Shown: positions 1 to 64,000 of the stretch, in pieces
Position numbering within the stretch: position 1 is the stretch's first letter
Layout of the letters: each line of letters starts with the position of its first letter
DNA from: an uncultured Desulforhopalus sp.
GTDB taxonomy: Bacteria; Desulfobacterota; Desulfobulbia; Desulfobulbales; Desulfocapsaceae
DNA: 64,000 nucleotides
Assembly: GCA_963677465.1 (NCBI GenBank)
Contig: OY781976.1
Coordinates: forward strand, 5,247,678 to 5,311,677
Reading direction: 5' to 3'
Notes under the pieces: generated by a model
What the model was told of the DNA's origin: nothing
Database searches by the model: none
The model's input: only the letters and a program-made list of their open reading frames with translations
Translations under genes and position numbers: made by a program

Positions 1-262
1 CTTTTTACCTTCCGCGGTTCACCTTTGACCGTGATAATCACCGACAACGGCGTATGCCTTCAGGCCTGCAATTTTCCAACGATTCCTCCCCAAACAGTAT
101 TAGCTCTGCGTTGTTTAATCAAGTCTGCCTGCCATCCCATTTCACCTATTCTACCAAAACTACCCATTTCAAAGAGTTTACACAAAAACTGTTTGCCTGT
201 AACACATTTATTCTGATAGGCTATTAAGAGAACGCGCCACACCACCAGCAAAGGGCAAAACC

Positions 263-1603
263 TTGACAAATCCACTAGAAACCATCCTGACTTTCAACCT
301 GTCCGCTGTCGAGACAACACTCGTCAAACGGCTGGTTTCTTCTTTTGAGATTGACATAGTACCGCTTACTATCGGTACCACCAGAAACTTCGCCCAGGAA
401 TTTCCCGAGAAAAAAATCTGCCTGATAATTTTCCATGTGGATAGATATCACTCAAGGCAGGATCGAGTCATTGGATTGATCCGGGACTTTGTCGGTCCTT
501 TTGTCCCACTTCTTATTCTTGTCCCCGAGCAACAACAAGGCAATATTAGAAAGTATCTCCATGCCGGAGCGGACGATTTCATGGAACTGCCCCTCCATGA
601 AGAGAGGTTTTCCATAAGTTTTCTTATCCTGCTTGAAATGGGTCAGGCCATAACCCAACCCCAGGCGGCAAAGTCTTCAGCAAATACCGAGGACCTCCGA
701 CGCAAGCGATATGTCGGCAATCGGCTCGTTGATTTTTTTCGCGAGGGATTGAGTTACTTTACGCCAAAGTCTCTCATCATAAAAGAACGAACAGAAAGAA
801 TTTCCGACAAATGGCAACAGGTGAGAAAGCTTGGCTTAGGCGGCTTCGGGGTTGTCTGGCTGGTGAAAGAAATCGGTACCGGCAGACTGGCGGTGGCCAA
901 AACACCCCACTCCCCCGACATGAATATCAGGGTATTGCGGTCAGCAGCTATCCTGAAGAGACTGGTCCACCATCCAAATATCGTCCATCTGCTGGAAATC
1001 GTAAAAGATAATGGCAAATTTATCCTGATCCAGGAATATGTCGAAGGTCCAACTCTCCAGCAATTGCTTGAACAAACTATTCCACCACTTGATAAAGAAA
1101 CGTATTTTCTGCAACTGGTATCTGTTATCTCCTATGCCCATAAGCATAAGATTCTGCACCGAGATATCAAACCGGAAAACATCATCATCAGTAAAAGCAG
1201 GCAGGTGAAACTTCTTGATTTTGGTATCGCCCGGGACCTCTCCTGGCAGAGTCCCGGCAGCAGTTCCGAGGGGACTGTCAACTTCATGCCACCGGAACAG
1301 TTCGAGGGGCGAAGTTGTCTTGCCAGCGACGTTTGGGCCCTCGGCGTCATCCTCTACATCTTTGCCACCAATGCCGTTCCATATTGTCAACATAATAATA
1401 CATATCCCACCGATATCGACATAAACGTGGATAGCCGGGCACCGGGTATCATTAATCCAAAACTCGATAGTAATCTCGAGCGCATTATCGTGCGTTGTTT
1501 ACAAAAAGACCTTGAGGTGCGTTACCAGAACGCCACAGAATTACTGGAAGATCTACGGACCACCCTGCCGCTGTTAGGCCGGGGTGATTTGCTCCCGGCC
1601 TGA
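263..1603 (+). CDS. Pseudo-receiver (REC-like) domain fused to a Hanks-type Ser/Thr protein kinase
   Basis: 446-aa ORF with a TTG start in the track. The C-terminal half has a Gly loop (LGLGGFGVVW), catalytic loop (HRDIKPENIII), DFGIARD, and PPE in place of APE. The N-terminal ~125 aa has receiver-like beta/alpha periodicity (IIFHVD, LLILVPE, GADDFMELP) but lacks the acidic pair and the conserved Lys. Confidence 0.8.
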   Translation: MTNPLETILTFNLSAVETTLVKRLVSSFEIDIVPLTIGTTRNFAQEFPEKKICLIIFHVDRYHSRQDRVIGLIRDFVGPFVPLLILVPEQQQGNIRKYLHAGADDFMELPLHEERFSISFLILLEMGQAITQPQAAKSSANTEDLRRKRYVGNRLVDFFREGLSYFTPKSLIIKERTERISDKWQQVRKLGLGGFGVVWLVKEIGTGRLAVAKTPHSPDMNIRVLRSAAILKRLVHHPNIVHLLEIVKDNGKFILIQEYVEGPTLQQLLEQTIPPLDKETYFLQLVSVISYAHKHKILHRDIKPENIIISKSRQVKLLDFGIARDLSWQSPGSSSEGTVNFMPPEQFEGRSCLASDVWALGVILYIFATNAVPYCQHNNTYPTDIDINVDSRAPGIINPKLDSNLERIIVRCLQKDLEVRYQNATELLEDLRTTLPLLGRGDLLPA

Positions 1604-1625
1604 AATTAGCGCCAGAATGAAAACT

Positions 1626-1994
1626 TTAGATGATGGATTTTTCTGAAGCCTTCTGAGTAAACCTCGTACCCACTTCAAACTTACCCTCCTCGAGGCCACT
1701 CGCCATGCACCACATTACCGACCCAATGACATTGAGATATGCTTCACTTCCTATCTCCCACATCTCCCTCCAGTCCATGTCGGCATCCCTGAAATCCTCG
1801 AGATTGAGTTGAATAAAAAGCGCTAAATTTTTATCCAACTTCATATCAGTCATAAACCGGATACCGGCAGCACTGTAATCAAGGAGCAGCCCCTCCTTGA
1901 TCAACGGATCGCGGCGATCAGTATGATGGATTTTAAACTGAAATGTATTTCTTTTACTGATTCGATTCTCTTTTCGTCGATCTTCATCTTCCAT
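1626..1994 (-). CDS. PilZ domain protein (c-di-GMP binding type)
   Basis: 122-aa ORF with both PilZ signature motifs: RxxxR (RKENR) and DxSxxG (DYSAAG). Confidence 0.7.
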   Translation of the reverse strand: MEDEDRRKENRISKRNTFQFKIHHTDRRDPLIKEGLLLDYSAAGIRFMTDMKLDKNLALFIQLNLEDFRDADMDWREMWEIGSEAYLNVIGSVMWCMASGLEEGKFEVGTRFTQKASEKSII

Positions 1995-2057
1995 GCAAAC
2001 GCCTCAGGTTCAAGAATTTGGGTTTATATATATCAAGCGAATGATCCTAAGAAAACT

Positions 2058-2100
2058 AACCATTTATTGTATCACAGAATAAATGGTTTTTCATCATTTT
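2058..2100 (-). terminator. Candidate intrinsic terminator downstream of the metallophosphoesterase gene
   Basis: Perfect 11-bp inverted repeat aaccatttatt / aataaatggtt (2058-2068 and 2078-2088) with a 9-nt loop. T-rich flanks occur on both strands. The stem is AT-rich, so its stability is modest. Confidence 0.4.
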
Positions 2101-2114
2101 GATCTGTAAGGTCC

Positions 2115-2849
2115 CTAAAGGCCAATCACCAGCCTTTGTGCATAGATTTCAGGCAAATCTGCGGCCAGGATCTTCTCTCCAGCCCGCTCAAAATCATAGG
2201 CAACCCGATAGAATTCAATAACTTGCTTCTCAGTGTCATAGATAAGATACGCGGCCCGCGGATCACCATCCCGCGGTTGCCCGACGCTGCCGCCGTTAAA
2301 GATCTGACGATTTCGTTCAGCTGCGGGCACCACCATGGTATGCCGGGGAGCTCTGATATAGATACAAAAGAAATTTTTACGGGTTATAGCAATAGGAACA
2401 TGGGTATGGCCAACGAAAAGAATCTTGGCTTTCGAGCGGGCAAACGAGCTGGAGATGTAGGTCTTCTCCGAGACATAATACCAATTACGGGGTCTATACG
2501 GATTTGAATGGCAGAAAGATATATTATCCCATTTGATGAGGTCTTCCATCTTTGCCAGAAATGACATGCTGGTTTCAGTCAGGCTTTCCCTGGTCCAGCG
2601 AATGACTCTCCGGGCATCTCGATTCATATTATTGGGAATGCCGAGCACCGCCGCATCGTGGTTGCCAAGCAGACAGGGACAGGATGGCAGGGACTGAAGC
2701 AACTCAATACACTCATTGGGATTAGCGCCATAGCCCACCACATCACCAAGACAGACATACCGGTCAACCCTTTGGCAAAAAGCATGCTCAAGAACCGCCT
2801 CTAGGGCCTCCAGATTGGAGTGAATATCCGAGATAACTGCAATTCTCAT
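2115..2849 (-). CDS. Metallophosphoesterase (calcineurin-like phosphoesterase family)
   Basis: Motifs ISDIHSN, GDVVGYG, GNHD and GHTH. I placed the start at the internal ATG (MRIAVISD), which follows a GAGGA Shine-Dalgarno. The track ORF extends to 2897. Confidence 0.8.
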   Translation of the reverse strand: MRIAVISDIHSNLEALEAVLEHAFCQRVDRYVCLGDVVGYGANPNECIELLQSLPSCPCLLGNHDAAVLGIPNNMNRDARRVIRWTRESLTETSMSFLAKMEDLIKWDNISFCHSNPYRPRNWYYVSEKTYISSSFARSKAKILFVGHTHVPIAITRKNFFCIYIRAPRHTMVVPAAERNRQIFNGGSVGQPRDGDPRAAYLIYDTEKQVIEFYRVAYDFERAGEKILAADLPEIYAQRLVIGL

Positions 2850-3042
2850 TCGTTCCTCTTTTAATGCCGACCAGCGGGAGAATCCCTCCTCCGTCAAACG
2901 TGATATGCCTTACCACAGATATACGCCAGTTTACGACGAATAGCAATTTTCCCTTTTCTTAAGAGTTCTTTTCCGCTATTTGTGTGTATAATCTCGACCT
3001 CCAACCATCATAATAATAGAATCAAAAGGAACTAAACAACCA

Positions 3043-4476
3043 ATGTTGACCGCATCCGAAAAGAAAACCCTGAAAAGTCTTCTGGCTATGACCCAGGAAC
3101 CAGATGATACCTTTAGTTATGAAGAGTTGCTTGGCTACATGTTTGGCCTGGCAATGACGCCCGACATCCTTCTTCCCAGCGAATGGATGCCCATTATCTT
3201 TGGCGGAGAGTTACCACCTTTCGATTCCGTCGACCAGATGCAGGCAATGACCGGCAACCTGATTCAGGTCTACAACAACTTCATCGCCGATTTTAATAAT
3301 GATAAGCTAAAATTTCCCTTCAAGATAGACAAGCTAAAAGACCAACAGTTCGCCGCACTCTACGAATGGGTTTCAGGGTTTGAGGAAGCAATCGCCCTTC
3401 GCGAAGAATTGTGGGATCCCGAAGAATTTCCCGACCTCAGTGATGGCAAAAAAGAGGAACTTTATCACAGCATGATGACCATCCAGGGGCTGGTCGATCC
3501 TGTGGAGGTTATGGATTATTTTGAGGATATGCCAGACGAAGTGTTTCAGGAGGCCTTTTCCGGCATGGATATGGGGGCCAACGATAGGGAGGCTCAGATC
3601 CAGGTATTCCTGATAGCATCCCTGCCATTGGCAATCGAAACTTTCCAGAAACATGCCCGTATAGTTGAGAAAAATCGCCAACAGCGAATTACCAGACGCC
3701 CCACACCACCTACTCCTATTCGGTCCGCCAAGATCGGGCGAAACGACCCCTGCCCCTGCAACAGTGACAAGAAATTTAAGAAGTGTTGCGGCTCCGGTGA
3801 TAATCAGCAGGCGAGCCCCCCTGGCGGAAAGTCATCGAAAAAATCCAACGTTATCAAGGTCGATTTTCCGCAACACGGCAAAAAACCTGCCGTTCCGGCA
3901 CCTGTTTATCAACTCAAGGTGGCACTGCAGGGCGCGAAGCCACCCATCTGGCGGAGAATTCAGGTTCCGGGCAACATCACCCTCGAACAACTACACAGTG
4001 TAATCCAACTTTGTATGCAGTGGGACGACCAGCACCTGCACCAGTTTCTTATCGACCGGACCTGTTATAGCCTGCCGGATGGGGATGATTTATGGCAGGC
4101 CAGCAGGCCGAAAAACGAAGCAAAGTTTACCCTGCACGATCTTCGGGAAAAAATTCAGCCACAATTTCAATATATTTATGACTTCGGGGATGACTGGATA
4201 CACCAGATAAACGTGGAGGAAATCCTCCCCGCCGAAGAAGGTAAATCCTATCCGGTGCTGATTGCCGGCAAACGTGCCTGTCCGCCGGAAGATATAGGCG
4301 GCATCCACCAGTACAATCACATCCTGGCAGTCCTCAACGACCCTGAAGATGAGGAATATGAAGAGGTGGCCAGTTGGTTAAATATGGATATTTTTCATCC
4401 GGCCAGCTTCGATAAAGAAGATATTGCAGAAATCAATGAGACCCTGAAAAAGCTATTTTCACCAACAAAAAAATGA
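3043..4476 (+). CDS. YecA/UPF0149-like protein with a SEC-C zinc motif and a C-terminal pRiA4b ORF-3-like (MM3350-like) domain
   Basis: 477-aa ORF. It carries the SEC-C motif DPCPCNSDKKFKKCCG. The C-terminal block YQLKVALQGAKPPIWRRIQVPGNITLEQLH ... YIYDFGDDWIH matches my memory of the PRiA4_ORF3 family. Confidence 0.65.
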   Translation: MLTASEKKTLKSLLAMTQEPDDTFSYEELLGYMFGLAMTPDILLPSEWMPIIFGGELPPFDSVDQMQAMTGNLIQVYNNFIADFNNDKLKFPFKIDKLKDQQFAALYEWVSGFEEAIALREELWDPEEFPDLSDGKKEELYHSMMTIQGLVDPVEVMDYFEDMPDEVFQEAFSGMDMGANDREAQIQVFLIASLPLAIETFQKHARIVEKNRQQRITRRPTPPTPIRSAKIGRNDPCPCNSDKKFKKCCGSGDNQQASPPGGKSSKKSNVIKVDFPQHGKKPAVPAPVYQLKVALQGAKPPIWRRIQVPGNITLEQLHSVIQLCMQWDDQHLHQFLIDRTCYSLPDGDDLWQASRPKNEAKFTLHDLREKIQPQFQYIYDFGDDWIHQINVEEILPAEEGKSYPVLIAGKRACPPEDIGGIHQYNHILAVLNDPEDEEYEEVASWLNMDIFHPASFDKEDIAEINETLKKLFSPTKK

Positions 4477-6974
4477 ACACCCCAAACCCCGAACTCCTGC
4501 TCGCCGAGGAATTTGTCCGGGACACCGGCTGCAATATTTACCTGACCGGCAAGGCCGGCACCGGCAAAACGACTTTTCTGCACAATCTCAAAAAGAAAAG
4601 TCCAAAACGGATGATTGTCACCGCGCCAACCGGCGTGGCCGCCATTAATGCCGGTGGTGTAACATTGCATTCCTTTTTTCAGATGCCTTTCGGACCATTC
4701 GTTCCCGGTAGCGAAACCACAGCCCGGCACAAGTTCAACAAAGAAAAGATCAATATCATCAAAAGTCTCGATCTTTTGGTAATTGATGAAATAAGTATGG
4801 TACGGGCCGATCTGCTGGATGGCATAGAGGCTGTGCTGCGCCGTTATCGCCGAAGCGAGCTTCCCTTTGGCGGCGTGCAGCTGCTCCTGATCGGAGACCT
4901 GCATCAGCTCGCTCCGGTGGTCAAAGACGTCGATTGGCGTCTTTTAGCCCAGTACTATGACTCGCCCTATTTTTTCAGCAGCAACTCGCTTCGCCAGACG
5001 GAACTTATCGCCATCGAACTCAAGCATATATATCGCCAGGAAGACAACCACTTCATCGAGCTTCTCAACCGTGTCCGGGACAATAACCTTGACCAGGCAA
5101 CGCTCACAAGCCTTAATGCCCGGCACATCAACGGTTTTGCCGATATCGACCACGAAGGTGAAGGGTATATCACCCTCTGCACCCATAACAGCAGCGCCGA
5201 CACCATTAACGCCTCCAGGCTCAAAAAGCTTACTCAGAAAACCCATCGTTTTGATGCCGAGATTGAAGGTGAGTTTCCGGAACATTCCTTCCCCACCTCG
5301 CCCACCCTCGAAGTAAAACCACAGGCTCAGGTCATGTTTGTTCGCAATGATTCGACGCCTGAAAAACGCTTCTTTAACGGGAAAATAGGTAAAATCACCC
5401 GGATATCCGGCGAAAAAATCTGGATAAAATGTCCGGATGATGTGGATGAAATTATGGTCGAGCCGGCAACCTGGGAAAATATCGACTATTCGCTCGACCC
5501 GGAAACACTGGAGATTACCGAGAATAAAATCGGTGCCTTCATTCAATATCCCTTAAAACTTGCCTGGGCAATCACCATCCACAAGAGCCAGGGTCTCACT
5601 TTTGATCGGGCCATTATCGATGCCCAGGCGGCCTTTGCCCATGGCCAGGTATACGTGGCGCTCAGCCGTTGCCGAACCCTTGAAGGCATGGTCCTCAGCT
5701 CGCCGCTCTCACCACGAGCCGTGAAGACTGACATAGCCGTGCTCCGCTTTGTCGAAAAAGCGAGAGAGAATGTTCCCACCGCAGAAAGACTGGCTATTGC
5801 CAAGATCCGCTACCAGCAGCAGCTGCTCCTTGAGTGTTTTAATTTTAAAGAACTGCAAATTCTTTTCTCCCGGCTGCTCTCTCTTGTCGACAGGAATCCT
5901 GACCTGATCAAAATATTAGGCGCAGGCAATCTTCAGGAACTGAGCCAAAAAACCGTCAACGAAATCTGTACAGTCGGAGCTAATTTCGGGCGACAGCTGC
6001 AGGGACTCTTCACCGAAACGATTTTTCCCGCTGAAGACCCTACAATACTTGATCGAATTCAAAAGGCATCGGCCTATTTTACCGAGAAAATCGAAACAGG
6101 CACAGGCCTTAGCAAATACGTGGGACAGCTGCAGATAGAAACCGACAACAAAGAGCTTCGCAAAAAGGCAAAGCGAATCTGCAAACAGCTCCAGGAAGAG
6201 ACAATTGTTAAACTGGCGGCGGTAAAATGTTGTGCCAGCGGTTTCAGCACATCGCTATATCTTCGGGCTATATCCACGGCCGAGATTGAGGCCGCGCCGA
6301 AACAAGAGCGGGAGGATCGGGTTACAAAAACGGCAATCACCTACACCGAAGCCGATATCGACCATCCTGAACTCTTCCAGACTCTGCGGGATTGGCGGTC
6401 AGAAAAAGCACAGGAGGCAGGAGTCCCGCATTTTCATATTTTGCATCAAAAAACCCTGATCCAGATTGTTGTCAACCTGCCCAATACCATCAATGCCTTG
6501 ATGAAAATCAAGGGCATCGGCAAGAAACTGACCGAAAAATACGGCCAGGAGTTGGTTGCCATGGTTTCAGATTACCGGGAGAAAAACAATATTGTCGAGG
6601 TCTTTCTCCCGGCTACAACCGAGACGCCGCCAAAAAAATCAAAACAAGCCAAAGACCCGGATGCACCCAAAGTTGATACAAGACAACTCAGTTTCGATCT
6701 TTTTCAACAGGGCCTGTCCCCTGCGGAGATAGCCGACCAACGAGACATGGTCATCTCGACAATAGAGGGACATCTGGCTCATTTCGTGGCAAACGGGAAG
6801 CTGGCAGTAGAGAGCCTGCTTTCTGCCGAAAAGCTTCAGGTGATCGAGGAAAAGCTGCAACAGATGCCGGGCAAAAAACTCAGTGAAATAAAACTGGCGC
6901 TGGGCGGCGATTACAGTTACGGCGAAATTAAATTTGTCCAGGCTCATCTGCAGAAGCTTGCCGCGGGAGACTGA
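4473..6974 (+). CDS. PIF1/RecD-like superfamily-1 DNA helicase with C-terminal HRDC-like and helix-turn-helix-like extensions
   Basis: 833 aa. Walker A GKAGTGKTT and Walker B LLVIDEISM. Family motifs LLLIGDLHQLAPV, AITIHKSQGLTFD and YVALSRCR. HRDC-like segment LFQTLRDWRSEKAQEAGVPHFHILHQKTL. The start ATG overlaps the upstream stop (ATGA). Confidence 0.8.
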   Translation: MNTPNPELLLAEEFVRDTGCNIYLTGKAGTGKTTFLHNLKKKSPKRMIVTAPTGVAAINAGGVTLHSFFQMPFGPFVPGSETTARHKFNKEKINIIKSLDLLVIDEISMVRADLLDGIEAVLRRYRRSELPFGGVQLLLIGDLHQLAPVVKDVDWRLLAQYYDSPYFFSSNSLRQTELIAIELKHIYRQEDNHFIELLNRVRDNNLDQATLTSLNARHINGFADIDHEGEGYITLCTHNSSADTINASRLKKLTQKTHRFDAEIEGEFPEHSFPTSPTLEVKPQAQVMFVRNDSTPEKRFFNGKIGKITRISGEKIWIKCPDDVDEIMVEPATWENIDYSLDPETLEITENKIGAFIQYPLKLAWAITIHKSQGLTFDRAIIDAQAAFAHGQVYVALSRCRTLEGMVLSSPLSPRAVKTDIAVLRFVEKARENVPTAERLAIAKIRYQQQLLLECFNFKELQILFSRLLSLVDRNPDLIKILGAGNLQELSQKTVNEICTVGANFGRQLQGLFTETIFPAEDPTILDRIQKASAYFTEKIETGTGLSKYVGQLQIETDNKELRKKAKRICKQLQEETIVKLAAVKCCASGFSTSLYLRAISTAEIEAAPKQEREDRVTKTAITYTEADIDHPELFQTLRDWRSEKAQEAGVPHFHILHQKTLIQIVVNLPNTINALMKIKGIGKKLTEKYGQELVAMVSDYREKNNIVEVFLPATTETPPKKSKQAKDPDAPKVDTRQLSFDLFQQGLSPAEIADQRDMVISTIEGHLAHFVANGKLAVESLLSAEKLQVIEEKLQQMPGKKLSEIKLALGGDYSYGEIKFVQAHLQKLAAGD

Positions 6975-7017
6975 ATGGCCCCCGCTCTTTGCAAACTCGT
7001 GTCGCGAAAACAGGCTG

Positions 7018-8124
7018 TTAGCCGACTACCCGTATCTCACGGCTCATGGTGCTCAACGACTCCGAACCATCGGCAGTTACCACCACATCATCTTCGATGC
7101 GAACCCCGTTCTGGCCCGTAAGATAGATCCCCGGTTCAATGGTATAGGCCATGCCTGGCTCCAGTATCAACTCATTATCTCCGCGCATATACGGTTCTTC
7201 ATGACATTCCATGCCAATGCCGTGACCTGTCCGGTGGGTAAAAAACTGTCCATAGCCCGCCTCTTCAATGACCTTTCTGGTGGCTTTATCGACAGAAGCA
7301 CAGCTGACACCCGGTCTGCCCGCAGCCCGACCCGCCGCATTGGCCAACTGAACGATTTTATGAATTTTTGCCGCCTCGGCATCAATCTCGCCCACGGCAA
7401 AAGTACGGGTTAAATCGGAGATGTAGCCATCAAAAATTGCACCCCAGTCGATGACCAAAAGATCACCTCCGGCAAGTTGCCGCGTGGAGGGCTGGGCATG
7501 GGGATTGGCAGCGTTTGGACCGCTTGAAACTATCGGCGTAAAAGGCAGGGAGGTATCAGAGCCCTGGCGGATAAGCTGCATAAAGAGCTCACCGGCGATA
7601 TCTTTTTCGGTCACCCCAATCTTGACCATCGGCAGGGTTGCCATAAGCGCATTCTCGGCTATCACCACCGCCCTGCGCATACAGGTAATTTCTTCTTTGT
7701 CCTTGATTGACCTCAAGGCAGTAAAAATATTCGAGCCATCAGTATAATTGGCATCTCCGCAGGCTGAACGGAGATAATCATACTCCAGCAAACGCAACTG
7801 ACGGGGTTCCAAGCCTACCTTCTTACCGGCAAGGTTGAGCTTTGCAAAAGCGTCCCGAAAGATATCAGACCATTGTTCCGGACTCTCACCATAGGCATAT
7901 ACTTTTGTGGGAAACGGCAAAGCGTTGAGTTGGCCCTGCTCAAGCTCAGGCAGAATAATAACCGGATCATCTTCAACTGTGAAAATGATGACCACCGGCC
8001 GTTCCATCAGGTGGAAATGTAGTCCTGTGAGGTAGGTAAGAGTCGGCCCGGCATTGACTGCGACAGCTGCCAGCCCTTTCTCCTCCATATGTCCTTTTAA
8101 CTTGTTCAAACGTGTTGCAAACAT
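7018..8124 (-). CDS. M24 family Xaa-Pro dipeptidase / aminopeptidase P
   Basis: Metal-ligand region HRTGHGIGMECHEEP plus the ISDLTRTF and IEPGIY motifs. Start chosen at the internal ATG (MFATRLNK), which follows GGAGGG. The track ORF extends to 8232. Confidence 0.85.
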   Translation of the reverse strand: MFATRLNKLKGHMEEKGLAAVAVNAGPTLTYLTGLHFHLMERPVVIIFTVEDDPVIILPELEQGQLNALPFPTKVYAYGESPEQWSDIFRDAFAKLNLAGKKVGLEPRQLRLLEYDYLRSACGDANYTDGSNIFTALRSIKDKEEITCMRRAVVIAENALMATLPMVKIGVTEKDIAGELFMQLIRQGSDTSLPFTPIVSSGPNAANPHAQPSTRQLAGGDLLVIDWGAIFDGYISDLTRTFAVGEIDAEAAKIHKIVQLANAAGRAAGRPGVSCASVDKATRKVIEEAGYGQFFTHRTGHGIGMECHEEPYMRGDNELILEPGMAYTIEPGIYLTGQNGVRIEDDVVVTADGSESLSTMSREIRVVG

Positions 8125-8291
8125 ATTCCCTCCAGTCATAAAAATTGTATACAATATTTGTCTTCTTTCATTACCGAAATCTGTCTCACTTGTCCAATAT
8201 AATCGCCAAGGATAATTCAAAAAGGGTGTCACCCCGGCAAATTACCGAGTGGACACCCTTCATCTGACCTTAAACTCGAAAGATTTAGAGC

Positions 8292-8873
8292 CTACAACTC
8301 AATCTTCGCCCCAAGTAGCGCCACAAATTTAGCCAGCCAGGCAGGATGAGCAGGCCAGGCCGGCGCAGTGACCAGATTACCTTGTACATGGGCACTATCC
8401 ATCTCAACCGCCATATATTTACCCCCCGCCAGCCCTACCTCAACCGAGCAGGCAGGATAGGCAGAACATTCACGTCCCTGCAATACACCAGCTGCGGACA
8501 GCAGCTGCGCTCCGTGACAGATGGCGGCAATCGGTTTTTCTGCTGCCGCAAAATATTTGATGATAGCCAGGACCTTTTCATTGAGGCGCAGATACTCAGG
8601 GGCGCGTCCACCGGGGATCAGCAGGCCAATATACTCTTCCTGCTTAATCACATCAAAATCAGCATTGAGGGTGAAATTATGTCCCGGTTTTTCGCTGTAG
8701 GTCTGATCGCCTTCAAAGTCGTGGATAGCGGTGCGGACAAAATCACCGGCCTTTTTGTCGGGACATATCGCATCCACCTGATACCCCAGCATCTGCAGAC
8801 ACTGAAACGGCACCATTACCTCGTAATCTTCTACATAATCGCCAACCAGCATGAGAATTTTTTTTACGGCCAT
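8292..8873 (-). CDS. DJ-1/PfpI family protein (class I glutamine amidotransferase-like)
   Basis: 193 aa with the nucleophile elbow [10 protein letters not shown] and an overall PfpI-like layout. Confidence 0.8.
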
Positions 8874-9153
8874 GAAATTTCTCCTTTAAATCTGATTTAA
8901 TAGTATTGTGCCCGTAAACAACCAGCACTGCAAAGCGCTGATCAAATGTATTCAAGCCATAAAGACAGGAAGAGTTCTTTGCACTAATCCCAATGACTTT
9001 ACCACCCAGTCTTGTATAATACTTCTACCTGATGTCCTCTTTGACCTGGCTGATATCTTTTATGGCAAAGTATTCATGGACCATGAATGAAGCCAGTTTT
9101 TCTTTTTGCAATCAGCACAAAAAACACTATTAACTTTCAACTTAAGCCAGCAC

Positions 9154-9387
9154 ATGAACGAACAACCTAATAATCCGCTCCACGGCGTAACCCTCGAACA
9201 GATCATGAACTTTCTCGTTGCCGATTATGGCTGGGAAAAACTGGCTAAATATATCAAAATCGCCTGTTTCACCAGCAACCCTTCCATACAGTCCAGCCTG
9301 AAATTCCTGCGCAAGACGCCCTGGGCAAGAGAAAAAGTTGAGAAGCTTTACCTTGCCACCCTGAAGCGTGCCAAAAAGCGCAAGTGA
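9154..9387 (+). CDS. DUF2132 (VF530-like) small putative DNA-binding protein
   Basis: Segment [33 protein letters not shown]...[24 protein letters not shown] matches my memory of the DUF2132 family. Start set at the internal ATG (MNEQPNN). Confidence 0.6.
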
Positions 9388-9647
9388 ATTGCATTCCATC
9401 TTTTCAGCAATAACAGTGCACCCTGGTCGAACAGGTTCATCTCTGAAACGTTTGACCCCACTCGTTTTCCGAATCATTGAGCCTCGGCGGATTGTCCTTG
9501 CGGAAGCCTGTCAAAGAGGCTATTTATCCTCATTGTCGTGGAAATATTCTTCACTCTTTTTGAACTCTTTATCCGTAATCACTGAAACGTGTTCGAAAAT
9601 TTTTTTTTATATTTTAATTTTTAATATCATAGGACGAAGGATACAGA

Positions 9648-10739
9648 GTGGCCAATTCGGTACTTACTATACGCGGGGTTTCAAAATCCTTCGACGGTCA
9701 TGTCGTACTGCGGGATTTCAGTCTTGATATCGCCCACGGAGAATTTATTACTCTCCTGGGGCCTTCCGGCTGTGGCAAAACCACGCTTCTGCGTCTTGTT
9801 GCCGGCTTTGAAAAACCCGATGTCGGCTCAATCTTTCTCGACGACACAGATATCCTGCACCTTCCGCCCGAGAAAAGACAGGTTAATACCGTCTTTCAAA
9901 GTTATGCCCTTTTTCCCCATATGACCGTCTTTGACAATGTCGCCTTTGGCCTGAGCCTCAAAGGTATTAAGGGAGAGGTCTTACGCCAGCAGGTGGAGGC
10001 AATACTCGCTGATGTGAAAATGGCGGCTTTTAGCCAACGTTTTCCAGGCCAACTCTCCGGCGGCCAGCAGCAAAGAGTGGCGATGGCCCGGGCGCTCATC
10101 AATCGGCCTCGGGTACTTCTTCTCGACGAACCGCTCTCCGCCCTTGATGCACGACTCCGTCGGCAAATGCAGGTTGAATTAAAACGGCTGCAGCGTGAAC
10201 TTGACATGACCTTTATTCTGGTCACCCATGATCAGGAGGAGGCGCTGTCCATGTCTGACCGGGTAGTGGTCATGCAGGATGGCAAAATTGTTCAAATCGG
10301 CACTCCAAGAGAAGTCTATGAAGAGCCGAACAGCCTCTACGTTGCTAAATTTATTGGCGATATCAACCTTTTCCCCGGCACTGTCAAAACCCGCATCGAT
10401 GCCAATCATCTCGATATCAGCATCTTCAATCAAACGGTTATTGCCCAGACCAGCAAAGAATTTGCGTACGGCCAATCTGTTCACCTGCTGCTCAGGCCGG
10501 AAGACCTTCGCCTCGCCGAAGAGATAGAGGCCGGCATGCCGGTTTTTCCCGGCGCTATTGTTGAGCGCAGTTACCGGGGATCTACACTTGACACGACAAT
10601 TCATCTGGACGATGGCCCGGTAATTAGCGCCTGCGAATTTTTTGATGAGGACGATCCCGACTTTGATTATCGCGTCGGTGAGCGGGTGAAGGTTTCCTGG
10701 GTCAAGGGCTGGGAGGTGGTCTTGCCAGATGAAGAGTAG
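9648..10739 (+). CDS. potA: Spermidine/putrescine ABC transporter ATP-binding protein
   Basis: Walker A GPSGCGKTT, signature LSGGQQQR, Walker B LLLDEPLSALD and a C-terminal TOBE-like region. It is the first gene of a 4-gene pot-type operon. GTG start after AAGGA. Confidence 0.85.
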   Translation: MANSVLTIRGVSKSFDGHVVLRDFSLDIAHGEFITLLGPSGCGKTTLLRLVAGFEKPDVGSIFLDDTDILHLPPEKRQVNTVFQSYALFPHMTVFDNVAFGLSLKGIKGEVLRQQVEAILADVKMAAFSQRFPGQLSGGQQQRVAMARALINRPRVLLLDEPLSALDARLRRQMQVELKRLQRELDMTFILVTHDQEEALSMSDRVVVMQDGKIVQIGTPREVYEEPNSLYVAKFIGDINLFPGTVKTRIDANHLDISIFNQTVIAQTSKEFAYGQSVHLLLRPEDLRLAEEIEAGMPVFPGAIVERSYRGSTLDTTIHLDDGPVISACEFFDEDDPDFDYRVGERVKVSWVKGWEVVLPDEE

Positions 10740-11580
10740 AACCCGGCAACTGGTCATCGGTCTGGTCTCCACCTGGCTGACACTCTTTGGCGTACTGCCG
10801 ATTCTGTTACTGGTGACGACAAGTTTTCTAGGCCAAGATCCCATAGAATTCTTCCGCCTTGGCTTTTCCTTTGATTCCTACCGCCAACTCGCCGATACAG
10901 TCTATCTCGATGTGATGCTTCGATCAGTCAAACTCGCCGCCTTGACGACTTTTTTCTGCCTTGCCATTGGCTATCCCTTTGCCTGGCTCACCGTGCGCCT
11001 ACATAAAAACTCCCGCACGGTGGTTCTTATTCTGCTGATGATCCCCTTCTGGACCAATTCACTGGTTCGAACCTACGCCATCCGCATGGTGCTCGGCACC
11101 CAGGGATTAGTCAATACCCTGTTGATGAAAACTGGGCTGATCGACAGTCCCATCCGGCTGCTCTACACCGATACGGCGGTGATCCTGGGACTCTTTTATC
11201 TGATGCTGCCGTTTATGATTCTACCGCTCTACGCCAACCTCGAAAAGCTCGATTTCCGTCTGGTGGAAGCGGCGCGGGACCTGGGAGCAAATTTTCGGCA
11301 GATCTTCCAAAAAATTATCCTGCCGCTTTCGCTGCCGGGGATCTTCGCCGGCTGTATCATGGTCTTCGTACCCACCATGGGACTCTTCTACGTTGCCAGC
11401 CTGCTGGGAGGGGCCAAACAGCTGCTCGTTGGCAATCTCATCCAGCAACAGTTTCTCAACGCCCGAAACTGGCCCCTCGGTTCAGCCACCAGCATCGTGC
11501 TGATCCTTATGATGACGATGATGCTGGCGGGTTATGCTCTGGTCTTACGCCGGTTGGCGACCAGGAGGGTCAAACCATGA
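10729..11580 (+). CDS. potB: Spermidine/putrescine ABC transporter permease
   Basis: 283-aa polytopic membrane protein of the binding-protein-dependent permease type (EAARDLGA motif). Overlaps the potA stop. Confidence 0.8.
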   Translation: MKSRTRQLVIGLVSTWLTLFGVLPILLLVTTSFLGQDPIEFFRLGFSFDSYRQLADTVYLDVMLRSVKLAALTTFFCLAIGYPFAWLTVRLHKNSRTVVLILLMIPFWTNSLVRTYAIRMVLGTQGLVNTLLMKTGLIDSPIRLLYTDTAVILGLFYLMLPFMILPLYANLEKLDFRLVEAARDLGANFRQIFQKIILPLSLPGIFAGCIMVFVPTMGLFYVASLLGGAKQLLVGNLIQQQFLNARNWPLGSATSIVLILMMTMMLAGYALVLRRLATRRVKP

Positions 11581-12359
11581 AAAAATTGCGCCTTCTTTTC
11601 TTCATCACCATTTTCAGCTACCTCTACCTGCCGATAATCATCCTCATCGTCAACGCCTTCAACAGTAACCGGTATGGCCTGAAATGGGATGGGTTTACCT
11701 TGAAATGGTTCTCTGCCATGGCGGGCAATGCCGGCCTTATGGAAGCGGCCAAACATTCGCTGGCGATTGCCGTCTGTGCCGCAACCTTTGCCACCTTGAT
11801 CGGTGCCCTGGCAGCTATTGCCTTCAACCGCTACCGCTTTCCCGGCAGGCGGGTTCTCCAGGGCACCCTGATGACTCTGATGATGGCCCCGGACATCATT
11901 CTCGCCATCTCGCTTTTGGTCCTTTTTGTGGTTATCGGCATATCGCTCGGTTTCTGGTCACTGGTCATTGCCCATATCACCTTCTGCCTCCCCTTTACCA
12001 TGATCACAGTATCTGCGAGGCTTCAGGGCTTTGATCCCTTTCTCCTTGACGCCGCCAAAGATCTCGGCGCCTCCGAGAGTCAGCTGCTCTACCGGATTGT
12101 CTTGCCAATCCTCCGGCCCGCCCTGTTTTCCAGCTGGCTGCTATCCTTTACCCTCTCTTTGGATGATGTTATAGTCAGTTCATTTGTTACTGGCCCATCG
12201 TATGATGTTCTGCCGCTGAAAATTTTCTCAATGGTAAAAGTTGGCGTAAAACCCGAAGTAAATGCACTGGCCGCCATCATGGTTTGCCTGTCACTGGTGC
12301 TTGTTTTGTTGATTCAGCTACTTAAAAAGGAGAAAGAGACCAATGAAAATTTGGAATAA
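11577..12359 (+). CDS. potC: Spermidine/putrescine ABC transporter permease
   Basis: 260-aa polytopic permease with the DAAKDLGAS motif. 4-nt overlap with potB. Confidence 0.8.
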   Translation: MKKLRLLFFITIFSYLYLPIIILIVNAFNSNRYGLKWDGFTLKWFSAMAGNAGLMEAAKHSLAIAVCAATFATLIGALAAIAFNRYRFPGRRVLQGTLMTLMMAPDIILAISLLVLFVVIGISLGFWSLVIAHITFCLPFTMITVSARLQGFDPFLLDAAKDLGASESQLLYRIVLPILRPALFSSWLLSFTLSLDDVIVSSFVTGPSYDVLPLKIFSMVKVGVKPEVNALAAIMVCLSLVLVLLIQLLKKEKETNENLE

Positions 12360-13383
12360 GGTATTTTTATCGGTGATGCTCACCCTACTCTGCACGTCCT
12401 CTGCTTTCGCTGGCGAAAAAGTCTATGTCTACAACTGGACAGAATACATCCCCGAAGCGGTCCTGGAGCAGTTCACCAAAGAAACTGGCATTGAAGTGGT
12501 CTACACCACCTATGACAGCAATGAGACCATGTATGCTAAACTCAAGCTGGTGAAGGAAAATGGCTATGATGTCGTTTTCCCGTCCACCTATTTCGTCAGC
12601 AGGATGGGCAAAGAGGGAATGCTGCAGCCACTCGATCATTCGCTCCTGCCAAACATGAAAGATCTTGACCCACGTCTGCTCAATAAGACATACGATAAAA
12701 ATAATGTCTATTCTCTTCCCTATATGTGGGGTTCAACGGGAATTGGTTATAACAGCTCGATAATCCCCGAGGGCGAAGTCACTGCCTGGAAGGATTTATG
12801 GAATCCGAAATACAAGAATCAGTTACTGCTGCAAGACGATATGCGGGAAGTGTTCCATATGGCTTTAAAAATCCAGGGACACAGCAGCAACACCACCGAT
12901 CCAAAGGAAATTGAATCGGCATACCTGCTTTTAAAGGACCTGATGCCAAATGTCCTCCTTTTTAACAGCGATTCACCGCGACTGCCCTACCTGGCCGGTG
13001 AAGTCAATGTCGGGATGATCTGGAATGGTGAAGCATGGATGGCCGAACAGGAGAACCCGGCAATTCGCTATGTTTATCCACGGGAAGGGGCAAATCTCTG
13101 GGTCGACAGCTACGTCATCCCTAAAACTGCCAGAAATGTCAAAAATGCTCATCAGTTCATCAATTTCATGATGAAACCAGAGGTGGCCAAACTCTGTGTT
13201 GAGGAAAATGGCTACGCCACGCCGGTGGTAACAGCCTTGCCCCTGCTGGACGAAAATGTCCGCACCAGCCTGACGGTCTTCCCCACCACAGAGATAATCG
13301 ATAATGGCGAATTCCAGGCCGATGTTGGAGAAGCCTTGCCAATCTATCAGCAATACTGGGAGAAACTTCGCACCGGAAATTAA
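12343..13383 (+). CDS. potD: Periplasmic spermidine/putrescine-binding protein
   Basis: Signal peptide MKIWNKVFLSVMLTLLCTSSAFAG. PotD/PotF-like N-terminus VYVYNWTEYIP. Last gene of the pot operon. Confidence 0.8.
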   Translation: MKIWNKVFLSVMLTLLCTSSAFAGEKVYVYNWTEYIPEAVLEQFTKETGIEVVYTTYDSNETMYAKLKLVKENGYDVVFPSTYFVSRMGKEGMLQPLDHSLLPNMKDLDPRLLNKTYDKNNVYSLPYMWGSTGIGYNSSIIPEGEVTAWKDLWNPKYKNQLLLQDDMREVFHMALKIQGHSSNTTDPKEIESAYLLLKDLMPNVLLFNSDSPRLPYLAGEVNVGMIWNGEAWMAEQENPAIRYVYPREGANLWVDSYVIPKTARNVKNAHQFINFMMKPEVAKLCVEENGYATPVVTALPLLDENVRTSLTVFPTTEIIDNGEFQADVGEALPIYQQYWEKLRTGN

Positions 13384-13437
13384 TCGGCCACCAAAAACGC
13401 CGGGATCCCCGAGGCATCCATTAATCCACAAGAACTC

Positions 13438-13579
13438 GGATCCTGTCCGAGAATAGGCATTTTGTTCATAATTGAGGCATTTTCATAAAAATAAGCGGAG
13501 CTATATAATTAATATTGCGAGCATTATTTTTATAAAATAACGAAAAGTTTGGACAAAAAGGCATTCTCGGACAGGATCC
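13438..13579. repeat. 17-bp perfect inverted repeat flanking a 108-bp AT-rich spacer
   Basis: GGATCCTGTCCGAGAAT at 13438-13454 and its exact reverse complement at 13563-13579. The spacer is very AT-rich and contains repeated GGCATT(TT) motifs. Each arm also overlaps a short local palindrome (CTCGGA..TCCGAG). Confidence 0.85.
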
Positions 13580-13631
13580 TCGGCGTTAAATGGTATTTGA
13601 AGCTTATTACTTGAATCCAGCAGGATATCCC

Positions 13632-13976
13632 ATGAGCAAAGCCATAAAAGCCGCCTTGTTATCCGCTTTTGTCTTTCCTGGAACCGGGCACTTTTACTTA
13701 AAAAAATATGTTACAGGTACCTTGCTGGCTGGCATTGCCCTGGCATCGCTCTACTTGATGATTTCCAGAATGGTGGAGAGGGCATTGCTGATAGTTGACA
13801 AAATCCAATCCGGTGAAGTTCCACTGGATATCACAGCAATTGCCGAGTTACTGTCAAAGCAACCAGATGGAACTGACACGCAACTCTACATTATTACCTG
13901 GACACTCTTCATCTTTTCCTGGTTTATTGCTGTTGCCGACTCGTACAGGATAGGCCGCAGACAAGATAAGAAATAA
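13632..13976 (+). CDS. Small integral membrane protein, function unknown
   Basis: About three hydrophobic helices (ALLSAFVFPGTGHFYL, LLAGIALASLYLMI, IITWTLFIFSWFIAV). ATG preceded by AGGA. The track ORF starts earlier, at 13590. Confidence 0.5.
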   Translation: MSKAIKAALLSAFVFPGTGHFYLKKYVTGTLLAGIALASLYLMISRMVERALLIVDKIQSGEVPLDITAIAELLSKQPDGTDTQLYIITWTLFIFSWFIAVADSYRIGRRQDKK

Positions 13977-14082
13977 ATCTCACTTTTTTTATCTGAAATC
14001 TGCTGTGCTAAGATTTTTGTAAGTTTTAGATTTTATAGTTCCTCCCAGATGAAACCAAAAATATTCAATCAGGGAGACAGCC

Positions 14083-14268
14083 ATGACAGAAGCACAGCGA
14101 GATGATTTGATTATTGAATTAAGCCTCTATTCCCCCTCGCAGATCCGACAGATAATCGCTGATTATCAGCGACTACCAAAGCCAAACGACTGCGATCTCC
14201 CCTTTTACGAATTCTTAAAAGAAAAGCTGGAAATCGAAGGCTACTGGAAACAAGTGGGACTGGCATAG
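14083..14268 (+). CDS. Hypothetical small protein (61 aa)
   Basis: ATG preceded by GGGAGA. I recognised no family. Confidence 0.35.
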   Translation: MTEAQRDDLIIELSLYSPSQIRQIIADYQRLPKPNDCDLPFYEFLKEKLEIEGYWKQVGLA

Positions 14269-14345
14269 CACCCTGTTATGCGTACACCAGTTCAGAACGA
14301 TCAGCTTCAACGAATGTGATCGAAACCAAAAACATTAAGGCAAGA

Positions 14346-14600
14346 TTACTGATTCGTCGTTGTTGTCTTGATAGATTGATCTACCTGGTTGACCACATCG
14401 GCAATACCCGCAGCAAGCAGATCCGATTTCGTGACGAGTTCCAATTTCTTCATCCCCCGCGCATCAACAAAAGTATGCTCATAACGAGGACTGGTCTTTT
14501 TGATAATCTTCAAACTGTTGTCAAAAAGCACAAAATGATAGCTGAGCAATCCATAGCCAGCAACTGCGACAACAACAAGCAGCACAATAAACTTCTTCAT
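14346..14600 (-). CDS. Hypothetical membrane-anchored small protein
   Basis: Start at MKKFIVLLVVVAVAGYGLL (N-terminal hydrophobic anchor), preceded by AGGAAG. I recognised no family. Confidence 0.45.
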   Translation of the reverse strand: MKKFIVLLVVVAVAGYGLLSYHFVLFDNSLKIIKKTSPRYEHTFVDARGMKKLELVTKSDLLAAGIADVVNQVDQSIKTTTTNQ

Positions 14601-14711
14601 TAATCTTCCTTTTACTCTACAATTTACCAGGGAACCTGGCACTCTCCAAAAGACAGAACTCTTTCATAAAAATCAATACATTCCTTTTATCAACCCGCCT
14701 TTGAACAGACG

Positions 14712-14749
14712 CAAAAAAAGCACGTCCATTATATGGCGTGCTTTTTTTC
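14712..14749 (-). terminator. Bidirectional intrinsic terminator downstream of the BAX inhibitor-1 family gene
   Basis: aaaaaaAGCACGtccattatatggCGTGCTttttttt. A 6-bp GC-containing stem sits between an A-run and a T-run, so it reads as a terminator on either strand. Confidence 0.6.
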
Positions 14750-14780
14750 TTTGCACTTAAAATATCAAGTTTTACAACGA

Positions 14781-15488
14781 TTAGTTTCTGTTGCCACCAA
14801 AAAAACGAAGTAGCATGAGAAACAGATTGATAAAATCCAAATAAAGCCTCAAAGCGCCCAGAATAGAGCCTTTGCGGATAGCCTCATCTCCCTGGGCCAT
14901 TATACCCTCCTCGCCTATCTTCTTTATTGCCTGAACATCATAGGCGGTGAGACCTGTAAAGATAAACACCCCGATAAGCGATATCATCCAGGACATCCCG
15001 GAACTTTTCAAAAAGATGTTAACGACTGAGGCGATGATAATCCCGACAAGACCCATAAAAAGAAAGGATCCCCATCCGGAAAGATCTCGTTTCGTAACCA
15101 GACCATAAACGGCCATCGCACCAAACATACCGGCCGTGATAAAAAAGGTCCCGGCAATAGAAGAGCTGGTATAGGCGAGAAACACAACGGACAGGGTAAG
15201 CCCGTTGAGCACCGAATAACCAACAAACAAACTGGAAGCAGTCGATGCCTGAATCTTTTGAATCCGGGCAGAAAGGTAAAAAACAAGTCCCAACTCAGCA
15301 ATCACCAAAACGAAAAAGATGGGGCTGCTAATGATCGCCCTGGCCAGACTGGTGCTGGCGGTAAAATATGCCACAATGCCGGTTATACCAAGACCAAGAG
15401 CCATCCAGTTAAAAACTTTGGCTAGAAAGACAGTTGAAGCCTCCTGCCGGGCCTGAGTTAATGTTATTTGATTTGCGTTTTCATACAT
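14781..15488 (-). CDS. BAX inhibitor-1 / YccA family membrane protein
   Basis: 235 aa with about 7 TM segments. N-terminus ...FLAKVFNWMALGLGITGIVAY and a charged C-terminal tail, both typical of the family. Confidence 0.75.
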   Translation of the reverse strand: MYENANQITLTQARQEASTVFLAKVFNWMALGLGITGIVAYFTASTSLARAIISSPIFFVLVIAELGLVFYLSARIQKIQASTASSLFVGYSVLNGLTLSVVFLAYTSSSIAGTFFITAGMFGAMAVYGLVTKRDLSGWGSFLFMGLVGIIIASVVNIFLKSSGMSWMISLIGVFIFTGLTAYDVQAIKKIGEEGIMAQGDEAIRKGSILGALRLYLDFINLFLMLLRFFGGNRN

Positions 15489-15795
15489 AATGTAATTCCT
15501 CTCACTTGAATATGAATAATTATCATGGCGGCCAAAAGTATACTCTTACGATAACCACTCGCCAAGCAGAAGGTAATACTCTTCTGTATATTTTTCTAAG
15601 AGATCTTTTCTTTTATCACACTTCGGCAGACCCTTTCAACAGGCAAGAGAATAAATCAAAAAATGAGTCCCAATCGCCGATATTCAAGATTGCTGGGTGA
15701 ACATTTGTCGCAAAAAGAGTTAACTGTCCTATACTAATTTGACAAACAGCGGCAAGAAGCGGCGCTAAAAAAGTGTATTGTTCAAAGAGGAACAG

Positions 15796-16626
15796 ATGGT
15801 ACAAATAGGCAAAATAAACAGGCTTTCAATACTAGAAGCTCGGGGCAACTCCATTCATCTTGATGGTGGTGAATCAGGAGCGATTCTTCTCAAAGGAGCA
15901 CGTGCTCAACAAAAATACCTACCAGGCGATGAACTCGATGTCTTTGTTTATGTCGACGGAGAACAGCGACTGGTTGCAACGACCCAAAAGCCCGCGGCAC
16001 TTGTGGGTGAATTCGCCTATTTGAGGGTAGTGGCCACCACAGACGCAGGCGCCTTTATGCATTGGGGGCTTGACAACGACCTGTTTGTCCCAAAAAGTCA
16101 GCAACAGAACAACATGAAGGAAGGCAGGTCCTATGTTGTCTTTATCTTCTTCAGCGAACAGCACAACCGCATCACGGCCTCTTCGAAGCTGGATAAATTC
16201 CTTGGCCAGCAACCGCCACAATATGAAGAGGGAGAAGAGATTGATCTTCTTGTCTATGCTGAAACAGATCTCGGATACAGTGCAGTTGTCAACAGCTGTC
16301 ATGCCGGCATGATCTACAAAAACGAAGTCTTTCAAAAGCTTGTCATTGGCGAGCGACTGCGGGGCTATGTTAAAAAAATACGAGAAGATCTCAAGATTGA
16401 CTTACGATTGCAGCAGGCAGGCTACAGAATAGTTGATGATATTTCTCAAACCATTCTTGATACAATAAAAGCTTGTGGCGGCATGGTTGCGGTAACCGAC
16501 AAAAGCCCGCCCGAAGATATCTATGCCCAGTTCGGCGTGAGCAAAAAAGTCTTCAAGAAGGCAATTGGTGCCCTCTATAAAAAAAGGCTGATCACACTCG
16601 ACACCAAGACCATTAAACTTGCTTAA
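15796..16626 (+). CDS. CvfB/YitL-like S1 domain RNA-binding protein
   Basis: N-terminus GKINRLSILEARGNSIHLDGGESGAILL with repeated S1-like segments and a C-terminal winged-helix-like tail. ATG preceded by AGAGGA. Confidence 0.65.
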   Translation: MVQIGKINRLSILEARGNSIHLDGGESGAILLKGARAQQKYLPGDELDVFVYVDGEQRLVATTQKPAALVGEFAYLRVVATTDAGAFMHWGLDNDLFVPKSQQQNNMKEGRSYVVFIFFSEQHNRITASSKLDKFLGQQPPQYEEGEEIDLLVYAETDLGYSAVVNSCHAGMIYKNEVFQKLVIGERLRGYVKKIREDLKIDLRLQQAGYRIVDDISQTILDTIKACGGMVAVTDKSPPEDIYAQFGVSKKVFKKAIGALYKKRLITLDTKTIKLA

Positions 16627-16665
16627 GCTCACCAAAAACTACTGGTTGACTCATGGACGAATGGA

Positions 16666-16689
16666 CAGGAAGTCATGAATGACTTCCTG
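16666..16689. terminator. Perfect 11-bp hairpin between convergent genes
   Basis: CAGGAAGTCAT-ga-ATGACTTCCTG lies 40 nt after the CvfB-like stop and spans the stop codon of the convergent minus-strand gene. There is no clear U-tract. Confidence 0.4.
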
Positions 16690-16999
16690 AGTTAAGATCT
16701 TCATCAATATAACGTTGGATATAACGCTGACCGTTGAGCGTCGAACTGACAACCCAAGCCACCAGAAAAAGCACCAGGCTCAGGGTCACGGGCATTGCTT
16801 TTGGCAATAACCAAATCAGCGGCAAGAGCACGGCCATTCCCACACCTAAATACTTCAAGGCACGTTGCCTGGATAGTTTGATGGTCTCCCGCGCCGCTTC
16901 CGGTGTATTGATGCCATGGGCGCGCAGAGTGTCACGCATCGACTCATAGCCTGCCTGGTGCCGACTTTCCAGGCGACCAAAGGGATCATTAAGCTTCAT
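16673..16999 (-). CDS. Hypothetical two-TM membrane protein
   Basis: 108-aa ORF with two hydrophobic helices (LGVGMAVLLPLIWLL, VTLSLVLFLVAWVV). I recognised no family. Confidence 0.45.
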   Translation of the reverse strand: MKLNDPFGRLESRHQAGYESMRDTLRAHGINTPEAARETIKLSRQRALKYLGVGMAVLLPLIWLLPKAMPVTLSLVLFLVAWVVSSTLNGQRYIQRYIDEDLNSGSHS

Positions 17000-17059
17000 A
17001 GAACAACCTCTTAAAAAAAATATGCCTGATTTTCAAAAACACCTCGAACATTACAATAA

Positions 17060-17884
17060 TCACCCTTCCGCTGCCAGCGAGCTCCAGAGAACGACCTTGT
17101 TCCTACCGGTTTGCTTGGCATGATAAAGCGCCTTATCAGCCCGCTCAATCAGGCATTCGAGGGTGTCATTATCCTGGTACTGCGCCAGCCCTATTGAGAT
17201 CGTCAAATCAAAGGGCAAGGCCGGGTCAAACCCCCGTTGAATAGCCAGTCGGATTCGTTCGGCAAAATGAAAAGCCATACCTTCGTCGGTTGCCCGCAGC
17301 AGGATAACGAATTCTTCCCCACCCCAGCGGACAACCGTGTCATAGGGTCGGCACTGTTCTTTCAGGCAATTACTGGTTGCTTTTAAGGCGAGATCGCCAA
17401 AATAGTGCCCATGGATATCGTTAACCTGCTTAAAATGATCGAGATCAAGAAAGAGAATGCTCATTGATTCCTGCCGCCGAAGGCTTCTGGCGCATTCATC
17501 ATGAAAGTTTTCAGCAAAATAACGGCGATTTTTCAAACCGGTTAATGGATCAATGGCTGACAACTCTTCAAGTTTTCGAAGCATTGTATTAAGCTGGGTA
17601 TCCTTGTCATTTCGAATTGTTCCAAGAATACCGAAGACAAGTCCGAACAACAACGGATGGCCGAGAAAAAACCACTGTAAGGGTGAGGAAATAGCTGTTA
17701 GATATGGATTTGCCACACCTGAAGCTTCGTGAAAATGGGCTTGAATAAAGAGGGTGACGAGTGGAATAGGCAGGCCCCAGAGAACACCAAACCAGATATA
17801 GATATTTTGTCTGAGATTGTAGCTATAGGGCTGTATGGCAGCAGCGAAAAACTCGTTAATCTGTTTCGGAATGTGAACTGCCAT
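17060..17884 (-). CDS. Membrane-anchored diguanylate cyclase (GGDEF domain)
   Basis: N-terminal TM helices, then a GGDEF domain with an intact active site (RWGGEEFVILL) and DPLTGLKNRR upstream. Confidence 0.85.
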   Translation of the reverse strand: MAVHIPKQINEFFAAAIQPYSYNLRQNIYIWFGVLWGLPIPLVTLFIQAHFHEASGVANPYLTAISSPLQWFFLGHPLLFGLVFGILGTIRNDKDTQLNTMLRKLEELSAIDPLTGLKNRRYFAENFHDECARSLRRQESMSILFLDLDHFKQVNDIHGHYFGDLALKATSNCLKEQCRPYDTVVRWGGEEFVILLRATDEGMAFHFAERIRLAIQRGFDPALPFDLTISIGLAQYQDNDTLECLIERADKALYHAKQTGRNKVVLWSSLAAEG

Positions 17885-18173
17885 GTCTGGTTATCGCTGA
17901 TAATGAAGGTTGCGAATATATACACTTAGACCTTAAGATCCCTAACAAGCATTTCTTTAGCCCAGCTATTCTTTTGACGACAATGCTACTCTGTCATCAT
18001 AACAATTGCACTATTGCGAGTCACGTGGATTCTGTCGCCGCTCTCCGGCCACCAGATATGCAGCCAACAAGAATGATCTTTCTTCCGTTACTTGCAAAAT
18101 ATCCTTATAGTAGCGGATACAACGTTGAAGCAAATTTATAATCATGGACTTTCAACAAGGAGGAAAAGAAACT

Positions 18174-18962
18174 ATGCGATGTCATGAAGTTGATTATGAA
18201 ATTATCGGTCACGATATGCAAATGGTTGAGGTGGAACTCGACCCCGGTGAGTCTGTGATAGCCGAAGCCGGAGCCATGAATTATATGGAAGACGGAATTG
18301 ATTTTCAGACGAAAATGGGCGATGGCTCCAATCCCAACCAGGGATTCATGGGCAAACTTTTCTCGGCCGGCAAAAGGGTGATTTCCGGCGAGTCTCTTTT
18401 TATGACCCATTTCACCAATCAAGGTTCCGGCAAAAAAAGGGTCGCCTTCGCTGCACCATTTCCTGGCAGTATTATCCCGGTCAACATGGCGGAAATAGGC
18501 GAGCAACTCTTCTGCCAGAAGGATTCATTTCTCTGCGCCGCTCTCGGCACCAACGTTGACATAGCCTTCCAGCGCAAATTGGGCACTGGTTTCTTCGGCG
18601 GTGAAGGCTTTATACTCGAAAAACTCCAGGGTGACGGCATGGCCTTTTTCCATGCAGGTGGCACAGTGGTCAGAAAGCAATTAAAGGGCGAAACGCTGCG
18701 GGTGGACACCGGCTGCATTGTCGCTTTTACAGGAAATACCGATTACGATATCAAGATGGTAAGTGGTCTCAAGAGTATGTTCTTTGGCGGAGAAGGACTC
18801 TTTCTCGCCACCCTCTCAGGCCATGGCTCCGTCTGGCTGCAGAGCCTGCCATTTTCCCGCCTGGCAGACAGAATAATAGCACACGCGCCCTCGTCAGGTG
18901 GTAAAGATCAGGGCGAAGGCAGTCTCCTTGGCGGTATAGGTCGAATGATCGACGGTCGCTAG
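18174..18962 (+). CDS. AIM24 / TIGR00266 (DUF124) family protein
   Basis: [38 protein letters not shown]... is typical of the family. ATG preceded by AGGAGG. Confidence 0.7.
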
Positions 18963-19026
18963 ATCGTCACTTCAGTTCATTAAATTTGACACACATCACA
19001 GACTCTCTCAAAGGGAGAACAGTCAT

Positions 19027-19980
19027 ATGAACGATAGTAAGACGATCCGCATAGGCGTCAGCTCCTGCCTGCTTGGTAATAAGGTTCGCTATGATGGAGG
19101 ACACAAGCACGACAAATATATCACCGAAACGCTCGGAACCTATTTCGAATTTGTCCCGGTATGCCCCGAAGTGGAATGCGGTCTGCCAGTACCCCGTGAA
19201 GCAATGCGGCTCATCGGCGACCCTGAAGCACCGAGACTGGTGACCAATAAGACAGGCATCGACCATACGGACAAAATGAATGATTGGGCGCAGATGCGGG
19301 TACAGCAATTGGCCCGGGAGGATCTCTGCGGCTTTATTTTTAAAAGCAAATCGCCTTCCTCAGGCATGGAAAGAGTGAAGGTGTACGACAAAAACAACAG
19401 TCCCCACGCAATTGGCGTCGGCCTTTTCGCCAGGGTATTTAAAGACCGGTTGCCGCTCCTGCCTGTTGAAGAAGAGGGTCGCCTGCACGACATGGCGCTG
19501 CGTGAAAATTTCATCGAATCCGTCTTCGTCTATCGGCGCTGGCGTGACACCTTAAAGGAATTCACCGCTCACAGCCTGGTTTCATTTCATACCGAACACA
19601 AATTACTGCTTCGAACCCACAGCGAAAAACATTACCGGGAACTTGGCCGTATTGTTGCGAAAGCCGGAACATTGAATACTGAAAGCCTTTTCACCTTGTA
19701 TCAGGATAACCTGATGGCAGCCATGCAACTCAAACCAACGGTAAAAAAGCACGTGAATGTTCTCATGCACATGATGGGCTACTTTAAAAAGACACTTTCA
19801 GCCGATGAAAAGCAGGAACTGCTTGAGGTGATAGAACATTTCAGGAACCATCATGTGCCACTGATCGTTCCGATGACCCTCATGAATCATTATGTTCGCA
19901 AATATCAGGAACCATATCTCCAACAGCAATACTATCTCAACCCGCACCCAACCGAGTTGAAACTTCGCAATCACGCCTGA
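19027..19980 (+). CDS. YbgA-like DUF523 + DUF1722 two-domain protein
   Basis: N-terminus IRIGVSSCLLGNKVRYDGGHK (DUF523-like). The C-terminal half has the helical DUF1722-like pattern (HKLLLRTHS...Y). Confidence 0.65.
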   Translation: MNDSKTIRIGVSSCLLGNKVRYDGGHKHDKYITETLGTYFEFVPVCPEVECGLPVPREAMRLIGDPEAPRLVTNKTGIDHTDKMNDWAQMRVQQLAREDLCGFIFKSKSPSSGMERVKVYDKNNSPHAIGVGLFARVFKDRLPLLPVEEEGRLHDMALRENFIESVFVYRRWRDTLKEFTAHSLVSFHTEHKLLLRTHSEKHYRELGRIVAKAGTLNTESLFTLYQDNLMAAMQLKPTVKKHVNVLMHMMGYFKKTLSADEKQELLEVIEHFRNHHVPLIVPMTLMNHYVRKYQEPYLQQQYYLNPHPTELKLRNHA

Positions 19981-19998
19981 CTCGATAAAGGAGAATAT

Positions 19999-20913
19999 AT
20001 GAAACCCAGAAGATCGAATTTGTCCGTCCCCGGCCATGTCGAAAAAATGCACGGCAAGGCTGCCAACAGTAACGCTGATGTGATTATGCTGGATCTCGAA
20101 GACAGTGTCCCCATTGACCAGAAAGAGAAGGCCCGGGCCCAAGTGATTCAGTCACTGCTTGATCTCGACTGGGGGAAAAAAACCGTTACCGTGCGTATTA
20201 ATTCTTTGGATACTCCTTTCGCCTATCGTGATCTTTTAGAGGTCGCTGAGAATTGTGGACATCTGGTGGATGCCATCGTCATTCCCAAAGTCAATTTTCC
20301 TGGAGATATAAGTTTTATAGATCGTATGCTGGACGGCATCGAGATGAACAAAAACATATCCCGAGCCATCGGCATTGAAGTATCCGTTGAAACCGCCGAA
20401 GGCCTGTTACGCTCGCCAGAAATTGCCCAGGCAAGTGACCGCATAATAAGCTTTGTTTTTGGCATTGCCGACTATTCTGCTTCGGTGGGTGCACGACTGG
20501 TGTCTATCTCTGGCCATGGCGAGAAAGAAGAGGAGCTGTACCCTGGTCATCGCTGGCATTTTGCCTTGAGCAAGATGGTCATGGTCGCCAAAGCCAACCG
20601 CAGTTTAGCGATAGATGCTCCCTATGGTAACTTCAAAGATCTTGATGGCCTGCGGCGATCGGCGTTAATGTCATGTGCGCTTGGCTGTGACGGTAAATGG
20701 GCGATTCATCCATCCCAGATTGACAGTATCAACGAAGTGTTCACTCCTTCACAAAAAGATATTGATCTTGCAGTAAAGGTTCTTGAGGCAAATGACCGTG
20801 CCCAGGCCGAAGGGAAAGGAGCTGTGGCGGTGGAAGGCCGAATGGTGGACCAGGCAACCGTTCGTATGGCCAGACAACTGTGGGAACAGGCAAAGTTTCT
20901 TGAACTGATTTAA
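19999..20913 (+). CDS. HpcH/HpaI aldolase / citrate lyase beta (CitE)-like lyase
   Basis: RRSNLSVPG ... VIMLDLEDSVP motif and a TIM-barrel-like pattern typical of CitE/malyl-CoA lyase-like enzymes. Confidence 0.7.
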   Translation: MKPRRSNLSVPGHVEKMHGKAANSNADVIMLDLEDSVPIDQKEKARAQVIQSLLDLDWGKKTVTVRINSLDTPFAYRDLLEVAENCGHLVDAIVIPKVNFPGDISFIDRMLDGIEMNKNISRAIGIEVSVETAEGLLRSPEIAQASDRIISFVFGIADYSASVGARLVSISGHGEKEEELYPGHRWHFALSKMVMVAKANRSLAIDAPYGNFKDLDGLRRSALMSCALGCDGKWAIHPSQIDSINEVFTPSQKDIDLAVKVLEANDRAQAEGKGAVAVEGRMVDQATVRMARQLWEQAKFLELI

Positions 20914-20996
20914 GATATTGCGAATTTATATCTTTTTAGCAGGAAAACTATTAATCTCAAGAGACCATTGAACATAATTCTTTATTGAGGTTTGTT

Positions 20997-21680
20997 ATGG
21001 AAAAGGGTCTTAAAAAAAAGTGGCTGATGGCGGGTCTTATCATGGCGGCCTCTGCGCTGGTTGTGATCCTGGCAATTTTTCTTGTTCGAAAACCGGCACT
21101 GGAAATTACAGTCCGCGGAGGCAGAGCCATCATTCCTGTGGTCGATATACCGCAGTTCAGTTTGATCGATCAACAGGGCTTGCCATTCAACAACGACAGC
21201 CTGAAGGGTCACTGGACTCTCATGATGACAGGCTTTACCTATTGCCCTGACGTTTGTCCTACAACCCTGTCGATCATGGCGGCCTTTTTTGCAAAACTCG
21301 AGGCCATGCCGGAGGACAAAAACAAGGCCCCCCAATTCATATTCCTCAGTGTCGATCCTTTCCGGGATACGCTGGAAGAAATCGGCAGATACGTTGCCTA
21401 CTTTCACAAGGATTTCATTGGCCTGACAGGAACGCCGGAGAAAATTAACAAGCTGGTGTCCGGGCTCGGCATGTATTACGTCTATACCGACCCCGATGAC
21501 GACCATTTGCTGGACGATGTCTTGCATGAACCTGCCAAGAAAGATTACGGAGTCGTCCATTCATCGAGAGTATTGTTCATCAACCCACAGGCTAAACTGG
21601 TGGCTGTGTTGTCACAGCCATTTGAAGCCGATGATATCCTCACTCTTTTTAGCCAACTACAGGCCTATTACGGAGATTAA
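20997..21680 (+). CDS. SCO1/SenC family copper chaperone (thioredoxin fold)
   Basis: N-terminal TM anchor and the CxxxC copper motif FTYCPDVCP. A conserved His region lies downstream (VVHSSRVLFI). Confidence 0.8.
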   Translation: MEKGLKKKWLMAGLIMAASALVVILAIFLVRKPALEITVRGGRAIIPVVDIPQFSLIDQQGLPFNNDSLKGHWTLMMTGFTYCPDVCPTTLSIMAAFFAKLEAMPEDKNKAPQFIFLSVDPFRDTLEEIGRYVAYFHKDFIGLTGTPEKINKLVSGLGMYYVYTDPDDDHLLDDVLHEPAKKDYGVVHSSRVLFINPQAKLVAVLSQPFEADDILTLFSQLQAYYGD

Positions 21681-21682
21681 CC

Positions 21683-22111
21683 ATGAAACTCGTCAAACTG
21701 ATCCCGATCATCTTCTGTCTGTCTTTCTTTGTCACAGGCCAGGTCCTGGCGGGGGAAATATCGGTGACCGACCCATGGATTCGTGAGGCCCCACCGGGTG
21801 CAAAGGTGCTCGCCGCGTATATGAAAATCAGCAACAAGTCAACAGATACAGTAACGCTGGAAACCGTTTCAAGTACCGAGTTTTCAATGATCCATATACA
21901 CCTGACGAAAATGAGTGAAGGGATGGCCCAAATGCAAAAACAATCACAGCTGCAAATTGAAGCTGGCAGCAGCATTCTGCTGGAGCCCAATGGCCTTCAC
22001 CTCATGTTAATGCATCCTATACGGTCACTCCACGCTGGAGACATGGTCGACCTGCAACTTCATTTTGGCAACGATGAGATTATTGATGTAACGGCAATTG
22101 TGCGTAAATAA
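21683..22111 (+). CDS. PCu(A)C-type periplasmic copper chaperone (DUF461)
   Basis: Signal peptide, then ISVTDPWIREAPPGAKVLAAYMKISN and a Met/His-rich segment (HLMLMHP). It starts 2 nt after the Sco gene. Confidence 0.7.
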   Translation: MKLVKLIPIIFCLSFFVTGQVLAGEISVTDPWIREAPPGAKVLAAYMKISNKSTDTVTLETVSSTEFSMIHIHLTKMSEGMAQMQKQSQLQIEAGSSILLEPNGLHLMLMHPIRSLHAGDMVDLQLHFGNDEIIDVTAIVRK

Positions 22112-22116
22112 CTGCC

Positions 22117-22141
22117 CAGTAAGAGGATGGTTGGCTTACTG
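22117..22141. terminator. Weak hairpin between convergent genes (PCuAC and ACP)
   Basis: CAGTAAG / CTTACTG 7-bp stem with an 11-nt loop in the 39-nt convergent gap. No U-tract. Confidence 0.3.
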
Positions 22142-22150
22142 AAGGCGCAC

Positions 22151-22429
22151 TTAATTGGCCTTTTTGATATACTCGGCAAGGGTTTCCAGCGATTGCAAAA
22201 CGTCCCTGCTGGTATTTTCGGAATCCATCCTTACACCATATTCTTTCTGAATAGTTACTGCAATTTCAAGGGCATCCAAAGAGTCGAGCCCAAGAACTGA
22301 GTCCGGGCCTATTAAGGGTTCATCACCTACCAAGGTATCCATTTCCACTTCTTCGACATTGCATATTTTACAAATTAGTTCCAACAGCTCTTGTTCTAAA
22401 GGTTCCATAAAAGATTCTACTATATCCAA
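22151..22429 (-). CDS. Acyl carrier protein
   Basis: About 90 aa and acidic, with the phosphopantetheine attachment motif LGLDSLDALE. The start is ambiguous: TTG at 22429 or ATG at 22408. Confidence 0.8.
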   Translation of the reverse strand: MDIVESFMEPLEQELLELICKICNVEEVEMDTLVGDEPLIGPDSVLGLDSLDALEIAVTIQKEYGVRMDSENTSRDVLQSLETLAEYIKKAN

Positions 22430-22452
22430 CTTGAGTTTTGACTAAGGTTATA

Positions 22453-23739
22453 TTATTTTCGTGCTTGAGCAAACTTCCAGGCAAGAAGAATTGTCAGGAG
22501 GAAAAACAGACTAAGCCGGCCAAGGTCATCTAAAATAGCCGAAAAAGAATATCCCCGCACCAAGATATCGAGAAAAGCGGTCAGCCCCCAATTGAGCGGA
22601 GATAGTATAGCAATATGCTGCATTGCCTGTGGCATGGCATAGACCGGAACCATCACTCCACCAAGAGCGGCGGAGATGACAACCGCCGTATAGCCAGTTG
22701 TCGATGCCTGCTCATAGGTATTGCAGGCCATGCCAAGTAAAATACCAAAGCCGCAGGCGGCCAGACTCGACAAGAACACGACCATCAACAATGCAACAGG
22801 GCTTAGCGAAACGCTAAAGGCTGGCAGTCCAAGAAAGGGGAACAAAAAGATGCCAATAAGCCCCACAAGCAAGAACTGGCAGAGGCAGACACCGACAAAA
22901 GCAACAACTTTACCTAGAAAAAGGGCAAGATGGGAAATTGGCAGAGATGCCAGACGAATCCAGATACCGGATTTTCGCTCCTGTAAAATTGCCCCTGCTA
23001 AGGGTATAGCCGTAAAGAACATCCCAAAAAGTGCCCAGGCAGGCACATTTTGCTGAACCGGATTATATGGTGGCGCCTCCGCCGAACCAAGACCTTTACG
23101 GTTCTCCGTTAAGACAAAAAGCGGCTGCTCAATAAGTCCAGACAGTCCGGCGATGGGCAGCGAGTCATGGGCAATAGCCAAATGAGCAATTAATTTGTGC
23201 AGCTCCTTATCCAGAGTCTCAGCTTTTACCCCCAGACCAACTGCTTCCAAAGCCATCTGCAACTGAGCCGTGAGACCGGAACGAAGCCCCGGCATAATGC
23301 CCGGATCAAAAAAGACCTCCACCGCAAGACTCACCGCCTCCGTTTCTTTTCCATCCTGACTGCTCTTTTGAAATAAGCGTGCTGCTGTCTCGTGCATTTT
23401 ATCCGAGGAGCCCGCCGGTATGATAAGGCCAACCTGATAGTCCCCGTCAGCGACTGCTGCTTGAACATCTGCACTTTTTCTCAGCTCTTTATCCCAGGTA
23501 ACTATCTCAATATGCTCTTTTGTCAGCCTTTGCCGCAAAGAACGACCAAGAGCCCCATTATCTAAATCAAGGAGCAAGAGTTGGGTGTCTTTTTGCCCAG
23601 TGAGCTCCATGACATTTTCCTGAACAAGAGTAATCACAATAACCAGCAGAGCCGGCATGAGAAAGAGAACCAGCAAGCCTGCACGGTCGCGTTTCAGCAA
23701 GAGAAGTTCTTTGCCAGCGGCTGTGATTATTTTGAACAT
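22453..23739 (-). CDS. ABC-2 type transporter permease
   Basis: 428 aa with an N-terminal TM, a large extracytoplasmic loop and then 5 C-terminal TM helices. This topology is typical of ABC-2 exporters. It lies downstream of an ABC ATPase. Confidence 0.75.
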   Translation of the reverse strand: MFKIITAAGKELLLLKRDRAGLLVLFLMPALLVIVITLVQENVMELTGQKDTQLLLLDLDNGALGRSLRQRLTKEHIEIVTWDKELRKSADVQAAVADGDYQVGLIIPAGSSDKMHETAARLFQKSSQDGKETEAVSLAVEVFFDPGIMPGLRSGLTAQLQMALEAVGLGVKAETLDKELHKLIAHLAIAHDSLPIAGLSGLIEQPLFVLTENRKGLGSAEAPPYNPVQQNVPAWALFGMFFTAIPLAGAILQERKSGIWIRLASLPISHLALFLGKVVAFVGVCLCQFLLVGLIGIFLFPFLGLPAFSVSLSPVALLMVVFLSSLAACGFGILLGMACNTYEQASTTGYTAVVISAALGGVMVPVYAMPQAMQHIAILSPLNWGLTAFLDILVRGYSFSAILDDLGRLSLFFLLTILLAWKFAQARK

Positions 23740-23779
23740 AGCAGACGAATGAATAACCAGAAGAGTTGAAAAACACTCA

Positions 23780-24562
23780 TTATGTATCGCGAAGTTGCTT
23801 ACCAGTCAGGTGCAGAAAAAGATCTTCCAGATTACTGCTGCCACTTTGCAACAAGAGCTCATCGGGAGTACCTTGCTCAATAATTTTACCGCCGTCAATA
23901 ATTCCCACCCGACTGCAAAGTTCCTGAGCGTCTTCCATATAATGAGTTGTGTAGAGGATTGTCGTTCCCTTTTGGTTAAGTTCCATTAATTGTTTATGAA
24001 TTAAGTGCCTGGACTGAGTGTCAATCCCCACAGTCGGTTCATCAAGAAAGAGAATTTGCGGAAGATGCAGCAGGCCTGTTGCCAGATTGAGGCGCCGTTT
24101 CATTCCACCGGAATAGGTCGACACCAGGCGTGTTGCCTGCTCGGTCAGTCTGGCGAAATCAAGACATTGATCAATCCGATTCTTCAGTTTCACCCCGCTA
24201 AAGCCGTAGAGCCTGCCGAAAAACTGGAGATTTTCCAAGGCAGTCAAATTTTCATACAAGGCAATATCCTGGGGAACCAATCCTAAAAGCTGCCGGATTT
24301 CGTTCGATTGCCTCTGAAAATCCATCCCCATAACCGAGACAGTACCGCTGTCCGGTGGCATAAAGCCGCTAAAGACCGAAACGGCAGTGGTTTTGCCGGC
24401 ACCGTTTGCGCCAAGCAAGCCGAAAAACTCACCCTTTTCGACGTGCAAACTAAACCCGTTCAAGGCAGGACTTTCGCTATTTTTATACCGCTTGACAAGA
24501 GACCGGGCCACAAGAGCATATGCCTGATCTTCTTTCTGTTCGCAAAACTTACTGGCTGTCAT
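23780..24562 (-). CDS. ABC transporter ATP-binding protein (ABC-2 exporter type)
   Basis: Walker A GANGAGKTT, signature YSGGMKRRL, Walker B ILFLDEPTVGID. Start set at the ATG that overlaps the upstream stop (ATGA). The track ORF extends to 24622. Confidence 0.85.
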   Translation of the reverse strand: MTASKFCEQKEDQAYALVARSLVKRYKNSESPALNGFSLHVEKGEFFGLLGANGAGKTTAVSVFSGFMPPDSGTVSVMGMDFQRQSNEIRQLLGLVPQDIALYENLTALENLQFFGRLYGFSGVKLKNRIDQCLDFARLTEQATRLVSTYSGGMKRRLNLATGLLHLPQILFLDEPTVGIDTQSRHLIHKQLMELNQKGTTILYTTHYMEDAQELCSRVGIIDGGKIIEQGTPDELLLQSGSSNLEDLFLHLTGKQLRDT

Positions 24563-25566
24563 GATTGTGTTTTCAGCCATTGTTCCAGTTGCCGAAAGAA
24601 CTTTTCTTCCAATGCTCCACACTCACGGATCTGCACGGCCATAGCCTTATAGCTGTCGCCTGGCTGAGCACGTTTTTTACATATCCGGGCGGCCATCACG
24701 GCAAACTTTCGCCAGCGATCTCCCGCCGCGGTCAGTAGGGTTGCATAGTCAAGTAAGGAGGGCTCCTGAAGTTCTTCGGCACTTTCTTGCAAAAAAGCGG
24801 CATACATAAAACGAAAGCCACCACCCCCCGTACCAATTTCTTCCTGCATGCGAACAACATGGCCCAAATGCAGATCAGCACTTTCTTCGCCCAGTCGTTC
24901 AGGCCATTTTTCGAGTCGGTTGGCCATAAATCGTATGCCCTTAACGCCAATTAATGGGAAAGGACTGGCAAGCATATTTTTACAGACAGAACGAATACCC
25001 TGGACGATAAGCGGTCTACGCTGCAGTTGTGCGGGCACTTGCGTCAGGTAGTACATTTTCCCTTTGGGAGCAAGAACTCCAGAGGCAAATCGGGCTCGAG
25101 CCAAATCTGCAGATGGACAACGAACAGGTCCAGGAAAAACCGGATCGCTTATGAGATATTCATCACCCTCTTTGCCATAGACCACGAGGTTATGGGCATT
25201 GAAGTGGAAGCGTAAGGCCTTTGGAAAATAAGGTAACCAGTAGACTCCTGTCTGTAATCCCACCGGAATCGACTTGGCAAGGGCAGCATCCAATTCAGCC
25301 ATTGCCTGATCTTTGTCCCGGAACTTTTTCTGGTACATGGTGATGCCGGGAATTTTACCGATCCGCTTTAAGATATGGCCGGCGGCAGAGCGGTAGGTAA
25401 CCAGGGGCAGGCCGTGAATCCGGATAAAGGGCAGATAACCAAAGAATAGGCCAGCACCAATGCCAAAGGCCATGGCCTCTGAAAAAGCGATCCCTTTGTG
25501 ACTGAGCAGGTTGGCGGCGACACCACTCTCGCAGTGGGCAGATTGCAGGTGAGGAAAATCAGTCAA
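24559..25566 (-). CDS. BtrH-like N-terminal domain / DUF4872 protein (papain-like fold, putative ACP-dependent acyl transferase or peptidase)
   Basis: N-terminus HLQSAHCESGVAANLLSHKGIAFSEAMAFGIGAGLFFGYLPF, with the candidate catalytic Cys in the HCES context. It matches my memory of the BtrH_N family. Confidence 0.55.
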   Translation of the reverse strand: MTDFPHLQSAHCESGVAANLLSHKGIAFSEAMAFGIGAGLFFGYLPFIRIHGLPLVTYRSAAGHILKRIGKIPGITMYQKKFRDKDQAMAELDAALAKSIPVGLQTGVYWLPYFPKALRFHFNAHNLVVYGKEGDEYLISDPVFPGPVRCPSADLARARFASGVLAPKGKMYYLTQVPAQLQRRPLIVQGIRSVCKNMLASPFPLIGVKGIRFMANRLEKWPERLGEESADLHLGHVVRMQEEIGTGGGGFRFMYAAFLQESAEELQEPSLLDYATLLTAAGDRWRKFAVMAARICKKRAQPGDSYKAMAVQIRECGALEEKFFRQLEQWLKTQS

Positions 25567-26002
25567 CAGGATTACCCTCGTGCTCTTGTTGATTATAGAC
25601 AGGTGGCTTGAGCTTGCCCTGGATCAGGTCATCTAAAGAAACCTTAAAGACCTCACCATACTTTTTTAAGGTGCCGGCGCCTAAGCGACTAAAAAAGAAA
25701 GGAATCATGTGCAGACGAACAAAGCAGCGAGATTGCCTGGTGTAACTGGCAAGAAGGCCGGTGTCCATCTGGTTGGCGGTCATATAGTAATGCAGGCAAC
25801 TTACCCGACCTGCGGCGACTTTCTCTTTTGATACCGCAATCTGTTTCTCTATCTCCTGCCAGGCCTGGTGGTTGACGACATCCACGGGATGCCACATAGC
25901 ACTCTGAACAAGTTCCTGATTGCCTTCTTGGTTTGCCACATAACTGATTATTTTTACCCCATCAGTTATATCGCTTTTTGCAGATTGGTTTGGCTGGTCC
26001 AT
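25559..26002 (-). CDS. Hypothetical protein (147 aa)
   Basis: Coding-like ORF in an operon position, overlapping the downstream BtrH-like start by 8 nt. I recognised no family. Confidence 0.45.
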   Translation of the reverse strand: MDQPNQSAKSDITDGVKIISYVANQEGNQELVQSAMWHPVDVVNHQAWQEIEKQIAVSKEKVAAGRVSCLHYYMTANQMDTGLLASYTRQSRCFVRLHMIPFFFSRLGAGTLKKYGEVFKVSLDDLIQGKLKPPVYNQQEHEGNPVD

Positions 26003-26008
26003 GGGATT

Positions 26009-26644
26009 TTAAAAAGTCACACCTATCAACAACTTGACTGAATTAAGAGGTTCATTGGGTTCTTCGGTGCCGGCATTGGAGATATGGTGATATCGCAACT
26101 CAAAGAGCAGTTGATGAACTTGGTCCCATGGGTATTTAATGCCTGCGCCAAATTGATAATTGCCATTTAATTTGGCGCCCATGCCCGAGATATCGGCAAA
26201 GCTGTACACCGGCCCCCCACCACCAAAAACATAAGGCTGCCATTGCTGGCCGGCGGTAAAGGTGTAGGCTGCCAAAAAATTCACGCCAACCATAGTAGCG
26301 ACATCAGGACTGACGACAAGAGAGACAGGAAGTTCCAGGAAAAGAGAATGATAACCTCGGTACCACCCGGATCCTATATTATCAAAGATACGATGATTAT
26401 ACCGGGGAATAAAATCTAAAGTTTGAACTCGCTGGGTGGTCTCTCCCCAACCGGGAAAGCTTTGGCCATAGCCACTGATAAAGGCCCAATTATCTTTTGA
26501 GGTATCAAGGCCACTCGCGTCGGCAGAATCAACCAGGAAGGGCGACAAGACAAAAAAGCTTATCAGCAGAAAGAGACAGACTGCGCCATCATGCCTTTCG
26601 ATTCGATTTTTTTTCGCTTGATTGTGCTTGTTGTAAGAAGCCAT
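26009..26644 (-). CDS. Acyloxyacyl hydrolase / PagL-like outer-membrane lipid deacylase
   Basis: Signal peptide, beta-barrel-like alternating pattern, conserved LRYHHISNAG (His-x-Ser-Asn catalytic region of the PagL-like family) and a C-terminal aromatic residue. Confidence 0.65.
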   Translation of the reverse strand: MASYNKHNQAKKNRIERHDGAVCLFLLISFFVLSPFLVDSADASGLDTSKDNWAFISGYGQSFPGWGETTQRVQTLDFIPRYNHRIFDNIGSGWYRGYHSLFLELPVSLVVSPDVATMVGVNFLAAYTFTAGQQWQPYVFGGGGPVYSFADISGMGAKLNGNYQFGAGIKYPWDQVHQLLFELRYHHISNAGTEEPNEPLNSVKLLIGVTF

Positions 26645-26753
26645 TCATTATCTGATAAAGAGTTTTTTCACCTACATCCTCAAAATAAAGCCTTTGGTGA
26701 ATCAATCTTTATACCGCAAACGAGCTGGGATTTGCAAGAAGATTGAGGTTTTG

Positions 26754-27557
26754 CTATAAAAACTGCATTACTGGCCGCTCAATCAGCTGTTCCAGCGGAA
26801 CAGTGGTATATTTCTTCTGCAATGTGCCAAACAGGAGATCGAGTTCTTTTTGCCAATCGTCCAACTGGTTTTTCTGATTTGGCGGAAGGTCGTGGAGCAT
26901 TATTATATTGCCAGGTTGGAGACGTTTGAGGATTTTTTCGGCGAGCTTATGGATATTCCGGTTGCCTCGATCAAAGGCACGGCAGCTGTAATTTACCGTT
27001 ATGAGGCCTTCTTCTGCCAGCACTCTACTGAGACGAGAACCGGTGATCCCCGCAGGCGGCCTGAAAACGAGAGGTTTCACGCCATATTGTTTTAAGATTT
27101 CCTGATTCTTATGGATATCCTTCTGTATTCTTTTTTGGCTTCGGAACATGAGAAAATAATCATGATGCCAGGAATGATTGCCTATGGTATGGCCTCCATC
27201 AAGAATCCTTTGGATCAATTCAGGATGTTGAGCCGCCTTTTCACCTATCATAAAAAATGTCGCATTTAGGTTGTGACGTGCCAGTAAACCCAGCAGAACT
27301 GGCGTAGACAGAGGTGATGGACCGTCATCAAAGGTAAGGGCAATCGCCTCACTTCCTGCTTGGCCACGACTGATGACCGGCAGGAAAAAGCCAAATTCCG
27401 GCAAAAATGGTGCTGCAAAGCAGAGGATAAGGAAAACAATCAGCGGCAAGGCTGCCAGCAAAGGAGCAACACAAAAGAGAACAATCGCCAACAATAGCGC
27501 CAGAATGCCGGTTTTAGCAGCCAAAGACAAGGGTATCTTATTATTGTTATAGAGCAA
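26754..27557 (-). CDS. Membrane-anchored polysaccharide deacetylase (NodB homology domain)
   Basis: Two N-terminal TM helices, then NodB motifs LTFDDGP and GNHSWHH. Overlaps the end of the MMPL gene by 11 nt. Confidence 0.8.
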   Translation of the reverse strand: MLYNNNKIPLSLAAKTGILALLLAIVLFCVAPLLAALPLIVFLILCFAAPFLPEFGFFLPVISRGQAGSEAIALTFDDGPSPLSTPVLLGLLARHNLNATFFMIGEKAAQHPELIQRILDGGHTIGNHSWHHDYFLMFRSQKRIQKDIHKNQEILKQYGVKPLVFRPPAGITGSRLSRVLAEEGLITVNYSCRAFDRGNRNIHKLAEKILKRLQPGNIIMLHDLPPNQKNQLDDWQKELDLLFGTLQKKYTTVPLEQLIERPVMQFL

Positions 27558-30500
27558 TGGCCGTCTCTTTCTTCGCCCGACAGACCATCCAGACCAACTC
27601 CGGATTAACAGCCGAGACTTCGTTTACGGTGATTTCAAAACCCGCTTCTTTCATCAATTCCACTATATTTTCTGCGGTACGATAGTAGACAGGCCGGCCA
27701 GATAATTTTATGCGGCTATTCTCCAACCGCCAGGACCATGACGGCCGACCTGTCGGCAGCAGCGTAAACCTTGTCACCAGAAGACCTTTATCGCCAAGAG
27801 CCTGAAAACTTCTTTTGCATACAGCAGCAACAGTCGCATCGTCGAGATAGTGCAGCATATCCAAAAGTAAAACGATATCCGCCGGGCGGGAAACAACGGG
27901 CATCTCCGGGGCCCAGCCAACGGTTACCTCTCCCCGGTCAGCCACGGCCAGGGCCGCCACTCTCACCCTCTCGGGATCGGGGTCGATACCAAAAATTTCC
28001 GCGTCACGATACTGTTCCAGACACCAACAGGCCGGCACCCCAAAACCACAGCCAATGTCTATAATGGTTGTAATATTTTCATGTCCGGCTAGCATTCGGG
28101 GCAGATCCTTAAACATCGTATCATACTGTAACTTAAAGCGGGCAAACATCCTTGGATACGGCTCCAGGGTCTGGTAGCGATCACGAATGCGCAGGATGCT
28201 ATTTTTGTTGCTCGAACGGCCAACTTTACGATTTTGCCGAGCCACATAATTATTCAACAGCGGTGGCAGCAACAGAAAGGTACCAAGCAGAGAATAACCA
28301 ATACCAAGTAGAGACGTAATACCAATGCTTCTAAGTAAAGAATGTTCGGCAACAGCGAGCACCCCAAAACCGATCAGGGTAGAGGCCCCGGCCATAAAAA
28401 CAGCGACCCGCACGAGAACATAGGAAGGATGGTTGACATCACGGTATCGCTGATGGGCCCGCACACAAAAAATGGAGTAATCAATGCCCATACCAAGGAT
28501 GACAACCGACAACATAAGCGCCGGTATATCAAGAGGATGGTTGATAAGCTTCAAGGTTCCCAGAGTGCAGATATAGGCAAAAAAAGGTGGCAGCAAGGTG
28601 AGCAGCGTCAGCTGCAGGTTCAGATAGAAAAAAAATGTCAGTAAAACTATGCTGGCAGCAATGATCACCAGCATGGTGGTGAAGGTTGAAAACAAAATAT
28701 CAGCCAGCCTTTTTGTGAAAAAGCTGGCATCAAATATTTTGCCCAGCTTACCATAGCGACTCAAAAAATCAGCGCCGTCATAATATTTGCTCGGTTGAAT
28801 GGTAATAAACTGTATCAGTCCGGAGTTGCTTTCTTTTTCTGAGATACCCAGCAGGCCATAATATTTGGCCGGAATTGGTTGGGACTGTAGGGTAAATGAG
28901 GGGTCAAGCAGAGAAAGAAAATGATTAAAGGCATCAGGCATAAAGCCGAGCTCTGTTCCCGCCGCCCGCAAATCCTCTGCAAGCTGCTTCCCTCTGTGAT
29001 TACTCCAAAACTCATGCCAGGCGGCCAAGTTTTTCCTGGCTCTCTGCTCGCCTGGAAAAATCATCGACGGCACAAAGGCAGCGGTTATGTCCTCATCCTG
29101 GATGTCTTGTTCGATCTTGCCGAGAAGCTGGTCGTTGTCCGTTTGAATTCCGGCAATGCCGGCGATCCTATCGGCCGAATTCATCAGGAAAACCCGTTCG
29201 CCGATATTTCCCCAAACTTCTGTAAACAGTGCATCGGCGGCAAGAGTTTCCTCGCTCACGGTGTTCATGCTGCTAAGACTCACCTCAAATTGCGGTTTGG
29301 CAAAAATGAGCAGGACAACTGCCAGGAGAGCCGCAGCGCAGGCACCCGGCTTCCCGGTACTGTAGAGGATATTAACAAGGCCACGAAGGGGCAGGGCACG
29401 GCCACCGCCCGGCGGCATCACCGGAAAGATTCTCGGAAAAATTGTATGGACAAAGAGAAAAGAGAAGAAAATGCCAAGGGCGGTGAACTGACCCAGTTCA
29501 GCAAAAATCAAAAACCCGCTGGAGCTGAGAATCAAAAAGGCCCCGATGGAGGTAATGACAGCCATTAAACCGATGGCATAGACCTCATGGGCTGCTTCCT
29601 TGCCCTTGGTCTGATGATTTCGATCAAGAAACAGCAGGTAGGCAATACCATGATCCACCGTGATGGAGATAATCGCCCCACCAAAACCCAGCACCATAAT
29701 CGAGATGGATGAATGAAACAGGGAGTAGACAAAAAGGGCTGCACCCGTACCGGCAAGGGCAGGCACCAGGGATAACAGGCCAAGCAGGGGTCTGGGGAAG
29801 GCAAAAAGAAGGAGCAGGCCAATGCCCACAGTGGCCAGAATCAGGGCCAGTTGAACATCATGGCGGATTATAGTTTCGTTATCAAGAGCCGCCCGATAGG
29901 CCCCCACCGGCGTGAGTGTTACTTCGTGGCCTAACGAGGCGAATTTCTCACTGATTTCCCGGGTACTTTTGGCAATAAGCTCGGAAATCTTCCGGGCAGA
30001 CGCGGTATCGGTACCTGTTGCCCGTGGTCTGGCAACAACCAACAGATGATGACTGTCAGCCGAAAGCAGACTTCCCCGGTAAAATCTGGAGTTCAGCGAA
30101 GGCGCCAGTGGAGCCATCTTGGCAAGGATCAGATCTTTCAAACCAAGGGGATCCAGATCAATAAATTCCGCCTGCCCTATGCCGTCCATGCTACTCAGGT
30201 CCTGATACAGCTTTTGCAGACGTTTATGAATCTGCTCTGAACCAAGCAGTGGCGCGACCTTTTGTTCCAATTCCTTTTTTGAAAACAGTATTGGCAGGTT
30301 TCTCGCCGCGTGAAAGGCCAGCTGTGGAATCAGTTCGCCGATTGCATCGGTACCAACCTGGGCAAACAGGCCACTCTCCTCCATTTTCTTTTCAAGGAGG
30401 GAACCAACCTCAACCAGAGTATCCGGATCATCACTCTCCAGCATAATGTCCACAGCAATTTGATCATGCACGGGATGATGTTCAAAAATATCAAGAGCAT

Positions 30501-30630
30501 CGGCAATAACCTTTTCGCCGGACGGCAGGGAACGGGCCACATCGGTATCGATATCAAGGCGCAGCAGTCCCAAAGCGGCCAAGGTAAAAACAAGCACAGA
30601 AACACCGGTGAGCAGTCGATAATTGATCAT
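27547..30630 (-). CDS. MMPL/RND-superfamily lipid exporter fused to a C-terminal class I SAM-dependent methyltransferase
   Basis: 1027 aa. The first ~780 aa have the two-fold 1+5 TM pattern with large periplasmic loops of MMPL-type exporters. The last ~200 aa contain SAM-binding motif I (IIDIGCGFGVPACW), FGIDPD and LLLDMLHYL. Confidence 0.75.
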   Translation of the reverse strand: MINYRLLTGVSVLVFTLAALGLLRLDIDTDVARSLPSGEKVIADALDIFEHHPVHDQIAVDIMLESDDPDTLVEVGSLLEKKMEESGLFAQVGTDAIGELIPQLAFHAARNLPILFSKKELEQKVAPLLGSEQIHKRLQKLYQDLSSMDGIGQAEFIDLDPLGLKDLILAKMAPLAPSLNSRFYRGSLLSADSHHLLVVARPRATGTDTASARKISELIAKSTREISEKFASLGHEVTLTPVGAYRAALDNETIIRHDVQLALILATVGIGLLLLFAFPRPLLGLLSLVPALAGTGAALFVYSLFHSSISIMVLGFGGAIISITVDHGIAYLLFLDRNHQTKGKEAAHEVYAIGLMAVITSIGAFLILSSSGFLIFAELGQFTALGIFFSFLFVHTIFPRIFPVMPPGGGRALPLRGLVNILYSTGKPGACAAALLAVVLLIFAKPQFEVSLSSMNTVSEETLAADALFTEVWGNIGERVFLMNSADRIAGIAGIQTDNDQLLGKIEQDIQDEDITAAFVPSMIFPGEQRARKNLAAWHEFWSNHRGKQLAEDLRAAGTELGFMPDAFNHFLSLLDPSFTLQSQPIPAKYYGLLGISEKESNSGLIQFITIQPSKYYDGADFLSRYGKLGKIFDASFFTKRLADILFSTFTTMLVIIAASIVLLTFFFYLNLQLTLLTLLPPFFAYICTLGTLKLINHPLDIPALMLSVVILGMGIDYSIFCVRAHQRYRDVNHPSYVLVRVAVFMAGASTLIGFGVLAVAEHSLLRSIGITSLLGIGYSLLGTFLLLPPLLNNYVARQNRKVGRSSNKNSILRIRDRYQTLEPYPRMFARFKLQYDTMFKDLPRMLAGHENITTIIDIGCGFGVPACWCLEQYRDAEIFGIDPDPERVRVAALAVADRGEVTVGWAPEMPVVSRPADIVLLLDMLHYLDDATVAAVCKRSFQALGDKGLLVTRFTLLPTGRPSWSWRLENSRIKLSGRPVYYRTAENIVELMKEAGFEITVNEVSAVNPELVWMVCRAKKETAIAL

Positions 30631-30639
30631 GATTTTTTA

Positions 30640-31377
30640 TTACAACAACTTGAAAGTAACAAGAGCAGCCAGTGCAGCAAGAACCAGCAAAACGGCCAAA
30701 GAGGCAGGACGCAAAAGCCTTTTATTATTCTGGTAAAATTCGTTGGCCTTTTGGATAAACGGCAGGCCGCCTAAAATGCTTCGCAGCCAATTGATCACCA
30801 CCGTCCGGTTATCGGAACCCACCAAGCCCTGGAAGGCACACATTGGGGAGAGTGCATAAAAATCCCTGTTATGACGTCGTAATAACTCATCAAAGGGAAT
30901 ACCATTCCAGCCGTGCTGGATAATGACCTTGGCAAACGACTCATTTAAAGCATAGGCATGGGCCAGGCAGCGGTAGGTAATGTCGGCGAGGTTTTTCTTT
31001 TCCTTTTTACTGCCATCCGTAATGCAACCAAGAAAAAAAGCATTCCATTGGCCTATAGCATCAAGAGAGCAACAGCCTTCATGCAAGACATGGTGATCAA
31101 AACCTTGAAAGAAAACGTCGTCTTCAAAGATGAGGATATGCCTGGCATTTTCCTTCAGGCCCATTTTTAGACAGATCATGTGGGACTGAAAGATACCCTC
31201 TTCCGGGTTCACAGGATGTTTTGCCACAATGACAAATTCGACCCGCGGCAACAGTCCAACAGCGGCAAACTGTTGTCTGGCATGCTCTGTTCTATCCGGG
31301 CGCGAATCCAGAGAAATGCAATAGATTTTGTCGAAAAAGGCCCAACTGTCAGGTGGGTTGGATTCCAAGAGATTCAC
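30640..31377 (-). CDS. Glycosyltransferase family 25-like protein with a C-terminal TM anchor
   Basis: N-terminus FDKIYCISLDSRPDRTEHARQQF is typical of GT25 LPS-core glycosyltransferases. C-terminal hydrophobic helix LAVLLVLAALAALV. GTG start. Confidence 0.55.
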   Translation of the reverse strand: MNLLESNPPDSWAFFDKIYCISLDSRPDRTEHARQQFAAVGLLPRVEFVIVAKHPVNPEEGIFQSHMICLKMGLKENARHILIFEDDVFFQGFDHHVLHEGCCSLDAIGQWNAFFLGCITDGSKKEKKNLADITYRCLAHAYALNESFAKVIIQHGWNGIPFDELLRRHNRDFYALSPMCAFQGLVGSDNRTVVINWLRSILGGLPFIQKANEFYQNNKRLLRPASLAVLLVLAALAALVTFKLL

Positions 31378-31487
31378 CTTGCTGGTCTTGTTAACTGTTG
31401 ATTGATGAGCTTTTGGGGTATATCCTATCGTTTATAAGTAATCTATTTCTTACCAAGGCACTTTGAACCGTTTTTTCCCATTGCATT

Positions 31488-31853
31488 ATGACGCGACTAA
31501 TCAGACAGGGTATATTTAAAATCAGCGAGCTGGACTATGTCCGCTCTGCCATTCTTGAGCAGGCCGACCTGTCTGCCTTTAAAGAGAGACCTACCTTCAG
31601 GATTCTGGCCGGTGTCTTTTGTATCGGCTTTAGTTTTGTTCTGGGCTGGCCGACAATTACTGTTCTCGGCATCCTATCCGTCAAGCTGCAAAATCCCTGG
31701 ATCGTCGCCGTGGGTGGACCTGCCACCTACGGCTTATCACATCTGGTTTTTCTGTTCGGCATGTATCTTTCCGGGGCAAAATACTCGCTTATATTTCTTC
31801 GTTGGCTGACCAAGATTTCCATGGAAAAATTGCTCGCCTGGACCAAGAGATAA
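31488..31853 (+). CDS. Hypothetical 3-TM membrane protein
   Basis: 121-aa ORF divergent from the GT25-like gene with three hydrophobic helices. I recognised no family. Confidence 0.4.
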   Translation: MTRLIRQGIFKISELDYVRSAILEQADLSAFKERPTFRILAGVFCIGFSFVLGWPTITVLGILSVKLQNPWIVAVGGPATYGLSHLVFLFGMYLSGAKYSLIFLRWLTKISMEKLLAWTKR

Positions 31854-31873
31854 CTGCTAACCGCACAACATTA

Positions 31874-32701
31874 TTATTTTCTCATTGCCCCGGTCACATC
31901 ACGCATACGCACACCGGTTACTGTTTCAAAGACCAGCCCATCATTGCCAAAAATAACCAGATCAAAAACCAGTTCGATGTCTGTCTGCATGACTTGCCGG
32001 ACTTTTGTGTAGTAACAACATCCCAATTGGGTCGGCCTGGTTATCACCCGCCTGTCAAAACCCACAGGAAAGGGCACAAAGCTGACAGCTTGTTGCCCGA
32101 GAACACAGGCGGCATGGAGCGCGCCATCCAGCGGAAAAGGTGAACCGATAATTTCCTGAACAGGATCTATTGCTAATTCGGGAGCTTTCAGCCTGCCCCA
32201 GGCCTCATGGCCGGAGAGGTAAAGGGTTTCCTGAAGCGTCTGGTAGTGCGAGCCAAAGGGAACCAGTTCACGGTACAGATGTTCCACCTTGATTTCAGTC
32301 ACCGGCCCTTTTGGCGGAGTACTGTCTATACTTGGTGATGGCTGACTGTGACTCTTGTGATTATCAGCCGGAGAAAAAACAACGGTGCCGTGCTCTTTGA
32401 TCCTGCTCATCGCCTTAAATTGCATCCGGCTGAGCAATTTAAGCTGCACCCGGCCATCACTTAAAACTTCACTTTCAACAAGGCCGTCAACCGTTGCGGT
32501 TGCCGGAGGAATTTCCAGGAACTTGGCAAAGCAAACATCTTCCATCACCCTGATATCGACTTGCGGATATAGCTGGCTTGCCTTGGCGGCAAGCAGGAGC
32601 ATGGTCTCCACCGCAGGCAGGACGATTTTACCTGCAAAGCAGTGATCCCGAAACCATGGTTTAACAGGAATTGTCAGAGGAAGGCGCCCGTCCACCATCA
32701 A
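31874..32701 (-). CDS. Free-standing polyketide-synthase-type dehydratase (double hot-dog, PS-DH)
   Basis: HxxxGxxxxP motif (HCFAGKIVLP) near the N-terminus and a DxxxH motif (LDGALHAAC) in the second half. The 275-aa length fits a double hot-dog fold. Confidence 0.65.
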   Translation of the reverse strand: MMVDGRLPLTIPVKPWFRDHCFAGKIVLPAVETMLLLAAKASQLYPQVDIRVMEDVCFAKFLEIPPATATVDGLVESEVLSDGRVQLKLLSRMQFKAMSRIKEHGTVVFSPADNHKSHSQPSPSIDSTPPKGPVTEIKVEHLYRELVPFGSHYQTLQETLYLSGHEAWGRLKAPELAIDPVQEIIGSPFPLDGALHAACVLGQQAVSFVPFPVGFDRRVITRPTQLGCCYYTKVRQVMQTDIELVFDLVIFGNDGLVFETVTGVRMRDVTGAMRK

Positions 32702-33174
32702 CGGGGAAACTCTTGCCAGAGGTTGATGGTTTTTTGATCAATCTCCACCGGAATACTCTTCTCATTGACCGCACAGTGCCTCGTGAAACCGGTGCAACAG
32801 GTTTCGCCGTTATCGGCTCTGGTGATCAGGTAATCAAACTGGAGTTTAACCATCTCAATTTTGGCGGGCCGGGTGTAAATATACATCAGGTCATCATAGA
32901 AGAGTGGCGAGTAATAATTAAGCTCTGTTTTTATAATGGGATAAATATAACCGCTTTCCTCGATTTTCTTATACGGATAGTTTGCCCCGCGCATCAGTTC
33001 TGCCCGGCCAAACTCAAAGTATTTCAAATAGTTGGCATGATAAACAACCTGGGAACGATCGGTATCGACATAGAGGGTACGCAGTTCACAACGGTGCCAG
33101 ATCAGCCCGCTGTTCTTATCTTTGACATAGCTGGGTTTATCCAGAAATTCGGGAATAAAGGGTTTTGGTCGCAT
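32698..33174 (-). CDS. Hot-dog fold acyl-CoA/acyl-ACP thioesterase (YbgC/4HBT-like)
   Basis: YVDTDRSQVVYHANYLKYFEFGR motif. Start set at the ATG that overlaps the upstream KS stop (TAATG). The track ORF extends to 33201. Confidence 0.7.
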   Translation of the reverse strand: MRPKPFIPEFLDKPSYVKDKNSGLIWHRCELRTLYVDTDRSQVVYHANYLKYFEFGRAELMRGANYPYKKIEESGYIYPIIKTELNYYSPLFYDDLMYIYTRPAKIEMVKLQFDYLITRADNGETCCTGFTRHCAVNEKSIPVEIDQKTINLWQEFPR

Positions 33175-34439
33175 TATAATCCTCGAAAGACGATGCAGCA
33201 ATTCGTCCCACCAAAACCAAACGAATTGGAGAGGACAAATTCATGTGCATGTTTGCGGGCGGTACCTGGAACCACATCCAGGTCATCAAAGGCAGGATCC
33301 GGAATATGATTAACGGTGGGCAGGACGATGCCCTGTTGCATGGCCTCGATAGCCAGTGCCGCTTCAATGGCGGCAGAAGCTCCAAGTGAGTGTCCGACCT
33401 GGGATTTGTTTGACGACACCGGAATGTTCGATACATTTTTACCGAAAACCGCCCGCAGGCACTCTACTTCCGTGCCATCACCTGTTGGCGTTGAAGTGCC
33501 ATGGGCATTTAAGGCACCAATGTCTGCCGGCGAAATCTCGGCATCAGCAATAGCATCATGCATGGCCCGGATAATGGTCGTACTATTTGGTCGGGTAAAA
33601 TGCAGGGCATCAGAGTTCCAGCCGATACCGGCAACTTCTGCCTTTGCCGTGAGACCTAAAGACTGGACGGCATCTTCGGCTGCCAGAACCAAAACGCCAG
33701 CCCCCTCTGCCAGAACAAAACCTTTGCGATCCAAACTAAATGGCCTTGAGGCTTGGGTGGGATCTTCGGCTGCACGATCTTTCGGGCTCACTTTGATGGT
33801 CGCCTGCATATTAGAAAAGCCCTGGATAATCTCCGGAACAAGGCATGTTTCAACACCACCGGCCAGAACGAAATCACAATCACCGTCCCGAATCATTCTT
33901 GCCCCGAGGGCAATGGCGTGATTGCCTGAGGCACAGGCCCCCTGGGGAGAAAAAATAGGCCCGGTGAAGCCCAGCAGCATGCCAGCCTTACCACCGGGCA
34001 GATTGGCACAAACATTGGGCAACAGATAAGGACTGACCTTCAACGGACCTTTATTGACATAATTATCCATTGCAATCCGGTAGGAATCAGTCCCATTCAG
34101 AGCTGATCCTATCAAACAACCTGTTCTGGGGCCGGTCTCACCATTTATTTCCAGTCCGGCATGAAGAAGGGCTCTCCGGCACACTTCCATGGTCAAAAAG
34201 ACATAATCAGCATTCCAGAGCGAGGCCTCTTTGCGGTTTACATAGGCAAGCTGGCTTGGATCCCAGTCGGGAATCTGCCCCACCACATTGCTGCGGCTTT
34301 TGGTCTCGCAACGGGTGAGTCTGCAAAAACCGGCCAATCCATCGACAGCGCCCTCCCATGTCGTGGCAAAAGTGTTACCCAGGGCAGTGGCGGTGTCATA
34401 GCCTACTACCATAACCCTTCTATTCAGTGGTGCCTTCAT
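33174..34439 (-). CDS. Beta-ketoacyl-ACP synthase (FabF/KAS II-like, Cys-His-His)
   Basis: Active-site Cys in GACASGNHAI. His motifs NAHGTSTPTGD and VGHSLGASAAIE. C-terminal NSFGFGGTN. Confidence 0.9.
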   Translation of the reverse strand: MKAPLNRRVMVVGYDTATALGNTFATTWEGAVDGLAGFCRLTRCETKSRSNVVGQIPDWDPSQLAYVNRKEASLWNADYVFLTMEVCRRALLHAGLEINGETGPRTGCLIGSALNGTDSYRIAMDNYVNKGPLKVSPYLLPNVCANLPGGKAGMLLGFTGPIFSPQGACASGNHAIALGARMIRDGDCDFVLAGGVETCLVPEIIQGFSNMQATIKVSPKDRAAEDPTQASRPFSLDRKGFVLAEGAGVLVLAAEDAVQSLGLTAKAEVAGIGWNSDALHFTRPNSTTIIRAMHDAIADAEISPADIGALNAHGTSTPTGDGTEVECLRAVFGKNVSNIPVSSNKSQVGHSLGASAAIEAALAIEAMQQGIVLPTVNHIPDPAFDDLDVVPGTARKHAHEFVLSNSFGFGGTNCCIVFRGL

Positions 34440-34448
34440 ATTTGGTAT

Positions 34449-35699
34449 CTATCTTACTTTTTTGAATATTGCACAGGCATTACAACCGCCGAAGCCAAAG
34501 GAATTTTTCAGAATGAATTCCTGTTCCAGAGAGCGTTTCCCTTCGACCACACAATCGATCTCAATTTCCGGATCAGGAGTGTAATTGATGGTGGGCGGTA
34601 CAATACTGTCTTCCATGCCTCGCAGGGCAAAGATGGATTCAATGACACTGGATGCCCCCATAGCGTGACCAATAAGCGATTTGTTGGCACAAACCGGCGG
34701 CAATGCCGCACCGAAAATTGCCTTCATCGCGTCATATTCAACCTTATCACCAACTCTGGTTGAAGCTGCATGGGCGTTTATTGCCGTAATATCCTGGGGT
34801 GCAAGCGAGGCATCGGTAATGGCATCAAGCATACACTTTTTGACGGTATCCAGATAGGGGGCAACGAAATGATGGGCATCCGAGGTCATACCCCAGCCAG
34901 CCAATTCCGTCTTATAGCCGAGACCATGGGTCTCGGCAAATTCCCTGGTGGTGAGAATCACCGCCCCGGCCCCTTCAGAAATGACAAAACCGCGCCGATC
35001 CACCGAAAAAGGCCTGCTGGCTATTTCCGGCCTATCATTTTCCCTGCCTTTCGTGGGGTTGTAGACACCGTTCATGGTATAGAAACCGGCGACAATAGGT
35101 TCAACCAAAGCAAAATCCACCGCCCCGCAGATGACGACATCGGCGCGATTCTGGGCCAGGAACATGGCACCAATGATCATCGATGTAAGGCCGGTGGCGC
35201 AGGCAGTAATAGTGGAGGTGATTGGCCCCTGGGCCCCGGTGAGCATGGCTATCTTGCCACCGACCATATTGATGCAGGAGTTGGGATTGACATAGGGCAA
35301 GGGCAGTTTGTTCTCTGCCTGCAACCGGCGATCGGCATTCAGAACCGCGTCCAGCCCGCCAATGGCAGAGCTATAGGTAACCGCTGTTCGAAGAGCAATA
35401 TCCGGGGTTAACTCGATGCCGCTTCGCCCAAGGGCCCTTGCCACCGAAAGCATGGAATACTTGAAGATCGGAGAACTCCAGGCCGCCTGATGCCTGGCCG
35501 ACAGGAAGGGATAGTCTTCATCATCGATATCCGGCACCTGCCCGGCAATATGGACGGGGAATTTATCCGGTAGCGGGAAGCGGGTCAAAGGGCCTATGCC
35601 GCTTTTCCCTGCAAGGGCCTGCTGCCACTGCTTGGCCAAATCACTTCCCAGGGGAGAAATGGCATCATAACCGACGATGACCGCGTCTTTTCCTCCCAT
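34449..35699 (-). CDS. Beta-ketoacyl-ACP synthase (FabF/KAS II-like, Cys-His-His)
   Basis: Active-site Cys in ITACATGLTSM. His motifs NAHAASTRVGD and IGHAMGASS. C-terminal NSFGFGGCN. Confidence 0.9.
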   Translation of the reverse strand: MGGKDAVIVGYDAISPLGSDLAKQWQQALAGKSGIGPLTRFPLPDKFPVHIAGQVPDIDDEDYPFLSARHQAAWSSPIFKYSMLSVARALGRSGIELTPDIALRTAVTYSSAIGGLDAVLNADRRLQAENKLPLPYVNPNSCINMVGGKIAMLTGAQGPITSTITACATGLTSMIIGAMFLAQNRADVVICGAVDFALVEPIVAGFYTMNGVYNPTKGRENDRPEIASRPFSVDRRGFVISEGAGAVILTTREFAETHGLGYKTELAGWGMTSDAHHFVAPYLDTVKKCMLDAITDASLAPQDITAINAHAASTRVGDKVEYDAMKAIFGAALPPVCANKSLIGHAMGASSVIESIFALRGMEDSIVPPTINYTPDPEIEIDCVVEGKRSLEQEFILKNSFGFGGCNACAIFKKVR

Positions 35700-35706
35700 A
35701 TGATTT

Positions 35707-36705
35707 TTACCAGGGGATAAATTGATAGAGCTTGGCGAACATTTCGTAGACCTCGATCCAATTCTGCAGATCTTTCGGAGTTTTGATATGAGCCCGCTTG
35801 TTGACCATGGCCCAACTCATATGGGCAGCACCATCCTTGCAGGTGCTACAGTCACGGGTTTCCGAGGTACAACAGCGATGCATGGTCTGCAAGTCAGAAG
35901 ACCAGCGAATAAAATTGGTCAAGCGCTTGGGGCGTGGGTCTCTCTTGTCGATGGGTTCGGTCACCGAGGGACATTCCATCCAGCCAAAAGTCCGGCCGAG
36001 CATTTTTCCGGTGGTGATAATCTCGTGGTAATATTTACAGGAAATAACTGTCTCCGGGTACTTGTCCAACATATCATCCATTTCTGCGCGAATGGCGATC
36101 AGTTCCTCAGGTTTCCAGGAAAAGCCATCCACATCTTCGTCGTTGGACAGAAGCTGCATTTGCACCTTTAGGCCCACATCCTTAATCTTACGGATGATCT
36201 TTTCTGTCTTACCAAGTTGCTTCGGGGTGATGGTGTACAGATAATATGCGTGGGGATCACCCTGGTAGTTGGCACTGGAGATCTTGAAAGTGTCTTTGCC
36301 GCGAAGAGTCGTCTCGTCTTCAGCATCACCCCACAGCGAGATACCGACCATCATCTCCGGGAAACGATCTCTGGGGACTTTAATTAACCCATTGGTGGCA
36401 CAGAAGGTGGGCAATCTTTTGTAAAAGGCCTCAACTCGATCGAGACAAAGTGTCGGTTCGCCGCCGATCAGAATAGCCAGGTTTACCCCGCGAGCCATCT
36501 CTTTTTCCACAAAGGCATGCCATTTATTGACGTCCTTTTCCTCGGATGCCACCTCGTGTTCACCGGAGGAAAAGAAGAAACAACCCTTGCAACGCAGGTT
36601 ACAACGGTCTGTCACATCATAGATGGAGCTGCGAATGTTGAGCTTGGAAATTTTTTTATAGCGATCATACCAGTGATCATCGAGGAGAGAACTGACAGTT
36701 ATCAT
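35707..36705 (-). CDS. Radical SAM protein (paralog A of a tandem pair)
   Basis: CxxxCxxC motif DRCNLRCKGCFF, GGEPT, and a C-terminal Cys cluster (CCTSETRDCSTC). Clearly paralogous to the next gene. Confidence 0.85.
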   Translation of the reverse strand: MITVSSLLDDHWYDRYKKISKLNIRSSIYDVTDRCNLRCKGCFFFSSGEHEVASEEKDVNKWHAFVEKEMARGVNLAILIGGEPTLCLDRVEAFYKRLPTFCATNGLIKVPRDRFPEMMVGISLWGDAEDETTLRGKDTFKISSANYQGDPHAYYLYTITPKQLGKTEKIIRKIKDVGLKVQMQLLSNDEDVDGFSWKPEELIAIRAEMDDMLDKYPETVISCKYYHEIITTGKMLGRTFGWMECPSVTEPIDKRDPRPKRLTNFIRWSSDLQTMHRCCTSETRDCSTCKDGAAHMSWAMVNKRAHIKTPKDLQNWIEVYEMFAKLYQFIPW

Positions 36706-36712
36706 AATATTA

Positions 36713-37765
36713 CTAATCGTTTAAAGGCGGATTGACGAAGCTGTCACAGAGATTCAACCCCTTCTCGTACCCTCTAACCCAGACGGCAAGATAGGTGTCG
36801 GCATAATCGAGCCAGGCAGAAAAGGTCACCGGATCTGTAGCATGTCGATACATTCTGGCCGTAACCACTGCACTGCCCGCGGCATAATGTCGACAGTCGC
36901 TGCAATCGGTATCCGGCACACAGCAGGCAGCATCACGGTTCCATTGCAGATCGGTGCGATACTGCCTGAAAGATCTGCCGAGTCCAATGTCCGTGGAGGG
37001 ATTCATCCTGGGATAGGTACAGGAAAAAAGGTCATGCAATCCCTTTTCGTTGGTATGGGCAACAATATTATAGGGCGAAAAGAGAACAGTTTGTGGATAA
37101 TTGGCCAGCAGCTCAGTCATAATCGCCCGGGTTTTGTGCAGCGATTGGGCGGTATGACGCAGAGGTCCATCGTAACCAACGGGTGCAGAAAACATATTAA
37201 AAGTGATTTGCTGACCGTTATCTGCCAACTGTCTGGTCACTTCCCGCGCCTCATCAATATTAAATGGGGTAAAGGTGTAAACAAAGACAGCCCTGGGATC
37301 ATCCTGGTAATTGGCCATCTGCCGAGCGAGCATATTGGGAGCCTTGCGAATGGCCAGGCTGGTTTGGTCATTGCCCCAGACCGAGATATGAATTCGGTAA
37401 TCTATTTCCCGAGGAATGAGTTTGAGGCCATTTGTGGCTATCGCCCCCAGCGGGATAATTTCATAACAAACGGCACAGAGTTGTGACACCAGCGATGGTT
37501 CGGCTCCGGCGAGGACAACAAAGGTTATTCCCCGCTCTTTTTCTGACAAAAGAAGCTGTCGCCAGTCTGTTTCGCTGTTATTTTCCGCGGCAAACTGTTT
37601 TTCGCCAACGAAATAGTAACATCCATCACAACGAATATTACAGCGGTTACTCATGTCATAGGTGGATTCGCGCAGAAAAAAATAACGACGAACCTTTTCC
37701 CAGCGTTCCTTGATAAGCGGGTCTGCAATAATATCAGAGAATTTATATTTTTGCTGAACTGGCAT
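36713..37765 (-). CDS. Radical SAM protein (paralog B of a tandem pair)
   Basis: CxxxCxxC motif NRCNIRCDGCYY, GAEPS, and a C-terminal Cys cluster (CCVPDTDCSDC). Shared blocks with paralog A: ATNGL, S(L/V)WG, ANYQxDP. Confidence 0.85.
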   Translation of the reverse strand: MPVQQKYKFSDIIADPLIKERWEKVRRYFFLRESTYDMSNRCNIRCDGCYYFVGEKQFAAENNSETDWRQLLLSEKERGITFVVLAGAEPSLVSQLCAVCYEIIPLGAIATNGLKLIPREIDYRIHISVWGNDQTSLAIRKAPNMLARQMANYQDDPRAVFVYTFTPFNIDEAREVTRQLADNGQQITFNMFSAPVGYDGPLRHTAQSLHKTRAIMTELLANYPQTVLFSPYNIVAHTNEKGLHDLFSCTYPRMNPSTDIGLGRSFRQYRTDLQWNRDAACCVPDTDCSDCRHYAAGSAVVTARMYRHATDPVTFSAWLDYADTYLAVWVRGYEKGLNLCDSFVNPPLND

Positions 37766-38032
37766 CTATTCGTTACTGTTACGTTTGTCTTCGATATACT
37801 GGGCAATGATGCGAACGGTCGTCAGCTTAGGATAATCGTCTTCATCTATCTGTATTTCGTATTCATCTCTTAGAAACAGGGCAACGGTTGCCATGTCCAT
37901 GGAATCGATACCCACCTCGTTGACCAAATCCAGGTCGGCGTCAAAGGTCTCGGCGGTAACATCTTCAAGTTTAAGCTCGTCGATGATGATTTCAGCTATT
38001 CGGGTAATGGTCTTATTAATATCGTTGCTCAT
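37766..38032 (-). CDS. Acyl carrier protein
   Basis: 88 aa and acidic, with attachment motif VGIDSMDMATV. It abuts the rSAM start and overlaps the dehydratase end. Confidence 0.85.
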   Translation of the reverse strand: MSNDINKTITRIAEIIIDELKLEDVTAETFDADLDLVNEVGIDSMDMATVALFLRDEYEIQIDEDDYPKLTTVRIIAQYIEDKRNSNE

Positions 38033-38372
38033 GAATTTGTTTTTTTGCGTTTTCAGTTTCGTTTAAGGTGAAAAACATCCAGCCGGAACAGACATCCTGA
38101 TCGCCGCTGGTAATTTTAAAAATATATTGATCTTTTTTATTGCCGGTGGTGATGTGAATATCAAGCAATTCCCCAGGTCTGACAATTTTTCTGAATTTGA
38201 CCCGGGTCACCCCCGTCATAGACAAATTCCCTTCTCCGGACTTGGAAATAAGATCGGCAACCATCTTCAACTGGGCAATTCCCGGCAAAATAGGGTTATC
38301 GGGAAAGTGTCCAGAAAACCAAGGAGAATCACTATCAGTTGCTATGGAAGCAACCATTTTACCTTCTTCCAT
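38016..38372 (-). CDS. FabZ/FabA-like 3-hydroxyacyl-ACP dehydratase (single hot-dog)
   Basis: WFSGHFPDNPILPGIAQLKMV catalytic His motif. An alternative start at the internal ATG (38357) has a better GAAGG Shine-Dalgarno. Confidence 0.75.
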   Translation of the reverse strand: MEEGKMVASIATDSDSPWFSGHFPDNPILPGIAQLKMVADLISKSGEGNLSMTGVTRVKFRKIVRPGELLDIHITTGNKKDQYIFKITSGDQDVCSGWMFFTLNETENAKKQIHEQRY

Positions 38373-38721
38373 TTTTTTTTCAACTAGTCAATATAACAAG
38401 TAAGTAGACTTGATTTAATTGCAGAATCAAACAGAAAAACAGTCAGACAGCTTGCTCACTATCACCAGCAATGAGTGCCTTACCCAGAAAACCTGCTACT
38501 CAGTTCAACAAGCTTAGTAAAAATGCACAAAAATCAAAGTTTATACCACTAAGACCGGTAATACACAACAGGTAAGCGGCAAGAGAGCCACGGCTCTTGC
38601 CAGAATCAGCTTTAACTTATTGAACCACTAACAACAATGATGGTATATAACTGTCAATGGAAGTGAACAAATACCCACTCAGGCTACCTGATTACCTCAT
38701 GGAGACAAGAGAAAACAGAAC

Positions 38722-39393
38722 ATGAAGAGAATTCCCGAGCAAGCGCTGATGAACGACCCGGACCAGGCCACCGCCTACGCGGGGAGTGACTTGGACAACG
38801 CCTATTGGCTGTTCGTGCAATTGTTTCGTAAATATTTCCCTGCCCTCCAACCAGACAATGCAATTCTCGATCTGGGATGTGGCCCGGCCGCCATCCCGCT
38901 ACGCCTGGCCAAACTTTTCGGCAAATGCCAGATTCACTGCGTCGACGGTTCCGCAAGCATGATATCACAGGGAAAACAAGCTGTACAGCGGGAGGGCCTG
39001 GAAGAGCAGATCCATTTTTTCAAAGCCTGCATGCCGGACAAACTGCCACTGCCACAGAATCGTTACAAAGTGATTATTTCCAATAGCTTCCTGCACCATC
39101 TCGCCGATCCGATGATTTTGTGGAATGCTCTCCACGAGTATTGTCTGCCAGAGGCGGCAATCCTCATTGTCGACCTGTTGCGACCGGCAAATGAAGAAAG
39201 AGCCCAGTTGCTGGTTGACCAATATATGCCTGATGCCCCGCCCCTCCTTCGCCAGGATATGCTGATCTCTCTAAGGGCCGCGTTTACCCTGGACGAAGTC
39301 AAGGCACAATTAGAGGTGGCCAACCTTACTGCAAACATTTCGCTCGCCATGGCAACTCCTTTTCAGTTTGCGGCTTATGGATATTTAACCTGA
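38722..39393 (+). CDS. Class I SAM-dependent methyltransferase
   Basis: Motif I ILDLGCGPAAIP, post-I HCVDGS, and motif II-like VIISNSFLHHL. Confidence 0.8.
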   Translation: MKRIPEQALMNDPDQATAYAGSDLDNAYWLFVQLFRKYFPALQPDNAILDLGCGPAAIPLRLAKLFGKCQIHCVDGSASMISQGKQAVQREGLEEQIHFFKACMPDKLPLPQNRYKVIISNSFLHHLADPMILWNALHEYCLPEAAILIVDLLRPANEERAQLLVDQYMPDAPPLLRQDMLISLRAAFTLDEVKAQLEVANLTANISLAMATPFQFAAYGYLT

Positions 39394-39423
39394 TATTTGA
39401 ACGGACTTTAGAAGGAAACAAAG

Positions 39424-40617
39424 ATGAAACTGAGCGTCGCTGTAAATTGGGACCGGGCCTTATTAGACGGCCTGGCGGACATCCCGGAAGTAACTTCGAT
39501 CTATGCCAAACTCCCCTTCGACGTTGTCGGTGGAGGCCGCGCAGGTATCGTCATCCCATCCGTCGACTGGGATTTTGCCGCAGCATATATTGACAAAGCC
39601 CATCAGCTCGGCCTGTCTTTTTGCTACCTTATCAACGCACCTTGCCTTGGCAATTTAGAACAAACCGAACAAGGCAAGAAACAGATACTTTCCTTGGTTG
39701 GCCAACTGGTCGATATGGGCGTTGACAGCGTATCAATCGCCAACCTAGCCGTCGTCGCTCTGGTTCGCCGTAATTTCCCACAACTGGCTATCCGTGGCAG
39801 CGTCCTGAGCTGGCCAACAAACCTATCCCGACTGAAGTATCAGGAATCACTCGGCATCGATCCGATAATCATTCCCTACAGCGAGTTCAACCGTGATTTC
39901 AACATGTTACCAAAAATACGCTCTGGGCTGTCATGTGACATGCAACTCTTTGTCAACGTTTCCTGTATCTATAACTGTCATTATCTGGCTGAACACGCCA
40001 ACAGCGTGGGCCACGCATCCCAGGTGAGCCAAAATAGTCAGCGCCCAAACTCCTTCCTCGACTTCTACCTCTGGCAATGCACACGCCGGCGCCTGCTCCA
40101 CCCTGAGCTTATGCTGATGAGTCGCTGGATTCGCCCTGAAGACCTTCATATCTACGAGGCTATGGGCTTTGATGAATTTAAGATTATTGATCGTTCGCGC
40201 TCTACAGCCTGGCTGCTGCGCGCCACCAAGGCCTATGCTGACCGGTGTTACGACGGCAACCTTCTGGACATCCTCTCGCTGGAAATGCTCGGCGATCCGG
40301 TCGGATTCCACAGTGACATAGAAGATCAAATCCGTGAACGAATGCGGCATTATACAAAAGAAGAACGGCAACTCATGTCACGCATGCTCAAACTGCGACG
40401 TCGACTCCTGGCCCTGGATCTCCAGATCGACAATGCCGAATTAGCCAATTTTCTGGAAGGTTTTCAAAAAATCAAGTGCGCAGAAACCTACTGTGAGAAT
40501 TGCCGCCATTGTCATAGATATGCCGAGAGAGCCATTCGCTTTGACCGGGCTGAAGCGAAAATTCTGGCAGACGACATCAGCAAACTGCTTGAAGATTCCC
40601 TGACCATGGCGACTTAA
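39424..40617 (+). CDS. Hypothetical protein with a C-terminal Cys cluster (possibly peptidase U32-like TIM-barrel family)
   Basis: 397-aa ORF 30 nt after the methyltransferase gene. It has a CAETYCENCRHC cluster near the C-terminus and VSCIYNCHY mid-protein. The U32-like assignment comes from weak memory only. Confidence 0.35.
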   Translation: MKLSVAVNWDRALLDGLADIPEVTSIYAKLPFDVVGGGRAGIVIPSVDWDFAAAYIDKAHQLGLSFCYLINAPCLGNLEQTEQGKKQILSLVGQLVDMGVDSVSIANLAVVALVRRNFPQLAIRGSVLSWPTNLSRLKYQESLGIDPIIIPYSEFNRDFNMLPKIRSGLSCDMQLFVNVSCIYNCHYLAEHANSVGHASQVSQNSQRPNSFLDFYLWQCTRRRLLHPELMLMSRWIRPEDLHIYEAMGFDEFKIIDRSRSTAWLLRATKAYADRCYDGNLLDILSLEMLGDPVGFHSDIEDQIRERMRHYTKEERQLMSRMLKLRRRLLALDLQIDNAELANFLEGFQKIKCAETYCENCRHCHRYAERAIRFDRAEAKILADDISKLLEDSLTMAT

Positions 40618-40649
40618 AGAGCCAGCGGTTTTACACCGGCCCTTTACGA

Positions 40650-41681
40650 TTATTTTGTCTCAGAGTTTCGCCAGCAGGTGGGATCTGAGGCCAGATAATC
40701 ACCGGTGAGCTGGTAGGCTGCCCCTCTACAGCCATAGCATTCCGCCGCTTTTTCACAGCTATGGCACTCGCCTTTAATCATCTGCCGGTAATTCTTCAGA
40801 TTGTTGACAACTTCACTGTTTTTCAGGATAGATGCCAGTTTTTCGCGGCGAATATTATCAAGAGGAATGGTAACGCCGACACAGGGCATGACATCACCCG
40901 TCGAGGTCACCACGCAGGACACCTGATGGCGCATGCATTTATTACCAACCAGCGGTGGTTGCGGTTCCCATGTCCGGCCAAACTTTTCCTGATCAATTGC
41001 CGAAAGCTGGATAAAGAGCCCCTTCAGTTCTCCTGACGAAACGCCAAGCCAGCTATTTTCCAGAGCATGGGCCTGGGGAGTGAGCACTTCAAAATATGGT
41101 TCAATATTTTCCTCGCGCAGCCACTGCCAGAGGGACGGTAATTCTTTGATGTTTTGCTGACAGATCACCGTACTTACGGCCAGAAACAACTCCTGCGACG
41201 GATAGCCAGCGGCTTTCAAAGCTGCAAGGGCACGGTTTATAATTTTAAAAGCACCCTTTTTCCCGGCAAGCTGATCCTGGACCTGTTTATCCCGGGAATT
41301 CATTTTTAGGGCAATCCGCACCTTTTCCCTGGCAAGCACTGTGGCCAGGGCTGCATCGATCCCAGAACCATTGGTAAACATCTCGATTTCCAGCCCCTCT
41401 TTACTGAGAAAGAGCAGCATTTCCACCAGATGCGGATAAAGAGAAGGTTCGCCGCCGAGAATGATTATTTTTCGTGCCCCCAGTGCTTTAGCCTGGAGGA
41501 TGACATCTTTGATTTCGTCTTTTGAGAGCTCATTGCCACAGTCAATTTTTTCCTCAACATAGCAATAAGAGCAGCGAAAATTACAGACTCGGCTGAATTC
41601 GATTTCCATGGAGAGCAATTTATCCGCCGCCACCGCCTCACGAATCTCCTGCTCGGTGAATTCAAGATTATAAATCTGCAT
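40650..41681 (-). CDS. Radical SAM protein with a SPASM/twitch-like C-terminal Cys-rich domain
   Basis: CxxxCxxC motif RVCNFRCSYCY, GGEPS, and a C-terminal CHSCEKAAECYGCRG plus extra Cys residues (CMRHQVSCVV..MPC). Confidence 0.8.
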   Translation of the reverse strand: MQIYNLEFTEQEIREAVAADKLLSMEIEFSRVCNFRCSYCYVEEKIDCGNELSKDEIKDVILQAKALGARKIIILGGEPSLYPHLVEMLLFLSKEGLEIEMFTNGSGIDAALATVLAREKVRIALKMNSRDKQVQDQLAGKKGAFKIINRALAALKAAGYPSQELFLAVSTVICQQNIKELPSLWQWLREENIEPYFEVLTPQAHALENSWLGVSSGELKGLFIQLSAIDQEKFGRTWEPQPPLVGNKCMRHQVSCVVTSTGDVMPCVGVTIPLDNIRREKLASILKNSEVVNNLKNYRQMIKGECHSCEKAAECYGCRGAAYQLTGDYLASDPTCWRNSETK

Positions 41682-41686
41682 TGCTC

Positions 41687-43177
41687 TTAATAATCCTCAA
41701 GATCCTGAAACTTGTTCATATTTTCCCAACGTTCCATCTCTTTTTCATAGCGGCCCTGCCAGCCAATTTTTCTCATGACCCACCGATAACGCAATTTCAA
41801 AAATGGTTTAAACATGAAACGCCAAATGGATATCCACAGCCAGCCCTGACTTCTCACCTGGGCAGGTGGATTCCACCAACCCAATACCACTTGGCGCTGA
41901 TACCAAAAGTGATACTGGAGCTGCGCCGAATCTAAATACTTCGTCCGCACATTGGCCCACATACCACTATATCTTTTATAATTTGTCTCATTGATTATCA
42001 AGCCCTGCTCCAAAAGATGCTGGCGCATTCCGGTTTTCGGATAGGGGGTCAGGACCTGACAGTAGGCGGCGTCGGCCTGAATCGATTTGAAGAATTCATA
42101 ATTTTCTCTGATGGACTCTTCGTCATCCTCAGGAAAGCCAAAAATGAGACCACCAATGACCATCATGTTGTACTTATGACAATTATCAATAGCCTTCTTG
42201 GCATAAACCACGGTGTTGACCTTGTCGGCAACATTCAGATTCTTTTTCGAACCATTCTCAATACCTAGAAAAACCGAACAAAAACCGGCCGCGGCCATCT
42301 TGGCGACCATGTCCTCGTTGTTGGCCATGGACAAACAATCGGCCTGAACAATAAACCGAAGACCTGTGTAATTTCGAGCAATGATAGCATCACAGAGCTC
42401 TATGACCCTCGCCGGTTTTAAGACCATATTATCATCGGTGATAAATATATATCTTGTTTTCCGGTTATAATAAATATCGTCAATATCGGCGAGAACCCTG
42501 CTAATAGGATAGGTCCTGAAGGTTCGGCCATACATATGCTTCATCGAACAAAAATTACAGGTGCGGGTACAGCCGCGGGAAGTCTCGATGAGTTCAATTT
42601 TGGAATTTAAGATATGGTATCCCCAGGTCAATCGCCGCTTGTCCCGGACCGGCAATTTCAAGGTACTGAGGTCAAGGTTTTCGCCCCGCGGATTGTGCAC
42701 AAACACGCCATCCACTTTATATGACAGTGAAGGGATATCAGCCAGTGTGTCACGGCCGTCCATGGCGTTCACCAGTCGGCGGCAGGCCTCTTCCCCTTCT
42801 CCCCGGATCAAAAAATCTATCCACTGGGACTCTTTGGATGCTGAAGTCTCCTCGTACATCAAGGTGGCGTGATAACCGCCGATCACAATTTTAACGCCAG
42901 GCAGGAGTTCTTTGATCAGGTGGGCAATCCTGATGCAGGTATCAAACTGCCAGGCCATGGACGAGAGACCAACAAGGTCGGGCTGGAATTTTTTGATCAC
43001 CTTGGTGAGATATTTTTTAATCGAACGACGTTTCCGAACCAGGTCAATAAGAATGACATCATGCTCTTCATCGATATTGCCGGCGAGTGTTGCTATACCG
43101 TGGTTTGGCAAATGAATTGCAGCCTCGTGAATAATCACCGGCACCACATCGGGCATGGATATCAACAGAACTTTCAT
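41687..43177 (-). CDS. B12-binding-domain (class B-like) radical SAM protein
   Basis: N-terminal Rossmann-like segment (MKVLLISMPD...VGLSSM...IVIGGYHAT), then SRGCTRTCNFCS. Confidence 0.8.
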   Translation of the reverse strand: MKVLLISMPDVVPVIIHEAAIHLPNHGIATLAGNIDEEHDVILIDLVRKRRSIKKYLTKVIKKFQPDLVGLSSMAWQFDTCIRIAHLIKELLPGVKIVIGGYHATLMYEETSASKESQWIDFLIRGEGEEACRRLVNAMDGRDTLADIPSLSYKVDGVFVHNPRGENLDLSTLKLPVRDKRRLTWGYHILNSKIELIETSRGCTRTCNFCSMKHMYGRTFRTYPISRVLADIDDIYYNRKTRYIFITDDNMVLKPARVIELCDAIIARNYTGLRFIVQADCLSMANNEDMVAKMAAAGFCSVFLGIENGSKKNLNVADKVNTVVYAKKAIDNCHKYNMMVIGGLIFGFPEDDEESIRENYEFFKSIQADAAYCQVLTPYPKTGMRQHLLEQGLIINETNYKRYSGMWANVRTKYLDSAQLQYHFWYQRQVVLGWWNPPAQVRSQGWLWISIWRFMFKPFLKLRYRWVMRKIGWQGRYEKEMERWENMNKFQDLEDY

Positions 43178-43965
43178 ATTTGTCTCTCACTAAAGGCCCG
43201 CCTCACCCGCTGCTCAAGCTCGGCGGTGGAAGGTGGATGGTTTTCATAGTCCGGTTCAATGCAATCGATAATTTTAACGCTGATAGTATTTTTAATCCTG
43301 GTATTGAAGAAGAACTTCCCCGGAGTAAAAAGTTTATCGGTATTACGGATTTCCAAGACATACACCGGCGCCCTGTACATCCGGGCAATTTTCAATGCCC
43401 CCTTATTCAAAGCGCCCATTTTGCCGTCGCGGCTCCTGGTTCCTTCCGGGAAGATAAAAAGATTGCCCCCAGAACGAAGATACGACTCCATAGTTTCCAT
43501 TTGCTTGATCATCAGCCGGGCAAACGGCCCTTCACTGGAGGCAGGCAGATAGCCGGATTTGGTAATTATCCAGCCAAAAATCGGCATGGCAAAAAATCGT
43601 GATTTAACAATGGTCTTCTGTTGCCGAAAAAGAGCGATGAGCAGGAGTGGATCGAGATAGGAAAGGTGATTACAGACGATAACCGAAGACCTGATGGCGG
43701 CAATTTTTTCATCAATCACCATCCGCTGACGGGGCGCAGTCACCCTGACGATAAGAAAGAAGATCCGGTAAAAGTGGCTGTTGAACCGCTGAAAATACAG
43801 CTCAGGCTCCTTCACGAGCAGAAAAGCGGCCAGATAGAACCAGGAGAAAAAGAGCAGGAAACCAAAAATAAACCAGGCCCAGCAGACAAGAGTGACAATA
43901 CAATCAATACATTGGGCAATAAAAGAACGAATAGAGGAATTATTACCGGTCTGCATCTCTACCAT
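43174..43965 (-). CDS. Lysophospholipid acyltransferase (PlsC/LPLAT family), membrane-anchored
   Basis: HX4D motif NHLSYLD and FPEGTRS motif, with N-terminal TM helices. 4-nt overlap with the downstream rSAM gene. Confidence 0.8.
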   Translation of the reverse strand: MVEMQTGNNSSIRSFIAQCIDCIVTLVCWAWFIFGFLLFFSWFYLAAFLLVKEPELYFQRFNSHFYRIFFLIVRVTAPRQRMVIDEKIAAIRSSVIVCNHLSYLDPLLLIALFRQQKTIVKSRFFAMPIFGWIITKSGYLPASSEGPFARLMIKQMETMESYLRSGGNLFIFPEGTRSRDGKMGALNKGALKIARMYRAPVYVLEIRNTDKLFTPGKFFFNTRIKNTISVKIIDCIEPDYENHPPSTAELEQRVRRAFSERQI

Positions 43966-45190
43966 TTTTCACGAGTAGGCAGGTGTTGACTCCGCCAAAG
44001 GCAAAATTTTGGATGGCGGCAATTTTAGTCTTGGTTTCTGTCAGTTCACGGGTGTGCCGCAGCATATTACAGCGCTCATCAACATTTTCCAGATTAAGAG
44101 TGGGAGCAATAAATCCCTGCTCCATCATATAAAGGGCCAACACAGTCTCGATCACGCCACAGGTTCCCATGGTATGCCCCATATAACTTTTCAGACCGGT
44201 AACGAGCGGCCCCATACCATATACCGCGGCAATGGCCTGCGCCTCGATGACATCACCCATTTTTGTGGCGGTGGCATGAGCGCTGACAAAATCGACATCA
44301 TCGGGGGTTATGCCCGCGTCGGCCAGGGCCAGTCGCAAGGTTGCCGTTATGCCATCGAGATTTGGCAGGATAAGGTCTCCACCATTATTATTACAGGCAA
44401 AACCGATAACTTCTCCCAATATTTCAGCACCACGCTTCTTGGCTGCTTCATACTCCTCAAGCAGGACCGCCCCGCCGCCCTCACCGACAACCAGGCCGTC
44501 CCGATTGGCATCAAAAGGTCGGGGGGTGCACTCGGGTGTTTCGTTATATTTCACAGAACAGGCCAGCAGATTATCAAAGACCGCCACAGTGGTGGTATCG
44601 TACTCGTCCGCCCCGCCGCAGATCATGGCATCCTGCATGCCGTATTTAATCGATTCATAGCCATAGCCAATGGACTGACTGCTGGTGGTGCAAGCGGTGG
44701 AAGAAGCAATGATACGTCCGGTGATACCGAACATTCTGCTGATGTTTACCGCCGTTGTGTGGACCATAGAACGGAGATAATCCACCGCACCAATGGATGA
44801 GAATTTTGAGTCGAGATCGCCAAAAAATGTTTTATAGATTTCACGCTGGACAGTTGGGCTACCATGGGTTGAACCAAAGGCAACCCCCAGACGGCCGGAG
44901 GTAATAAATTCCTGGCTCAGGCCCGAGCTCGCCAACACATCTTTTGCCACCTGACAGGCGTAATAGGCCACGGGCCCCATGGTTTTTCGATATTGCCGTT
45001 TGAAATCGTACTCTATGGGATAGTCAATGGTGCCAAAAACACGGGAGTGAATATGCTTTGACAGCAACCCATCATCGCGCAGAGGTCCAACACCGGACCT
45101 GCCTTTTTTGAGACTGTCGATGATATCGTTTTTGTTATAACCAATCGGGGTAATGGCAGAGCAGGCAGTGATAACAACGCGTCTTTTCAT
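43943..45190 (-). CDS. Beta-ketoacyl-ACP synthase (Cys-His-His)
   Basis: Active-site Cys in SSTACTTSSQSIG. His motifs SAHATATKMGD and MGHTMGTCG. C-terminal NFAFGGVN. Confidence 0.9.
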   Translation of the reverse strand: MKRRVVITACSAITPIGYNKNDIIDSLKKGRSGVGPLRDDGLLSKHIHSRVFGTIDYPIEYDFKRQYRKTMGPVAYYACQVAKDVLASSGLSQEFITSGRLGVAFGSTHGSPTVQREIYKTFFGDLDSKFSSIGAVDYLRSMVHTTAVNISRMFGITGRIIASSTACTTSSQSIGYGYESIKYGMQDAMICGGADEYDTTTVAVFDNLLACSVKYNETPECTPRPFDANRDGLVVGEGGGAVLLEEYEAAKKRGAEILGEVIGFACNNNGGDLILPNLDGITATLRLALADAGITPDDVDFVSAHATATKMGDVIEAQAIAAVYGMGPLVTGLKSYMGHTMGTCGVIETVLALYMMEQGFIAPTLNLENVDERCNMLRHTRELTETKTKIAAIQNFAFGGVNTCLLVKNGRDADR

Positions 45191-45208
45191 GAAGTGAGTC
45201 CTGCCAGG

Positions 45209-45466
45209 CTATTTGGTTCGGGATTGTTGTATTGCTTCAACATAATCAAGGATATCATTGATCGTCCTGATACTCATGGCCTTTTCCTTTTCCTCCCGGG
45301 TGAAGGAGAAGCCAAGAATCAGCTCAATTTTCCCCAACAGCTCAATGGCATCAATACTGTCAAATCCATGGTCGTCCCGAAGATTGTCCTCAAGACCTGG
45401 CTGTTCAAATTCAAAATCGTCGACAAGAATTGATAAAATTTTATCTTTAAATTCGTCTCTAGTCAT
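45209..45466 (-). CDS. Acyl carrier protein
   Basis: 85 aa and acidic, with attachment motif HGFDSIDAIEL. It lies 18 nt upstream of the KS gene. Confidence 0.85.
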   Translation of the reverse strand: MTRDEFKDKILSILVDDFEFEQPGLEDNLRDDHGFDSIDAIELLGKIELILGFSFTREEKEKAMSIRTINDILDYVEAIQQSRTK

Positions 45467-45639
45467 AATGGGTTTTTATTGGGCAAGAAATTTCTAAGAA
45501 AAATGATAACTTTTACGAGTAAGCGGGATACTACACAGTTTCTGCCAATTTCAAAAGATTTTATTGAACTATTGAAGCCACCCAAAATTCAATACAACCA
45601 AGCTAACTAATTGGATAGAAAAGAAGATATTGCAAGACA

Positions 45640-45657
45640 CAGGCAACGTTTTGCCTG
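45640..45657 (-). terminator. Candidate hairpin terminator downstream of the thioesterase gene
   Basis: CAGGCAA-cgtt-TTGCCTG (7-bp stem) about 90 nt after the stop on the minus strand. The tail is pyrimidine-rich but is not a clean U-tract. Confidence 0.3.
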
Positions 45658-45746
45658 ACAGGCCGCATCTTAACCAATTTTAACAACGGCGCCAAAGAGT
45701 TCGACCTTGCTTAGACCAGCGTCTCTGCTCATTGCTGAGTGATTGT

Positions 45747-46157
45747 TCAAGAGAGGAATTGTTCGGTTTTTTCGATAAACACAGCGGGAATTTCAACGAC
45801 TTTTTTCTTCTGATAGTCGAAGGCCAAAAACGTTGTGAAACCGCTGAGCAGTTCCTGCTTATCTGATTCCCGAATGACACTATATTTGAGGGTACATTTT
45901 TTCCCGGCTATCTCTGCTATGGCAACATTGACAAGGAGTACATCATGGAGGAAACCTTCCCGGTGATATTTCACGCCCGATTCCACAACGATGATTCCGG
46001 TGTTCTCTCCGATGTTTTTATCTGAAAGACCAATATGTTGCAAAAAGTTGATGCGCCCCTCTTGAAAGATCACTAAAGCTCGTTCATTACCAAGGTGGAA
46101 ACCAGCACTGATATCGTTTTCTTTTATGATATAGCGGGTGGAAAAAAGTTCGGCCAT
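45747..46157 (-). CDS. Hot-dog fold thioesterase (monocistronic)
   Basis: 136-aa ORF with a 4HBT-like pattern (ALVIFQEGRINFL...IIVVESGVKYHRE). This is a family-level call only. Confidence 0.55.
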   Translation of the reverse strand: MAELFSTRYIIKENDISAGFHLGNERALVIFQEGRINFLQHIGLSDKNIGENTGIIVVESGVKYHREGFLHDVLLVNVAIAEIAGKKCTLKYSVIRESDKQELLSGFTTFLAFDYQKKKVVEIPAVFIEKTEQFLS

Positions 46158-46374
46158 TGTATTGTTCCTCCAGTTTTTTTAACAAAACGACCTAAATTAC
46201 TTCAAGTCTTTGCAGGTGTATAGATTTATTTTTCGGTGTAATGTGGGGCTGATGTGATCTACTTTTAGTCGCAGGGGCCTTGGCCGAGGAATCTTGCCTC
46301 CCGCTTATTTGTCCTTGCTGTTATACTGACAAAAAGAGAATTCAATCAAATCGAGCCAGGAGATTTTATACTTT

Positions 46375-47064
46375 ATGGGATTGAAAATTAATGAGCTATT
46401 GTCTTCAAAGTTTGCACAATGGCTGTTGTATAAATTCATTCGTATCTACTCGTTAACATACAGGCTTGAAGTCCAGAACGAAGGTGAGTGGCTTGATTAT
46501 TTGCACAATAATGGCCGTATTATTCTTTGCGCCCATCATCAGCAGTTCTTTCCAGCTATTCGTTATTTCCAACGGTATAAAAAATATAAGCCGGGCCTTA
46601 TGATAAGCAGGAGTAAAGACGGTGAATTCATTTCCGGTGTGGCCAACAGATCCGGATGGACAACAGTAAGAGGATCTTCCTCCAGGGGCGGGGCTGAAGC
46701 TTTAAAAGGGATGATTGATCATCTTGCCGAGCATAGACTTGCCGGTCATGTAATTGATGGCCCCAGAGGGCCTTTTGGTGTTGTAAAGCCTGGAATAATA
46801 AAGCTTGCTCAAGCCACTGGTGCCGTTATTGTGCCTCTTTACACCAGAGCGAATAGAGCTTGGTATTTTCGAAGCTGGGATAAGTTTTTTCTTCCGAAAC
46901 CTTTTTCGAAGGTCATATTACGGTTCGGGGAGAAAGTAGAATTTGCACCGACTGAATCAACTGAGGAATTTGAAAAACAGAGAAAGACGCTTGAAAATGT
47001 TATGTCAAAAGGAAATGATACGTTAATCGCTGATGTTTTAGGGCATTCCTTTAAGAAAGAATGA
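46375..47064 (+). CDS. DUF374-type lysophospholipid acyltransferase family protein
   Basis: ISRSKDGEFISGVANRSGWTTVRGSSSRGGAEAL block is characteristic of DUF374 (from memory). ATG preceded by AGGAG. Confidence 0.65.
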   Translation: MGLKINELLSSKFAQWLLYKFIRIYSLTYRLEVQNEGEWLDYLHNNGRIILCAHHQQFFPAIRYFQRYKKYKPGLMISRSKDGEFISGVANRSGWTTVRGSSSRGGAEALKGMIDHLAEHRLAGHVIDGPRGPFGVVKPGIIKLAQATGAVIVPLYTRANRAWYFRSWDKFFLPKPFSKVILRFGEKVEFAPTESTEEFEKQRKTLENVMSKGNDTLIADVLGHSFKKE

Positions 47065-47210
47065 TCACCAAGTGGGGTGTACTAAGAGGGCTGCTTTCGT
47101 CCATAAAAAGAAATTTCCAAGAGCTGAAAAAGCCACTTTATGAAAAAATTATACTGTTAAACCAAATTGTTGGGTTGGCCCCACTCCGACCAACACCGAC
47201 ATCCACCTCC

Positions 47211-47768
47211 TCAGGCCTCTATCAAATGGTTGATTCCAGACACGAGCACATTGAAACTTTTGGAGTGATTGGATTTTAAATTCAGATAGGGGGCAATAGC
47301 CCGGGAACCGGAAACTTTATCATATGTATTGTTGGTAAGCCTGTATAATTCTTCAGCTGGGCTTCCTAAAACATCAGGGTTTCTAAATTTTTTCCCCTGT
47401 TGCTGTGTTTTAAGTCCTTTTAGACCAAGGCCTTTTTCTACGGCTGCAAGATCACCCAGGTAAAAGCTTTCCAACTCTCGACAAGCAATTCGAACCAATA
47501 CCTTTTGTTTTCCAGATTCGTTACATAATCCAACCAATTTGTTTTTTATCGTTTTGCAATCCCCCGAATCTTGATCTCGCATCACCACGAATATGGATTC
47601 CGGTAACCTCCAACCGCGCAGTTTCGGCTTCAAGTTTTTTTCAAGATCTTGCTTGCCCTGAAAAACAACATAGCGAACATGAACGTTATCAGGAAGAAGA
47701 CGGGGAAGAATACCTGCAAGCATTTCACGGGCCGAAGGTTCTTCAAGAAAAAAAACAATGGTTTTCAT
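47211..47768 (-). CDS. DUF4276 family protein (Toprim-like, putative nuclease partner of the upstream ATPase)
   Basis: N-terminus MKTIVFFLEEPSAREMLAGILPRLLP with a conserved Glu. Acidic cluster VVMRDQDSGD, then ELESFYLGD. The start overlaps the ATPase stop (ATGA). Confidence 0.7.
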   Translation of the reverse strand: MKTIVFFLEEPSAREMLAGILPRLLPDNVHVRYVVFQGKQDLEKNLKPKLRGWRLPESIFVVMRDQDSGDCKTIKNKLVGLCNESGKQKVLVRIACRELESFYLGDLAAVEKGLGLKGLKTQQQGKKFRNPDVLGSPAEELYRLTNNTYDKVSGSRAIAPYLNLKSNHSKSFNVLVSGINHLIEA

Positions 47769-48952
47769 TGAGGATCAGCTCCTTCCAAAAAGCCTTGATC
47801 CCAGAGATAGCCCATCTTATCACCTTGAGCCATGTATACAGAGAGCTGCTCGTCATCCTTTGCCCGTCGGATCTGAGAATAACCATCTTTCTTCACCAGC
47901 CAGAACACTTCGTCAAGTCTTGTCGCATTTAAAAAGTCGGGAGAATGTGTGGAAACAAAAACCTGACCGCCGCGATTGGCATAAGCACGAAATTCTTCAG
48001 CTAGCTCCCATAGAAGTTTTGGATAAAGCTGGTTTTCCGGCTCCTCCACACATAGCAATGGATGAGGGTTCGGGTCGTAAAGAAGCGTCAAATATGCTAG
48101 CATTTTGATGGTTCCGTCGGAAACATATCGAGCAAGAAAAGGATCTTCAAATACTCCGTCCTGAAATTTCAGAAGCACTCTTCCTTCTTCTGTCGTCTTC
48201 GAATCGACATCGGAAATACCGGGGACTCTTCTCCTGAGAAGGTCGAGAATCTTTTTAAAAATCTTATCATGGTGATTATGAAGGTATTGAATAACTAACG
48301 AGAGGTTCTCACCTTCACGCGAAAGATGTTCGGCATATCCAGCTTCCTGCTCTGGTCTAGCCTTACTGATATGGAAATCAGAAACATGCCAGTTTTCAAT
48401 AAGATTGCCAAGCGCCATAACAGCGGGAAACCTCGCAAACTGTGCTAATCCTTTAACTGCGAGAATGTCAGAAGATTTGAGTGTTTGCTCTTCGCGGTTC
48501 AAGTCTTTTACGTCCGTCACGGAATCAAGCTCATTTGTAACGGCTGTACCCGTTCCTCGTTTAAAATTAAGGAAATGCCAAGGTTGTCCGCTACTACCCC
48601 TCCTATATTTAAGAACCTCTCTTTCCACAATAGCCTTTCCTTTCTTTTCACCAATTTGGAGGAAGTAAGTTGTCAGTGGGCTATCTGGTTTGGCACGGAA
48701 CTTTAGTTCTATTTCGATTGGTCCTTTGGAGTTTCGGCTACGCACTTCTTGAAATCCCCGGCTTCCGCCGAGTTTCATAAGCGCCGTATTCACATTAGTT
48801 GTCAGTGCATCACGGAGAAAACCGAAAACACTGAAAACGGTGCTTTTTCCGGTACCGTTTGCACCAACAATTACGCAGAAATTTGGAAGATTCTTAAGCT
48901 CTGCATCCTGAAATGTTTTAAAATTCTTTAATCGTATTGACTCGATTTTCAT
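47765..48952 (-). CDS. ABC/SMC-like AAA ATPase (AAA_15/AAA_21 type)
   Basis: MKIESIRLKNFKTF... N-terminus. Walker A GANGTGKST, Walker B/D-loop LLCVEEPENQLYP, and His switch VSTHSPDFL. ATG preceded by GGGAGA with an 8-nt spacer. Confidence 0.8.
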   Translation of the reverse strand: MKIESIRLKNFKTFQDAELKNLPNFCVIVGANGTGKSTVFSVFGFLRDALTTNVNTALMKLGGSRGFQEVRSRNSKGPIEIELKFRAKPDSPLTTYFLQIGEKKGKAIVEREVLKYRRGSSGQPWHFLNFKRGTGTAVTNELDSVTDVKDLNREEQTLKSSDILAVKGLAQFARFPAVMALGNLIENWHVSDFHISKARPEQEAGYAEHLSREGENLSLVIQYLHNHHDKIFKKILDLLRRRVPGISDVDSKTTEEGRVLLKFQDGVFEDPFLARYVSDGTIKMLAYLTLLYDPNPHPLLCVEEPENQLYPKLLWELAEEFRAYANRGGQVFVSTHSPDFLNATRLDEVFWLVKKDGYSQIRRAKDDEQLSVYMAQGDKMGYLWDQGFLEGADPQ

Positions 48953-49553
48953 TTTATATCTCTCCCAGGAACCTTCTTGTCATGATTTTGATTGAAGAAT
49001 TTCAAATAATAATCGTTATAGCAGGTAATTGGTATCACCTTTTTCTAATTGATTGCTGTTAAAATAAGCGCCAAGGTCCAGATTCAAAAACACGCTCCAC
49101 CTTGGTCTCATACTCAGTCATTTTTCCTTTTGCACGCGAAATAATCAACCATTTGGTTGTAGCCCAGCTTTGTGAGTGTATTTTGAAAACAGCCCCAATA
49201 CAAATTACGCCATCACCTATTCTACAAAACTCTTTCTTTGCTGAAAATGAGTGATAAAAAATTCATGGATTTAAAATTATCTTTGAATCAATGCCATCTT
49301 TCAATTTCAAGAAATGCACCTGGTAGATGTCATCAAATTACAATACTGGATTATTTTGTTACGTCGTGGCAACGGACATCTTGTGTTCTTAAATATCATT
49401 GTACAGTTATCACCAATTACTTGTTAACACAATTGGTTATTTCCGCAAGATCAAGACGTTATCTATCACGATAGTTGTGGATTGTATTGATAATGATGGC
49501 GAGAAGCAAGAATACAAATCAAACATATAAACTGCAAAAAGGAGCTATGCTCT

Positions 49554-50429
49554 TTATCGCCGATGAATAAACCGCTCAAAATGATACCATTCAAAGGGAT
49601 GTTGCCGCAGTGACTGTTCTAAAAGGTCGGCATACTGCTGGGCAGCCCGGGCAATGGCTTCGGGCCGATCCTGGCGAGATGTCGACTTGAGGGGTATAGG
49701 GTCGGACAGGGTGAAATGATAGCTGTTTTTGCCGGTGCGAAAGGCAAAAAAGACCAGCAGCGGAGCACCCGAGACCAGGGCAAAGATAAAAGGTGCCTCT
49801 GGCAGGTAGACGTCATGGCCCAAGAAAGTGACACACACCTTGCGCTGGTCGCTGCGCCAGACAATATCACCCGCCATGGACACGAGGCCACCTTTCTGCA
49901 AAAAACGAATTCCTTCTACAGCGGTAAACGGTGAACTGTTTTCCTGGTCCGCACCGATGATGGTCACTCCGGATCGGCGCAGATCATTTTTTTGCATTCG
50001 CTCCACCCCTTCCTTTTCCTTTACGCCCATATAAAGAAGCAGGTGGAGATCCTCCCGCTGTTGCTTGAGCAGGGTCGCGGCCATTTCCCAGTTACCAAGG
50101 TGTGACATCAGCAAAATACCACCCTGGCGACCAATAACTGCTTCCAGATTTTCCCATCCCTCGGAGGTATAAGTCGCTGATTTGGCTTGTCCCACCAGGA
50201 ACCTGTCAAAATGAATAGTGGTGAAATTTTGGTACTGCCTGAAGGTACACCAGAGATGATAGAATCTTCCCCGCTCGGGATACAAAGCGGCATAGAAGCG
50301 GCGACTTTCCGGAACCCGTCTGGAAAAGACAAAATAACCGCCGGCAATAATGCGGGAGACAAGGACAAAGAACCAGGAACCACACAGGCCGGCAACCCGG
50401 ATAAGCAGCCTATACCAAAAGCCATTCAT
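49554..50429 (-). CDS. LpxL/HtrB-like lipid A biosynthesis (late) acyltransferase family protein
   Basis: N-terminal TM helix and the MSHLGNWEMAA motif (HxxxxE/D of the lauroyl acyltransferase family). 4-nt overlap with the upstream GT2 gene. Confidence 0.7.
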   Translation of the reverse strand: MNGFWYRLLIRVAGLCGSWFFVLVSRIIAGGYFVFSRRVPESRRFYAALYPERGRFYHLWCTFRQYQNFTTIHFDRFLVGQAKSATYTSEGWENLEAVIGRQGGILLMSHLGNWEMAATLLKQQREDLHLLLYMGVKEKEGVERMQKNDLRRSGVTIIGADQENSSPFTAVEGIRFLQKGGLVSMAGDIVWRSDQRKVCVTFLGHDVYLPEAPFIFALVSGAPLLVFFAFRTGKNSYHFTLSDPIPLKSTSRQDRPEAIARAAQQYADLLEQSLRQHPFEWYHFERFIHRR

Positions 50430-51136
50430 CGTCGAAACATCCTGAAGATGCGGGCAAAGATCAACCGGTTGAAGCAGACAGAATTGCGCCAGAAATCAAG
50501 CCAGGGCCGAAAGTGACTGACCCGTTCCCCCCTTGCCTGATAGATGACCGACACCGGCGCTTCCTTTGTTTTGATGCCCTGCGCTCGCGCCTTGACCAGT
50601 ATTTCCACCTCAAACTGGTATCGTCTGGCCTCGACTCCAAGCTGAAAAACTTCCGATAGCGGATAGAGCCTAAAACCGGACTGGGAGTCCTCAACCCATG
50701 GTCCCCCGGCGGCCCATACCCAGAAATTAGAGAATTTACGGCCAAATCTGCTGGTCCAGGGCACATTAACTGTATCTTCCATCCCCTGCCGTCTGCCGAT
50801 AACTATGCACCGTTCACCATCACTTACTGCCTGGAGCAATGCTCTGGCATCTTCGGGATTATGCTGGCCGTCACCGTCAAGGGTAATTGCCCAGTCGCAC
50901 TTTTTTTCAATGGCGGCAGCAAAACCGGTGAGAATGGCAGCACCCTTGCCCCGGTTGACAGAATGACGCAGGATCGTAATCCCACTGATTATCGAGATCA
51001 CCTGGCTGGTCAAATCCGTTGATCCGTCATCCACCACAAAAATAGGCAAATCAAGTTTCAGGGATTGACGGATAACTTCGCCAATCTGCCCACCGTGATT
51101 GTAAACAGGTATAATGACGGCAGGTCTCATCTTCAT
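50426..51136 (-). CDS. Glycosyltransferase family 2
   Basis: VIIPVYNH, VVDDGSTD and the DxD-type LDGDGQH. Start set at the internal ATG (MKMRPAV) after AGGAAG, which avoids overlap with the upstream gene. The track ORF extends to 51256. Confidence 0.8.
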   Translation of the reverse strand: MKMRPAVIIPVYNHGGQIGEVIRQSLKLDLPIFVVDDGSTDLTSQVISIISGITILRHSVNRGKGAAILTGFAAAIEKKCDWAITLDGDGQHNPEDARALLQAVSDGERCIVIGRRQGMEDTVNVPWTSRFGRKFSNFWVWAAGGPWVEDSQSGFRLYPLSEVFQLGVEARRYQFEVEILVKARAQGIKTKEAPVSVIYQARGERVSHFRPWLDFWRNSVCFNRLIFARIFRMFRR

Positions 51137-51167
51137 AACGGAAATCTTCCTGTCCAAGAATGCAAGA

Positions 51168-52883
51168 TTAAGATTGTTTTTCTTCGATAGAAGAAAAGGC
51201 CATCGACCAGGTACCGGGCCCCATATGGACTCCGGAGGTAAGCGACAGGGGGGCAACCAGGATTTCCGCTGCCGGTAGCAGTGCCTTAACCTGCTGCCTG
51301 GCGATATCTGTCACCCACTCTTCATTATCGGAATATTGTAGCATGACCAGTGGCGCAGCACATCCAACAAACCGCTCGGTCAATTTTTCCATGGCAAAGG
51401 CAAGCTGGCCTTTGCGGCTATGCACCACGCCAACCTTTTGTACCCCATCGCTCATCGGACTAATAACCGGTTTCATGGACAATAAATCGCCCAAAAAGCC
51501 ACCTGCCCGGGAAACCCGGCCTCCTGCCACCAGATACTTCAGTTCATCGATGAAGACCAGCTCGACACAATCGGCCATGGCTTCTCGAGCAAAAGCAACA
51601 AGGTCTTTACCACTTTTGCCCTTCTTTACCTGTCGCGCAGTGAGCAGGGCAATGATGGCCAGTCGGCCGGAGGCTGCTCCGGTATCGATCACCGTCAACA
51701 GGTTGTCCGGATCATTGTCTTTTTTCCAGGCCATGGCAGTCGCAAAATTGCCGGTAAAGGCTGAACCCACCGCAAGATACAAAGAACGGCCAAACTGCTG
51801 ACAAATACTCTGATAATACTGATACCTCTCAAAGGTCGAGGCCTGGGCGGTAGTTATCTTCCCCCCCTGGCGCATCAAGAGGTAGAGTTGGGCCGGACCA
51901 TAGAGACTCTCAGGCCTTGAAGTATCCCCCGTGACTATATAACTATCCAGCAGGGTGATACCATTTTGCCGGGCCATTTCGCGGGTTATCGACCCGGCAG
52001 CATCCGTAACAATGTGCAGAGCTGGTTTTTCGGCTGGTTCAGAGTATTGTTGCCCCGTTCCCTGATGAATTTCCTCGGCGGACCAATGAACGATATCCCC
52101 GTACGAACTAAGTTGTCCCCGCAGCTGATTTGGGTCAGGAGTGTGCAGATGCACCTTGAGCATGGCTTCATCTTCCACCACCACCACGCTTTCCCCCAGT
52201 TCAGCGATGCTGCCTTTAGCGGCACCATGCTTATCTGCCGTTTGAATAACCACATCAACACAATAGCAGTCGGTGCTTGTCGGACAAAAGGAACTGTTGA
52301 TGGCGAGTGTCTCGCCAAAAATCTCCAGAATGGAGACAGGCTTGCCCTTTTGCTGGCTGAGATGCCTGAAAAAGCCGTCAAAAAAGACGTACATGGCCAG
52401 AGCGCCAGAATCCACCACCCCCGCATTCTTCAGCTCGGGCAGGAGCTGCAAGGTGTCGGTGGCGGCCCTTTGCAGCTCAAGACTTAAAGGAATATAAATG
52501 TCCTGTAATTCAATCTTCGACGCCAGAACCCTGGCAAGGGCGTCAAAAACAGAAAGCATCGTTCCCGCCCGGGGGCTGGCAATCGCCTGCCAGGCCTTCT
52601 CATTCCCCAAGGCTGCCTTTTCTGCCAGCTCAGCGTAATATTTAGCCTGACAAAATTCCCGAAAGAACGCCGCGGCAATATTACCGGAGTTGCCGGTGGC
52701 ACAGCGAGCCAGGAGAGTATAGGTTGTCTTGCTATCACTATCACGAAGCGGTGCCAGGCTGATGCGAAGGTTGGTTCCGGTATCGCCATCGGCAACAGGA
52801 AAAACATTGATTTGGTCAAGGAGATCGGCCCAGGCCGAAAGACAGGCATAACCTGCGGCCAAGCTCTGGTTCAGGCTATTCAT
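51168..52883 (-). CDS. DAK2-domain + DegV-like domain fusion protein (FakA/YloV-like putative fatty-acid kinase or binding protein)
   Basis: N-terminal DAK2 motif VADGDTGTNL. The C-terminal ~280 aa are DegV-like (LHIVTDAAGSITREMARQNGITLLDSYI ...). Confidence 0.65.
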   Translation of the reverse strand: MNSLNQSLAAGYACLSAWADLLDQINVFPVADGDTGTNLRISLAPLRDSDSKTTYTLLARCATGNSGNIAAAFFREFCQAKYYAELAEKAALGNEKAWQAIASPRAGTMLSVFDALARVLASKIELQDIYIPLSLELQRAATDTLQLLPELKNAGVVDSGALAMYVFFDGFFRHLSQQKGKPVSILEIFGETLAINSSFCPTSTDCYCVDVVIQTADKHGAAKGSIAELGESVVVVEDEAMLKVHLHTPDPNQLRGQLSSYGDIVHWSAEEIHQGTGQQYSEPAEKPALHIVTDAAGSITREMARQNGITLLDSYIVTGDTSRPESLYGPAQLYLLMRQGGKITTAQASTFERYQYYQSICQQFGRSLYLAVGSAFTGNFATAMAWKKDNDPDNLLTVIDTGAASGRLAIIALLTARQVKKGKSGKDLVAFAREAMADCVELVFIDELKYLVAGGRVSRAGGFLGDLLSMKPVISPMSDGVQKVGVVHSRKGQLAFAMEKLTERFVGCAAPLVMLQYSDNEEWVTDIARQQVKALLPAAEILVAPLSLTSGVHMGPGTWSMAFSSIEEKQS

Positions 52884-54271
52884 TTCTTCAGAAGGCGGGC
52901 AATTGCAAGCAAATCGTATTTGCCGTTATTTTTCACAGGAATCCGCTCAACTGTTTTTATGCGGCGTGGCAGAGCGTACGGTTCCAGTGAGTCGGTTAGA
53001 CGTCTTCTAATCGTCTCCGCATCGACATTGGCTCCCTGAATCAAAGCGCCAATCTGGTTTTCGCGCCCACCAGTTTCAGGCAGGGCCATCACGACGCAGT
53101 CGATAACCCCTGGTTCATTTTTAATGAGCAACCGGACCTCTTCAAGGTCCACCCGTTTTCCTCCCACCTTAGTCACAGTATCGGCACGGCCTTTCAGAGC
53201 AAATTCGCTTCTACTTATCGCCTCCACCCTATCGCTGGCAGTAAAAAAACCTTCCTCATCAATGGGTAATTCGGGAGAGATATAGGCCGAACGTACCGCC
53301 AGTTGGCCCTCGATAATCTTCCAGTCAATGGTGGCAAAAGGAGTGAAATATTCTTCGCCAAGGTGTCTGTTTCTGGTGGCAATGCCGCCTGTTTCGGTGG
53401 AACCGTATACCTCCACCACACCTTTTTTATTTCTCTGACAAAAGGCGCCATTGTCCGCTGCGTCAAGCATACCGGCAGAGGAAAAGGCCAGCCGAAGAGA
53501 GCTATTTAATTTAACCTCACGCAAGACACGGTAATGAGCAGGAACACTGGCGAAAATTGTAATCTCATTTTCTTTGACAAGCTGGGCAATTTCGTTTGGA
53601 TAAGATGGTGTCTCCTCCACCACCGTCGCAGAAGAAACAAGAGGTACGACAACAGAGAAGAGCAGGCCATAAATGTGATAGGCCGGGATTGTCGCCATGA
53701 TACAGTCTTGTTCCGTCACGCCATAGCGACGGGCGTGGTAGAAACCTTCACTAAAAACATTCTCCCGTGTTTTGGCCCAAACCTGCGGTGCACCGGTGGT
53801 CCCGCCGGTAAATATTTTCAGCAACTCCGCGCGGGGTGAAGACTGGCCACCCACCAGAATCTCCGCAGGGCCTGTTGATTTTGGACAGATTACCTGCACC
53901 CCGGCGGGAAATTCTCTTTCAACATCGGAAATAGCGGTGACAAAACCGGTAGCCTGCTGCATCTTGGCGAGAGCCTGGACAGAAAAAGCATAGGGCAGCA
54001 GCAGGCTTGGTCCACCGGCAAGGGACGCCAAAAGCGCCGCAGCTATAGTCGCTTTATTCTCAGCAGCAAGGCAGACAGCTACGCCCTGATGCTCGGGACC
54101 TGCCAGCGCAGCGCGCAGACTGGCAGCCATTGCGTACACTTCAGCGAAGGTGGCCCCGGAACGGACAAACTCTCTGTCCGGATATTTGGGCCCTTCGAGC
54201 AGCTTTTGTATGGCCTTTTCAATATTTATTGAAAAATCAGCGCTCATCTTCCCTGACAACCACCCTGCCAA
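52880..54271 (-). CDS. AMP-dependent synthetase/ligase (acyl-AMP/acyl-ACP ligase type)
   Basis: Adenylation motifs IFTGGTTGAPQVW and YGSTETGGIA, plus GRADTVTKVGGKRV. The start is ambiguous: TTG at 54271 or ATG at 54247. Confidence 0.85.
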   Translation of the reverse strand: MAGWLSGKMSADFSINIEKAIQKLLEGPKYPDREFVRSGATFAEVYAMAASLRAALAGPEHQGVAVCLAAENKATIAAALLASLAGGPSLLLPYAFSVQALAKMQQATGFVTAISDVEREFPAGVQVICPKSTGPAEILVGGQSSPRAELLKIFTGGTTGAPQVWAKTRENVFSEGFYHARRYGVTEQDCIMATIPAYHIYGLLFSVVVPLVSSATVVEETPSYPNEIAQLVKENEITIFASVPAHYRVLREVKLNSSLRLAFSSAGMLDAADNGAFCQRNKKGVVEVYGSTETGGIATRNRHLGEEYFTPFATIDWKIIEGQLAVRSAYISPELPIDEEGFFTASDRVEAISRSEFALKGRADTVTKVGGKRVDLEEVRLLIKNEPGVIDCVVMALPETGGRENQIGALIQGANVDAETIRRRLTDSLEPYALPRRIKTVERIPVKNNGKYDLLAIARLLKK

Positions 54272-55514
54272 AAGATTGTCCGCTCATGCTTCTATCCCGC
54301 GGCTGAAAGGTGTTATCCTCCATTTCTTTTTTTACAACCTGCTTAAACAGCTTGGCCATTTTTATCGATTGCGGTTCATCCTGATAGAAGGCATTCCAGG
54401 CATAATCGAGCAATTCCTGGAGTTTTTCAGGGCTCATATGCTTGGGTTGAAAGACCACCTGGTCAGCCGAAAAATCGTTCCAGTCCTTGGAGAGGATACG
54501 GTTTTGTTTGTTCAGATCGTCATAGGCCTTGGTGTGAGGAAATGGCGTCAACACTGTAAATTCGGCAAGATCCAGTTCTATCTCCAGCAAGAAATCAATC
54601 AGGCGTTTGATGTCATCCTCAGTGTGAGTATCCAGTCCCAAGAGGATCGTTCCTTCCACCCCGATACCATAGTCGTGGTAGCGTTTAATACGCTCTTTAA
54701 TGTAATCGGAAGTATCAAAGACGGCCTGATAGACATACCAGGCCCCGGCCTGGGCGGCCAGGTCAAGAACTTCCGGTTTATCTTCAATGGGATGAGAGCA
54801 CCACTTCTTTTTCAGCGGAATCATCTCCCGAAAAAGATCCATCTCCCATTTGGTATCCTGAGCCAGGGAATTATCGACAATAAAGAGCCGGTTATTATCG
54901 ATCCCGGCAATCTCGGCCACAGCCTTATCGATGGGCCGCGGTCGAAACACTCTGCCGCCAAGGTAAGAGACAGCACAGGGGTAACAATTAAAACGACAAC
55001 CGCGGGAGGCATGCACCAGATCGACCATCTGCACGCCCTTATAATTGTAGAGCTTGTGGTCGAGAATATCCCGTCGCGCCGGGCCAACCAGGGCTATATC
55101 AGGCCTATCGTTGATAAAATCATAGCAAGGCTGCAATCTATTCTGACGAAAATCGGCCAGAACCTGTTCCATCCGCCCTTCTGCCTCGCCAAGAAAAACC
55201 GCATCGGCATGTTGCATGGTTTCCTCGGCATGGAGCATGGTGGAAATACCACCAAAGATAACCTTGATGCCTTTTTTTCGATAGGTATCGGCAATCTCCC
55301 AGCCTCTTTTAACCTGGACGGTGAGCATCATGGAGATACCAACGAAATCCACCGCCTCGTCAAAATCTATCTCCTGCAGGTTTTCATCGATAAAATCGAT
55401 ATCAACATAATCAGGCAGTGTTGCGGCAAAGACCACCGGCCCATGGGGAGGAAGATGAAACTCCGTCTGCCGGTCGAGCTTGGCCCATTTTGGGTATATG
55501 AGTTTAAATTTCAT
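54237..55514 (-). CDS. B12-binding-domain (class B-like) radical SAM protein
   Basis: N-terminal Rossmann-like segment (VDFVGISMM...KVIFGGIS), then SRGCRFNCYPCA. Confidence 0.8.
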   Translation of the reverse strand: MKFKLIYPKWAKLDRQTEFHLPPHGPVVFAATLPDYVDIDFIDENLQEIDFDEAVDFVGISMMLTVQVKRGWEIADTYRKKGIKVIFGGISTMLHAEETMQHADAVFLGEAEGRMEQVLADFRQNRLQPCYDFINDRPDIALVGPARRDILDHKLYNYKGVQMVDLVHASRGCRFNCYPCAVSYLGGRVFRPRPIDKAVAEIAGIDNNRLFIVDNSLAQDTKWEMDLFREMIPLKKKWCSHPIEDKPEVLDLAAQAGAWYVYQAVFDTSDYIKERIKRYHDYGIGVEGTILLGLDTHTEDDIKRLIDFLLEIELDLAEFTVLTPFPHTKAYDDLNKQNRILSKDWNDFSADQVVFQPKHMSPEKLQELLDYAWNAFYQDEPQSIKMAKLFKQVVKKEMEDNTFQPRDRSMSGQSFGRVVVREDER

Positions 55515-56188
55515 TATAATTTATCGGCACTTATTAAAGTCATTTTCAGGGTATAGCCAGTCTGGCCGTAGCTTGTCAGCTCAAGGTAATCAGGGATGAG
55601 GCTCGAGCCTTCTTTTCTGCATGACCACCCGACAATAGATTTTTCCAAGGTCAGATCAGGAGCATACCTCTTTATCTGCCAGCAGTCATCCCCGTCATCC
55701 ACAGTCGGCAGAACATCAACAACACTGCCATCTGAATCAAGATATCGGCAGACATCCATAATCCCAGCCACCTGCCCCATTTTGATGCTGCCGACGGGCG
55801 GCTGAAAGATGGCTCGAATATCTGCGATCAAGCCTTCCGCAAAGTCAGCGCCGGTGAAAGGTGGAACAGCTCGCCTGACATCAATACTCCCGTCCTGATA
55901 AAAAACAGCTTCAAAAAGGGTCAGCCCCTCCACCGTGAACAGGGCGCAAACAATATCATTGCCGTCAATACTGGTAACTCCGATAACAGGAGTACCGGAG
56001 CCATCCGCCATGGCAAAGTCGATGGCATGGGCAAACTGCCATTTCCCCGTAGGAAAAACAGCCGAACATTCTTTTTGCCAGTGTTCGTTTCCAGTATAGG
56101 TCAGCTCCAGCAGGTGGGCTTGAGGTCCTGCGGCACAGGAGGCTAGCAACGCCGCTAAAACTGTCAGATAAAGGAAGTGCTGCTTCAT
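55514..56188 (-). CDS. Lipoprotein of unknown function (DUF3261-like position in aryl-polyene-type clusters)
   Basis: Signal peptide with lipobox LLASC (MKQHFLYLTVLAALLASCAAG). It overlaps both flanking genes by 1-4 nt. Confidence 0.6.
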   Translation of the reverse strand: MKQHFLYLTVLAALLASCAAGPQAHLLELTYTGNEHWQKECSAVFPTGKWQFAHAIDFAMADGSGTPVIGVTSIDGNDIVCALFTVEGLTLFEAVFYQDGSIDVRRAVPPFTGADFAEGLIADIRAIFQPPVGSIKMGQVAGIMDVCRYLDSDGSVVDVLPTVDDGDDCWQIKRYAPDLTLEKSIVGWSCRKEGSSLIPDYLELTSYGQTGYTLKMTLISADKL

Positions 56189-56775
56189 TTTTCAGTAAAT
56201 ACGGCGACAGCAATTTTCTTGTTCAGAACGCTATTTTTGAATGTCATAGTCGTGTACGAATCCGGACCTTCAAAAATAGTCACCCTGTCAAGAAGCCCTT
56301 TCTGGTCGGCAAGTTTCAGTTCAATTTTGCTGATTATGCCAGCAATGGCTGGATTCTTGGGAGTGAGCACAACCGTACGTTCGTCAGCAAAAGAGACGCT
56401 GAACATATCGCTATCTGAAAAGCGACCGTCAAGCCAGTTGCTGATCTGGCCCAGCACCACCTGCATGGAGTCAAGCCGCAAGCCTTGGTCTTCCACCAGC
56501 TGACCGTCACGTTCGACAAATTTTTTAATTTTTCCGCCATGCATAAGCAAGACGGACGGCACAGGCGTTTTATATTCCCAGCGCAGGGATTGTGGTGCCT
56601 GAAAGGTAAAAGCACCGGTTGAAACAAGAGGCCGGACTAGAATTTTCAGATGCTTTTCCTGGACGAAATCCGCCTGGACTGACTGCACAACAATCGTCTC
56701 GGGATCAACTGCCTGGCAAGGAACAGTCAAAGCAAAAAAGAACAACAGTGTTGTCAACAGCACACAAAACTTCAT
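56185..56775 (-). CDS. LolA-like outer-membrane lipoprotein carrier family protein
   Basis: Sec signal peptide MKFCVLLTTLLFFFALTVPCQA. LolA-like blocks VQADFVQEKHLKIL and LRWEY. Its size (~175 aa mature) fits the family. Confidence 0.65.
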   Translation of the reverse strand: MKFCVLLTTLLFFFALTVPCQAVDPETIVVQSVQADFVQEKHLKILVRPLVSTGAFTFQAPQSLRWEYKTPVPSVLLMHGGKIKKFVERDGQLVEDQGLRLDSMQVVLGQISNWLDGRFSDSDMFSVSFADERTVVLTPKNPAIAGIISKIELKLADQKGLLDRVTIFEGPDSYTTMTFKNSVLNKKIAVAVFTEK

Positions 56776-57530
56776 TAAAACATTCCACCATTGACTGAAA
56801 GGACCTGGCCTGTCACATAGGAAGCAGCGTCGGAGCAGAGAAAACCCACAACCTTGGCGACTTCTTCCGGTCTGCCGATCCGGGCCATGGGAATCATCGC
56901 CTTGATCTCAGCTTTCGGAGCTTTGGCAATCATGTCCGTTTCAATCAGGCCAGGTGCCACCACATTGACCCGGATGCCGAGCCGGGCAACCTCCGAGGCG
57001 ACCACTTTACTGGCCGCATTCAAACCGGCCTTGGCGGCCGAATAGTTGGCCTGGCCACGATTGACCATAAGGGAACTGGCCGAGGAAATGGAAACAATGG
57101 CACCTCTCCGCTGGCGCACCATTTGCTCAACCGCCGGTCTGGTCATATTATAAAATCCATTGAGGCTGGTATCTATCACCGACTGCCAGCTTTTCGCAGG
57201 CATCATCATGAACAAACCGTCGGCAACAATACCGGCGTTGTTAATCAGAATATCAACGCTGCCCAGCCGCTCTGCAACATCAGCCACCACCTTCTCCGCG
57301 ATCTGTCCATCCCTGACGTCGAACTGATAAATCTCACCTTGGCCGCCATCGGCTTCAACCAGCGCCAAGGTCTGCTCTGCGCCATTTTTATCCGCCATAT
57401 AGTTGATGACAGTGTAACAGCCAGACCTCGCCAACTCGACGCAGATGGCCCTGCCGATCCCCTTGCTGCCACCTGTTACTATGGCAATTTTCTGTGTTTC
57501 CTGGATAATTTGTTCGTTTTGAGCTGTCAT
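56775..57530 (-). CDS. fabG: 3-oxoacyl-ACP reductase (SDR family, FabG-like)
   Basis: Cofactor motif VTGGSKGIGRA, NNAG, and catalytic YSAAKAG. Confidence 0.85.
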   Translation of the reverse strand: MTAQNEQIIQETQKIAIVTGGSKGIGRAICVELARSGCYTVINYMADKNGAEQTLALVEADGGQGEIYQFDVRDGQIAEKVVADVAERLGSVDILINNAGIVADGLFMMMPAKSWQSVIDTSLNGFYNMTRPAVEQMVRQRRGAIVSISSASSLMVNRGQANYSAAKAGLNAASKVVASEVARLGIRVNVVAPGLIETDMIAKAPKAEIKAMIPMARIGRPEEVAKVVGFLCSDAASYVTGQVLSVNGGMF

Positions 57531-57535
57531 GTCAG

Positions 57536-57970
57536 TTATGCCTGGAAGAGCTGTAAGGTGCTTATACAGATGAGTTTATTGTCCAAGTGCTGTTCGCAGG
57601 AGACTTCCCGAAGATTCTCAAAGTTATAACTGTTTTCGGCACTGGTGATTATTTCACTGCCAAAGGGCAGGAAGTTGATAAAAAATTCAGTCTTTTTAAT
57701 ACCCACCAGCCAACCCATCTGATCCGAATCCAGCCCCTTGGTTTGAATTCTGTCCAGGCCGTTGCAGACACCCGCGGTCTGGGCCGCCAGCTCAATGAGT
57801 ATCAAAGGATGCACTCCCTGCTGCTCGGCCATGGGCCAGGATTTGCCAACGCGGCTGCAGGTCAAAGCATGTTTGCTGTCAACCTCAAGCACCTTCTCAA
57901 GCAACATCATATGGCCTCGATGCGGCAGCAAATCCTCCAGGGTCAGGTCGGAAATTGTGATAGTATTCAT
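57536..57970 (-). CDS. Hot-dog dehydratase of the aryl-polyene (ApeP/ApeI-like) type
   Basis: LLPHRGHMMLLEKVLEVD motif, typical of FabA/Z-like dehydratases in APE-type clusters. Start set at the internal ATG (MNTITISD). The track ORF extends to 58030. Confidence 0.6.
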   Translation of the reverse strand: MNTITISDLTLEDLLPHRGHMMLLEKVLEVDSKHALTCSRVGKSWPMAEQQGVHPLILIELAAQTAGVCNGLDRIQTKGLDSDQMGWLVGIKKTEFFINFLPFGSEIITSAENSYNFENLREVSCEQHLDNKLICISTLQLFQA

Positions 57971-58176
57971 TATTTTGTAGCCAAAAAGATACCTTAATAT
58001 TGTTGCAACCGCCACCAAATTAGATGACAATTTCCTGTTGGCATTCTACCAGATTATTGGCATTATGGTATTTTCTGAATGTATGTGAGATGCCATTTAT
58101 CATAAAACCGAGCCTGACGTGTTGCCACGCTACTGACGGTTTTATTAATACAACCGAACTATAAAAGCAAAAAATT

Positions 58177-58443
58177 ATGAGTGCACTGATAGAAGAGCTC
58201 AAGGTTAAACTTATAGAAATCCTCAATCTGGTGGACGTAAAACCTGAGGATTTTGATGAAAACAGTCAACTGGTGGGTGGTGATCTGGGCATCGACTCCA
58301 TCGATGTTTTGGAGATGGTGGTCATGGTTGAAAAAGATTATGGCATCATTATCAATAATCAGGAGGTCGGCCAGAAAATATTTGCCTCACTCACCAATCT
58401 GGCTGAGTACATCCAGGAAAATTCCGCCAAAACAATATCTTGA
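58177..58443 (+). CDS. Acyl carrier protein
   Basis: 88 aa and acidic, with attachment motif LGIDSIDVLEM. 4-nt overlap with the downstream KS gene. Confidence 0.85.
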   Translation: MSALIEELKVKLIEILNLVDVKPEDFDENSQLVGGDLGIDSIDVLEMVVMVEKDYGIIINNQEVGQKIFASLTNLAEYIQENSAKTIS

Positions 58444-60611
58444 ACGACCAAGCAGTTTATATTAGTGGCAGCGGGATAATCAGCTCGCTGGGCGTAGGAC
58501 TTGCCGCCACAGAAAAAACACTGCGCGAGAACCGTTCGGCAATACGACCTCTGGAGCTGTTTCCTCTGCTCCAGGGTTCACCGTTGCCGGTTGGCGCCGT
58601 GCCAGGCATGGATCAATCCCCGTCTCTTCTGCCCAGAACGCACCAGTTGGCAGGTATCGCCGCAAGCCAGGCCATGGAAGGGTCGCCCTCCCCGCCTGAT
58701 GCTATAATTATTGGCACTACCACCGGCGGCATTCTCACCACCGAGCAGCTGCTCAGGAGCGGTGATCAGCACAAAGAGCACTACCAGCATCACGGTTTAC
58801 ACACTGTTGCCAGCCATCTCGCCCAAGAATTCCATTGCACCGGTCCGATTGTGGTTGTCTCCACGGCCTGTTCTTCCGGCGCTTTGGCCATGGCTCTGGC
58901 CTTGAAAATGCTTCGCGGCGGTGCGGTAAAATCGGTTCTGGCCGGTGGCGTGGACTCGCTCTGCCGTCTGACCTACTTTGGTTTTCATTCCCTGCAACTG
59001 GTTGACCAGAGCGGTTGTAAACCACTTGATCAAAACCGGCAGGGCATGGCCGTGGCTGAGGGTGCGGGCATGCTCCTGCTCAGCACCGAAAAACCTGCGA
59101 ACTGTTCTGCCGAGCTCCTTGGCGCCGGCATTTCCTGTGATGCCTACCATCCTGCGGCGCCGCACCCGGACGGTCAGGGCGCGTTCATGGCCATGCAAGG
59201 TGCTTTAGCCGATGCCGGCCTCAAACCAGAAGAGATCAGCTATATCAATCTTCACGGCACCGGAACTCCCGATAATGATTTGGCAGAGTCCAAAGCCGTG
59301 CGTCGACTGTTTACCGCTCTGCCGCCGCTTTCATCGATCAAAGGGGCCTCCGGCCATAGTTTGGCCGCCGCCGGAGCCATAGAAGCGGTGGTGGCCACGA
59401 TGGTCATATCCCACGGCCTGATGCCCGCCAATACCGGTTTGTTGAACGTCGATCCCGCACTCGGCCTGAAGCCGCTGACCAGTCCGCTCGACCTTCCGGC
59501 AAAAGCGGTTCTCTCCAATTCCTTTGGTTTTGGTGGCAACAACGGTTCTTTGGTCATCGGCGCAGTTGATACCTTTCAGCCAACGCCTTGCCGAAAACCT
59601 GTTTCGGGGCTCGCCATACATGGCTATTCCTGTCTGACCGGGGCAGGCGACATCCTGGAAACCATTGATTGCATCCGCGCTGGCCAAGCCGCTTCCGGCA
59701 TGGCAGGACTCGATACAATTTCCAAAGAGTTGCCGCCTCGGTTGATCCGACGGCTCAAGCGACTGCCGCGCATGACCCTTGCTTTAGCGTCAAAGGCCTT
59801 TGCCGACTCGTCTCTCGCTGATCAGAAACCAACTGCAGTTTTTATGGGCACCAGTTGGGGAGCCCTTTCAGAAACCCACGATTTTCTGAGCCGCCTGGAA
59901 GAATCCAGGGAACAATTTCCAAGTCCCACCGATTTTGTCGGCTCCGTCCATAACGGACCGGCCAGTCAGGTGGCCATCCTTTTTGGGGCAACCGGCCCGA
60001 ATATTACCACCAGCGGCGGAGATTATTCTTTTGAGCAGGCGCTCTTTACCGCCGAACTGATGCTCAACAATTCGACGGAATCTGCTTTTATCCTTGGCGC
60101 TGACGAAGGCCATGAAAAGTTTTCCCCGCTTCTTGACCCTTCGATTACACCGGGAACTGCCCTTGCTGACGGCGGTGGTGGTCTTTGCGTCAGTAGAAAT
60201 AACAAAGATGCCAAATGCATCATTGCCATGCCCTTCTATCAAAGCAGCAAGGCAGAAGGTGTGGTTGCCAAACTAGTAAAGTCACTGCCGAGCCTTAAAA
60301 AGGCTGATAGTTATGCACTGATCCTGGCAGGTATCCCTGCAGCCATGAGCAAGAAAGGAGCTGAACAGCTTACTGAGTTTACTGAACTAACAAACCTGAC
60401 GACACCCCTTGTCCAGTACCGTAAAATCACCGGAGAATTTGGTTCAGCTTCTGCGGTGGCAACGGCGCTTGCCGCCTCGTTCTTTGCGTCGGGAATTGTC
60501 CCCGGCGCTCTGGCAGGGGGCAAGGATATTGACATAACCAGTAAAACAAGCAAAATCCTTATCTTAAGCCTGGGGCAATACCTTACCGCCATGGAACTTT
60601 CCAGACCATGA
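58440..60611 (+). CDS. Ketosynthase fused to a chain-length-factor-like KS-fold domain (KS-CLF fusion)
   Basis: The N-terminal ~375 aa have Cys-His-His (STACSSGALAM, LHGTGTPDND, SGHSLAAAG, NSFGFGGNN). The C-terminal ~350 aa are KS-fold-like, with GTSWGALSE where the active Cys would lie. I see no catalytic Cys or His motifs there. Confidence 0.8.
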   Translation: MNDQAVYISGSGIISSLGVGLAATEKTLRENRSAIRPLELFPLLQGSPLPVGAVPGMDQSPSLLPRTHQLAGIAASQAMEGSPSPPDAIIIGTTTGGILTTEQLLRSGDQHKEHYQHHGLHTVASHLAQEFHCTGPIVVVSTACSSGALAMALALKMLRGGAVKSVLAGGVDSLCRLTYFGFHSLQLVDQSGCKPLDQNRQGMAVAEGAGMLLLSTEKPANCSAELLGAGISCDAYHPAAPHPDGQGAFMAMQGALADAGLKPEEISYINLHGTGTPDNDLAESKAVRRLFTALPPLSSIKGASGHSLAAAGAIEAVVATMVISHGLMPANTGLLNVDPALGLKPLTSPLDLPAKAVLSNSFGFGGNNGSLVIGAVDTFQPTPCRKPVSGLAIHGYSCLTGAGDILETIDCIRAGQAASGMAGLDTISKELPPRLIRRLKRLPRMTLALASKAFADSSLADQKPTAVFMGTSWGALSETHDFLSRLEESREQFPSPTDFVGSVHNGPASQVAILFGATGPNITTSGGDYSFEQALFTAELMLNNSTESAFILGADEGHEKFSPLLDPSITPGTALADGGGGLCVSRNNKDAKCIIAMPFYQSSKAEGVVAKLVKSLPSLKKADSYALILAGIPAAMSKKGAEQLTEFTELTNLTTPLVQYRKITGEFGSASAVATALAASFFASGIVPGALAGGKDIDITSKTSKILILSLGQYLTAMELSRP

Positions 60612-61957
60612 GAATACTGCTGGTATCACCCAATACCCTCATCGCCCCTTACCCGGTATATCCTCTAGGGCTTGACTATGTTGCTGCTTCCATCTCTCCG
60701 GAGCACGAGGTGCGGATTGCCGACCTCAATGCTCTGTCGCTCCCAGAGCTCGATGATATAGTCGTTAATTTTTCTCCAGAGATCGTAGGACTGTCCTGCC
60801 GCAATATTGACAACATGGATGCTGCGGGTTCTCAAAGTTTTATCCACGATTACGCAACAGTCGTCTCCCGTCTGAGAGCAAAATCAAAGGCCACAATTGT
60901 CTGCGGCGGCAGTGCCTTCACCATCATGCCAAAACAGATTCTTGCCTCCCTTGGCGCTGACTACGGCATTATCGGCGAAGGGGAACGATTCGGCATGGTT
61001 GTCGAGGCTATAAGAGACGGACGGGACCCTGCCCAACTAACCGGAGTGATTTCTGCATCCTCAACCCACGAAACAACCCCAGCTCCCTGGTCGGGCCCAA
61101 TAGTCCGCAACTTCCAGGACCAGGCCGACCATAATTGTTTCTATCTCAAAACCGGCGGAATGCTTAATTTGCAGAGTAAACGAGGCTGCAGCTTTCGTTG
61201 CATCTATTGTTCTTACCCACATATCGAAGGCCGAAACCACCGCCTGGTTGAGCCGGATGAAGTGGCCAGAACAGCCCTTCAGCTACAGGATGCCGGAGCC
61301 AAATATTTCTTTATCACTGATTCTGCGTTTAATTCCGATATTCAGCACAGTCTGGCCGTGGCCAAATCGTTCAAAGCCGCCGGAGTTTCCATCCCCTGGG
61401 GGAGTTTTTTTGCCCCTACCAGACTCCCGGTTGATTATTTTTCGACTCTGGCAAGTGCCGGTCTGACTCATGTGGAATTCGGCACCGAATCCCTGGCCAA
61501 TTCCGTCCTGAAAACCTATCGTAAACCTTTTGTTGTCAGCGATGTTTTTGCCGCCCATCAGCAGGCACTCGACGCCGGACTGCATGTGGCCCATTATTTT
61601 CTTATGGGTGGCCCTGGAGAATCGGCTGCAACCGTCACAGAAAGCCTCAATAACATCGAAATGCTTAAAAAGACGGTCTTCTTTTTCTTCATCGGCATCA
61701 GGATCTATCCGCAAACCGGACTTTACGACATCGCCATGAAGGAAGGCAAGATAACCGCCAACACCAACCTGCTGGAACCGGTCTTCTACCAAGCCGACGA
61801 CATTGTCCGTCAAACCATTGAGTCACTTGTTAAAGAAAGGGTTGGCAAGCGCAGCAACTGCCTCATCGGCTCCGGTAATCCCGAAGAAATCGAAGCGGTC
61901 GGAAAAATGTATGCCCGAGGTTATACCGGGCCGTTATGGGAACATCTTATCCGTTGA
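60608..61957 (+). CDS. B12-binding-domain (class B-like) radical SAM protein
   Basis: N-terminal Rossmann-like segment (MRILLVSPN...IVGLSCRN...IVCGGSAFT), then KRGCSFRCIYCS. 4-nt overlap with the KS-CLF gene. Confidence 0.8.
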   Translation: MRILLVSPNTLIAPYPVYPLGLDYVAASISPEHEVRIADLNALSLPELDDIVVNFSPEIVGLSCRNIDNMDAAGSQSFIHDYATVVSRLRAKSKATIVCGGSAFTIMPKQILASLGADYGIIGEGERFGMVVEAIRDGRDPAQLTGVISASSTHETTPAPWSGPIVRNFQDQADHNCFYLKTGGMLNLQSKRGCSFRCIYCSYPHIEGRNHRLVEPDEVARTALQLQDAGAKYFFITDSAFNSDIQHSLAVAKSFKAAGVSIPWGSFFAPTRLPVDYFSTLASAGLTHVEFGTESLANSVLKTYRKPFVVSDVFAAHQQALDAGLHVAHYFLMGGPGESAATVTESLNNIEMLKKTVFFFFIGIRIYPQTGLYDIAMKEGKITANTNLLEPVFYQADDIVRQTIESLVKERVGKRSNCLIGSGNPEEIEAVGKMYARGYTGPLWEHLIR

Positions 61958-62048
61958 TGGCTAAGTAAAAACTCTTCACCTGCTTCGTTGTTGCGCTTTT
62001 ATTACCCGTTTTAAATAGACACTTTCACCCAAGCCCAATGAACGAATT

Positions 62049-63536
62049 ATGACAGATTCTTCATCCATATCGCAAAAAGTGCTGATTATCGGGGCTGGTA
62101 TCGGTGGTCTCAGTACGGCAATAATTTTAGCCCGCCTTGGCTTTGACGTCACTGTTTTTGAAAAAAATTGCCAGCCGGGCGGAGTAACGCGGAGCTATAC
62201 CCGCAACGGCATTGAGTGCGCTGTGGGCGTGCACTATCTGGGATCTCTCGACAAGAGGCAGATTCTCCGGACGTTCTTTGATTATCTGGGGGTTACAGAG
62301 GCCATTCCGGTGACAAGGATGGGGCAAGATGGGATAATCGACAGATACATTTTCGACTCCTCCACCCGCCACCAGTCAACCTTTGATATGCCCGAAGGAC
62401 TTGACGCCTACGCAGAAAACCTCGTGAAGGCCTTTCCTCTTGAGCAGGAAAAAATAGCCAAACTCATGGCCCCGATACATAAAGCAGCCAAACAACTGCA
62501 CGGGCTGGAGTTTTTATATGCAGGAGATGATGGTTTTTCTCTTTCTGAGCAATTCGAACCACTGGGTAAAATCCTCACCGAACTCCAATGCTCACCAGAG
62601 CTGCAAAATGTGCTGTCCATACCTTCCTGTTGGATCGGTGTGCCCTTGCATGACTGTCCCGCCTATTATCATAATATGGCCCTCGCCTCCTATGTTTCTT
62701 CTTCGTGGCGGCTTGACCGTAATGGCGCGGAGATGGCAGACGCTTTTGCGGCGCGGCTAAAGGCGTTGGGCGGGAAAATTATTACCGGGGCGGAAATCAG
62801 CCGAATTAACGTCGAGTCGCGTATAGTCCAGGGAGTGCAACTGCAATCCGGCGAAAACCTGGCCGCTGCAACCGTCATCGGCGCGGTGCACCCGAAAGTT
62901 GTTTTGCAGATGCTGGCGCAAAGAGATGTGAAGCCTTCCTACCGGCAACGGATCAGCAGTTTGCAGGATACCCATGGCATTTTTGCGGTTCATGTCCAGA
63001 TTGATGCCGAGAGCCACCCGGAAATCCCTTACAATATTTTTAAAATCGACACCGGGAAAACAGGCAAAACGCCGGATCTCAAATATTATCAGATACTCAA
63101 AACTGAAAAAAAAGGCCTTAACCTGCTCTCAATCCTCACCTCGGGAAAAGACGAACTGTGGGCGCCCTGGGTGAATACCAACAGTGAGCGACGTGGCAAA
63201 AGATATTCTGATTTAAAAGAACAACATGCCTCGGAATTGATTATGGAGGCAGAACAAATGTTTGGCCCCTTAAGGGGAGCAAAAATCCTCGACGCCTACA
63301 CACCTTTGACGATCCGGGATTGGGTCAACAGTCCTGGTGGCAGCGCCTATGGGGTACTGCGGTCATCCAGACAGCTGCTGGCCACCGCCCTGCTCAATCG
63401 CACAGCGGTAAAAGGCTTATATCTGGCCGGACAAAACGTCACGGCTCCTGGAATCATCGGCACCATCATGGGCTCGTTCAGTACCGTCAAGTTGATTCTC
63501 GGTGCTGATATGTTTAAAACAAAAATCCAGTTATGA
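62049..63536 (+). CDS. Phytoene desaturase (CrtI/CrtD)-family FAD-dependent oxidoreductase
   Basis: N-terminal dinucleotide motif VLIIGAGIGGLSTAIILARLGFDVTVFEKN. The ~495-aa length and C-terminal GLYLAGQNV...PG motif are typical of CrtI-like enzymes. Confidence 0.75.
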   Translation: MTDSSSISQKVLIIGAGIGGLSTAIILARLGFDVTVFEKNCQPGGVTRSYTRNGIECAVGVHYLGSLDKRQILRTFFDYLGVTEAIPVTRMGQDGIIDRYIFDSSTRHQSTFDMPEGLDAYAENLVKAFPLEQEKIAKLMAPIHKAAKQLHGLEFLYAGDDGFSLSEQFEPLGKILTELQCSPELQNVLSIPSCWIGVPLHDCPAYYHNMALASYVSSSWRLDRNGAEMADAFAARLKALGGKIITGAEISRINVESRIVQGVQLQSGENLAAATVIGAVHPKVVLQMLAQRDVKPSYRQRISSLQDTHGIFAVHVQIDAESHPEIPYNIFKIDTGKTGKTPDLKYYQILKTEKKGLNLLSILTSGKDELWAPWVNTNSERRGKRYSDLKEQHASELIMEAEQMFGPLRGAKILDAYTPLTIRDWVNSPGGSAYGVLRSSRQLLATALLNRTAVKGLYLAGQNVTAPGIIGTIMGSFSTVKLILGADMFKTKIQL

Positions 63537-63554
63537 CTGTTGATTTAACAGGAG

Positions 63555-64000
63555 GTGACCACCATTCGAATTGCCCTGTTTCTCATTTGCACCCTGTTTT
63601 TTCTTAAATTTTCCCGGCGGGCTTTAAGCAACTCGAGGACCCACGGTTTTTACCGTTTTTTTGTCTTTGAAGGGATTTTACTTTTAATTTTACTGAACTA
63701 TCCCCACTGGTTCAGGGAACCATTTTCACCACTGCATCTTTTGTCCTGGTCCCTGTTAGTCACCTCGATTTTCTTTATCGTCAATTCTCTCATGATGCTG
63801 AAAAAGAGTGGCGGACATGCTGAACGACAAGAAATGCCGGAGAACCTTTCTTTTGAAAATACTGTCCATGTGGTGGACGTGGGCCTCTACCGTTTTATTC
63901 GACACCCCATGTATAGTTCTCTGCTTTTTCTTGCATGGGGCGCTTTCTTTAAAAATATTACGCCATTAAATAGTGTTCTGGTTGTCTCGGTGACTGGCTT
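63555..64000 (+). CDS. ICMT/PEMT-like membrane methyltransferase (partial; runs off the right edge)
   Basis: This ORF is my own translation and is not in the track. The frame is open from 63549 to the window end. It is polytopic and hydrophobic, with VVDVGLYRFIRHPMYSSLLF (the RHPxY motif of isoprenylcysteine carboxyl / phospholipid methyltransferase families). The start is uncertain; GTG at 63555 is the only candidate near the frame opening. Confidence 0.55.
   Translation, partial: MTTIRIALFLICTLFFLKFSRRALSNSRTHGFYRFFVFEGILLLILLNYPHWFREPFSPLHLLSWSLLVTSIFFIVNSLMMLKKSGGHAERQEMPENLSFENTVHVVDVGLYRFIRHPMYSSLLFLAWGAFFKNITPLNSVLVVSVTG

Follow-up and report, generated by a model that had tools for sequence, protein, structure and literature searches.

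Gene clusters of the type described here are known from bioinformatic work on Desulfotalea psychrophila, Geobacter and Pelobacter (Rattray et al. 2009, PMC2649909). In D. psychrophila they occupy two separate loci, FabI is encoded outside the cluster, as it is in Kuenenia, and the organism contains no ladderanes (PMC2649909), a lipid class described as confined to anammox Planctomycetota (PMC9902471). A second point of reference are the aryl polyene (APE) systems, in which a similar enzyme set without an enoyl reductase (ER) yields polyenes and accessory genes make and export an APE-GalNAc-phosphoglycerol lipid (PMC8358021; 10.1101/2020.12.19.423268). The dar cluster of Azoarcus provides a third (PMC3949708).

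The window analyzed here is a stretch of 64,000 nucleotides from an uncultured Desulforhopalus sp., in which positions 22,151–64,000 (~42 kb) form a single biosynthetic unit, conserved among anaerobic bacteria, that couples aryl-polyene-pigment-lipid machinery with many radical SAM enzymes. It belongs to the same family as the clusters first seen in D. psychrophila, which are the counterpart, outside the anammox bacteria, of the genes proposed for ladderane synthesis. An earlier note on this DNA had correctly pointed to such clusters in sulfate reducers and called the product apparently uncharacterized; indeed, no characterized product was found in the literature for any member of the family.

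Extent and gene content

Genes were called by ORF scan, followed by Pfam, NCBIfam and motif checks (Table 1), and ten of the calls are residue-for-residue identical to proteins already predicted in NCBI/ENA. The left boundary is real, the genes at 1–22,111 being unrelated to the cluster. At the right end, the cluster probably runs beyond the window edge, which truncates a PEMT/ICMT-like gene whose 70% identical orthologue in locus L003 is full-length (182 aa, matching PEMT, DUF1295 and ICMT). Most of the inventory in the earlier note was borne out by Pfam, NCBIfam and motifs. This applies to the ACPs, ketosynthases (KSs) with CLF, FabG, dehydratases and thioesterases, the six radical SAM enzymes, the CrtI-like protein and three methyltransferase domains (C-terminus of 27547–30630, 38722 and the gene at the window end), as well as to the AMP ligase, Dak2/DegV, PlsC, DUF374, LpxL-like, GT2, NodB, PagL, BtrH, MMPL, ABC-2, LolA and lipoprotein genes. 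Its short gene–gene overlaps and at least eight strand-defined transcription units follow from the coordinates. The proposed GT25 enzyme does match PF01755, if weakly and over 34 residues only. That nearly every gene up to the right edge is lipid-related holds for most of them, with the exception of an insert at 47211–48952, and a Peptidase_U32-family gene (39424–40617; weak TrhP-like match, NCBIfam) had gone unlisted.

The insert was rejected as a lipid gene, as PADLOC assigns it to a candidate HEC-01 defence pair (285 and 686 bits); its GC content is 0.42, and it is flanked by a 22-nt inverted repeat (47214–47235/49143–49164). The ORFs called at 47061 and 49238 are probably not real genes. 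TE2, DUF374 and the methyltransferase/U32 pair are lineage-specific additions: the pair is present in L001 and L002 and absent from L096 and L089, and TE2/DUF374, whose cluster membership is doubtful, have no counterpart in any of the 96 fetched loci and are missing at the junction in L096 and L001.

Table 1. Features of the cluster region (window coordinates).
Feature	Position	Strand	Basis
ACP1, position of darC	22151..22429	-	PP-binding
ABC-2 permease + ABC ATPase	22453..24622	-	PF12698/PF01061, PF00005
BtrH-like protein, DarH equivalog	24559..25566	-	BtrH_N + DUF4872
Conserved hypothetical protein, 147 aa, position of darD	25559..26002	-	no family match
PagL-like outer-membrane protein + NodB-type deacetylase	26009..27557	-	PF09411, PF01522
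MMPL/RND exporter with fused C-terminal SAM methyltransferase, 1027 aa	27547..30630	-	PF03176 + methyltransferase domains
GT25-like glycosyltransferase	30640..31377	-	PF01755, weak (35.5 bits, 34-residue match)
Small 2-TM membrane protein, 121 aa	31488..31853	+	no family match; two hydrophobic segments
PKS-type double hot-dog dehydratase + 4HBT thioesterase (TE1)	31874..33201	-	PS-DH/PKS_DH_N, 4HBT_2
KS1 + KS2, FabF-like paralogues	33174..35699	-	complete Cys-His-His triads
rSAM1 + rSAM2, small paralogous radical SAM enzymes	35707..37765	-	C-terminal CC..C..C motif
ACP2 + ApeI-like (FabA-fold) dehydratase	37766..38372	-	PP-binding; PF07977, PF22818
SAM methyltransferase + Peptidase_U32-family protein	38722..40617	+	Pfam; lineage-specific pair
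rSAM-SPASM enzyme + BchE/HpnR-like B12-rSAM (B12rSAM_a)	40650..43177	-	Pfam, NCBIfam
PlsC-type acyltransferase + KS3 (ApeR-type) + ACP3	43174..45466	-	Pfam
TE2 (4HBT_2), - strand; DUF374 acyltransferase, + strand	45747..47064	.	Pfam
HEC-01 candidate defence pair (DUF4276 + AAA_21 ATPase), outside cluster	47211..48952	-	PADLOC
LpxL-like lipid acyltransferase + GT2 glycosyltransferase, ApeD/ApeJ-like roles	49554..51256	-	Pfam
Dak2-FakA_M-DegV fusion (fatty-acid-kinase-like) + AMP-dependent ligase	51168..54271	-	Pfam, NCBIfam
B12rSAM_b, highly conserved B12-binding radical SAM	54237..55514	-	Pfam, NCBIfam, motif
Lipoprotein (lipobox LASC) + LolA-like carrier	55514..56775	-	Pfam, lipobox
FabG-type ketoreductase + ApeP-like dehydratase	56775..58030	-	NCBIfam, Pfam, PDB
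ACP4 + fused KS-CLF (723 aa)	58177..60611	+	Pfam, triad check
B12rSAM_c, TIGR04072 'lipid biosynthesis B12-binding/radical SAM protein'	60608..61957	+	NCBIfam
CrtI/phytoene-desaturase-like flavoenzyme	62049..63536	+	PF01593
PEMT/ICMT/DUF1295-like membrane protein, truncated by window end	63555..64000	+	Pfam

Chain assembly, starter and lipid transfer

Each of the four ACPs (22151, 37766, 45209, 58177) carries the serine in a D-S-x motif, and four KSs have a Cys-His-His triad by motif check (33174, 34449, 43943 and the N-terminal half of 58440–60611), whereas the C-terminal half of 58440–60611 is CLF-like and lacks the triad, with Asp in place of Cys. The best solved-structure matches of KS-CLF, KS3 and the dehydratases are aryl-polyene proteins (ApeO/ApeC, ApeR, ApeI/ApeP). 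The KS half of the fusion matches 7f28_B (200 bits), 6qsp_A (194 bits) and also 9s5h_B, and the CLF half has just three PDB matches, all of them CLF partners (9s5h_C, 6kxd_B, 6qsp_B). KS3 best matches 7f27_A with 316 bits versus at most 235 bits for FabB/FabF (7f28_B is ApeO and 7f27_A is ApeR according to PMC8358021), and scores 402 bits with NF006587, under its cutoff of 470. The ApeI-like dehydratase (38016) passes the PF22818 cutoff (31.1 vs. 28.5 bits) and best matches 3esi and 6qsr_A, and the ApeP-like one (57536; best match 6qsr_B) falls just short for PF22817 (24.4 vs. 27 bits). FabG (56775) reaches 285.5 bits with NF004200 (cutoff 273) and 282.8 bits with FlxB, below the cutoff of 340. 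The ApeP-like and FlxB scores, being slightly under curated cutoffs, count against the composite reading set out below. TE1 (32698) belongs to the YbgC/FadM subfamily. In keeping with the earlier note, which had recognized no enoyl reductase, the cluster has none: a profile search of 45 ORFs with the FabI, FabK, FabV, FabL and MDR families gave no match at E≤0.01, and the APE-type logic that had been drawn from this gap agrees with the structure matches.

The left end ties the cluster to flexirubin and dialkylresorcinol clusters, since its BtrH-like protein is a DarH equivalog (NF053550, 472.5 bits, cutoff 300). The order ACP, ABC, ABC, BtrH, hypothetical is that of the Azoarcus dar cluster, in which darI/darF have the same neighbours as the ABC pair of the window (PMC3949708). 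In L089 and L011, too, ACP1 adjoins the ABC-2 genes, the permease/ATPase pair is syntenic in L089, and the 147-aa hypothetical protein adjoins the BtrH-like gene in L084, L085, L089, L091 and L050. Altogether, the closest affinity of the cluster is to APE/flexirubin-type clusters rather than to the anammox genes. Chorismatase, tyrosine ammonia lyase (TAL) and DarB are all absent from the window, which likewise counts against the composite reading as regards its starter and any resorcinol part. The statement that an aryl-starter enzyme is lacking is right for TAL and chorismatase, yet an aryl-acid-type ligase and the DarH-type gene are present, with which an aryl or resorcinol moiety is conceivable. 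The best family of this AMP ligase is 4-coumarate-CoA ligase with only 92 bits; its PDB matches are all weak, and it is distant from every characterized ligase.

Several further genes are likewise kept in place elsewhere, including PlsC/KS3/ACP3 (L001, L096, L046, L047, L070), LpxL-like/GT2 (L001, L096), PagL/NodB (L084–L095), the GT25-like gene (fetched loci) and the 121-aa membrane protein, which is retained at its junction in ~30 loci. NodB lies within the core in Smithella and Spirochaetota, and in numerous loci the exporter, which is HAE3/HpnN-like, adjoins it. For the lipoprotein, the AF2 model was unusable (pLDDT 41).

The radical SAM core and its conservation

All six radical SAM genes (35707, 36713, 40650, 41687, 54237, 60608) encode CxxxCxxC; 40650 is a SPASM enzyme, and 41687, 54237 and 60608 are B12-binding. 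In rSAM1 and rSAM2, which share 30% identity, the motif lies at residues 35 and 42; the AF2 model of the rSAM1/rSAM2 entry (pLDDT 71) has CteB, anSME and viperin-like proteins as nearest folds (TM ~0.45). Conservation is high, with identities of typically 75–95% for rSAM1 across orders and phyla, 73–93% for B12rSAM_b and 62–89% for KS1/KS2 across orders, KS1 and KS2 being ~39% identical to each other. Homologues of the 40650..43177 enzymes with at least 73% identity are abundant in Desulfobulbales. B12rSAM_c is an equivalog of TIGR04072 ('rSAM_ladder_B12'; 392.3 bits, cutoff 360), with 599 representative clusters (50% identity) at E≤1e-30 and no fewer than 571 relatives in species genomes.

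The same genes travel together, in differing orders, in Desulfobulbales, Desulfobacterales, Smithella, Spirochaetota and Allochromatium. Of 52 genome loci reaching 9 kb or further downstream of the TIGR04072 gene, 42–44 carry the dehydratase, ACP2, rSAM2, rSAM1, KS2 and KS1, and the 31874..33201 dehydratase/TE1 pair belongs to this conserved core as well. Upstream, of 48 loci that reach 8 kb or further, 33–35 carry ApeP, FabG and B12rSAM_b, and 32 carry LolA. Approximately 37 kb are collinear in Desulforhopalus sp. IMCC35007 (overlapping L096 and L003, one contig), and so is the left half of the block in L089. Two fusion proteins, P0151 (LpxL-like domain with TIGR04072-like rSAM) and P0158 (SPASM-rSAM with TIGR04072-like rSAM), place these activities in one pathway. 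Smithella-type loci contain the radical SAM/KS core, but KS-CLF, FabG and LolA are absent within 10 kb. Hence, the two parts of the cluster can occur without each other, and each may have a product of its own. The CrtI-like gene, which scores far under the CrtD and crtI_fam cutoffs, is not a constant member either: it is found in 7 of the 52 loci, and at its present position in the window lineage and L038 only. This inconstancy, the Smithella-type split and the remoteness of the ligase also count against a composite view.

Possible products

It appears probable, at moderate confidence, that an APE/flexirubin-type aryl-polyene-lipid system and the tightly conserved radical SAM core are joined in one composite, conserved unit. 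The AMP ligase may load a carboxylic-acid starter onto ACP, and the fused KS-CLF, the ApeR-type KS, the FabG-type ketoreductase and the ApeI/ApeP-type dehydratase would then elongate it without enoyl reduction into conjugated polyenoyl-ACPs. Thioesterase, fatty-acid-kinase-like protein, PlsC-, LpxL- and BtrH/DarH-type transferases, GT2/GT25 and NodB could provide a glycero- or glycolipid anchor, before the product would reach the outer membrane via MMPL, LolA-like protein, lipoprotein and ABC-2. In the core (ACP, TIGR04072 B12-rSAM, ApeI-like dehydratase, ACP, rSAM2, rSAM1, KS2, KS1, thioesterase, double hot-dog dehydratase), an acyl chain may be built or remodelled by O2-independent radical chemistry, conceivably C-methylation, cyclization or C–C coupling.

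Housekeeping FabI, FabD and phosphopantetheinyl transferase must act in trans anyway, so that the chain may also become saturated. Modified, largely saturated fatty acids (methyl-branched, cyclized or tail-coupled) for ordinary phospholipids are a tentative, rather unlikely alternative, in which FabI reduces the enoyl intermediates in trans, the radical SAM enzymes functionalize unactivated carbons, and the Fak-like kinase, PlsC and LpxL-like proteins pass the acids on to membrane lipids, much as ladderane acids are incorporated into the phospholipids of anammox bacteria. The intact triads of the FabF-like KS1 and KS2, the Smithella-type core without its own ketoreductase and KS-CLF, the FakA/FakB-like fusion next to PlsC, the resemblance of the B12-rSAMs to BchE, a cyclase, and to HpnR and other C-methylases, and the location of FabI in D. 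psychrophila and Kuenenia, where it is not part of the cluster (PMC2649909), all fit. However, KS-CLF, ApeR-, ApeI- and ApeP-type enzymes were shown to produce polyenes (PMC8358021), and a dedicated MMPL/LolA/lipoprotein/ABC-2 export set suits a specialized outer-membrane lipid, not bulk phospholipid.

Less probable still is a conventional flexirubin/arcuflavin-type pigment, i.e. the dialkylresorcinol ester of an aryl polyene acid, for which radical SAM and U32 enzymes would substitute O2-dependent tailoring (ring hydroxylation, methylation, aromatization) in an anaerobe. Besides the DarH equivalog, the FlxB-like SDR (283 vs. 340 bits), the ligase family and the dar-like gene order (PMC3949708), it could draw on a StlD/DarB-family KS (535 bits, cutoff 450) just past the point that corresponds to the window edge in two of four close relatives, and on the U32 family, which includes prephenate-dependent anaerobic hydroxylases, even if the TrhP match is weak. 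Yet DarB is missing from most related loci as well as from the window, TAL and chorismatase were not found, DarA was not identified, and the most conserved genes (rSAM1/2, KS1/2, B12rSAM_b) are without counterpart in the described flexirubin/arc clusters (PMC3949708).

A chance juxtaposition of an APE-like cluster, a FAS-like operon, LPS/lipid A modification genes and an ABC exporter is very improbable. The unrelated or lineage-specific HEC-01, TE2, DUF374 and methyltransferase/U32 genes, the two separate loci of D. psychrophila (PMC2649909) and the missing APE-like half near the Smithella core would agree with it, but synteny largely refutes it: the blocks remain linked through several rearrangements in at least three phyla, and gene fusions join three activities.

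The resemblance to ladderane genes noted earlier is genuine, and by sequence the link exists but is distant. The six gene types of anammox Cluster I all have relatives in the window, albeit at 23–32% identity and in different order; B12rSAM_b is nearest to the Cluster I rSAM (31%, E 5e-45), and the CrtI-like flavoenzyme shares 23% identity with the PDH-like protein of anammox bacteria. True ladderanes (concatenated cyclobutanes) are the least probable product despite these shared types and the TIGR04072 equivalog, given the low identities and altered order, an anammox Cluster I rSAM that itself lies outside TIGR04072 (88 bits, cutoff 360), the ladderane-free D. psychrophila with its homologous clusters (PMC2649909) and the described confinement of ladderanes to anammox bacteria (PMC9902471).

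Gene content and borders of the cluster

ORF scanning of the region from 22,151 to the window end yielded 45 candidate genes, ten of which encode proteins identical, residue for residue, to proteins previously predicted in NCBI/ENA; hence, the gene calls are sound. Pfam searches of all 45 ORFs, NCBIfam searches of 30 of them and motif checks bore out the gene inventory of the earlier note almost item by item. Four ACPs are accompanied by the ketosynthases KS1, KS2 and KS3 as well as a 723-aa fusion protein (KS-CLF). Cys-His-His is present in the three former and in the N-terminal half of the latter, whose C-terminal half is CLF-like, with Asp in place of Cys and both His residues gone. Further genes encode a single FabG-type reductase (NF004200, 285.5 bits vs. 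a cutoff of 273) and two 4HBT thioesterases. Of the three dehydratases, one is a PS-DH double hot-dog protein, one is FabA/ApeI-like and one ApeP-like. All six radical SAM (rSAM) proteins harbor the CxxxCxxC motif, with three being B12-binding, one of the SPASM type and two small divergent paralogues. In addition, a CrtI-like flavoenzyme, three methyltransferase-type domains, an AMP ligase, a Dak2-FakA_M-DegV fusion, the acyltransferases PlsC, DUF374 and LpxL-like, GT2, NodB, PagL and BtrH_N/DUF4872 proteins, a weakly matching GT25, and the export components MMPL, ABC-2, LolA and a lipoprotein are encoded.

None of the 45 ORFs matched the enoyl reductase families FabI, FabK, FabV, FabL or MDR, and neither ammonia lyase nor chorismatase families were found among them by Pfam, in agreement with the earlier failure to recognize an enoyl reductase or an ammonia lyase by eye. 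An enoyl reductase role for the FabG-type SDR was rejected, as it passes the FabG equivalog model and FabI is not among its top 25 model matches. Two amendments are required, however. The previous gene list, otherwise nearly complete, missed a Peptidase_U32-family gene, and the block, most of which indeed fits lipid biosynthesis and export, also contains a previously unrecognized HEC-01 candidate anti-phage pair (DUF4276 and an AAA_21 ATPase; PADLOC, 285 and 686 bits). This pair resides in a low-GC patch (0.42) and is bracketed by a 22-nt inverted repeat of 82% identity. The counterpart of the 45.5–49.5 kb segment measures 230 bp in Desulforhopalus sp. IMCC35007 and consists of unrelated genes in Desulforhopalus sp. 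52FAK; as the junction contents differ between strains, the segment represents a variable insertion hot spot. A scan for promoters and terminators at 45–50 kb gave no excess of sites over shuffled sequence.

Selected features of the window (window positions; only starts are given for some genes)
Feature	Start	End	Assignment
Upstream pair	3043	6974	pRiA4b ORF3-like/UPF0149/SEC-C protein; PIF1-like helicase
Copper chaperones	20985	22111	SCO1/SenC and PCuAC
dar-like block	22151	26002	order as darC, darI, darF, darE, darD
ACP1	22151		acyl carrier protein
MMPL-MT	27547	30630	exporter fused to methyltransferase
TE1	32698		thioesterase
KS1	33174		ketosynthase
KS2	34449		ketosynthase
rSAM1	35707	36705	small radical SAM paralogue, 332 aa
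rSAM2	36713		small radical SAM paralogue
ACP2	37766		acyl carrier protein
ApeI-like DH	38016		dehydratase
MT/U32 pair	38722	40617	divergent gene pair
Methyltransferase of pair	38722	39393	SAM methyltransferase
U32 protein of pair	39424	40617	Cys-rich Peptidase_U32 family
SPASM-rSAM	40650	41681	SPASM-type radical SAM
B12rSAM_a	41687		B12-binding radical SAM
KS3	43943	45190	ApeR-type ketosynthase
ACP3	45209		acyl carrier protein
TE2	45747		thioesterase
HEC-01 pair	47211	48952	candidate anti-phage system
Inverted repeat, left arm	47214	47235	22 nt
Inverted repeat, right arm	49143	49164	22 nt
B12rSAM_b	54237	55514	B12-binding radical SAM
Lipoprotein	55514	56188	LASC lipobox
FabG SDR	56775		ketoreductase
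ApeP-like DH	57536		dehydratase
ACP4	58177		acyl carrier protein
KS-CLF	58440	60611	fused ketosynthase and CLF
B12rSAM_c	60608	61957	TIGR04072 B12-binding radical SAM
CrtI-like	62049	63536	flavoenzyme

The left border is real, since positions 1–22,111 carry unrelated genes of other kinds (kinase, helicase, peptidase, ABC importer, GGDEF, copper chaperones). For every protein searched, the closest relatives were Desulfobulbales proteins. In two of four close relatives (L003 from IMCC35007, positions 13467–15938, and L006), a StlD/DarB-family ketosynthase (535 bits vs. a cutoff of 450) comes after CrtI and the PEMT-like gene, just beyond the counterpart of the right window edge, together with a B12-rSAM that is HpnR-like and the seventh radical SAM gene of its cluster; the DarB-family gene is absent at the same place in L005 and L007. 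In all likelihood, the cluster continues for about 3 kb to the right of the window, and dialkylresorcinol-type chemistry may be part of it.

Outside the cluster, the SCO1/SenC and PCuAC copper chaperones directly adjoin its left border in a host whose closest relatives are sulfate-reducing Desulfobulbales; such chaperones are typically tied to haem-copper oxidase assembly. Further upstream, the pRiA4b ORF3-like/UPF0149/SEC-C protein precedes the PIF1-like helicase, which bears HRDC and HTH_40 domains, and this pair may be mobile-element or defence-related.

Kinship with aryl polyene and dialkylresorcinol systems

We consider it probable, albeit far from certain, that the cluster is a composite of an aryl polyene (APE)/flexirubin-like half and a radical SAM/KS core. 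Judging from sequence similarity, the nearest characterized machinery is that of APE and dialkylresorcinol (DAR) clusters rather than that of anammox bacteria. With the APE/APEL clusters of E. coli CFT073, Xenorhabdus doucetiae and Acinetobacter baumannii, the window shares a KS and CLF, a second ApeR-type KS, a FabG-type ketoreductase (KR), several free ACPs and the lack of an enoyl reductase, besides a candidate ApeI/ApeP-type dehydratase pair, a thioesterase, an AMP ligase, a methyltransferase, LpxL/PlsC-type acyltransferases and GT2. Export genes for an RND/MMPL transporter and a LolA-like protein are likewise common to both, and a lipoprotein gene accompanies them in the window as well.

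In a PDB sequence search, the best solved-structure matches of four window proteins were Ape proteins, in line with the earlier comparison to APE clusters. The KS half of KS-CLF matched 7f28_B (ApeO) with 200 bits, 9s5h_B with 197 and 6qsp_A with 194, and its CLF half gave only three PDB matches, all of them CLF partners, i.e. 9s5h_C, Iga12 (6kxd_B) and ApeC (6qsp_B) (7F28 and 6QSP: PMC8358021). An ApeO-type KS and a triad-less ApeC-type CLF are hence united in one protein. For KS3, ApeR (7f27_A) was the top PDB match with 316 bits vs. at most 235 for FabB/FabF, and its assignment as the second ApeR-type KS follows this match, the NF006587 score of 402 bits being under the cutoff of 470. The ApeI-like dehydratase exceeded the cutoff of PF22818 (31.1 vs. 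28.5 bits) with 6qsr_A among its top PDB matches, and the ApeP-like dehydratase scored 24.4 bits on PF22817 (cutoff 27) with 6qsr_B as best PDB match. The FabG-type KR (ApeQ in APE systems), at least two free ACPs and the lack of an enoyl reductase in the cluster likewise conform to the APE pattern. The lipoprotein next to LolA, which would be the candidate for a LolB-like DUF3261 protein (ApeN), has a lipobox, no Pfam match and a single-sequence structure model of unusable quality (pLDDT 41). For the AMP ligase, the best family was 4-coumarate-CoA ligase (92 bits vs. a cutoff of 335), and as its PDB matches were only weak, they do not allow the substrate class to be inferred.

Unlike in APE clusters, where KS and CLF are separate, these two are fused in the window, which moreover encodes six, perhaps seven, radical SAM enzymes in an anaerobic host. 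Additional features are the FabF-like KS pair, the double hot-dog dehydratase, the Fak-like fusion, U32, NodB, PagL and ABC-2. A starter-forming enzyme was not recognized, and neither ApeG nor DUF3261 (ApeN) was detected in the window. A KS/CLF, KR and DH set lacking an enoyl reductase is also common to the highly reducing type II PKSs for ishigamide (Iga11/Iga12) and cispentacin (AmcF/AmcG), with window matches to 6kxd in the PDB and to AmcF (187 bits). Jaw5 from jawsamycin biosynthesis sets a precedent for radical SAM action on an enoyl-thioester while the chain is still growing (PMC13459092). Yet, these are Actinobacterial secondary metabolite systems without the lipid-anchor and export set of the window, and Jaw5 is HemN-like, whereas the window enzymes are B12-binding, of the SPASM type or members of a new small family.

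The main rival to a polyene product would be a largely saturated, radically modified membrane fatty acid, with FabI acting in trans. Desulfotalea psychrophila, which carries clusters of the present kind, encodes FabI elsewhere in its genome (PMC2649909), as this reading would require; the matches to polyene-forming Ape proteins and the lack of an enoyl reductase in the cluster itself argue for conjugated chains, and we regard the saturated product as unlikely.

A second comparison concerned the polyene-dialkylresorcinol clusters for flexirubin (Chitinophaga, Flavobacterium) and arcuflavin (Azoarcus sp. BH72). The order of the block at the left end of the cluster matches darC, darI, darF, darE and darD of Azoarcus (PMC3949708), i.e. 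a BtrH-like DarH/darE protein neighbors an ABC permease, an ABC ATPase, an ACP and a conserved hypothetical protein. The BtrH-like protein is a member of the NF053550 'DarH' equivalog (472.5 bits vs. a cutoff of 300). A polysaccharide deacetylase, an exporter, LolA, an acyltransferase, an AMP ligase and a GT are also shared with flexirubin and arc clusters (PMC3949708). A conventional flexirubin/arcuflavin-type pigment could explain this set, but the window differs from flexirubin and arc clusters by having neither TAL nor an XanB2-type chorismatase, and the described clusters are devoid of the radical SAM-rich core. The SDR scored 282.8 bits on the flexirubin model FlxB, nearly equal to its FabG score but under the FlxB cutoff of 340, and passed the NF004200 FabG model instead. 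A tblastn search with the DarB-family protein of IMCC35007 gave no match in the window, and DarA was not matched by name in the Pfam/NCBIfam scans of the window ORFs. The pigment is therefore a distinctly poor candidate compared with the composite.

Linkage across genomes and the radical SAM/KS core

Relatives were searched with three anchors, i.e. B12rSAM_c on the right, MMPL-MT on the left and B12rSAM_a in the middle, and every fetched locus was compared with the 45 window proteins by tblastn. B12rSAM_c has at least 571 relatives among species-representative genomes and 599 representative clusters (50% identity) at E≤1e-30. In the best 80 genome loci of these at least 571 relatives, the usual order is Dak2-DegV, ligase, B12rSAM_b, lipoprotein, LolA, FabG and ApeP-like on one strand, then ACP4, KS-CLF, B12rSAM_c, ApeI-like DH, ACP2, rSAM2, rSAM1, KS2, KS1, TE1 and double hot-dog DH, followed by a small membrane protein, GT25 and MMPL-MT. 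The genes for the DH, ACP2, rSAM2, rSAM1, KS2 and KS1 are present in 42–44 of the 52 loci with at least 9 kb downstream. Among the 48 loci with at least 8 kb upstream, ACP4 is present in 46, KS-CLF, ApeP, FabG and B12rSAM_b in 33–35 and LolA in 32. Hosts comprise Desulfobulbales, Desulfobacterales, Smithella and other Syntrophales, Spirochaetota and Leptospirales MAGs, as well as Allochromatium palmeri. In A. palmeri DSM 15591 (NZ_WNKT01000030.1), the complete cluster from Dak2-DegV to MMPL-MT is syntenic with 40–83% protein identity, and its occurrence in this purple sulfur gammaproteobacterium suggests horizontal transfer.

The arrangement of the window itself is found in Desulforhopalus sp. 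52FAK and IMCC35007 (B12rSAM_a search). In the latter, two overlapping loci on one contig repeat about 37 kb of the window order with roughly 60–95% protein identity. A 44-kb metagenome contig from the MMPL-MT search (L089) is likewise collinear, running from B12rSAM_a through the core to NodB, PagL, hyp147, BtrH, ABC, ABC-2 and ACP1. Compared with the common order, the window lineage has been rearranged, with CrtI and the PEMT-like gene placed after B12rSAM_c; the linkage thus survives rearrangement. Two naturally fused proteins further connect three of the activities as parts of one pathway. Both are 50%-identity representatives from the B12rSAM_c family, with P0151 (754 aa) combining an LpxL-like acyltransferase and P0158 (807 aa) a SPASM-rSAM (44% identical to that of the window) with a TIGR04072-like rSAM. 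Adjacency by chance, which the lineage-specific genes described below would favor, was rejected in view of the conserved linkage, its survival of rearrangement and the fusions, and is highly improbable. The co-localization of the sub-blocks in relatives, on which the earlier interpretation had been staked, is accordingly seen in the best 80 loci, L089, 52FAK and IMCC35007.

Some genes are confined to parts of the family. TE2 and DUF374 have a counterpart in none of the fetched loci, and of 52 loci only 7 include CrtI. The MT/U32 pair occurs in part of the lineage only, being shared with 52FAK and missing from IMCC35007 and L089. The U32 protein weakly matches the prephenate-dependent hydroxylase TrhP, and the methyltransferase has no PDB relative at 1e-6; speculatively, the pair could perform an O2-independent hydroxylation and methylation step. 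For the CrtI-like enzyme, a plausible role is offered by analogy to the phytoene-desaturase-like UfaD of Rhodobacter sphaeroides, a fatty-acyl desaturase that acts on acyl chains bound in phospholipids, where it forms a conjugated double bond, and that needed O2 in vivo (PMC7380195).

At the other extreme, minimal loci of the Smithella type (L061, L074 and others) consist of a membrane protein, ACP, TIGR04072 rSAM, NodB, ApeI-like DH, ACP, rSAM2, rSAM1, KS2, KS1, TE and double hot-dog DH, with KS-CLF, the KR (FabG) and LolA not found within 10 kb. The radical SAM/KS core thus seems to be the autonomous unit. Within it, rSAM1 stands out. Scoring 26 bits vs. a Pfam gathering cutoff of 29.5, it belongs to a 90%-identity cluster of 204 members, is typically 75–95% identical from Desulfobulbales to Smithella, Spirochaetota and Allochromatium, far above its neighbors, and always lies beside rSAM2, a 30%-identical paralogue. 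B12rSAM_b is similarly conserved (73–93% across Desulfobacterota orders), vs. 43–76% for KS-CLF and 31–68% for the double hot-dog DH in the same loci. This pattern of sequence conservation points to tight constraints on both enzymes. The AF2 model of rSAM1 (pLDDT 71) matched generic SPASM/twitch and viperin-like radical SAM folds only (TM ~0.45), with no tetraether-synthase structure among the listed matches, and thus gives no clue to the chemistry. For the TIGR04072 relatives, a 46-sequence alignment was too diverse for a pattern search, and an 11-sequence alignment was used.

Relation to ladderane clusters and proposed pathway

B12rSAM_c is a full-length member of the TIGR04072 equivalog 'rSAM_ladder_B12 / lipid biosynthesis B12-binding radical SAM' (392.3 bits vs. 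a cutoff of 360). Clusters of this kind were described by Rattray et al. in 2009 in D. psychrophila, Geobacter and Pelobacter (PMC2649909), in agreement with the mention of related sulfate-reducer clusters in the earlier note. According to the published description, they share with the window FabF paralogues (one triad-less), several radical SAM enzymes, a phytoene-dehydrogenase-like protein, an aryl-type CoA ligase, a GT, a membrane protein and a related host group. This feature set (PMC2649909) is linked in the window, and its linkage is kept in the best 80 genome loci. D. psychrophila carries two loci (PMC2649909), whereas the window holds a single block of at least 42 kb, and the defence insert and the MT/U32 pair are features of the window copy. 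In bioinformatic terms, the cluster family has thus been on record since 2009; NCBIfam has an equivalog dedicated to it, and genome-mining tools flag it routinely. For Desulfobacterota and further anaerobes, surveys list antiSMASH calls of 'ladderane' or 'aryl polyene' with no product attached (PMC9902471, PMC13635244). Our literature search found no characterized product for this cluster type and nothing usable on the origin of the polyunsaturated hydrocarbons of D. psychrophila or on 'DarH'.

The fetched anammox locus (L083) has the Cluster I order ACP, FabZ, FabF2, FabFmut, PDH-like and B12-rSAM (10.64898/2026.05.19.726425), corresponding to amxACP, amxFabZ, amxFabF2, amxFabFmut, PDH-like and B12-rSAM (KustE3603-3608), and all six gene types occur in the window. 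The KS-CLF logic is common to both, with 9s5h_B/C among the top PDB matches of the two halves, albeit as separate genes in anammox bacteria. The sequence of 9s5h_B was partly rebuilt from its alignment, and as its closest homologues are all anammox proteins (Brocadia, Jettenia, Kuenenia, Scalindua), it represents an anammox FabF2-type protein. Overall identity is only 23–32%, e.g. about 30% for KS-CLF, 23% for CrtI-like vs. PDH-like and 32% over 84 residues for the ApeI-like DH vs. amxFabZ, and ACP4 and the ApeP-like DH gave no tblastn match to L083 at 1e-3. As a canonical FabZ equivalog (150 bits vs. a cutoff of 113), the FabZ of the anammox locus differs from the ApeI/ApeP-like dehydratases of the window. 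As a finding of sequence comparison, the Cluster I rSAM (L083, 13989–15449), the prime literature candidate for cyclobutane formation, corresponds to B12rSAM_b (31%, E 5e-45), which sits in another operon in the window, and not to the TIGR04072 protein B12rSAM_c (22%, E 3e-6); with 88 bits vs. 360, it is no TIGR04072 member. The rSAM1/2-KS1/2 core is absent within 10 kb of the anammox locus. The window therefore shares the families of the anammox six-gene operon in a different order and in different operons, in a host whose nearest relatives are Desulfobulbales.

Of the suspected ladderane resemblance, the TIGR04072 equivalog and the six gene types speak in favor, but the low identity and differing order limit it. 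True ladderane synthesis was rejected given the distant anammox homology and the finding that D. psychrophila contains no ladderanes (PMC2649909), and is as remote as chance adjacency. The cluster itself is real, and the cautious initial interpretation as an uncharacterized lipid pathway stands. What is added here is a division of the gene set that separates the conserved radical SAM/KS core from an APE/flexirubin-like half and from lineage-specific additions, evidence for APE/DAR as nearest characterized machinery, the anammox counterpart of B12rSAM_b and a list of cultured carriers, which comprises A. palmeri DSM 15591, Desulfogranum mediterraneum DSM 13871, Desulfobulbus rhabdoformis DSM 8777 and Desulfofustis limnaeus.

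From the gene families, the missing enoyl reductase, the linkage and the homologies, we infer the following steps for the composite model. By analogy to the APE system, which has been dissected experimentally, the ligase would load a carboxylic acid starter onto an ACP (PMC8358021; 10.1101/2020.12.19.423268), and KS-CLF and the ApeR-type KS, together with FabG and the ApeI/ApeP-type dehydratases, would generate conjugated polyenoyl-ACPs. The thioesterase, the Fak-like fusion, PlsC-, LpxL- and DarH-type transferases, GT2/GT25 and NodB may join the chains to an anchor of the glycerophospho or aminosugar type, and the lipid could reach the outer membrane through MMPL, LolA, the lipoprotein and ABC-2. 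The radical SAM/KS core may provide a second, radically modified acyl chain or remodel the polyene, for example by C-methylation, cyclization or C-C coupling without O2. Conceivably, the CrtI-like enzyme adds or shifts double bonds as in the UfaD precedent, and the U32 protein and its neighboring methyltransferase might act as an O2-independent hydroxylation/methylation pair, as hinted at by the weak TrhP-family match.

A more specific and rather tentative idea is that the ten-gene core (ACP, TIGR04072 B12-rSAM, ApeI-like DH, ACP, rSAM2, rSAM1, KS2, KS1, TE and double hot-dog DH) produces a new class of fatty acids (carbocyclic, cross-linked or poly-methylated), with enoyl- or polyenoyl-ACP intermediates as substrates of a radical chemistry that needs no O2. 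If so, the core would be a non-anammox counterpart of ladderane chemistry and B12rSAM_b a functional relative of the anammox Cluster I enzyme. Radical SAM-rich FASII/APE-like clusters occur in hundreds of anaerobe species, though no lipid has been assigned to them, and share gene types with the sole candidate ladderane genes; ladderane biosynthesis is still unresolved according to a 2026 review (PMC13459092). Knowledge of the product could add a new lipid to the envelope of sulfate reducers and syntrophs, which may be useful as a sediment biomarker, reveal oxygen-free polyene-lipid tailoring and clarify what three unstudied radical SAM families do, of which two are unusually conserved. If the core did perform ladderane-like chemistry, the cultured A. 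palmeri and D. mediterraneum would give workable access to a pathway that has withstood two decades of anammox research. Anammox bacteria double in about two weeks; cultured carriers of the cluster include the collection strains DSM 13871, DSM 8777 and DSM 15591.

Follow-up and report, generated by a model that had tools for sequence, protein, structure and literature searches.

Two adjacent, paralogous radical SAM genes, here called rSAM-1 and rSAM-2, were found in an uncultured Desulforhopalus sp. within a putative lipid-building operon, which hundreds of sulfate-reducing bacteria share with little change, and where they are flanked by an acyl carrier protein (ACP) gene and two ketosynthase (KS) genes. 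Both proteins show the motifs and the fold of radical SAM enzymes, share five invariant C-terminal cysteines and have relatives that recurrently adjoin carrier-protein genes in other lineages. The pair most likely performs an oxidative C-H functionalisation of an ACP-tethered chain. From the observations described below we infer the ACP-tethered substrate, the sequential action of the enzymes, the type of reaction and the fate of the product.

Gene organization of the core operon and its surroundings

The analysis covered a window of 64,000 nucleotides. The eight open reading frames that the original prediction had read as a single unit were all recovered on the minus strand, with Pfam assignments that agree with it. 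The unit starts with a FabZ/ApeI-like single hot-dog dehydratase of 118 aa (38016-38372; PF07977, 36.8 bits; PF22818 ApeI-like, 31.1 bits at a cut-off of 28.5; PDB matches 3esi and 6qsr), followed by an ACP of 88 aa (37766-38032), which has a GIDSMD phosphopantetheine site, a PF00550 score of 32.5 bits and ACP matches in the PDB. Then come rSAM-2 (350 aa; 36713-37765), rSAM-1 (332 aa; 35707-36705) and two FabF-like ketosynthases, KSa (416 aa; 34449-35699; Cys167/His310/His345 intact) and KSb (421 aa; 33174-34439; catalytic triad intact). A YbgC/4HBT-type thioesterase (TE) of 167 aa (32698-33201; PF13279; TIGR00051, 81 bits at a cut-off of 68.7) and a double hot-dog PKS-type dehydratase (PS-DH) of 275 aa (31874-32701; PF14765 and PF21089) complete the core. 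Considering the intact triad of KSb, this protein is not a dead chain-length factor, and the option that KSa and KSb make up a pair of ketosynthase and chain-length factor with a dead subunit was rejected, as both keep Cys/His/His.

The proposed tight packing, with gaps or overlaps of at most 10 nt, holds for five junctions, namely the gaps between ACP and rSAM-2 (0 nt), rSAM-2 and rSAM-1 (7 nt), rSAM-1 and KS (7 nt) and KS and KS (9 nt), and the overlap between TE and DH (4 nt). It does not hold for FabZ-like/ACP and KS/TE, with overlaps of 17 and 28 nt, respectively, that hinge on the start codons of the longest ORFs. A scan for promoters and terminators yielded no clear excess over shuffled controls (11 versus 10.2 ± 3.0 and 15 versus 10.7 ± 3.1), and the limits of the operon were therefore not set from it.

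Downstream of the core, on the same strand, lie accessory genes for a GT25 glycosyltransferase (30640-31377), an MMPL/RND transporter fused to a methyltransferase (27547-30630) and a polysaccharide deacetylase (26754-27557); the accessory genes of this stretch (26754..31377) were co-located in 28-41 of the 80 related loci described below. On the other side, a SAM methyltransferase (38722-39393) and a U32-family protein (39424-40617) are encoded as a divergent pair on the plus strand. These are followed on the minus strand by genes for a SPASM-type radical SAM protein of 343 aa (40650-41681), a BchE-like B12-binding radical SAM protein of 496 aa (41687-43177) and, at 43174-45466, a lysophospholipid-type acyltransferase, a third ketosynthase (KSc) and a second ACP. 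Finally, the plus strand carries (58440..63536) genes for a 723-aa protein in which a KS is fused to a Ketoacyl-synt_2 domain, for a TIGR04072 (rSAM_ladder_B12) protein (60608-61957; 392 bits) and for a phytoene-desaturase-like amine oxidase (62049-63536). Of the 80 loci, 35 have an ortholog of the TIGR04072 gene upstream of the FabZ-like one, and in the nine loci checked it ends 91-213 nt before the latter. On basis of the TIGR04072 'ladder' gene, the fused KS and the phytoene-desaturase-like gene, the whole region was designated a "ladderane-like"/aryl-polyene-like supercluster; it contains six radical SAM genes.

Conservation of the operon and occurrence of the family

Species-level genomes contained at least 562 related gene stretches. 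Conservation was assessed for the 80 closest species-genome loci, in which rSAM-1 is at least 82% identical; the anammox and Desulfotalea loci are not among these. The complete order (FabZ/ApeI-like, ACP, rSAM-2, rSAM-1, KS, KS, thioesterase, PS-DH) was intact in 57 loci, and no rearranged core was seen among the other 23, which are mostly short contigs. The ACP gene directly preceded rSAM-2 in 74 of the 80 loci, and PS-DH was present in 59. The linkage to ACP and KS genes, on which the original prediction leaned, is kept in all 80 genomes wherever the contig extends far enough. The orthologs of rSAM-1 were 82-95% identical over the 80 species genomes and those of rSAM-2 68-91%. Within the intact loci rSAM-1 was the best-conserved protein in 53 of 57 cases (mean 87.5%, versus 76-81% for the KS enzymes), which indicates that the constraint on rSAM-1 is stronger than that on the ketosynthases that travel with it.

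The best 120 matches listed in each homolog search, the profile search included, comprised close orthologs only. Taxon names were obtained for a few clades of the family, being Blastocatellia, Beijerinckia, Sphingomonadaceae and a 'Deltaproteobacteria' MAG, none of which is anammox. In an unrelated metagenomic lineage (L084) an rSAM-2-type gene precedes an rSAM-1-type gene beside ACP and KS genes, at 46% and 36% identity, and in another (L092) the same order occurs beside an ACP gene, in a frameshifted form. An rSAM-2-type gene overlaps an ACP gene inside a glycan cluster without KS in L086, and in the Blastocatellia clade (L082) a family member adjoins genes for an AMP-ligase and a carrier protein. 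Outside the lineage of the pair, three lineages have an ACP gene that adjoins a family member, and two of these lack a KS in the vicinity. No carrier protein was found near the members of four more distant clades (L081, L089, L090 and L091), so that the qualification 'ACP-linked' applies only to the rSAM-1, rSAM-2 and Blastocatellia-type clades.

The enzymes had been proposed to act on growing chains bound to an ACP. The carrier-protein neighbours in further lineages argue for a carrier-bound substrate, but the adjacency would fit a starter or a finished chain as well. A different explanation is that the pair makes or tailors a soluble, untethered small molecule, like a starter unit or a head group (compare MqnE/MqnC and CofG/CofH), and that the adjacency of the ACP gene reflects no more than shared regulation of the pathway. 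The distant clades that lack a nearby carrier protein are in line with this, and the AMP-ligase, the glycosyltransferases and the U32/methyltransferase pair of the supercluster could handle free intermediates. Nevertheless, a PP-binding gene is the direct neighbour in all clades closest to the pair, whatever else lies nearby and over at least four lineages, and the start codon of rSAM-2 is abutted by the stop codon of the ACP gene. We therefore consider a free substrate rather unlikely, although it would not be a great surprise.

Sequence motifs and invariant cysteines

The two radical SAM proteins are indeed paralogs, with a pairwise BLASTP identity of 28% over 320 residues (E 5e-42), far beyond chance, and all sequence blocks that had been listed as shared were found in both. 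These include the radical SAM cysteine motif (YDVTDRCNLRCKGC in rSAM-1 and YDMSNRCNIRCDGC in rSAM-2) with the CX3CX2C signature for the SAM-cleaving [4Fe-4S] cluster (C35/C39/C42 and C42/C46/C49, respectively), a GGE-type motif (GGEPT and GAEPS), an ATNGL motif that is identical in the two, a WG block (SLWGD and SVWGN), an NYQ block (ANYQGDP and ANYQDDP) and the C-terminal cysteines (CCTSETRDCSTC and CCVPDTDCSDC). The C-terminal cysteines follow the pattern C...CC x6-7 C xx C, and correspond to C245, C278, C279, C286 and C289 of rSAM-1 and to C249, C281, C282, C288 and C291 of rSAM-2.

The CX3CX2C, GxE, NG and Y..D.R motifs were invariant over 24 diverse family members. Moreover, the three radical SAM cysteines, the five C-terminal cysteines and the GGE-type motif were 100% conserved in 234 rSAM-1 and 121 rSAM-2 sequences. 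The invariance of the C-terminal cysteines fits the suggestion that they act as ligands of an auxiliary Fe-S cluster, and given the conservation of all eight cysteines both paralogs appear catalytically complete. One could also imagine that only one paralog is catalytic and that the other completes an obligate heterodimer in a structural or ACP-docking role, considering that the two types stay together in the same order in distant lineages and that rSAM-1 is far more strongly conserved than rSAM-2. The full retention of cysteines and GGE-type motif in both argues against such a division of labor, as does the rSAM-2-type gene of L086 that stands alone with an ACP gene, and we deem it very improbable.

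Family placement and predicted structure

The scores against the Pfam radical SAM model PF04055 (rSAM-1, 26.0 bits; rSAM-2, 18.5 bits; only the first 60-65 model positions covered) remained below the gathering score of 29.5, which means that the family has diverged too far to be recognised by the model but still belongs to the radical SAM superfamily. The NCBIfam equivalog models for SkfB, anSME, PqqE, AhbC/D, NirJ, MoaA, Tes and viperin gave at best 24-30 bits against cut-offs of 180-650; for the SkfB family model the pair scored 17.5-20.4 bits, with a cut-off of 300. The co-clustered TIGR04072 protein belongs to another class of radical SAM proteins, with a B12-binding domain at the N-terminus that the pair lacks, and neither protein of the pair matches its model (required score at least 360 bits). 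Membership of a housekeeping family, which would have spoken against the original prediction, was not observed: no housekeeping or otherwise curated radical SAM family claims the pair, and rSAM-1 and rSAM-2 are members of one small family without a curated model.

The AF2 models of rSAM-1 (pLDDT 80.7, pTM 0.84) and rSAM-2 (pLDDT 79.7, pTM 0.85) both contain the partial TIM-barrel fold common to solved radical SAM enzymes. PDB matches at E <= 0.001 numbered 38 and 60, respectively, and among the 50 listed for each model almost all were radical SAM proteins. The top Foldseek matches were anSMEcpe, CteB and BlsE for rSAM-1, and SuiB, SkfB, BlsE and CteB for rSAM-2. For both models the nearest solved folds belong without exception to SPASM/twitch or related enzymes (anSMEcpe, CteB, SuiB, SkfB, BlsE, PqqE and GDGT-MAS), so that HMM and structure together place the pair in an uncurated radical SAM family with SPASM/twitch proteins as nearest solved relatives, at a TM of about 0.5.

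The top structural neighbors of the pair, anSMEcpe (4k37), SuiB (5v1s) and CteB (5why; E about 4e-9, TM about 0.5), abstract a hydrogen atom from their substrates, which are proteins or peptides, and then remove an electron through auxiliary clusters. The pair differs from these by an identity of 13-18% and by the lack of a Pfam SPASM match (at E <= 0.01) and of the seven-cysteine motif of that subfamily, as five C-terminal cysteines are conserved. The best sequence match among solved structures was SkfB (6efn; E 9.6e-18 for a profile of the family, over the radical SAM core), a sactipeptide thioether synthase with a twitch domain. Like SkfB, the two proteins continue beyond the radical SAM core into a C-terminal segment that bears cysteines. 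Unlike SkfB, the pair lacks a peptide-binding N-terminal domain, has its own cysteine pattern and is encoded beside ACP, KS and DH genes, whereas the neighbor of SkfB is a precursor peptide. The five invariant cysteines are placed as in a twitch extension; this region of the rSAM-1 model (residues 241-283) has a pLDDT below 50, and the auxiliary cluster is therefore predicted from conservation only. On that basis, the C-terminal segment probably holds a twitch-like auxiliary Fe-S cluster.

The nearest solved relatives act mostly on peptides or proteins and not on lipids, which counts against a lipid reading.

The pair could accordingly be seen as protein or peptide maturases that introduce a cross-link, a formylglycine-like group or an epimerised residue in the ACP, a ketosynthase or an unannotated peptide. 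The best sequence and fold matches (SkfB, CteB, SuiB, anSME, PqqE and EpeE) all modify peptides or proteins, and the neighboring 88-aa ACP is a small acidic protein. The similarity is, however, confined to the common radical SAM core, at the low TM and identity given above, and domain model searches detected no RiPP recognition element or SPASM domain in either protein. Furthermore, the small neighbor has a normal ACP serine motif and lies among KS, DH and TE genes, and the Blastocatellia relatives adjoin an AMP-ligase that would load the carrier. Maturation of a protein or peptide therefore seems quite improbable.

Comparison with known lipid and polyene clusters

Radical chemistry in such a context had been expected to be unusual, but this was overstated, as Rattray et al. 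(2009; PMC2649909) described FAS-like gene clusters with radical SAM genes in anammox bacteria and Desulfotalea, and comparable clusters of Desulfobacterota MAGs were called ladderane BGCs by antiSMASH (PMC9902471). In Kuenenia, the adjacent radical SAM genes Kuste3342 and Kuste3343 come after FabZ, ACP and FabG, and the cluster also encodes FabF paralogs and a CoA ligase, along with a membrane transporter, a glycosyltransferase and a deacetylase (PMC2649909, PMC4790861). This parts list recurs in the window, as a likeness of gene content; similarly, DP1853 and DP1855, the radical SAM genes of the 'ladderane' FAS-like cluster of Desulfotalea psychrophila, were likened to the pair by parts list only. 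Upon heterologous expression neither Kuste3342 nor Kuste3343 protein was detected (PMC4790861). Anammox clusters hold FabF paralogs with mutated active sites (PMC2649909; bioRxiv 10.64898/2026.05.19.726425), whereas KSa and KSb keep the catalytic triad. Ladderane lipids were not detected in D. psychrophila, the Desulfobacterota species analysed by Rattray et al. (PMC2649909).

The region also resembles the type II PKS clusters for aryl polyenes (APE) and flexirubin, with which it shares the ApeI-like dehydratase, paired ketosynthases, two ACPs, an FlxB-like ketoreductase (FabG) and the 4HBT thioesterase; further parts in common are the AMP-ligase, acyl- and glycosyltransferases, LolA-like proteins and the MMPL exporter. 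Such a set of genes points to an aryl-polyene-like export logic. APE clusters are not known to contain radical SAM genes, and the supercluster differs from them by its six radical SAM genes and by the catalytically intact state of both core KS enzymes. As Sukovich and co-workers are said to have found in 2010, polyolefins such as C31:8/C31:9 come from the Pfa/OleABCD route. The link made by Rattray et al. between this cluster type and the C31:8/C31:9 hydrocarbons of Desulfotalea is doubtful, and we give it no weight either way.

Proposed function and implications

With a confidence that falls just short of even, we propose that rSAM-1 and rSAM-2 are two non-redundant enzymes that work sequentially or as a complex on an ACP-bound acyl group, and oxidise it with the help of an auxiliary cluster. 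Each enzyme has the usual SAM-cleaving [4Fe-4S] site and would carry a C-terminal auxiliary cluster, and the pair would be co-produced with a dedicated ACP, the ApeI-like dehydratase, two active ketosynthases, the thioesterase and the PKS-type dehydratase. The substrate would be the acyl group on the phosphopantetheine arm of the adjacent ACP, visited by one enzyme after the other or by the complex. A 5'-deoxyadenosyl radical would take a hydrogen atom from the chain and the second electron would pass to the auxiliary cluster, the net result being an oxygen-free two-electron oxidation that either introduces a C=C bond or joins two carbons into a ring or a cross-link. After extension by the two KS enzymes the modified chain would be released, and the product may end up as an exported envelope (glyco)lipid, like in aryl-polyene-type pathways. 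In the literature searched, no biochemical data on any family member were found.

The proposed way of working has an analogy, not a relative, in Jaw5/C10P. Jaw5, a HemN-like enzyme, obtains its methylene group from a second SAM; no sequence or fold relationship with the pair was detected among the NCBIfam models and the Foldseek matches listed. As a radical SAM cyclopropanase that operates with an iterative PKS, Jaw5/C10P provides a precedent for such chemistry on an acyl chain that still grows, between one elongation round and the next (review PMC13459092). A more daring version, which we regard as a long shot, is that ACP, rSAM-2, rSAM-1, KS and KS constitute a carbocycle-building machine that would close one ring by radical chemistry in each elongation round, with the unsaturated chain bound to the ACP, resulting in ladderane-like strained rings or C-C cross-links. 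This idea of stepwise ring closure matches the 'type c' proposal for ladderane synthesis (PMC10139942). If true, Desulfosarcina variabilis, Desulfofustis glycolicus and Desulfogranum japonicum would be tractable cultured sulfate reducers that give access to chemistry that has been out of reach for twenty years in anammox bacteria.

More generally, rSAM-1 and rSAM-2 are candidates for radical chemistry without oxygen on fatty chains bound to a carrier, and are open to study in culture, as the hosts of the family include organisms that grow in pure culture. Besides Jaw5, the one case that has been studied, the family represents a second candidate, and a much more widespread one. The 'ladder' B12 radical SAM gene, the KS fusion and the phytoene-desaturase-like gene of the supercluster match parts of the candidate ladderane cluster of anammox bacteria. 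The reaction of the pair, once worked out, would explain the 'ladderane-like' clusters of non-anammox bacteria and could bring to light a way in which fatty chains are desaturated or cyclised without oxygen.

Organization of the core unit

The eight genes of the core unit are all located on the minus strand and encode a FabZ-like dehydratase (38016-38372; 118 aa), an acyl carrier protein (ACP, 37766-38032; 88 aa), the two radical SAM proteins rSAM-2 (36713-37765; 350 aa) and rSAM-1 (35707-36705; 332 aa), the ketosynthases KSa (34449-35699; 416 aa) and KSb (33174-34439; 421 aa), a 4HBT thioesterase (TE, 32698-33201; 167 aa) and a PS-DH dehydratase (31874-32701; 275 aa). The positions of these ORFs in the original prediction were exact, and each of its gene assignments was backed by Pfam. 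The spacing, put at 10 nt or less, held for gaps of 0, 7, 7 and 9 nt and an overlap of 4 nt, but not for two overlaps of 17 and 28 nt, which hinge on the choice of start codon. The proposed paralogy of rSAM-1 and rSAM-2 was borne out by pairwise alignment (28% identity over 320 residues, E 5e-42), and every motif block that had been listed was found in both proteins. The tandem radical SAM pair in an ACP/ketosynthase unit is real and had been well described.

The catalytic Cys/His/His triad was kept in all four aligned ketosynthase domains, namely those of KSa and KSb (33174-35699, minus strand), and those at 43943-45190 (minus strand) and 58440-59600 (plus strand). KSa and KSb are predicted to be two active enzymes because the triad is kept in both, and an organization as a ketosynthase/chain-length-factor pair is thereby ruled out. 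This sets them apart from amxFabF2/amxFabFmut of the anammox bacteria, for which such a pair with a mutated partner has been reported. The packing of the unit is tight and resembles that of co-transcribed genes, with a dedicated ACP and two active ketosynthases.

A small family of SPASM/twitch-like radical SAM enzymes

Both proteins scored below the gathering score of the Pfam Radical_SAM model (29.5 bits), with 26.0 bits for rSAM-1 and 18.5 bits for rSAM-2, and the match was confined to the first ~60 model positions. Neither came near any NCBIfam cut-off (top scores of 24-30 bits vs cut-offs of 180-650). When 1.84 billion representative proteins were scanned in full with HMMER, no more than 451 clusters reached E <= 0.001, and 207 of them E <= 1e-10, so that the family is small and distinct. 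Invariant or nearly invariant in 24 diverse members were C35, C39, C42, G81, E83, N105, G106, Y147, D150, R152, C278, C286 and C289. The three radical SAM cysteines were 100% kept in the orthologs of both proteins, as were C245, C278, C279, C286 and C289 of rSAM-1 (n=234) and C249, C281, C282, C288 and C291 of rSAM-2 (n=121). In our reading of these sequences, rSAM-1 and rSAM-2 are bona fide radical SAM enzymes.

The AlphaFold2 models (rSAM-1: pLDDT 80.7, pTM 0.84; rSAM-2: pLDDT 79.7, pTM 0.85) were good over the barrel and poor over the cysteine-rich loop. The Foldseek neighbours of both were radical SAM enzymes of the SPASM/twitch type or akin to it (TM ~0.5, identity 13-18%), including anSMEcpe, CteB, SuiB, SkfB, BlsE, PqqE, viperin and GDGT-MAS. 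The family profile matched SkfB (E 9.6e-18) across the core only, and neither a SPASM domain match nor the seven-cysteine SPASM motif was found in the pair. The site of the putative auxiliary cluster is non-canonical and probably twitch-like. As we read these comparisons, the pair has no close characterised relative, and it constitutes a new, uncharacterised variant of the SPASM/twitch-like radical SAM enzymes. A less likely alternative is that the two proteins are maturases of a protein or peptide, as the nearest solved relatives mostly are.

Conservation and genomic linkage of the pair

A scan of GTDB with one genome per species yielded at least 562 related stretches, of which the best 80 contained rSAM-1 orthologs (identity 82-95%), mostly from Desulfobulbales (Desulforhopalus, Desulfopila, Desulfocapsa, Desulfofustis, Desulfogranum and Desulfobulbus) and some from Desulfobacterales (Desulfosarcina variabilis and Desulfatitalea); the protein matches listed also included Desulfonema limicola and one Spirochaetota MAG. 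In a tblastn search with the window proteins, the order from FabZ-like to PS-DH was complete in 57 of the 80 loci, and no rearranged core was seen in the remaining 23, which were mostly short contigs. Mean identity to the window was 87.5% for rSAM-1, 81.0% for KSb, 79.1% for rSAM-2, 78.7% for TE, 77.3% for ACP, 76.4% for KSa, 56.0% for the FabZ-like protein and 49.2% for PS-DH. Of the 57 complete loci, 53 had rSAM-1 as their most conserved protein, ahead of the ketosynthases, the ACP and all others. Such conservation is odd for a 'tailoring' enzyme and suggests that rSAM-1 may have many constrained contacts.

In relatives elsewhere, the linkage to ACP and ketosynthase genes was recovered in part: a carrier protein recurred in the nearer clades, whereas the ketosynthase was not constant and the carrier linkage was not kept in distant clades, namely a large alphaproteobacterial group (L081-like) and locus L089. 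The neighbourhood of L088 was ambiguous in this respect. Metagenomic locus L084 encodes two ketosynthases, an rSAM-2-type protein (46% identity), an rSAM-1-type protein (36%), an ACP and a third ketosynthase, followed by MaoC and FabH, so that the order of the pair is kept inside an otherwise differently arranged FAS-like cluster. In L092 an ACP gene is followed by rSAM-2-type and rSAM-1-type genes, both frameshifted, and in L086 the end of an rSAM-2-type gene (43%) overlaps an ACP gene, within a glycan cluster without ketosynthase. The duplication is therefore old, with both copies retained. In a Blastocatellia MAG (L082; GCA_035275065.1, 9325-13627) the radical SAM gene (33% identical) stands between a PaaA/C-like gene and an AMP-ligase gene (596 aa), followed by genes for a SnoaL-like and a carrier protein, with an AurF-like oxygenase nearby; this cassette may represent a separate, unexplored carrier-protein-based pathway. 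The neighbour common to the nearer clades is the carrier protein and not the ketosynthase.

The surrounding lipid supercluster and its relation to ladderane-type clusters

The region from ~22 kb to 63.5 kb constitutes one lipid supercluster. Its aryl-polyene/flexirubin-like parts are an ApeI-like dehydratase, FlxB-like FabG, LolA, AMP-ligase, PagL, a deacetylase, an MMPL exporter with fused methyltransferase, GT2 and GT25 glycosyltransferases, and lipid A-type and lysophospholipid acyltransferases. Six radical SAM genes were found, including the pair. Three others, all on the minus strand, encode a SPASM-type protein (40650-41681; 343 aa), a BchE-like B12-type protein (41687-43177; 496 aa) and a second B12-like protein (54237-55514; 425 aa), and none of these three reached a curated family cut-off. 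The sixth (60608-61957, plus strand) is an equivalog of TIGR04072, rSAM_ladder_B12 (392 bits, cut-off 360), and is flanked by a fused KS/Ketoacyl-synt_2 protein (723 aa) and a phytoene-desaturase-like amine oxidase. This trio (58440-63536, plus strand) matches the parts list of the candidate ladderane 'Cluster I' of anammox bacteria, with amxFabF2/amxFabFmut, a B12 radical SAM enzyme and PDH (bioRxiv 10.64898/2026.05.19.726425; PMC10139942). The placement is different in 35 of the 80 related loci, where the TIGR04072 ortholog is found upstream of the core's FabZ-like gene; in the nine loci with both positions checked, it ends 91-213 nt ahead of this gene.

Divergent from the core unit, a SAM methyltransferase is encoded together with a U32-family protein at 38722-40617 (plus strand). 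The latter bears a weak resemblance to UbiU/TrhP and has cysteines clustered at its C-terminus, the two occur together in 11 of the 80 loci, and they may be an O-methyltransferase and an oxygen-independent hydroxylase. Two genes in a 42% GC patch mid-supercluster (47211-48952, minus strand) encode matches to the PADLOC candidate defence system HEC-01, namely a 395-aa AAA_21 ATPase (686 bits) and a 185-aa protein with DUF4276 (285 bits); these look like an inserted defence island.

The window clearly holds a cluster of the Kuenenia/Desulfotalea 'ladderane' type, a type that is already in the literature. Striking synteny between kuste3335-3352 of Kuenenia and Desulfotalea psychrophila was described by Rattray et al. 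2009, including the radical SAM pairs Kuste3343/DP1855 and Kuste3342/DP1853, and ladderanes were not found in Desulfotalea by these authors (PMC2649909). The Kuenenia order reads FabZ, ACP, FabG, two radical SAM genes, CoA ligase and so on, and Kuste3342 and Kuste3343 were not detected on heterologous expression in E. coli (PMC4790861). From gene order, rSAM-1 and rSAM-2 may be the same pair as these Kuenenia and Desulfotalea genes. For Desulfobacterota MAGs, 'ladderane' clusters have been described but not explained (PMC9902471), and the ladderane radical SAM enzymes are still given as unknown in a 2026 review (PMC13459092).

Proposed role of the pair

Both proteins have a complete radical SAM active-site motif and a conserved tail rich in cysteines, and their genes recur next to that of a carrier protein. 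The original prediction had the two enzymes act on ACP-bound growing chains, and the comparative data strengthen the case that their substrates would be carrier-bound; a less likely alternative is that they act on a free small molecule. With the substrate attached to the ACP of the unit, rSAM-1 and rSAM-2 would perform two different, probably successive steps. Such a division of labour is known from the paralogous radical SAM pairs AhbC/AhbD, NirJ1/NirJ2, CofG/CofH and MqnE/MqnC; alternatively, the two could form a heterodimer of a catalytic and a non-catalytic subunit, which is unlikely with active-site motifs that are complete in both. The putative auxiliary cluster would serve as electron sink and allow a net oxidation without oxygen, the outcome being a desaturation, or ring closure or cross-linking by C-C bond formation. 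The eight-gene core has two dehydratases and lacks an enoyl reductase, which is weakly indicative of an unsaturated chain. The pair is attractive in that it is widespread, strongly constrained and found in cultured bacteria.

Follow-up and report, generated by a model that had tools for sequence, protein, structure and literature searches.

An ABC-type ATPase and a small DUF4276 protein are encoded by two adjacent genes within the lipid-synthesis cluster of a Desulforhopalus-like bacterium, in the window, the 64,000-nucleotide stretch of DNA analysed here. Judged by their sequences, the two genes belong to HEC-01, a candidate anti-phage system that is catalogued in PADLOC. We consider it fairly probable that the pair is an intact HEC-01 defence candidate in which the ATPase and a separate Toprim nuclease act by a mechanism similar to those of PARIS and OLD. 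The pair was inserted by horizontal transfer into a permissive junction and is functionally unlinked to the surrounding lipid genes. HEC-01 is already known and not new: it was named and tested before, having been described in 2024 as Hma-embedded candidate 01 (PADLOC-DB v2; Payne et al. 2024, 10.1101/2024.01.29.577857).

The gene pair and its ATPase

Both genes lie on the minus strand. The ATPase gene (47765..48952, 395 aa; ORF, Pfam, PADLOC and hhalign evidence) has a plausible ribosome-binding site, GGGAGAG, 7 nt 5' of its ATG, and the DUF4276 gene (47211..47768, 185 aa; Pfam, PADLOC, AF2 and Foldseek evidence) has another, GGAAGGAG, 10 nt 5' of its start codon. The translational coupling that the initial annotation had proposed was read directly from the sequence: the start codon ATG (47768-47766) and the stop codon TGA (47767-47765) share four bases in an ATGA overlap at 47765..47768. 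The same overlap was present in 64 of 66 homologous pairs from metagenomes, with GTGA in the remaining two. The pair was intact in 66 of 73 loci. Truncated copies of the cassette occur. The ATPase sequence was found in two public runs of one organism, and no RNA-labelled run was identified.

The larger protein is, by its sequence, an ABC/SMC-type ATPase of the AAA_15/AAA_21, OLD-like kind, in which the nucleotide-binding motifs are present and conserved. It matched the Pfam families AAA_21 (E 5.6e-30) and AAA_15 (E 4.2e-22) and aligned over its entire length, 1-395 of 395, with the HEC-01 model PDLC04144 of PADLOC (E 4.5e-207, 685.8 bits); a second HEC-01 model, PDLC04182, was matched with an E value of 3.9e-128. 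All motifs listed in the initial annotation were recovered, namely the N-terminus MKIESIRLKNFKTF, GANGTGKST, LLCVEEPENQLYP and STHSP. The Walker A motif (G30-ANGTGKS37), a signature-like S278-DGT, the Walker B motif (L299-LCVEE304) and the H-loop (T335-HSP) were invariant among 68 ATPase homologues. Q99 was considered as the Q-loop glutamine and dropped, being variable in the wider alignment. Of more than 120 clusters, almost all kept the ATPase length of 395 aa. Profile comparison with hhalign aligned 307 columns with the ATPase domain of a GajA-like protein of the GajA/OLD class (probability 95.5%), and the N-terminal region gave weak matches to RecF and Rad50 models. An AlphaFold model of the ATPase, built from 35 homologues, suffered from too shallow an alignment; with a pLDDT of only 47 it was discarded for the fold search.

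The smaller protein matched Pfam DUF4276 with 42 bits (E 1.4e-10; cut-off 30.2) and two HEC-01 models of PADLOC, PDLC04143 (E 5.3e-86, 285.1 bits, 1-184 of 190) and PDLC04202 (E 6.8e-36). With both the ATPase and the DUF4276 HMM matched and the genes adjacent and co-oriented, the locus has the features by which HEC-01 is recognized. The initial annotation had suggested a candidate anti-phage module of an ATPase and a Toprim-like protein, a suggestion that the full-length HEC-01 matches of both proteins support.

HEC-01 is abundant in Desulfobacterota of sediments and cold seeps, and the two published tests of the system disagree. The representative studied by Payne et al. conferred no protection on E. 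coli against any phage tried (10.1101/2024.01.29.577857), whereas in E. coli B a cold-seep representative gave protection from at least one of T4, T5 and T7, with no effect size given in the text (PMC12881386, 2026 Nat Commun); both representatives may lie outside the subfamily of the present pair. With one negative and one positive test, HEC-01 therefore stays a candidate with mixed experimental support.

DUF4276 protein as a predicted Toprim nuclease

The DUF4276 protein is predicted to be a nuclease of the Toprim superfamily, standing alone and followed by a C-terminal helical region. Its AF2 model (pLDDT 91.8) has a beta-alpha Toprim core with strands at residues 2-8, 29-35, 58-66 and 91-96. 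The sole significant PDB match of this model was 6NK8, the C-terminal Toprim and helical catalytic region of the OLD protein of B. pseudomallei (Foldseek probability 1.00, TM 0.60), so the structural comparison with Toprim folds returned a superposition on the OLD catalytic region only. The relationship lies in the predicted fold: neither phmmer nor a sequence profile found a match among PDB chains, and the DUF4276 profile did not detect the OLD-type Toprim of a GajA-like protein in hhalign. The best viral match was an RloB-like protein.

The ORF 47768..47211 encodes the sequences FLEEPS and RDQDSGD, as the initial annotation had reported. In the model, E9/E10 follow beta1, D65-x-D67 lies at the end of beta3 and E98/E100 follow beta4. 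These acidic residues and D106 are the candidate catalytic residues, and they were invariant among 55 homologues. The placement of the Glu after strand 1 and the DxD after strand 3 agrees with the Toprim pattern described for DUF4276 (PMC12065111). The earlier proposal of a Toprim-like protein with a conserved Glu and a DxD motif is thus upheld by the Pfam match, the model, the 6NK8 superposition and the invariant acidic residues.

Proposed mode of action

By analogy with characterized relatives, the pair is most likely an abortive-infection module of the OLD/PARIS kind. As in PARIS and P2 OLD, the ATPase would oligomerize, bind the nuclease and hold it inactive. An infection cue, be it a protein of the phage or a nucleic acid of aberrant structure, would shift the ATP-dependent conformation of the ATPase, and this shift would release or open the Toprim active site. 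The freed nuclease would then cut nucleic acid and halt growth before the phage cycle is completed. Since AriB and P2 OLD are tRNases (PMC11464382, 10.64898/2026.07.10.737580), a tRNA target is as plausible as DNA.

Genomic contexts and spread of the cassette

The cassette was found in at least 46 different contexts and singly in each. Most of these consist of housekeeping genes, and the cassette also occurs within conserved operons such as nif and ubiD-ubiA; a minority are RM, Hma or DISARM-like or Gabija loci. A set of 130 neighbour proteins sampled from the 46 contexts matched 303 PADLOC models, compared with 6 models for 130 control ORFs. Among the matches were HmaA/DrmD-type helicases and DUF1156/type III methylases, and ResIII was the commonest domain of the neighbours. 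One copy lies in a Gabija/RM island, one near AbiE and one beside a TA-like pair. An enrichment of RM, Hma and DISARM-type genes near the cassette is visible against the control; most contexts are dominated by housekeeping genes and are not defence islands. Payne et al. found most of their candidates without enrichment near defence systems (10.1101/2024.01.29.577857). A search of viral contigs recovered no relative of the pair.

DNA homology among the cassettes ends at the start and stop codons, and the copies have neither a mobility gene nor shared ends. A 22-nt imperfect inverted repeat brackets the present pair (47214-47235 and 49143-49164). It was rejected as a cassette end because the homology is confined to the coding sequences and the other loci lack shared flanks. 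The GC content of the cassette is consistently 5-13 points below that of its flanks. Upstream of the ATPase gene, the AT-rich gap pointed out in the initial annotation exists (48953..49553, 601 bp, GC 0.344 compared with 0.485 for the whole window) but lies outside the conserved cassette, and its sequence is not homologous to what precedes the ATPase gene in other cassettes. The gap matches no Rfam family, its ORFs are all short, and promoter-like sites are no commoner in it than in shuffled sequences; in the absence of an Rfam match, a credible ORF or an excess of promoter motifs, a hidden gene or RNA was rejected. The gap probably holds the promoter of the ATPase gene.

In a second, rather unlikely explanation, the two genes form a selfish module for addiction or exclusion. 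The Toprim nuclease would then be the toxin and the ATPase its controller, and the module would be maintained through post-segregational killing or the exclusion of plasmids and other mobile elements, and not because it stops phages. Such a module could account for cassettes scattered singly over at least 46 contexts and even inside nif, ubiD-ubiA and lipid operons, for their low GC content and for the toxin-antitoxin genes that are often found near them. It would also agree with the negative phage test in E. coli (10.1101/2024.01.29.577857) and with the Pfam label of AAA_21, 'putative AbiEii toxin, type IV TA system'. The missing mobility gene and common ends, however, argue against it, as do the old residence indicated by saturated synonymous sites and the one positive phage test (PMC12881386). 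Addiction is moreover compatible with abortive infection, and the two are not mutually exclusive.

Sequence conservation and selection

Both genes are under strong purifying selection. Nonsynonymous divergence was 0.03-0.09 for the ATPase and 0.09-0.20 for the DUF4276 protein, with synonymous sites at or near saturation, which indicates that the residence is old and the transfer not recent. The dN/dS ratio was 0.019 for the ATPase, computable in only one of four comparisons as dS was saturated in the other three, and 0.04-0.15 for the DUF4276 protein. Across families the ATPases are 83-97% identical, and they vary only within three small patches (residues about 101-110, 141-150 and 221-250). 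The ATPase is thus unusually conserved, which leaves little of the diversification that would be expected of an arms race, and the question arises what so conserved a sensor recognizes. Because the ATPases are so similar despite saturated synonymous sites and differ in three patches only, one may speculate, with low confidence, that this mainly desulfobacterotal subfamily of HEC-01 surveys an invariant cue, for example DNA or RNA of aberrant structure or the state of the host, or acts mainly as a self-preserving addiction cassette, and is not an arms-race sensor of phage proteins; it would spread as a bare unit of two ORFs without shared flanks. An invariant cue of the aberrant-structure type is now proposed to be surveyed by P2 OLD. 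The extreme purifying selection with its three variable ATPase patches, the invariant acidic residues of the nuclease and the restriction of homology to the coding sequences provide handles for experiments.

The strong selection and the fixed protein length could also be expected of a housekeeping pair without immune function, one serving nucleic-acid surveillance or repair, like RecF with the small Toprim protein RecR, or RNA processing. The weak N-terminal RecF and Rad50 matches, the mostly housekeeping neighbours and the lack of relatives on viral contigs would fit. We nevertheless regard this explanation as improbable, since the pair occurs patchily (none of 80 related loci has it within the roughly 20 kb examined, and the site is empty in the closest relatives), the position differs in nearly every genome, the GC content is below that of the host and truncated copies are found. 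The neighbours are, in addition, richer in RM, Hma and DISARM-type genes than the control, and the invariant acidic residues suggest a nuclease and not a RecR-like scaffold.

Insertion into the lipid-synthesis cluster

The pair sits between an LpxL-like acyltransferase gene and the genes for ACP and KAS; a DUF374 acyltransferase-like gene and a thioesterase gene lie next to it. It is part of a variable insert of about 4 kb (45569..49549), delimited by synteny breaks and low GC content. Synteny with four related clusters (L010, L011, L012 and L050) is lost near 49563 and returns near 45568, and the closest relative, L010, has a spacer of 145 bp in place of the insert. Besides the pair, the insert carries a DUF374 LPLAT-like gene (46375-47064, plus strand) and a 4HBT_2 thioesterase gene (45747-46157, minus strand). 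GC3 ranges from 0.37 to 0.46 in the insert, compared with 0.54-0.57 in the flanking cluster genes.

None of the four insert genes was present in any of 80 related lipid clusters of Desulfobulbales, of which roughly 20 kb were examined; the HEC-01 pair was accordingly carried by 0 of 80. In the relatives the cluster is collinear in the order DegV-GT2-LpxL-ACP-KAS, and in about 30 of them LpxL is joined directly to ACP; the ancestral cluster thus led from the LpxL-like acyltransferase straight to ACP-KAS. This order contradicts the earlier view that the pair lies where two transcription units of the cluster converge, as the sole converging gene is DUF374, itself part of the insert. In other genomes the junction of LpxL and ACP holds radical-SAM, glycosyltransferase, chemoreceptor and exonuclease genes and one PIN toxin. 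With such mixed cargo the junction was rejected as a defence hotspot and is instead a permissive variable junction that is not specific for defence.

A role of the pair in the lipid pathway, for instance in a lipid exporter with the ATPase as a subunit and its partner as an accessory protein, is suggested by location alone. The comparative data refute it and leave it a negligible probability, given the 0 of 80 homologous clusters, the direct LpxL-ACP joints, the absence of lipid genes from all nine annotated contexts and from the commonest neighbour families sampled in the 46 metagenomic contexts, the lack of a transmembrane partner and an ATPase of the SMC/OLD and not the transporter type. 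The initial annotation had likewise seen no part for the pair in lipid biosynthesis, and its retention in homologous lipid clusters, which would have spoken for one, was not observed. Genome annotations should name the pair a HEC-01 candidate defence system and leave it out of models of the lipid pathway.

Comparison with known systems

The present pair resembles HEC-01 in its full-length HMM matches, in its gene order, with the ABC ATPase first and the small Toprim-like protein second, and in the match to the B. pseudomallei OLD structure 6NK8, which equals that reported by Payne et al. HEC-01 was discovered embedded within Hma systems (10.1101/2024.01.29.577857), whereas the present pair lies outside any Hma system, alone inside a lipid cluster, and in a very conserved subfamily that occurs mainly in Desulfobacterota.

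PARIS likewise consists of two genes for an AAA_15/21 ABC ATPase and a separate Toprim effector. Its ATPase and that of HEC-01 share one AAA15/21 tree (PMC11464382), and AriA models were among the best non-HEC matches of the ATPase (101 bits). The AriA match is, however, partial, covering two stretches, and no AriB model matches the small protein, so the locus lacks the full-length AriA and DUF4435 AriB of PARIS. The effector here is a DUF4276 protein of 185 aa, in contrast to AriB, a DUF4435 Toprim tRNase of about 35 kDa, and the pair was not found on a phage or satellite.

With OLD and GajA, the pair shares an ATPase homologous over the whole domain, a nuclease fold that matches the OLD catalytic region and the Glu and DxD acidic residues. 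These proteins are fused single chains, in contrast to the two separate ORFs here; the PADLOC Old match reached only 56 bits, and DUF4276 has no sequence-level similarity to the OLD-type Toprim. The pair is therefore a member neither of OLD nor of Gabija GajA, and the locus has no GajB/UvrD partner and no UvrD-type gene nearby. The parallel drawn in the initial annotation with OLD, Gabija GajA and PARIS nonetheless holds, through the 6NK8 superposition and the hhalign alignment with the GajA/OLD-class ATPase.

The combination of an AAA_15/21 ATPase and a DUF4276 Toprim protein recurs in Mad3-Mad4 of MADS, the methylation-associated defence system, and in Menshen, whose NsnC proteins have DUF4276 domains; Mad4 has been named a DUF4276 homologue (PMC12065111). 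The match of the present ATPase to the NCBIfam model MAD3 is partial and scores 119.7 bits, well below the equivalog cut-off of 420. Within 10 kb the neighbours are lipid genes, with no other component of MADS or Menshen among them. As a HEC-01 system, the pair is part of a broader group that includes OLD, Gabija, PARIS, AbiL and MADS3-4.

Identity of the gene pair

The two genes at 47211-48952 on the minus strand constitute HEC-01 (Hma-embedded candidate 01), an already catalogued candidate defence system for which two tests with conflicting outcomes have been published, and the copy in the window is an ordinary, intact one inserted in a lipid cluster. The initial annotation, which had read the pair as a candidate anti-phage module of an ATPase and a Toprim-like protein, was correct in both its observation and its interpretation. 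It had placed the two ORFs exactly, the ATPase gene at 48952-47765 (395 aa) and the DUF4276 gene at 47768-47211 (185 aa), and all motifs quoted from the two translations were found. The claimed overlap was also read in the sequence, with the four bases ATGA common to the ATG of the DUF4276 gene and the TGA of the ATPase gene. Plausible Shine-Dalgarno sequences are located 7 nt 5' of the ATPase start codon (GGGAGAG) and 10 nt 5' of the DUF4276 start codon (GGAAGGAG). The AT-rich upstream gap, described as about 600 bp long, comprises 601 bp (48953-49553) with a GC content of 0.344 versus 0.485 for the whole window. A 72-aa ORF on the plus strand (47061-47279), which overlaps the stop of the DUF374 gene and the 3' end of the opposite-strand DUF4276 gene, is probably spurious. 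A 22-nt inverted repeat with 82% complementarity on either side of the pair (47214-47235 and 49143-49164) was judged to be a chance occurrence, since the flanks of other cassettes share no such repeat.

The profile searches proposed for the pair were conducted with Pfam and PADLOC-DB. The ATPase matched AAA_21 (E 5.6e-30) and AAA_15 (E 4.2e-22), and the small protein matched DUF4276 above the gathering cut-off (E 1.4e-10). In PADLOC-DB both proteins were end-to-end matches to models of one candidate system, HEC-01, with 685.8 bits over positions 1-395 of a 395-position model for the ATPase and 285.1 bits over positions 1-184 of 190 for the small protein. The labels of models PDLC04143 and PDLC04144 are reversed with respect to the other HEC-01 models (ATPase as HEC-01B, DUF4276 as HEC-01A), which looks like a database naming inconsistency for this subfamily.

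Conserved residues and predicted fold

The candidate catalytic residues of both proteins are intact. In 68 ATPase homologues the Walker A, the SDGT signature-like motif, the Walker B and the H-loop were invariant. Variation in the alignment was concentrated at residues ~101-110, 141-150 and 221-250 and in the C-terminal 30 residues; the three patches are candidates for a sensing or partner-binding surface. For the ATPase, AlphaFold gave no usable model (pLDDT 47).

The AlphaFold2 model of the DUF4276 protein was confident (pLDDT 91.8, pTM 0.87; 37 homologues in the alignment) and predicted a beta-alpha-beta-alpha-beta-alpha-beta core followed by helices. In line with the Toprim-like reading of the initial annotation, structural comparison returned the catalytic C-terminal region (Toprim and helical domain) of the Burkholderia pseudomallei OLD protein, 6NK8, as sole significant PDB match (probability 1.00, TM 0.60, ~206 columns). 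Within a library of viral structures, an RloB-like phage protein was the best match over the full length (probability 0.99, TM 0.54). The model positions E9/E10 directly after strand 1, D65-x-D67 at the end of strand 3 and E98/E100 after strand 4, a predicted layout that corresponds to the classical Toprim arrangement; these residues as well as D106 and D132 were invariant in 55 homologues. Sequence-only methods did not detect the Toprim relationship, hence the assignment rests on predicted fold, motif topology and literature.

Distribution of the cassette

For the small protein, a 90%-clustered collection contains more than 3,600 homologues, with 1,636 clusters at 50% identity, 274 of them at E <= 1e-30. 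The best 150 of these clusters were all stand-alone proteins of ~120-310 aa, mostly 180-200 aa. More than 120 clusters with 83-97% identity to the ATPase, nearly all exactly 395 aa long, originated from Desulfobacter, Desulfobacula, Desulfocapsa, Desulfofustis, Desulfurivibrionaceae and one Nitrospirota metagenome-assembled genome (MAG). A survey of 80 metagenomic loci, 73 with room for the pair and 57 with usable flanks, revealed an intact pair in 66 of the 73, with the ATGA overlap kept in 64 of these. Of the seven exceptions, three retain no more of DUF4276 than an N-terminal stub of 57-63 aa after an intact ATPase (L125:2115-2288, L139:1725-1916, L162:6622-6807); other genes come next, among them a PD-(D/E)XK-like gene with an HsdM-like methylase in L125 and a NACHT-like protein of 1,037 aa in L139. 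A further locus carries a helicase-like ORF of 1,109 aa that begins with MKTII at the overlap position (L117:1315-4644). These four are degraded or remodelled copies of the cassette.

Of the 57 loci, 46 had distinct flanks. The surroundings of the cassette were also annotated in eight other independent genome contexts, nine including the window. The cassette was found between a nitroreductase gene and pyrF, with ABC transporter genes, after a 1,765-aa helicase, in a Gabija-like/RadC/HsdR island and 5 kb from AbiEi/AbiEii. It also resides inside conserved operons, namely amid a nif cluster of Desulfurivibrionaceae beside a toxin-antitoxin-like nucleotidyltransferase pair, NTase_sub_bind/NTP_transf_2 (L004:8817-10555), and between ubiD and ubiA in the Nitrospirota MAG (L091:8001-10596), where the ubiA start overlaps the DUF4276 stop. 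DNA homology between the window cassette (47211-48952) and those of L001, L002, L004 and L007 extends from the ATPase start codon to the DUF4276 stop codon, and these five share no flanks, repeats or mobility genes. Homology ending at the codons raises the puzzle of how a bare two-ORF cassette relocates. The GC content of the cassette was 5-13 points below its surroundings in all five genomes. Synonymous sites were saturated (pS 0.66-0.87), and 3-9% of the nonsynonymous sites of the ATPase differed; its dN/dS of 0.019 derives from the one comparison with estimable dS, the other three being saturated, and that of the nuclease was 0.04-0.15. The ATPase and the predicted nuclease are co-inherited, translationally coupled and under strong constraint. 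A search of viral contigs yielded no relative.

Proximity to defence genes, which the initial annotation had proposed to test, was found for a minority of cassettes. Among 130 neighbour proteins (up to three per side, from 46 contexts), 303 PADLOC models were matched at E <= 1e-10, including four HmaA/DrmD/PLD-helicase-type proteins and three DUF1156/type III methylases, versus six models, all generic radical-SAM or sigma-54-activator cross-matches, for 130 ORFs of lipid-cluster loci, a crude control from one kind of locus in which models, not proteins, are counted. The most frequent Pfam families were ResIII (8), DEAD (6), Helicase_C (5), SNF2 (4) and DNA methylases (~5-7); other neighbours were metabolic genes. 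According to these counts about one fifth of the contexts lie in RM/Hma/DISARM-like loci and most cassettes stand alone. With so crude a control, the enrichment is indicative and not a statistic.

Possible function

[quoted passage not shown] 2024, 10.1101/2024.01.29.577857). In cold-seep microbes HEC-01 is among the most abundant candidate types, and one representative, picked at random, conferred on E. coli B protection against one or more of the phages T4, T5 and T7, reported in the text without effect size (2026 Nature Communications, PMC12881386). By analogy to PARIS and P2 OLD, an ATPase oligomer would keep the Toprim protein inactive until an infection cue changes the ATP-bound assembly; the nuclease, freed or opened, might then cut tRNA or DNA and abort the infection. 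A simple arms-race sensor is disfavoured by the unusual sequence conservation, by the numerous contexts of housekeeping type and by the negative phage test in E. coli. These observations leave room for two alternatives, a cassette that acts by addiction or exclusion and, with lower probability, a RecF/RecR-like surveillance pair with a housekeeping role. For the candidate defence system HEC-01, the remaining value of the window pair lies in the mechanism and the evolutionary peculiarities.

The insert in the lipid cluster

A role in lipid synthesis is excluded: tblastn detected neither gene of the pair in any of 80 related lipid loci (one genome per species), so it is clearly not conserved in homologous clusters and, as initially annotated, foreign to this one. 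The surrounding genes encode beta-ketoacyl synthases (KAS), acyl carrier protein (ACP), a 4HBT_2 thioesterase, DUF374 and LpxL-like acyltransferases, a family-2 glycosyltransferase (GT2), DegV/FakA, an AMP-binding enzyme, B12-dependent radical-SAM enzymes, LolA-like, FabG-like and ApeP-like proteins and, at the cluster edge (27547-30630, minus strand), a 1,027-aa protein in which an MMPL-type membrane transporter is fused to a SAM methyltransferase domain at the C-terminus. The related loci stem mostly from Desulfobulbales (Desulforhopalus, with 90% and 85% identity; Desulfopila, Desulfocapsa, Desulfobulbus, Electrothrix). Two belong to purple sulfur bacteria of the Gammaproteobacteria, Allochromatium palmeri (L084) and Thiorhodococcus mannitoliphagus (L087), and possess the DegV-GT2-LpxL-ACP-KAS block with protein identities from 50-60% (DegV, GT2, LpxL-like) to ~80% (ACP, KAS), which suggests that the lipid cluster has passed from one phylum to another. 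Elsewhere in the window, the gene of a 477-aa PRiA4_ORF3/SEC-C/UPF0149 protein runs into the start of that of an 833-aa PIF1-like helicase, which has HRDC and HTH_40 domains (together 3043-6974, plus strand), a pairing that suggests plasmid or mobile-element ancestry, and a Ser/Thr kinase is encoded at 263-1603.

DNA synteny with relatives stops at ~49550-49563 and restarts at ~45568, therefore the window holds an insert of ~4.0 kb; Desulforhopalus sp. IMCC35007 has a 145-bp spacer at this position. GC3 was 0.37-0.46 for the insert genes versus 0.54-0.57 for the flanking cluster genes. The DUF374 and thioesterase genes of the window were likewise missing (tblastn) from all 80 loci. A close DUF374 homologue in another genome adjoins HigB/Phd toxin-antitoxin genes and an RHS gene, which marks the insert as a mosaic. 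The junction between the LpxL-like gene and ACP-KAS (window 45467-49553; L009-L088) is a variable spot across Desulfobulbales, empty (100-250 bp) in ~30 of the 80 and otherwise filled with 1 kb to more than 9 kb of cargo. This cargo includes B12-radical-SAM genes, a GT25 with a deacetylase, a chemoreceptor with MOSC and exonuclease, a PIN toxin pair and a cupin. Given such differing kinds, a defence hotspot was rejected; the junction is a permissive site.

Comparison with known systems

[quoted passage not shown] Another paper treats DUF4276 as a divergent family of Toprim proteins that is homologous to Mad4 and also occurs in some NsnC proteins of Menshen (PMC12065111). AriB of PARIS is a tRNase. 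According to a 2026 preprint (10.64898/2026.07.10.737580), P2 OLD is one as well and becomes active when DNA structures destabilise its tetramer. In PADLOC-DB the window ATPase showed weaker matches to AriA (PARIS), AbiLi, Mad3, NsnB (Menshen) and Old, whereas the small protein matched HEC-01 models only. Against the NCBIfam MAD3 equivalog the ATPase scored 119.7 bits with a cut-off of 420 and is therefore not a Mad3 orthologue. As to Gabija, the ATPase profile could be aligned across 307 columns to the corresponding domain of a GajA-like protein (probability 95.5%, E 1.3e-8); as to OLD, the DUF4276 model matched the catalytic C-terminal region.
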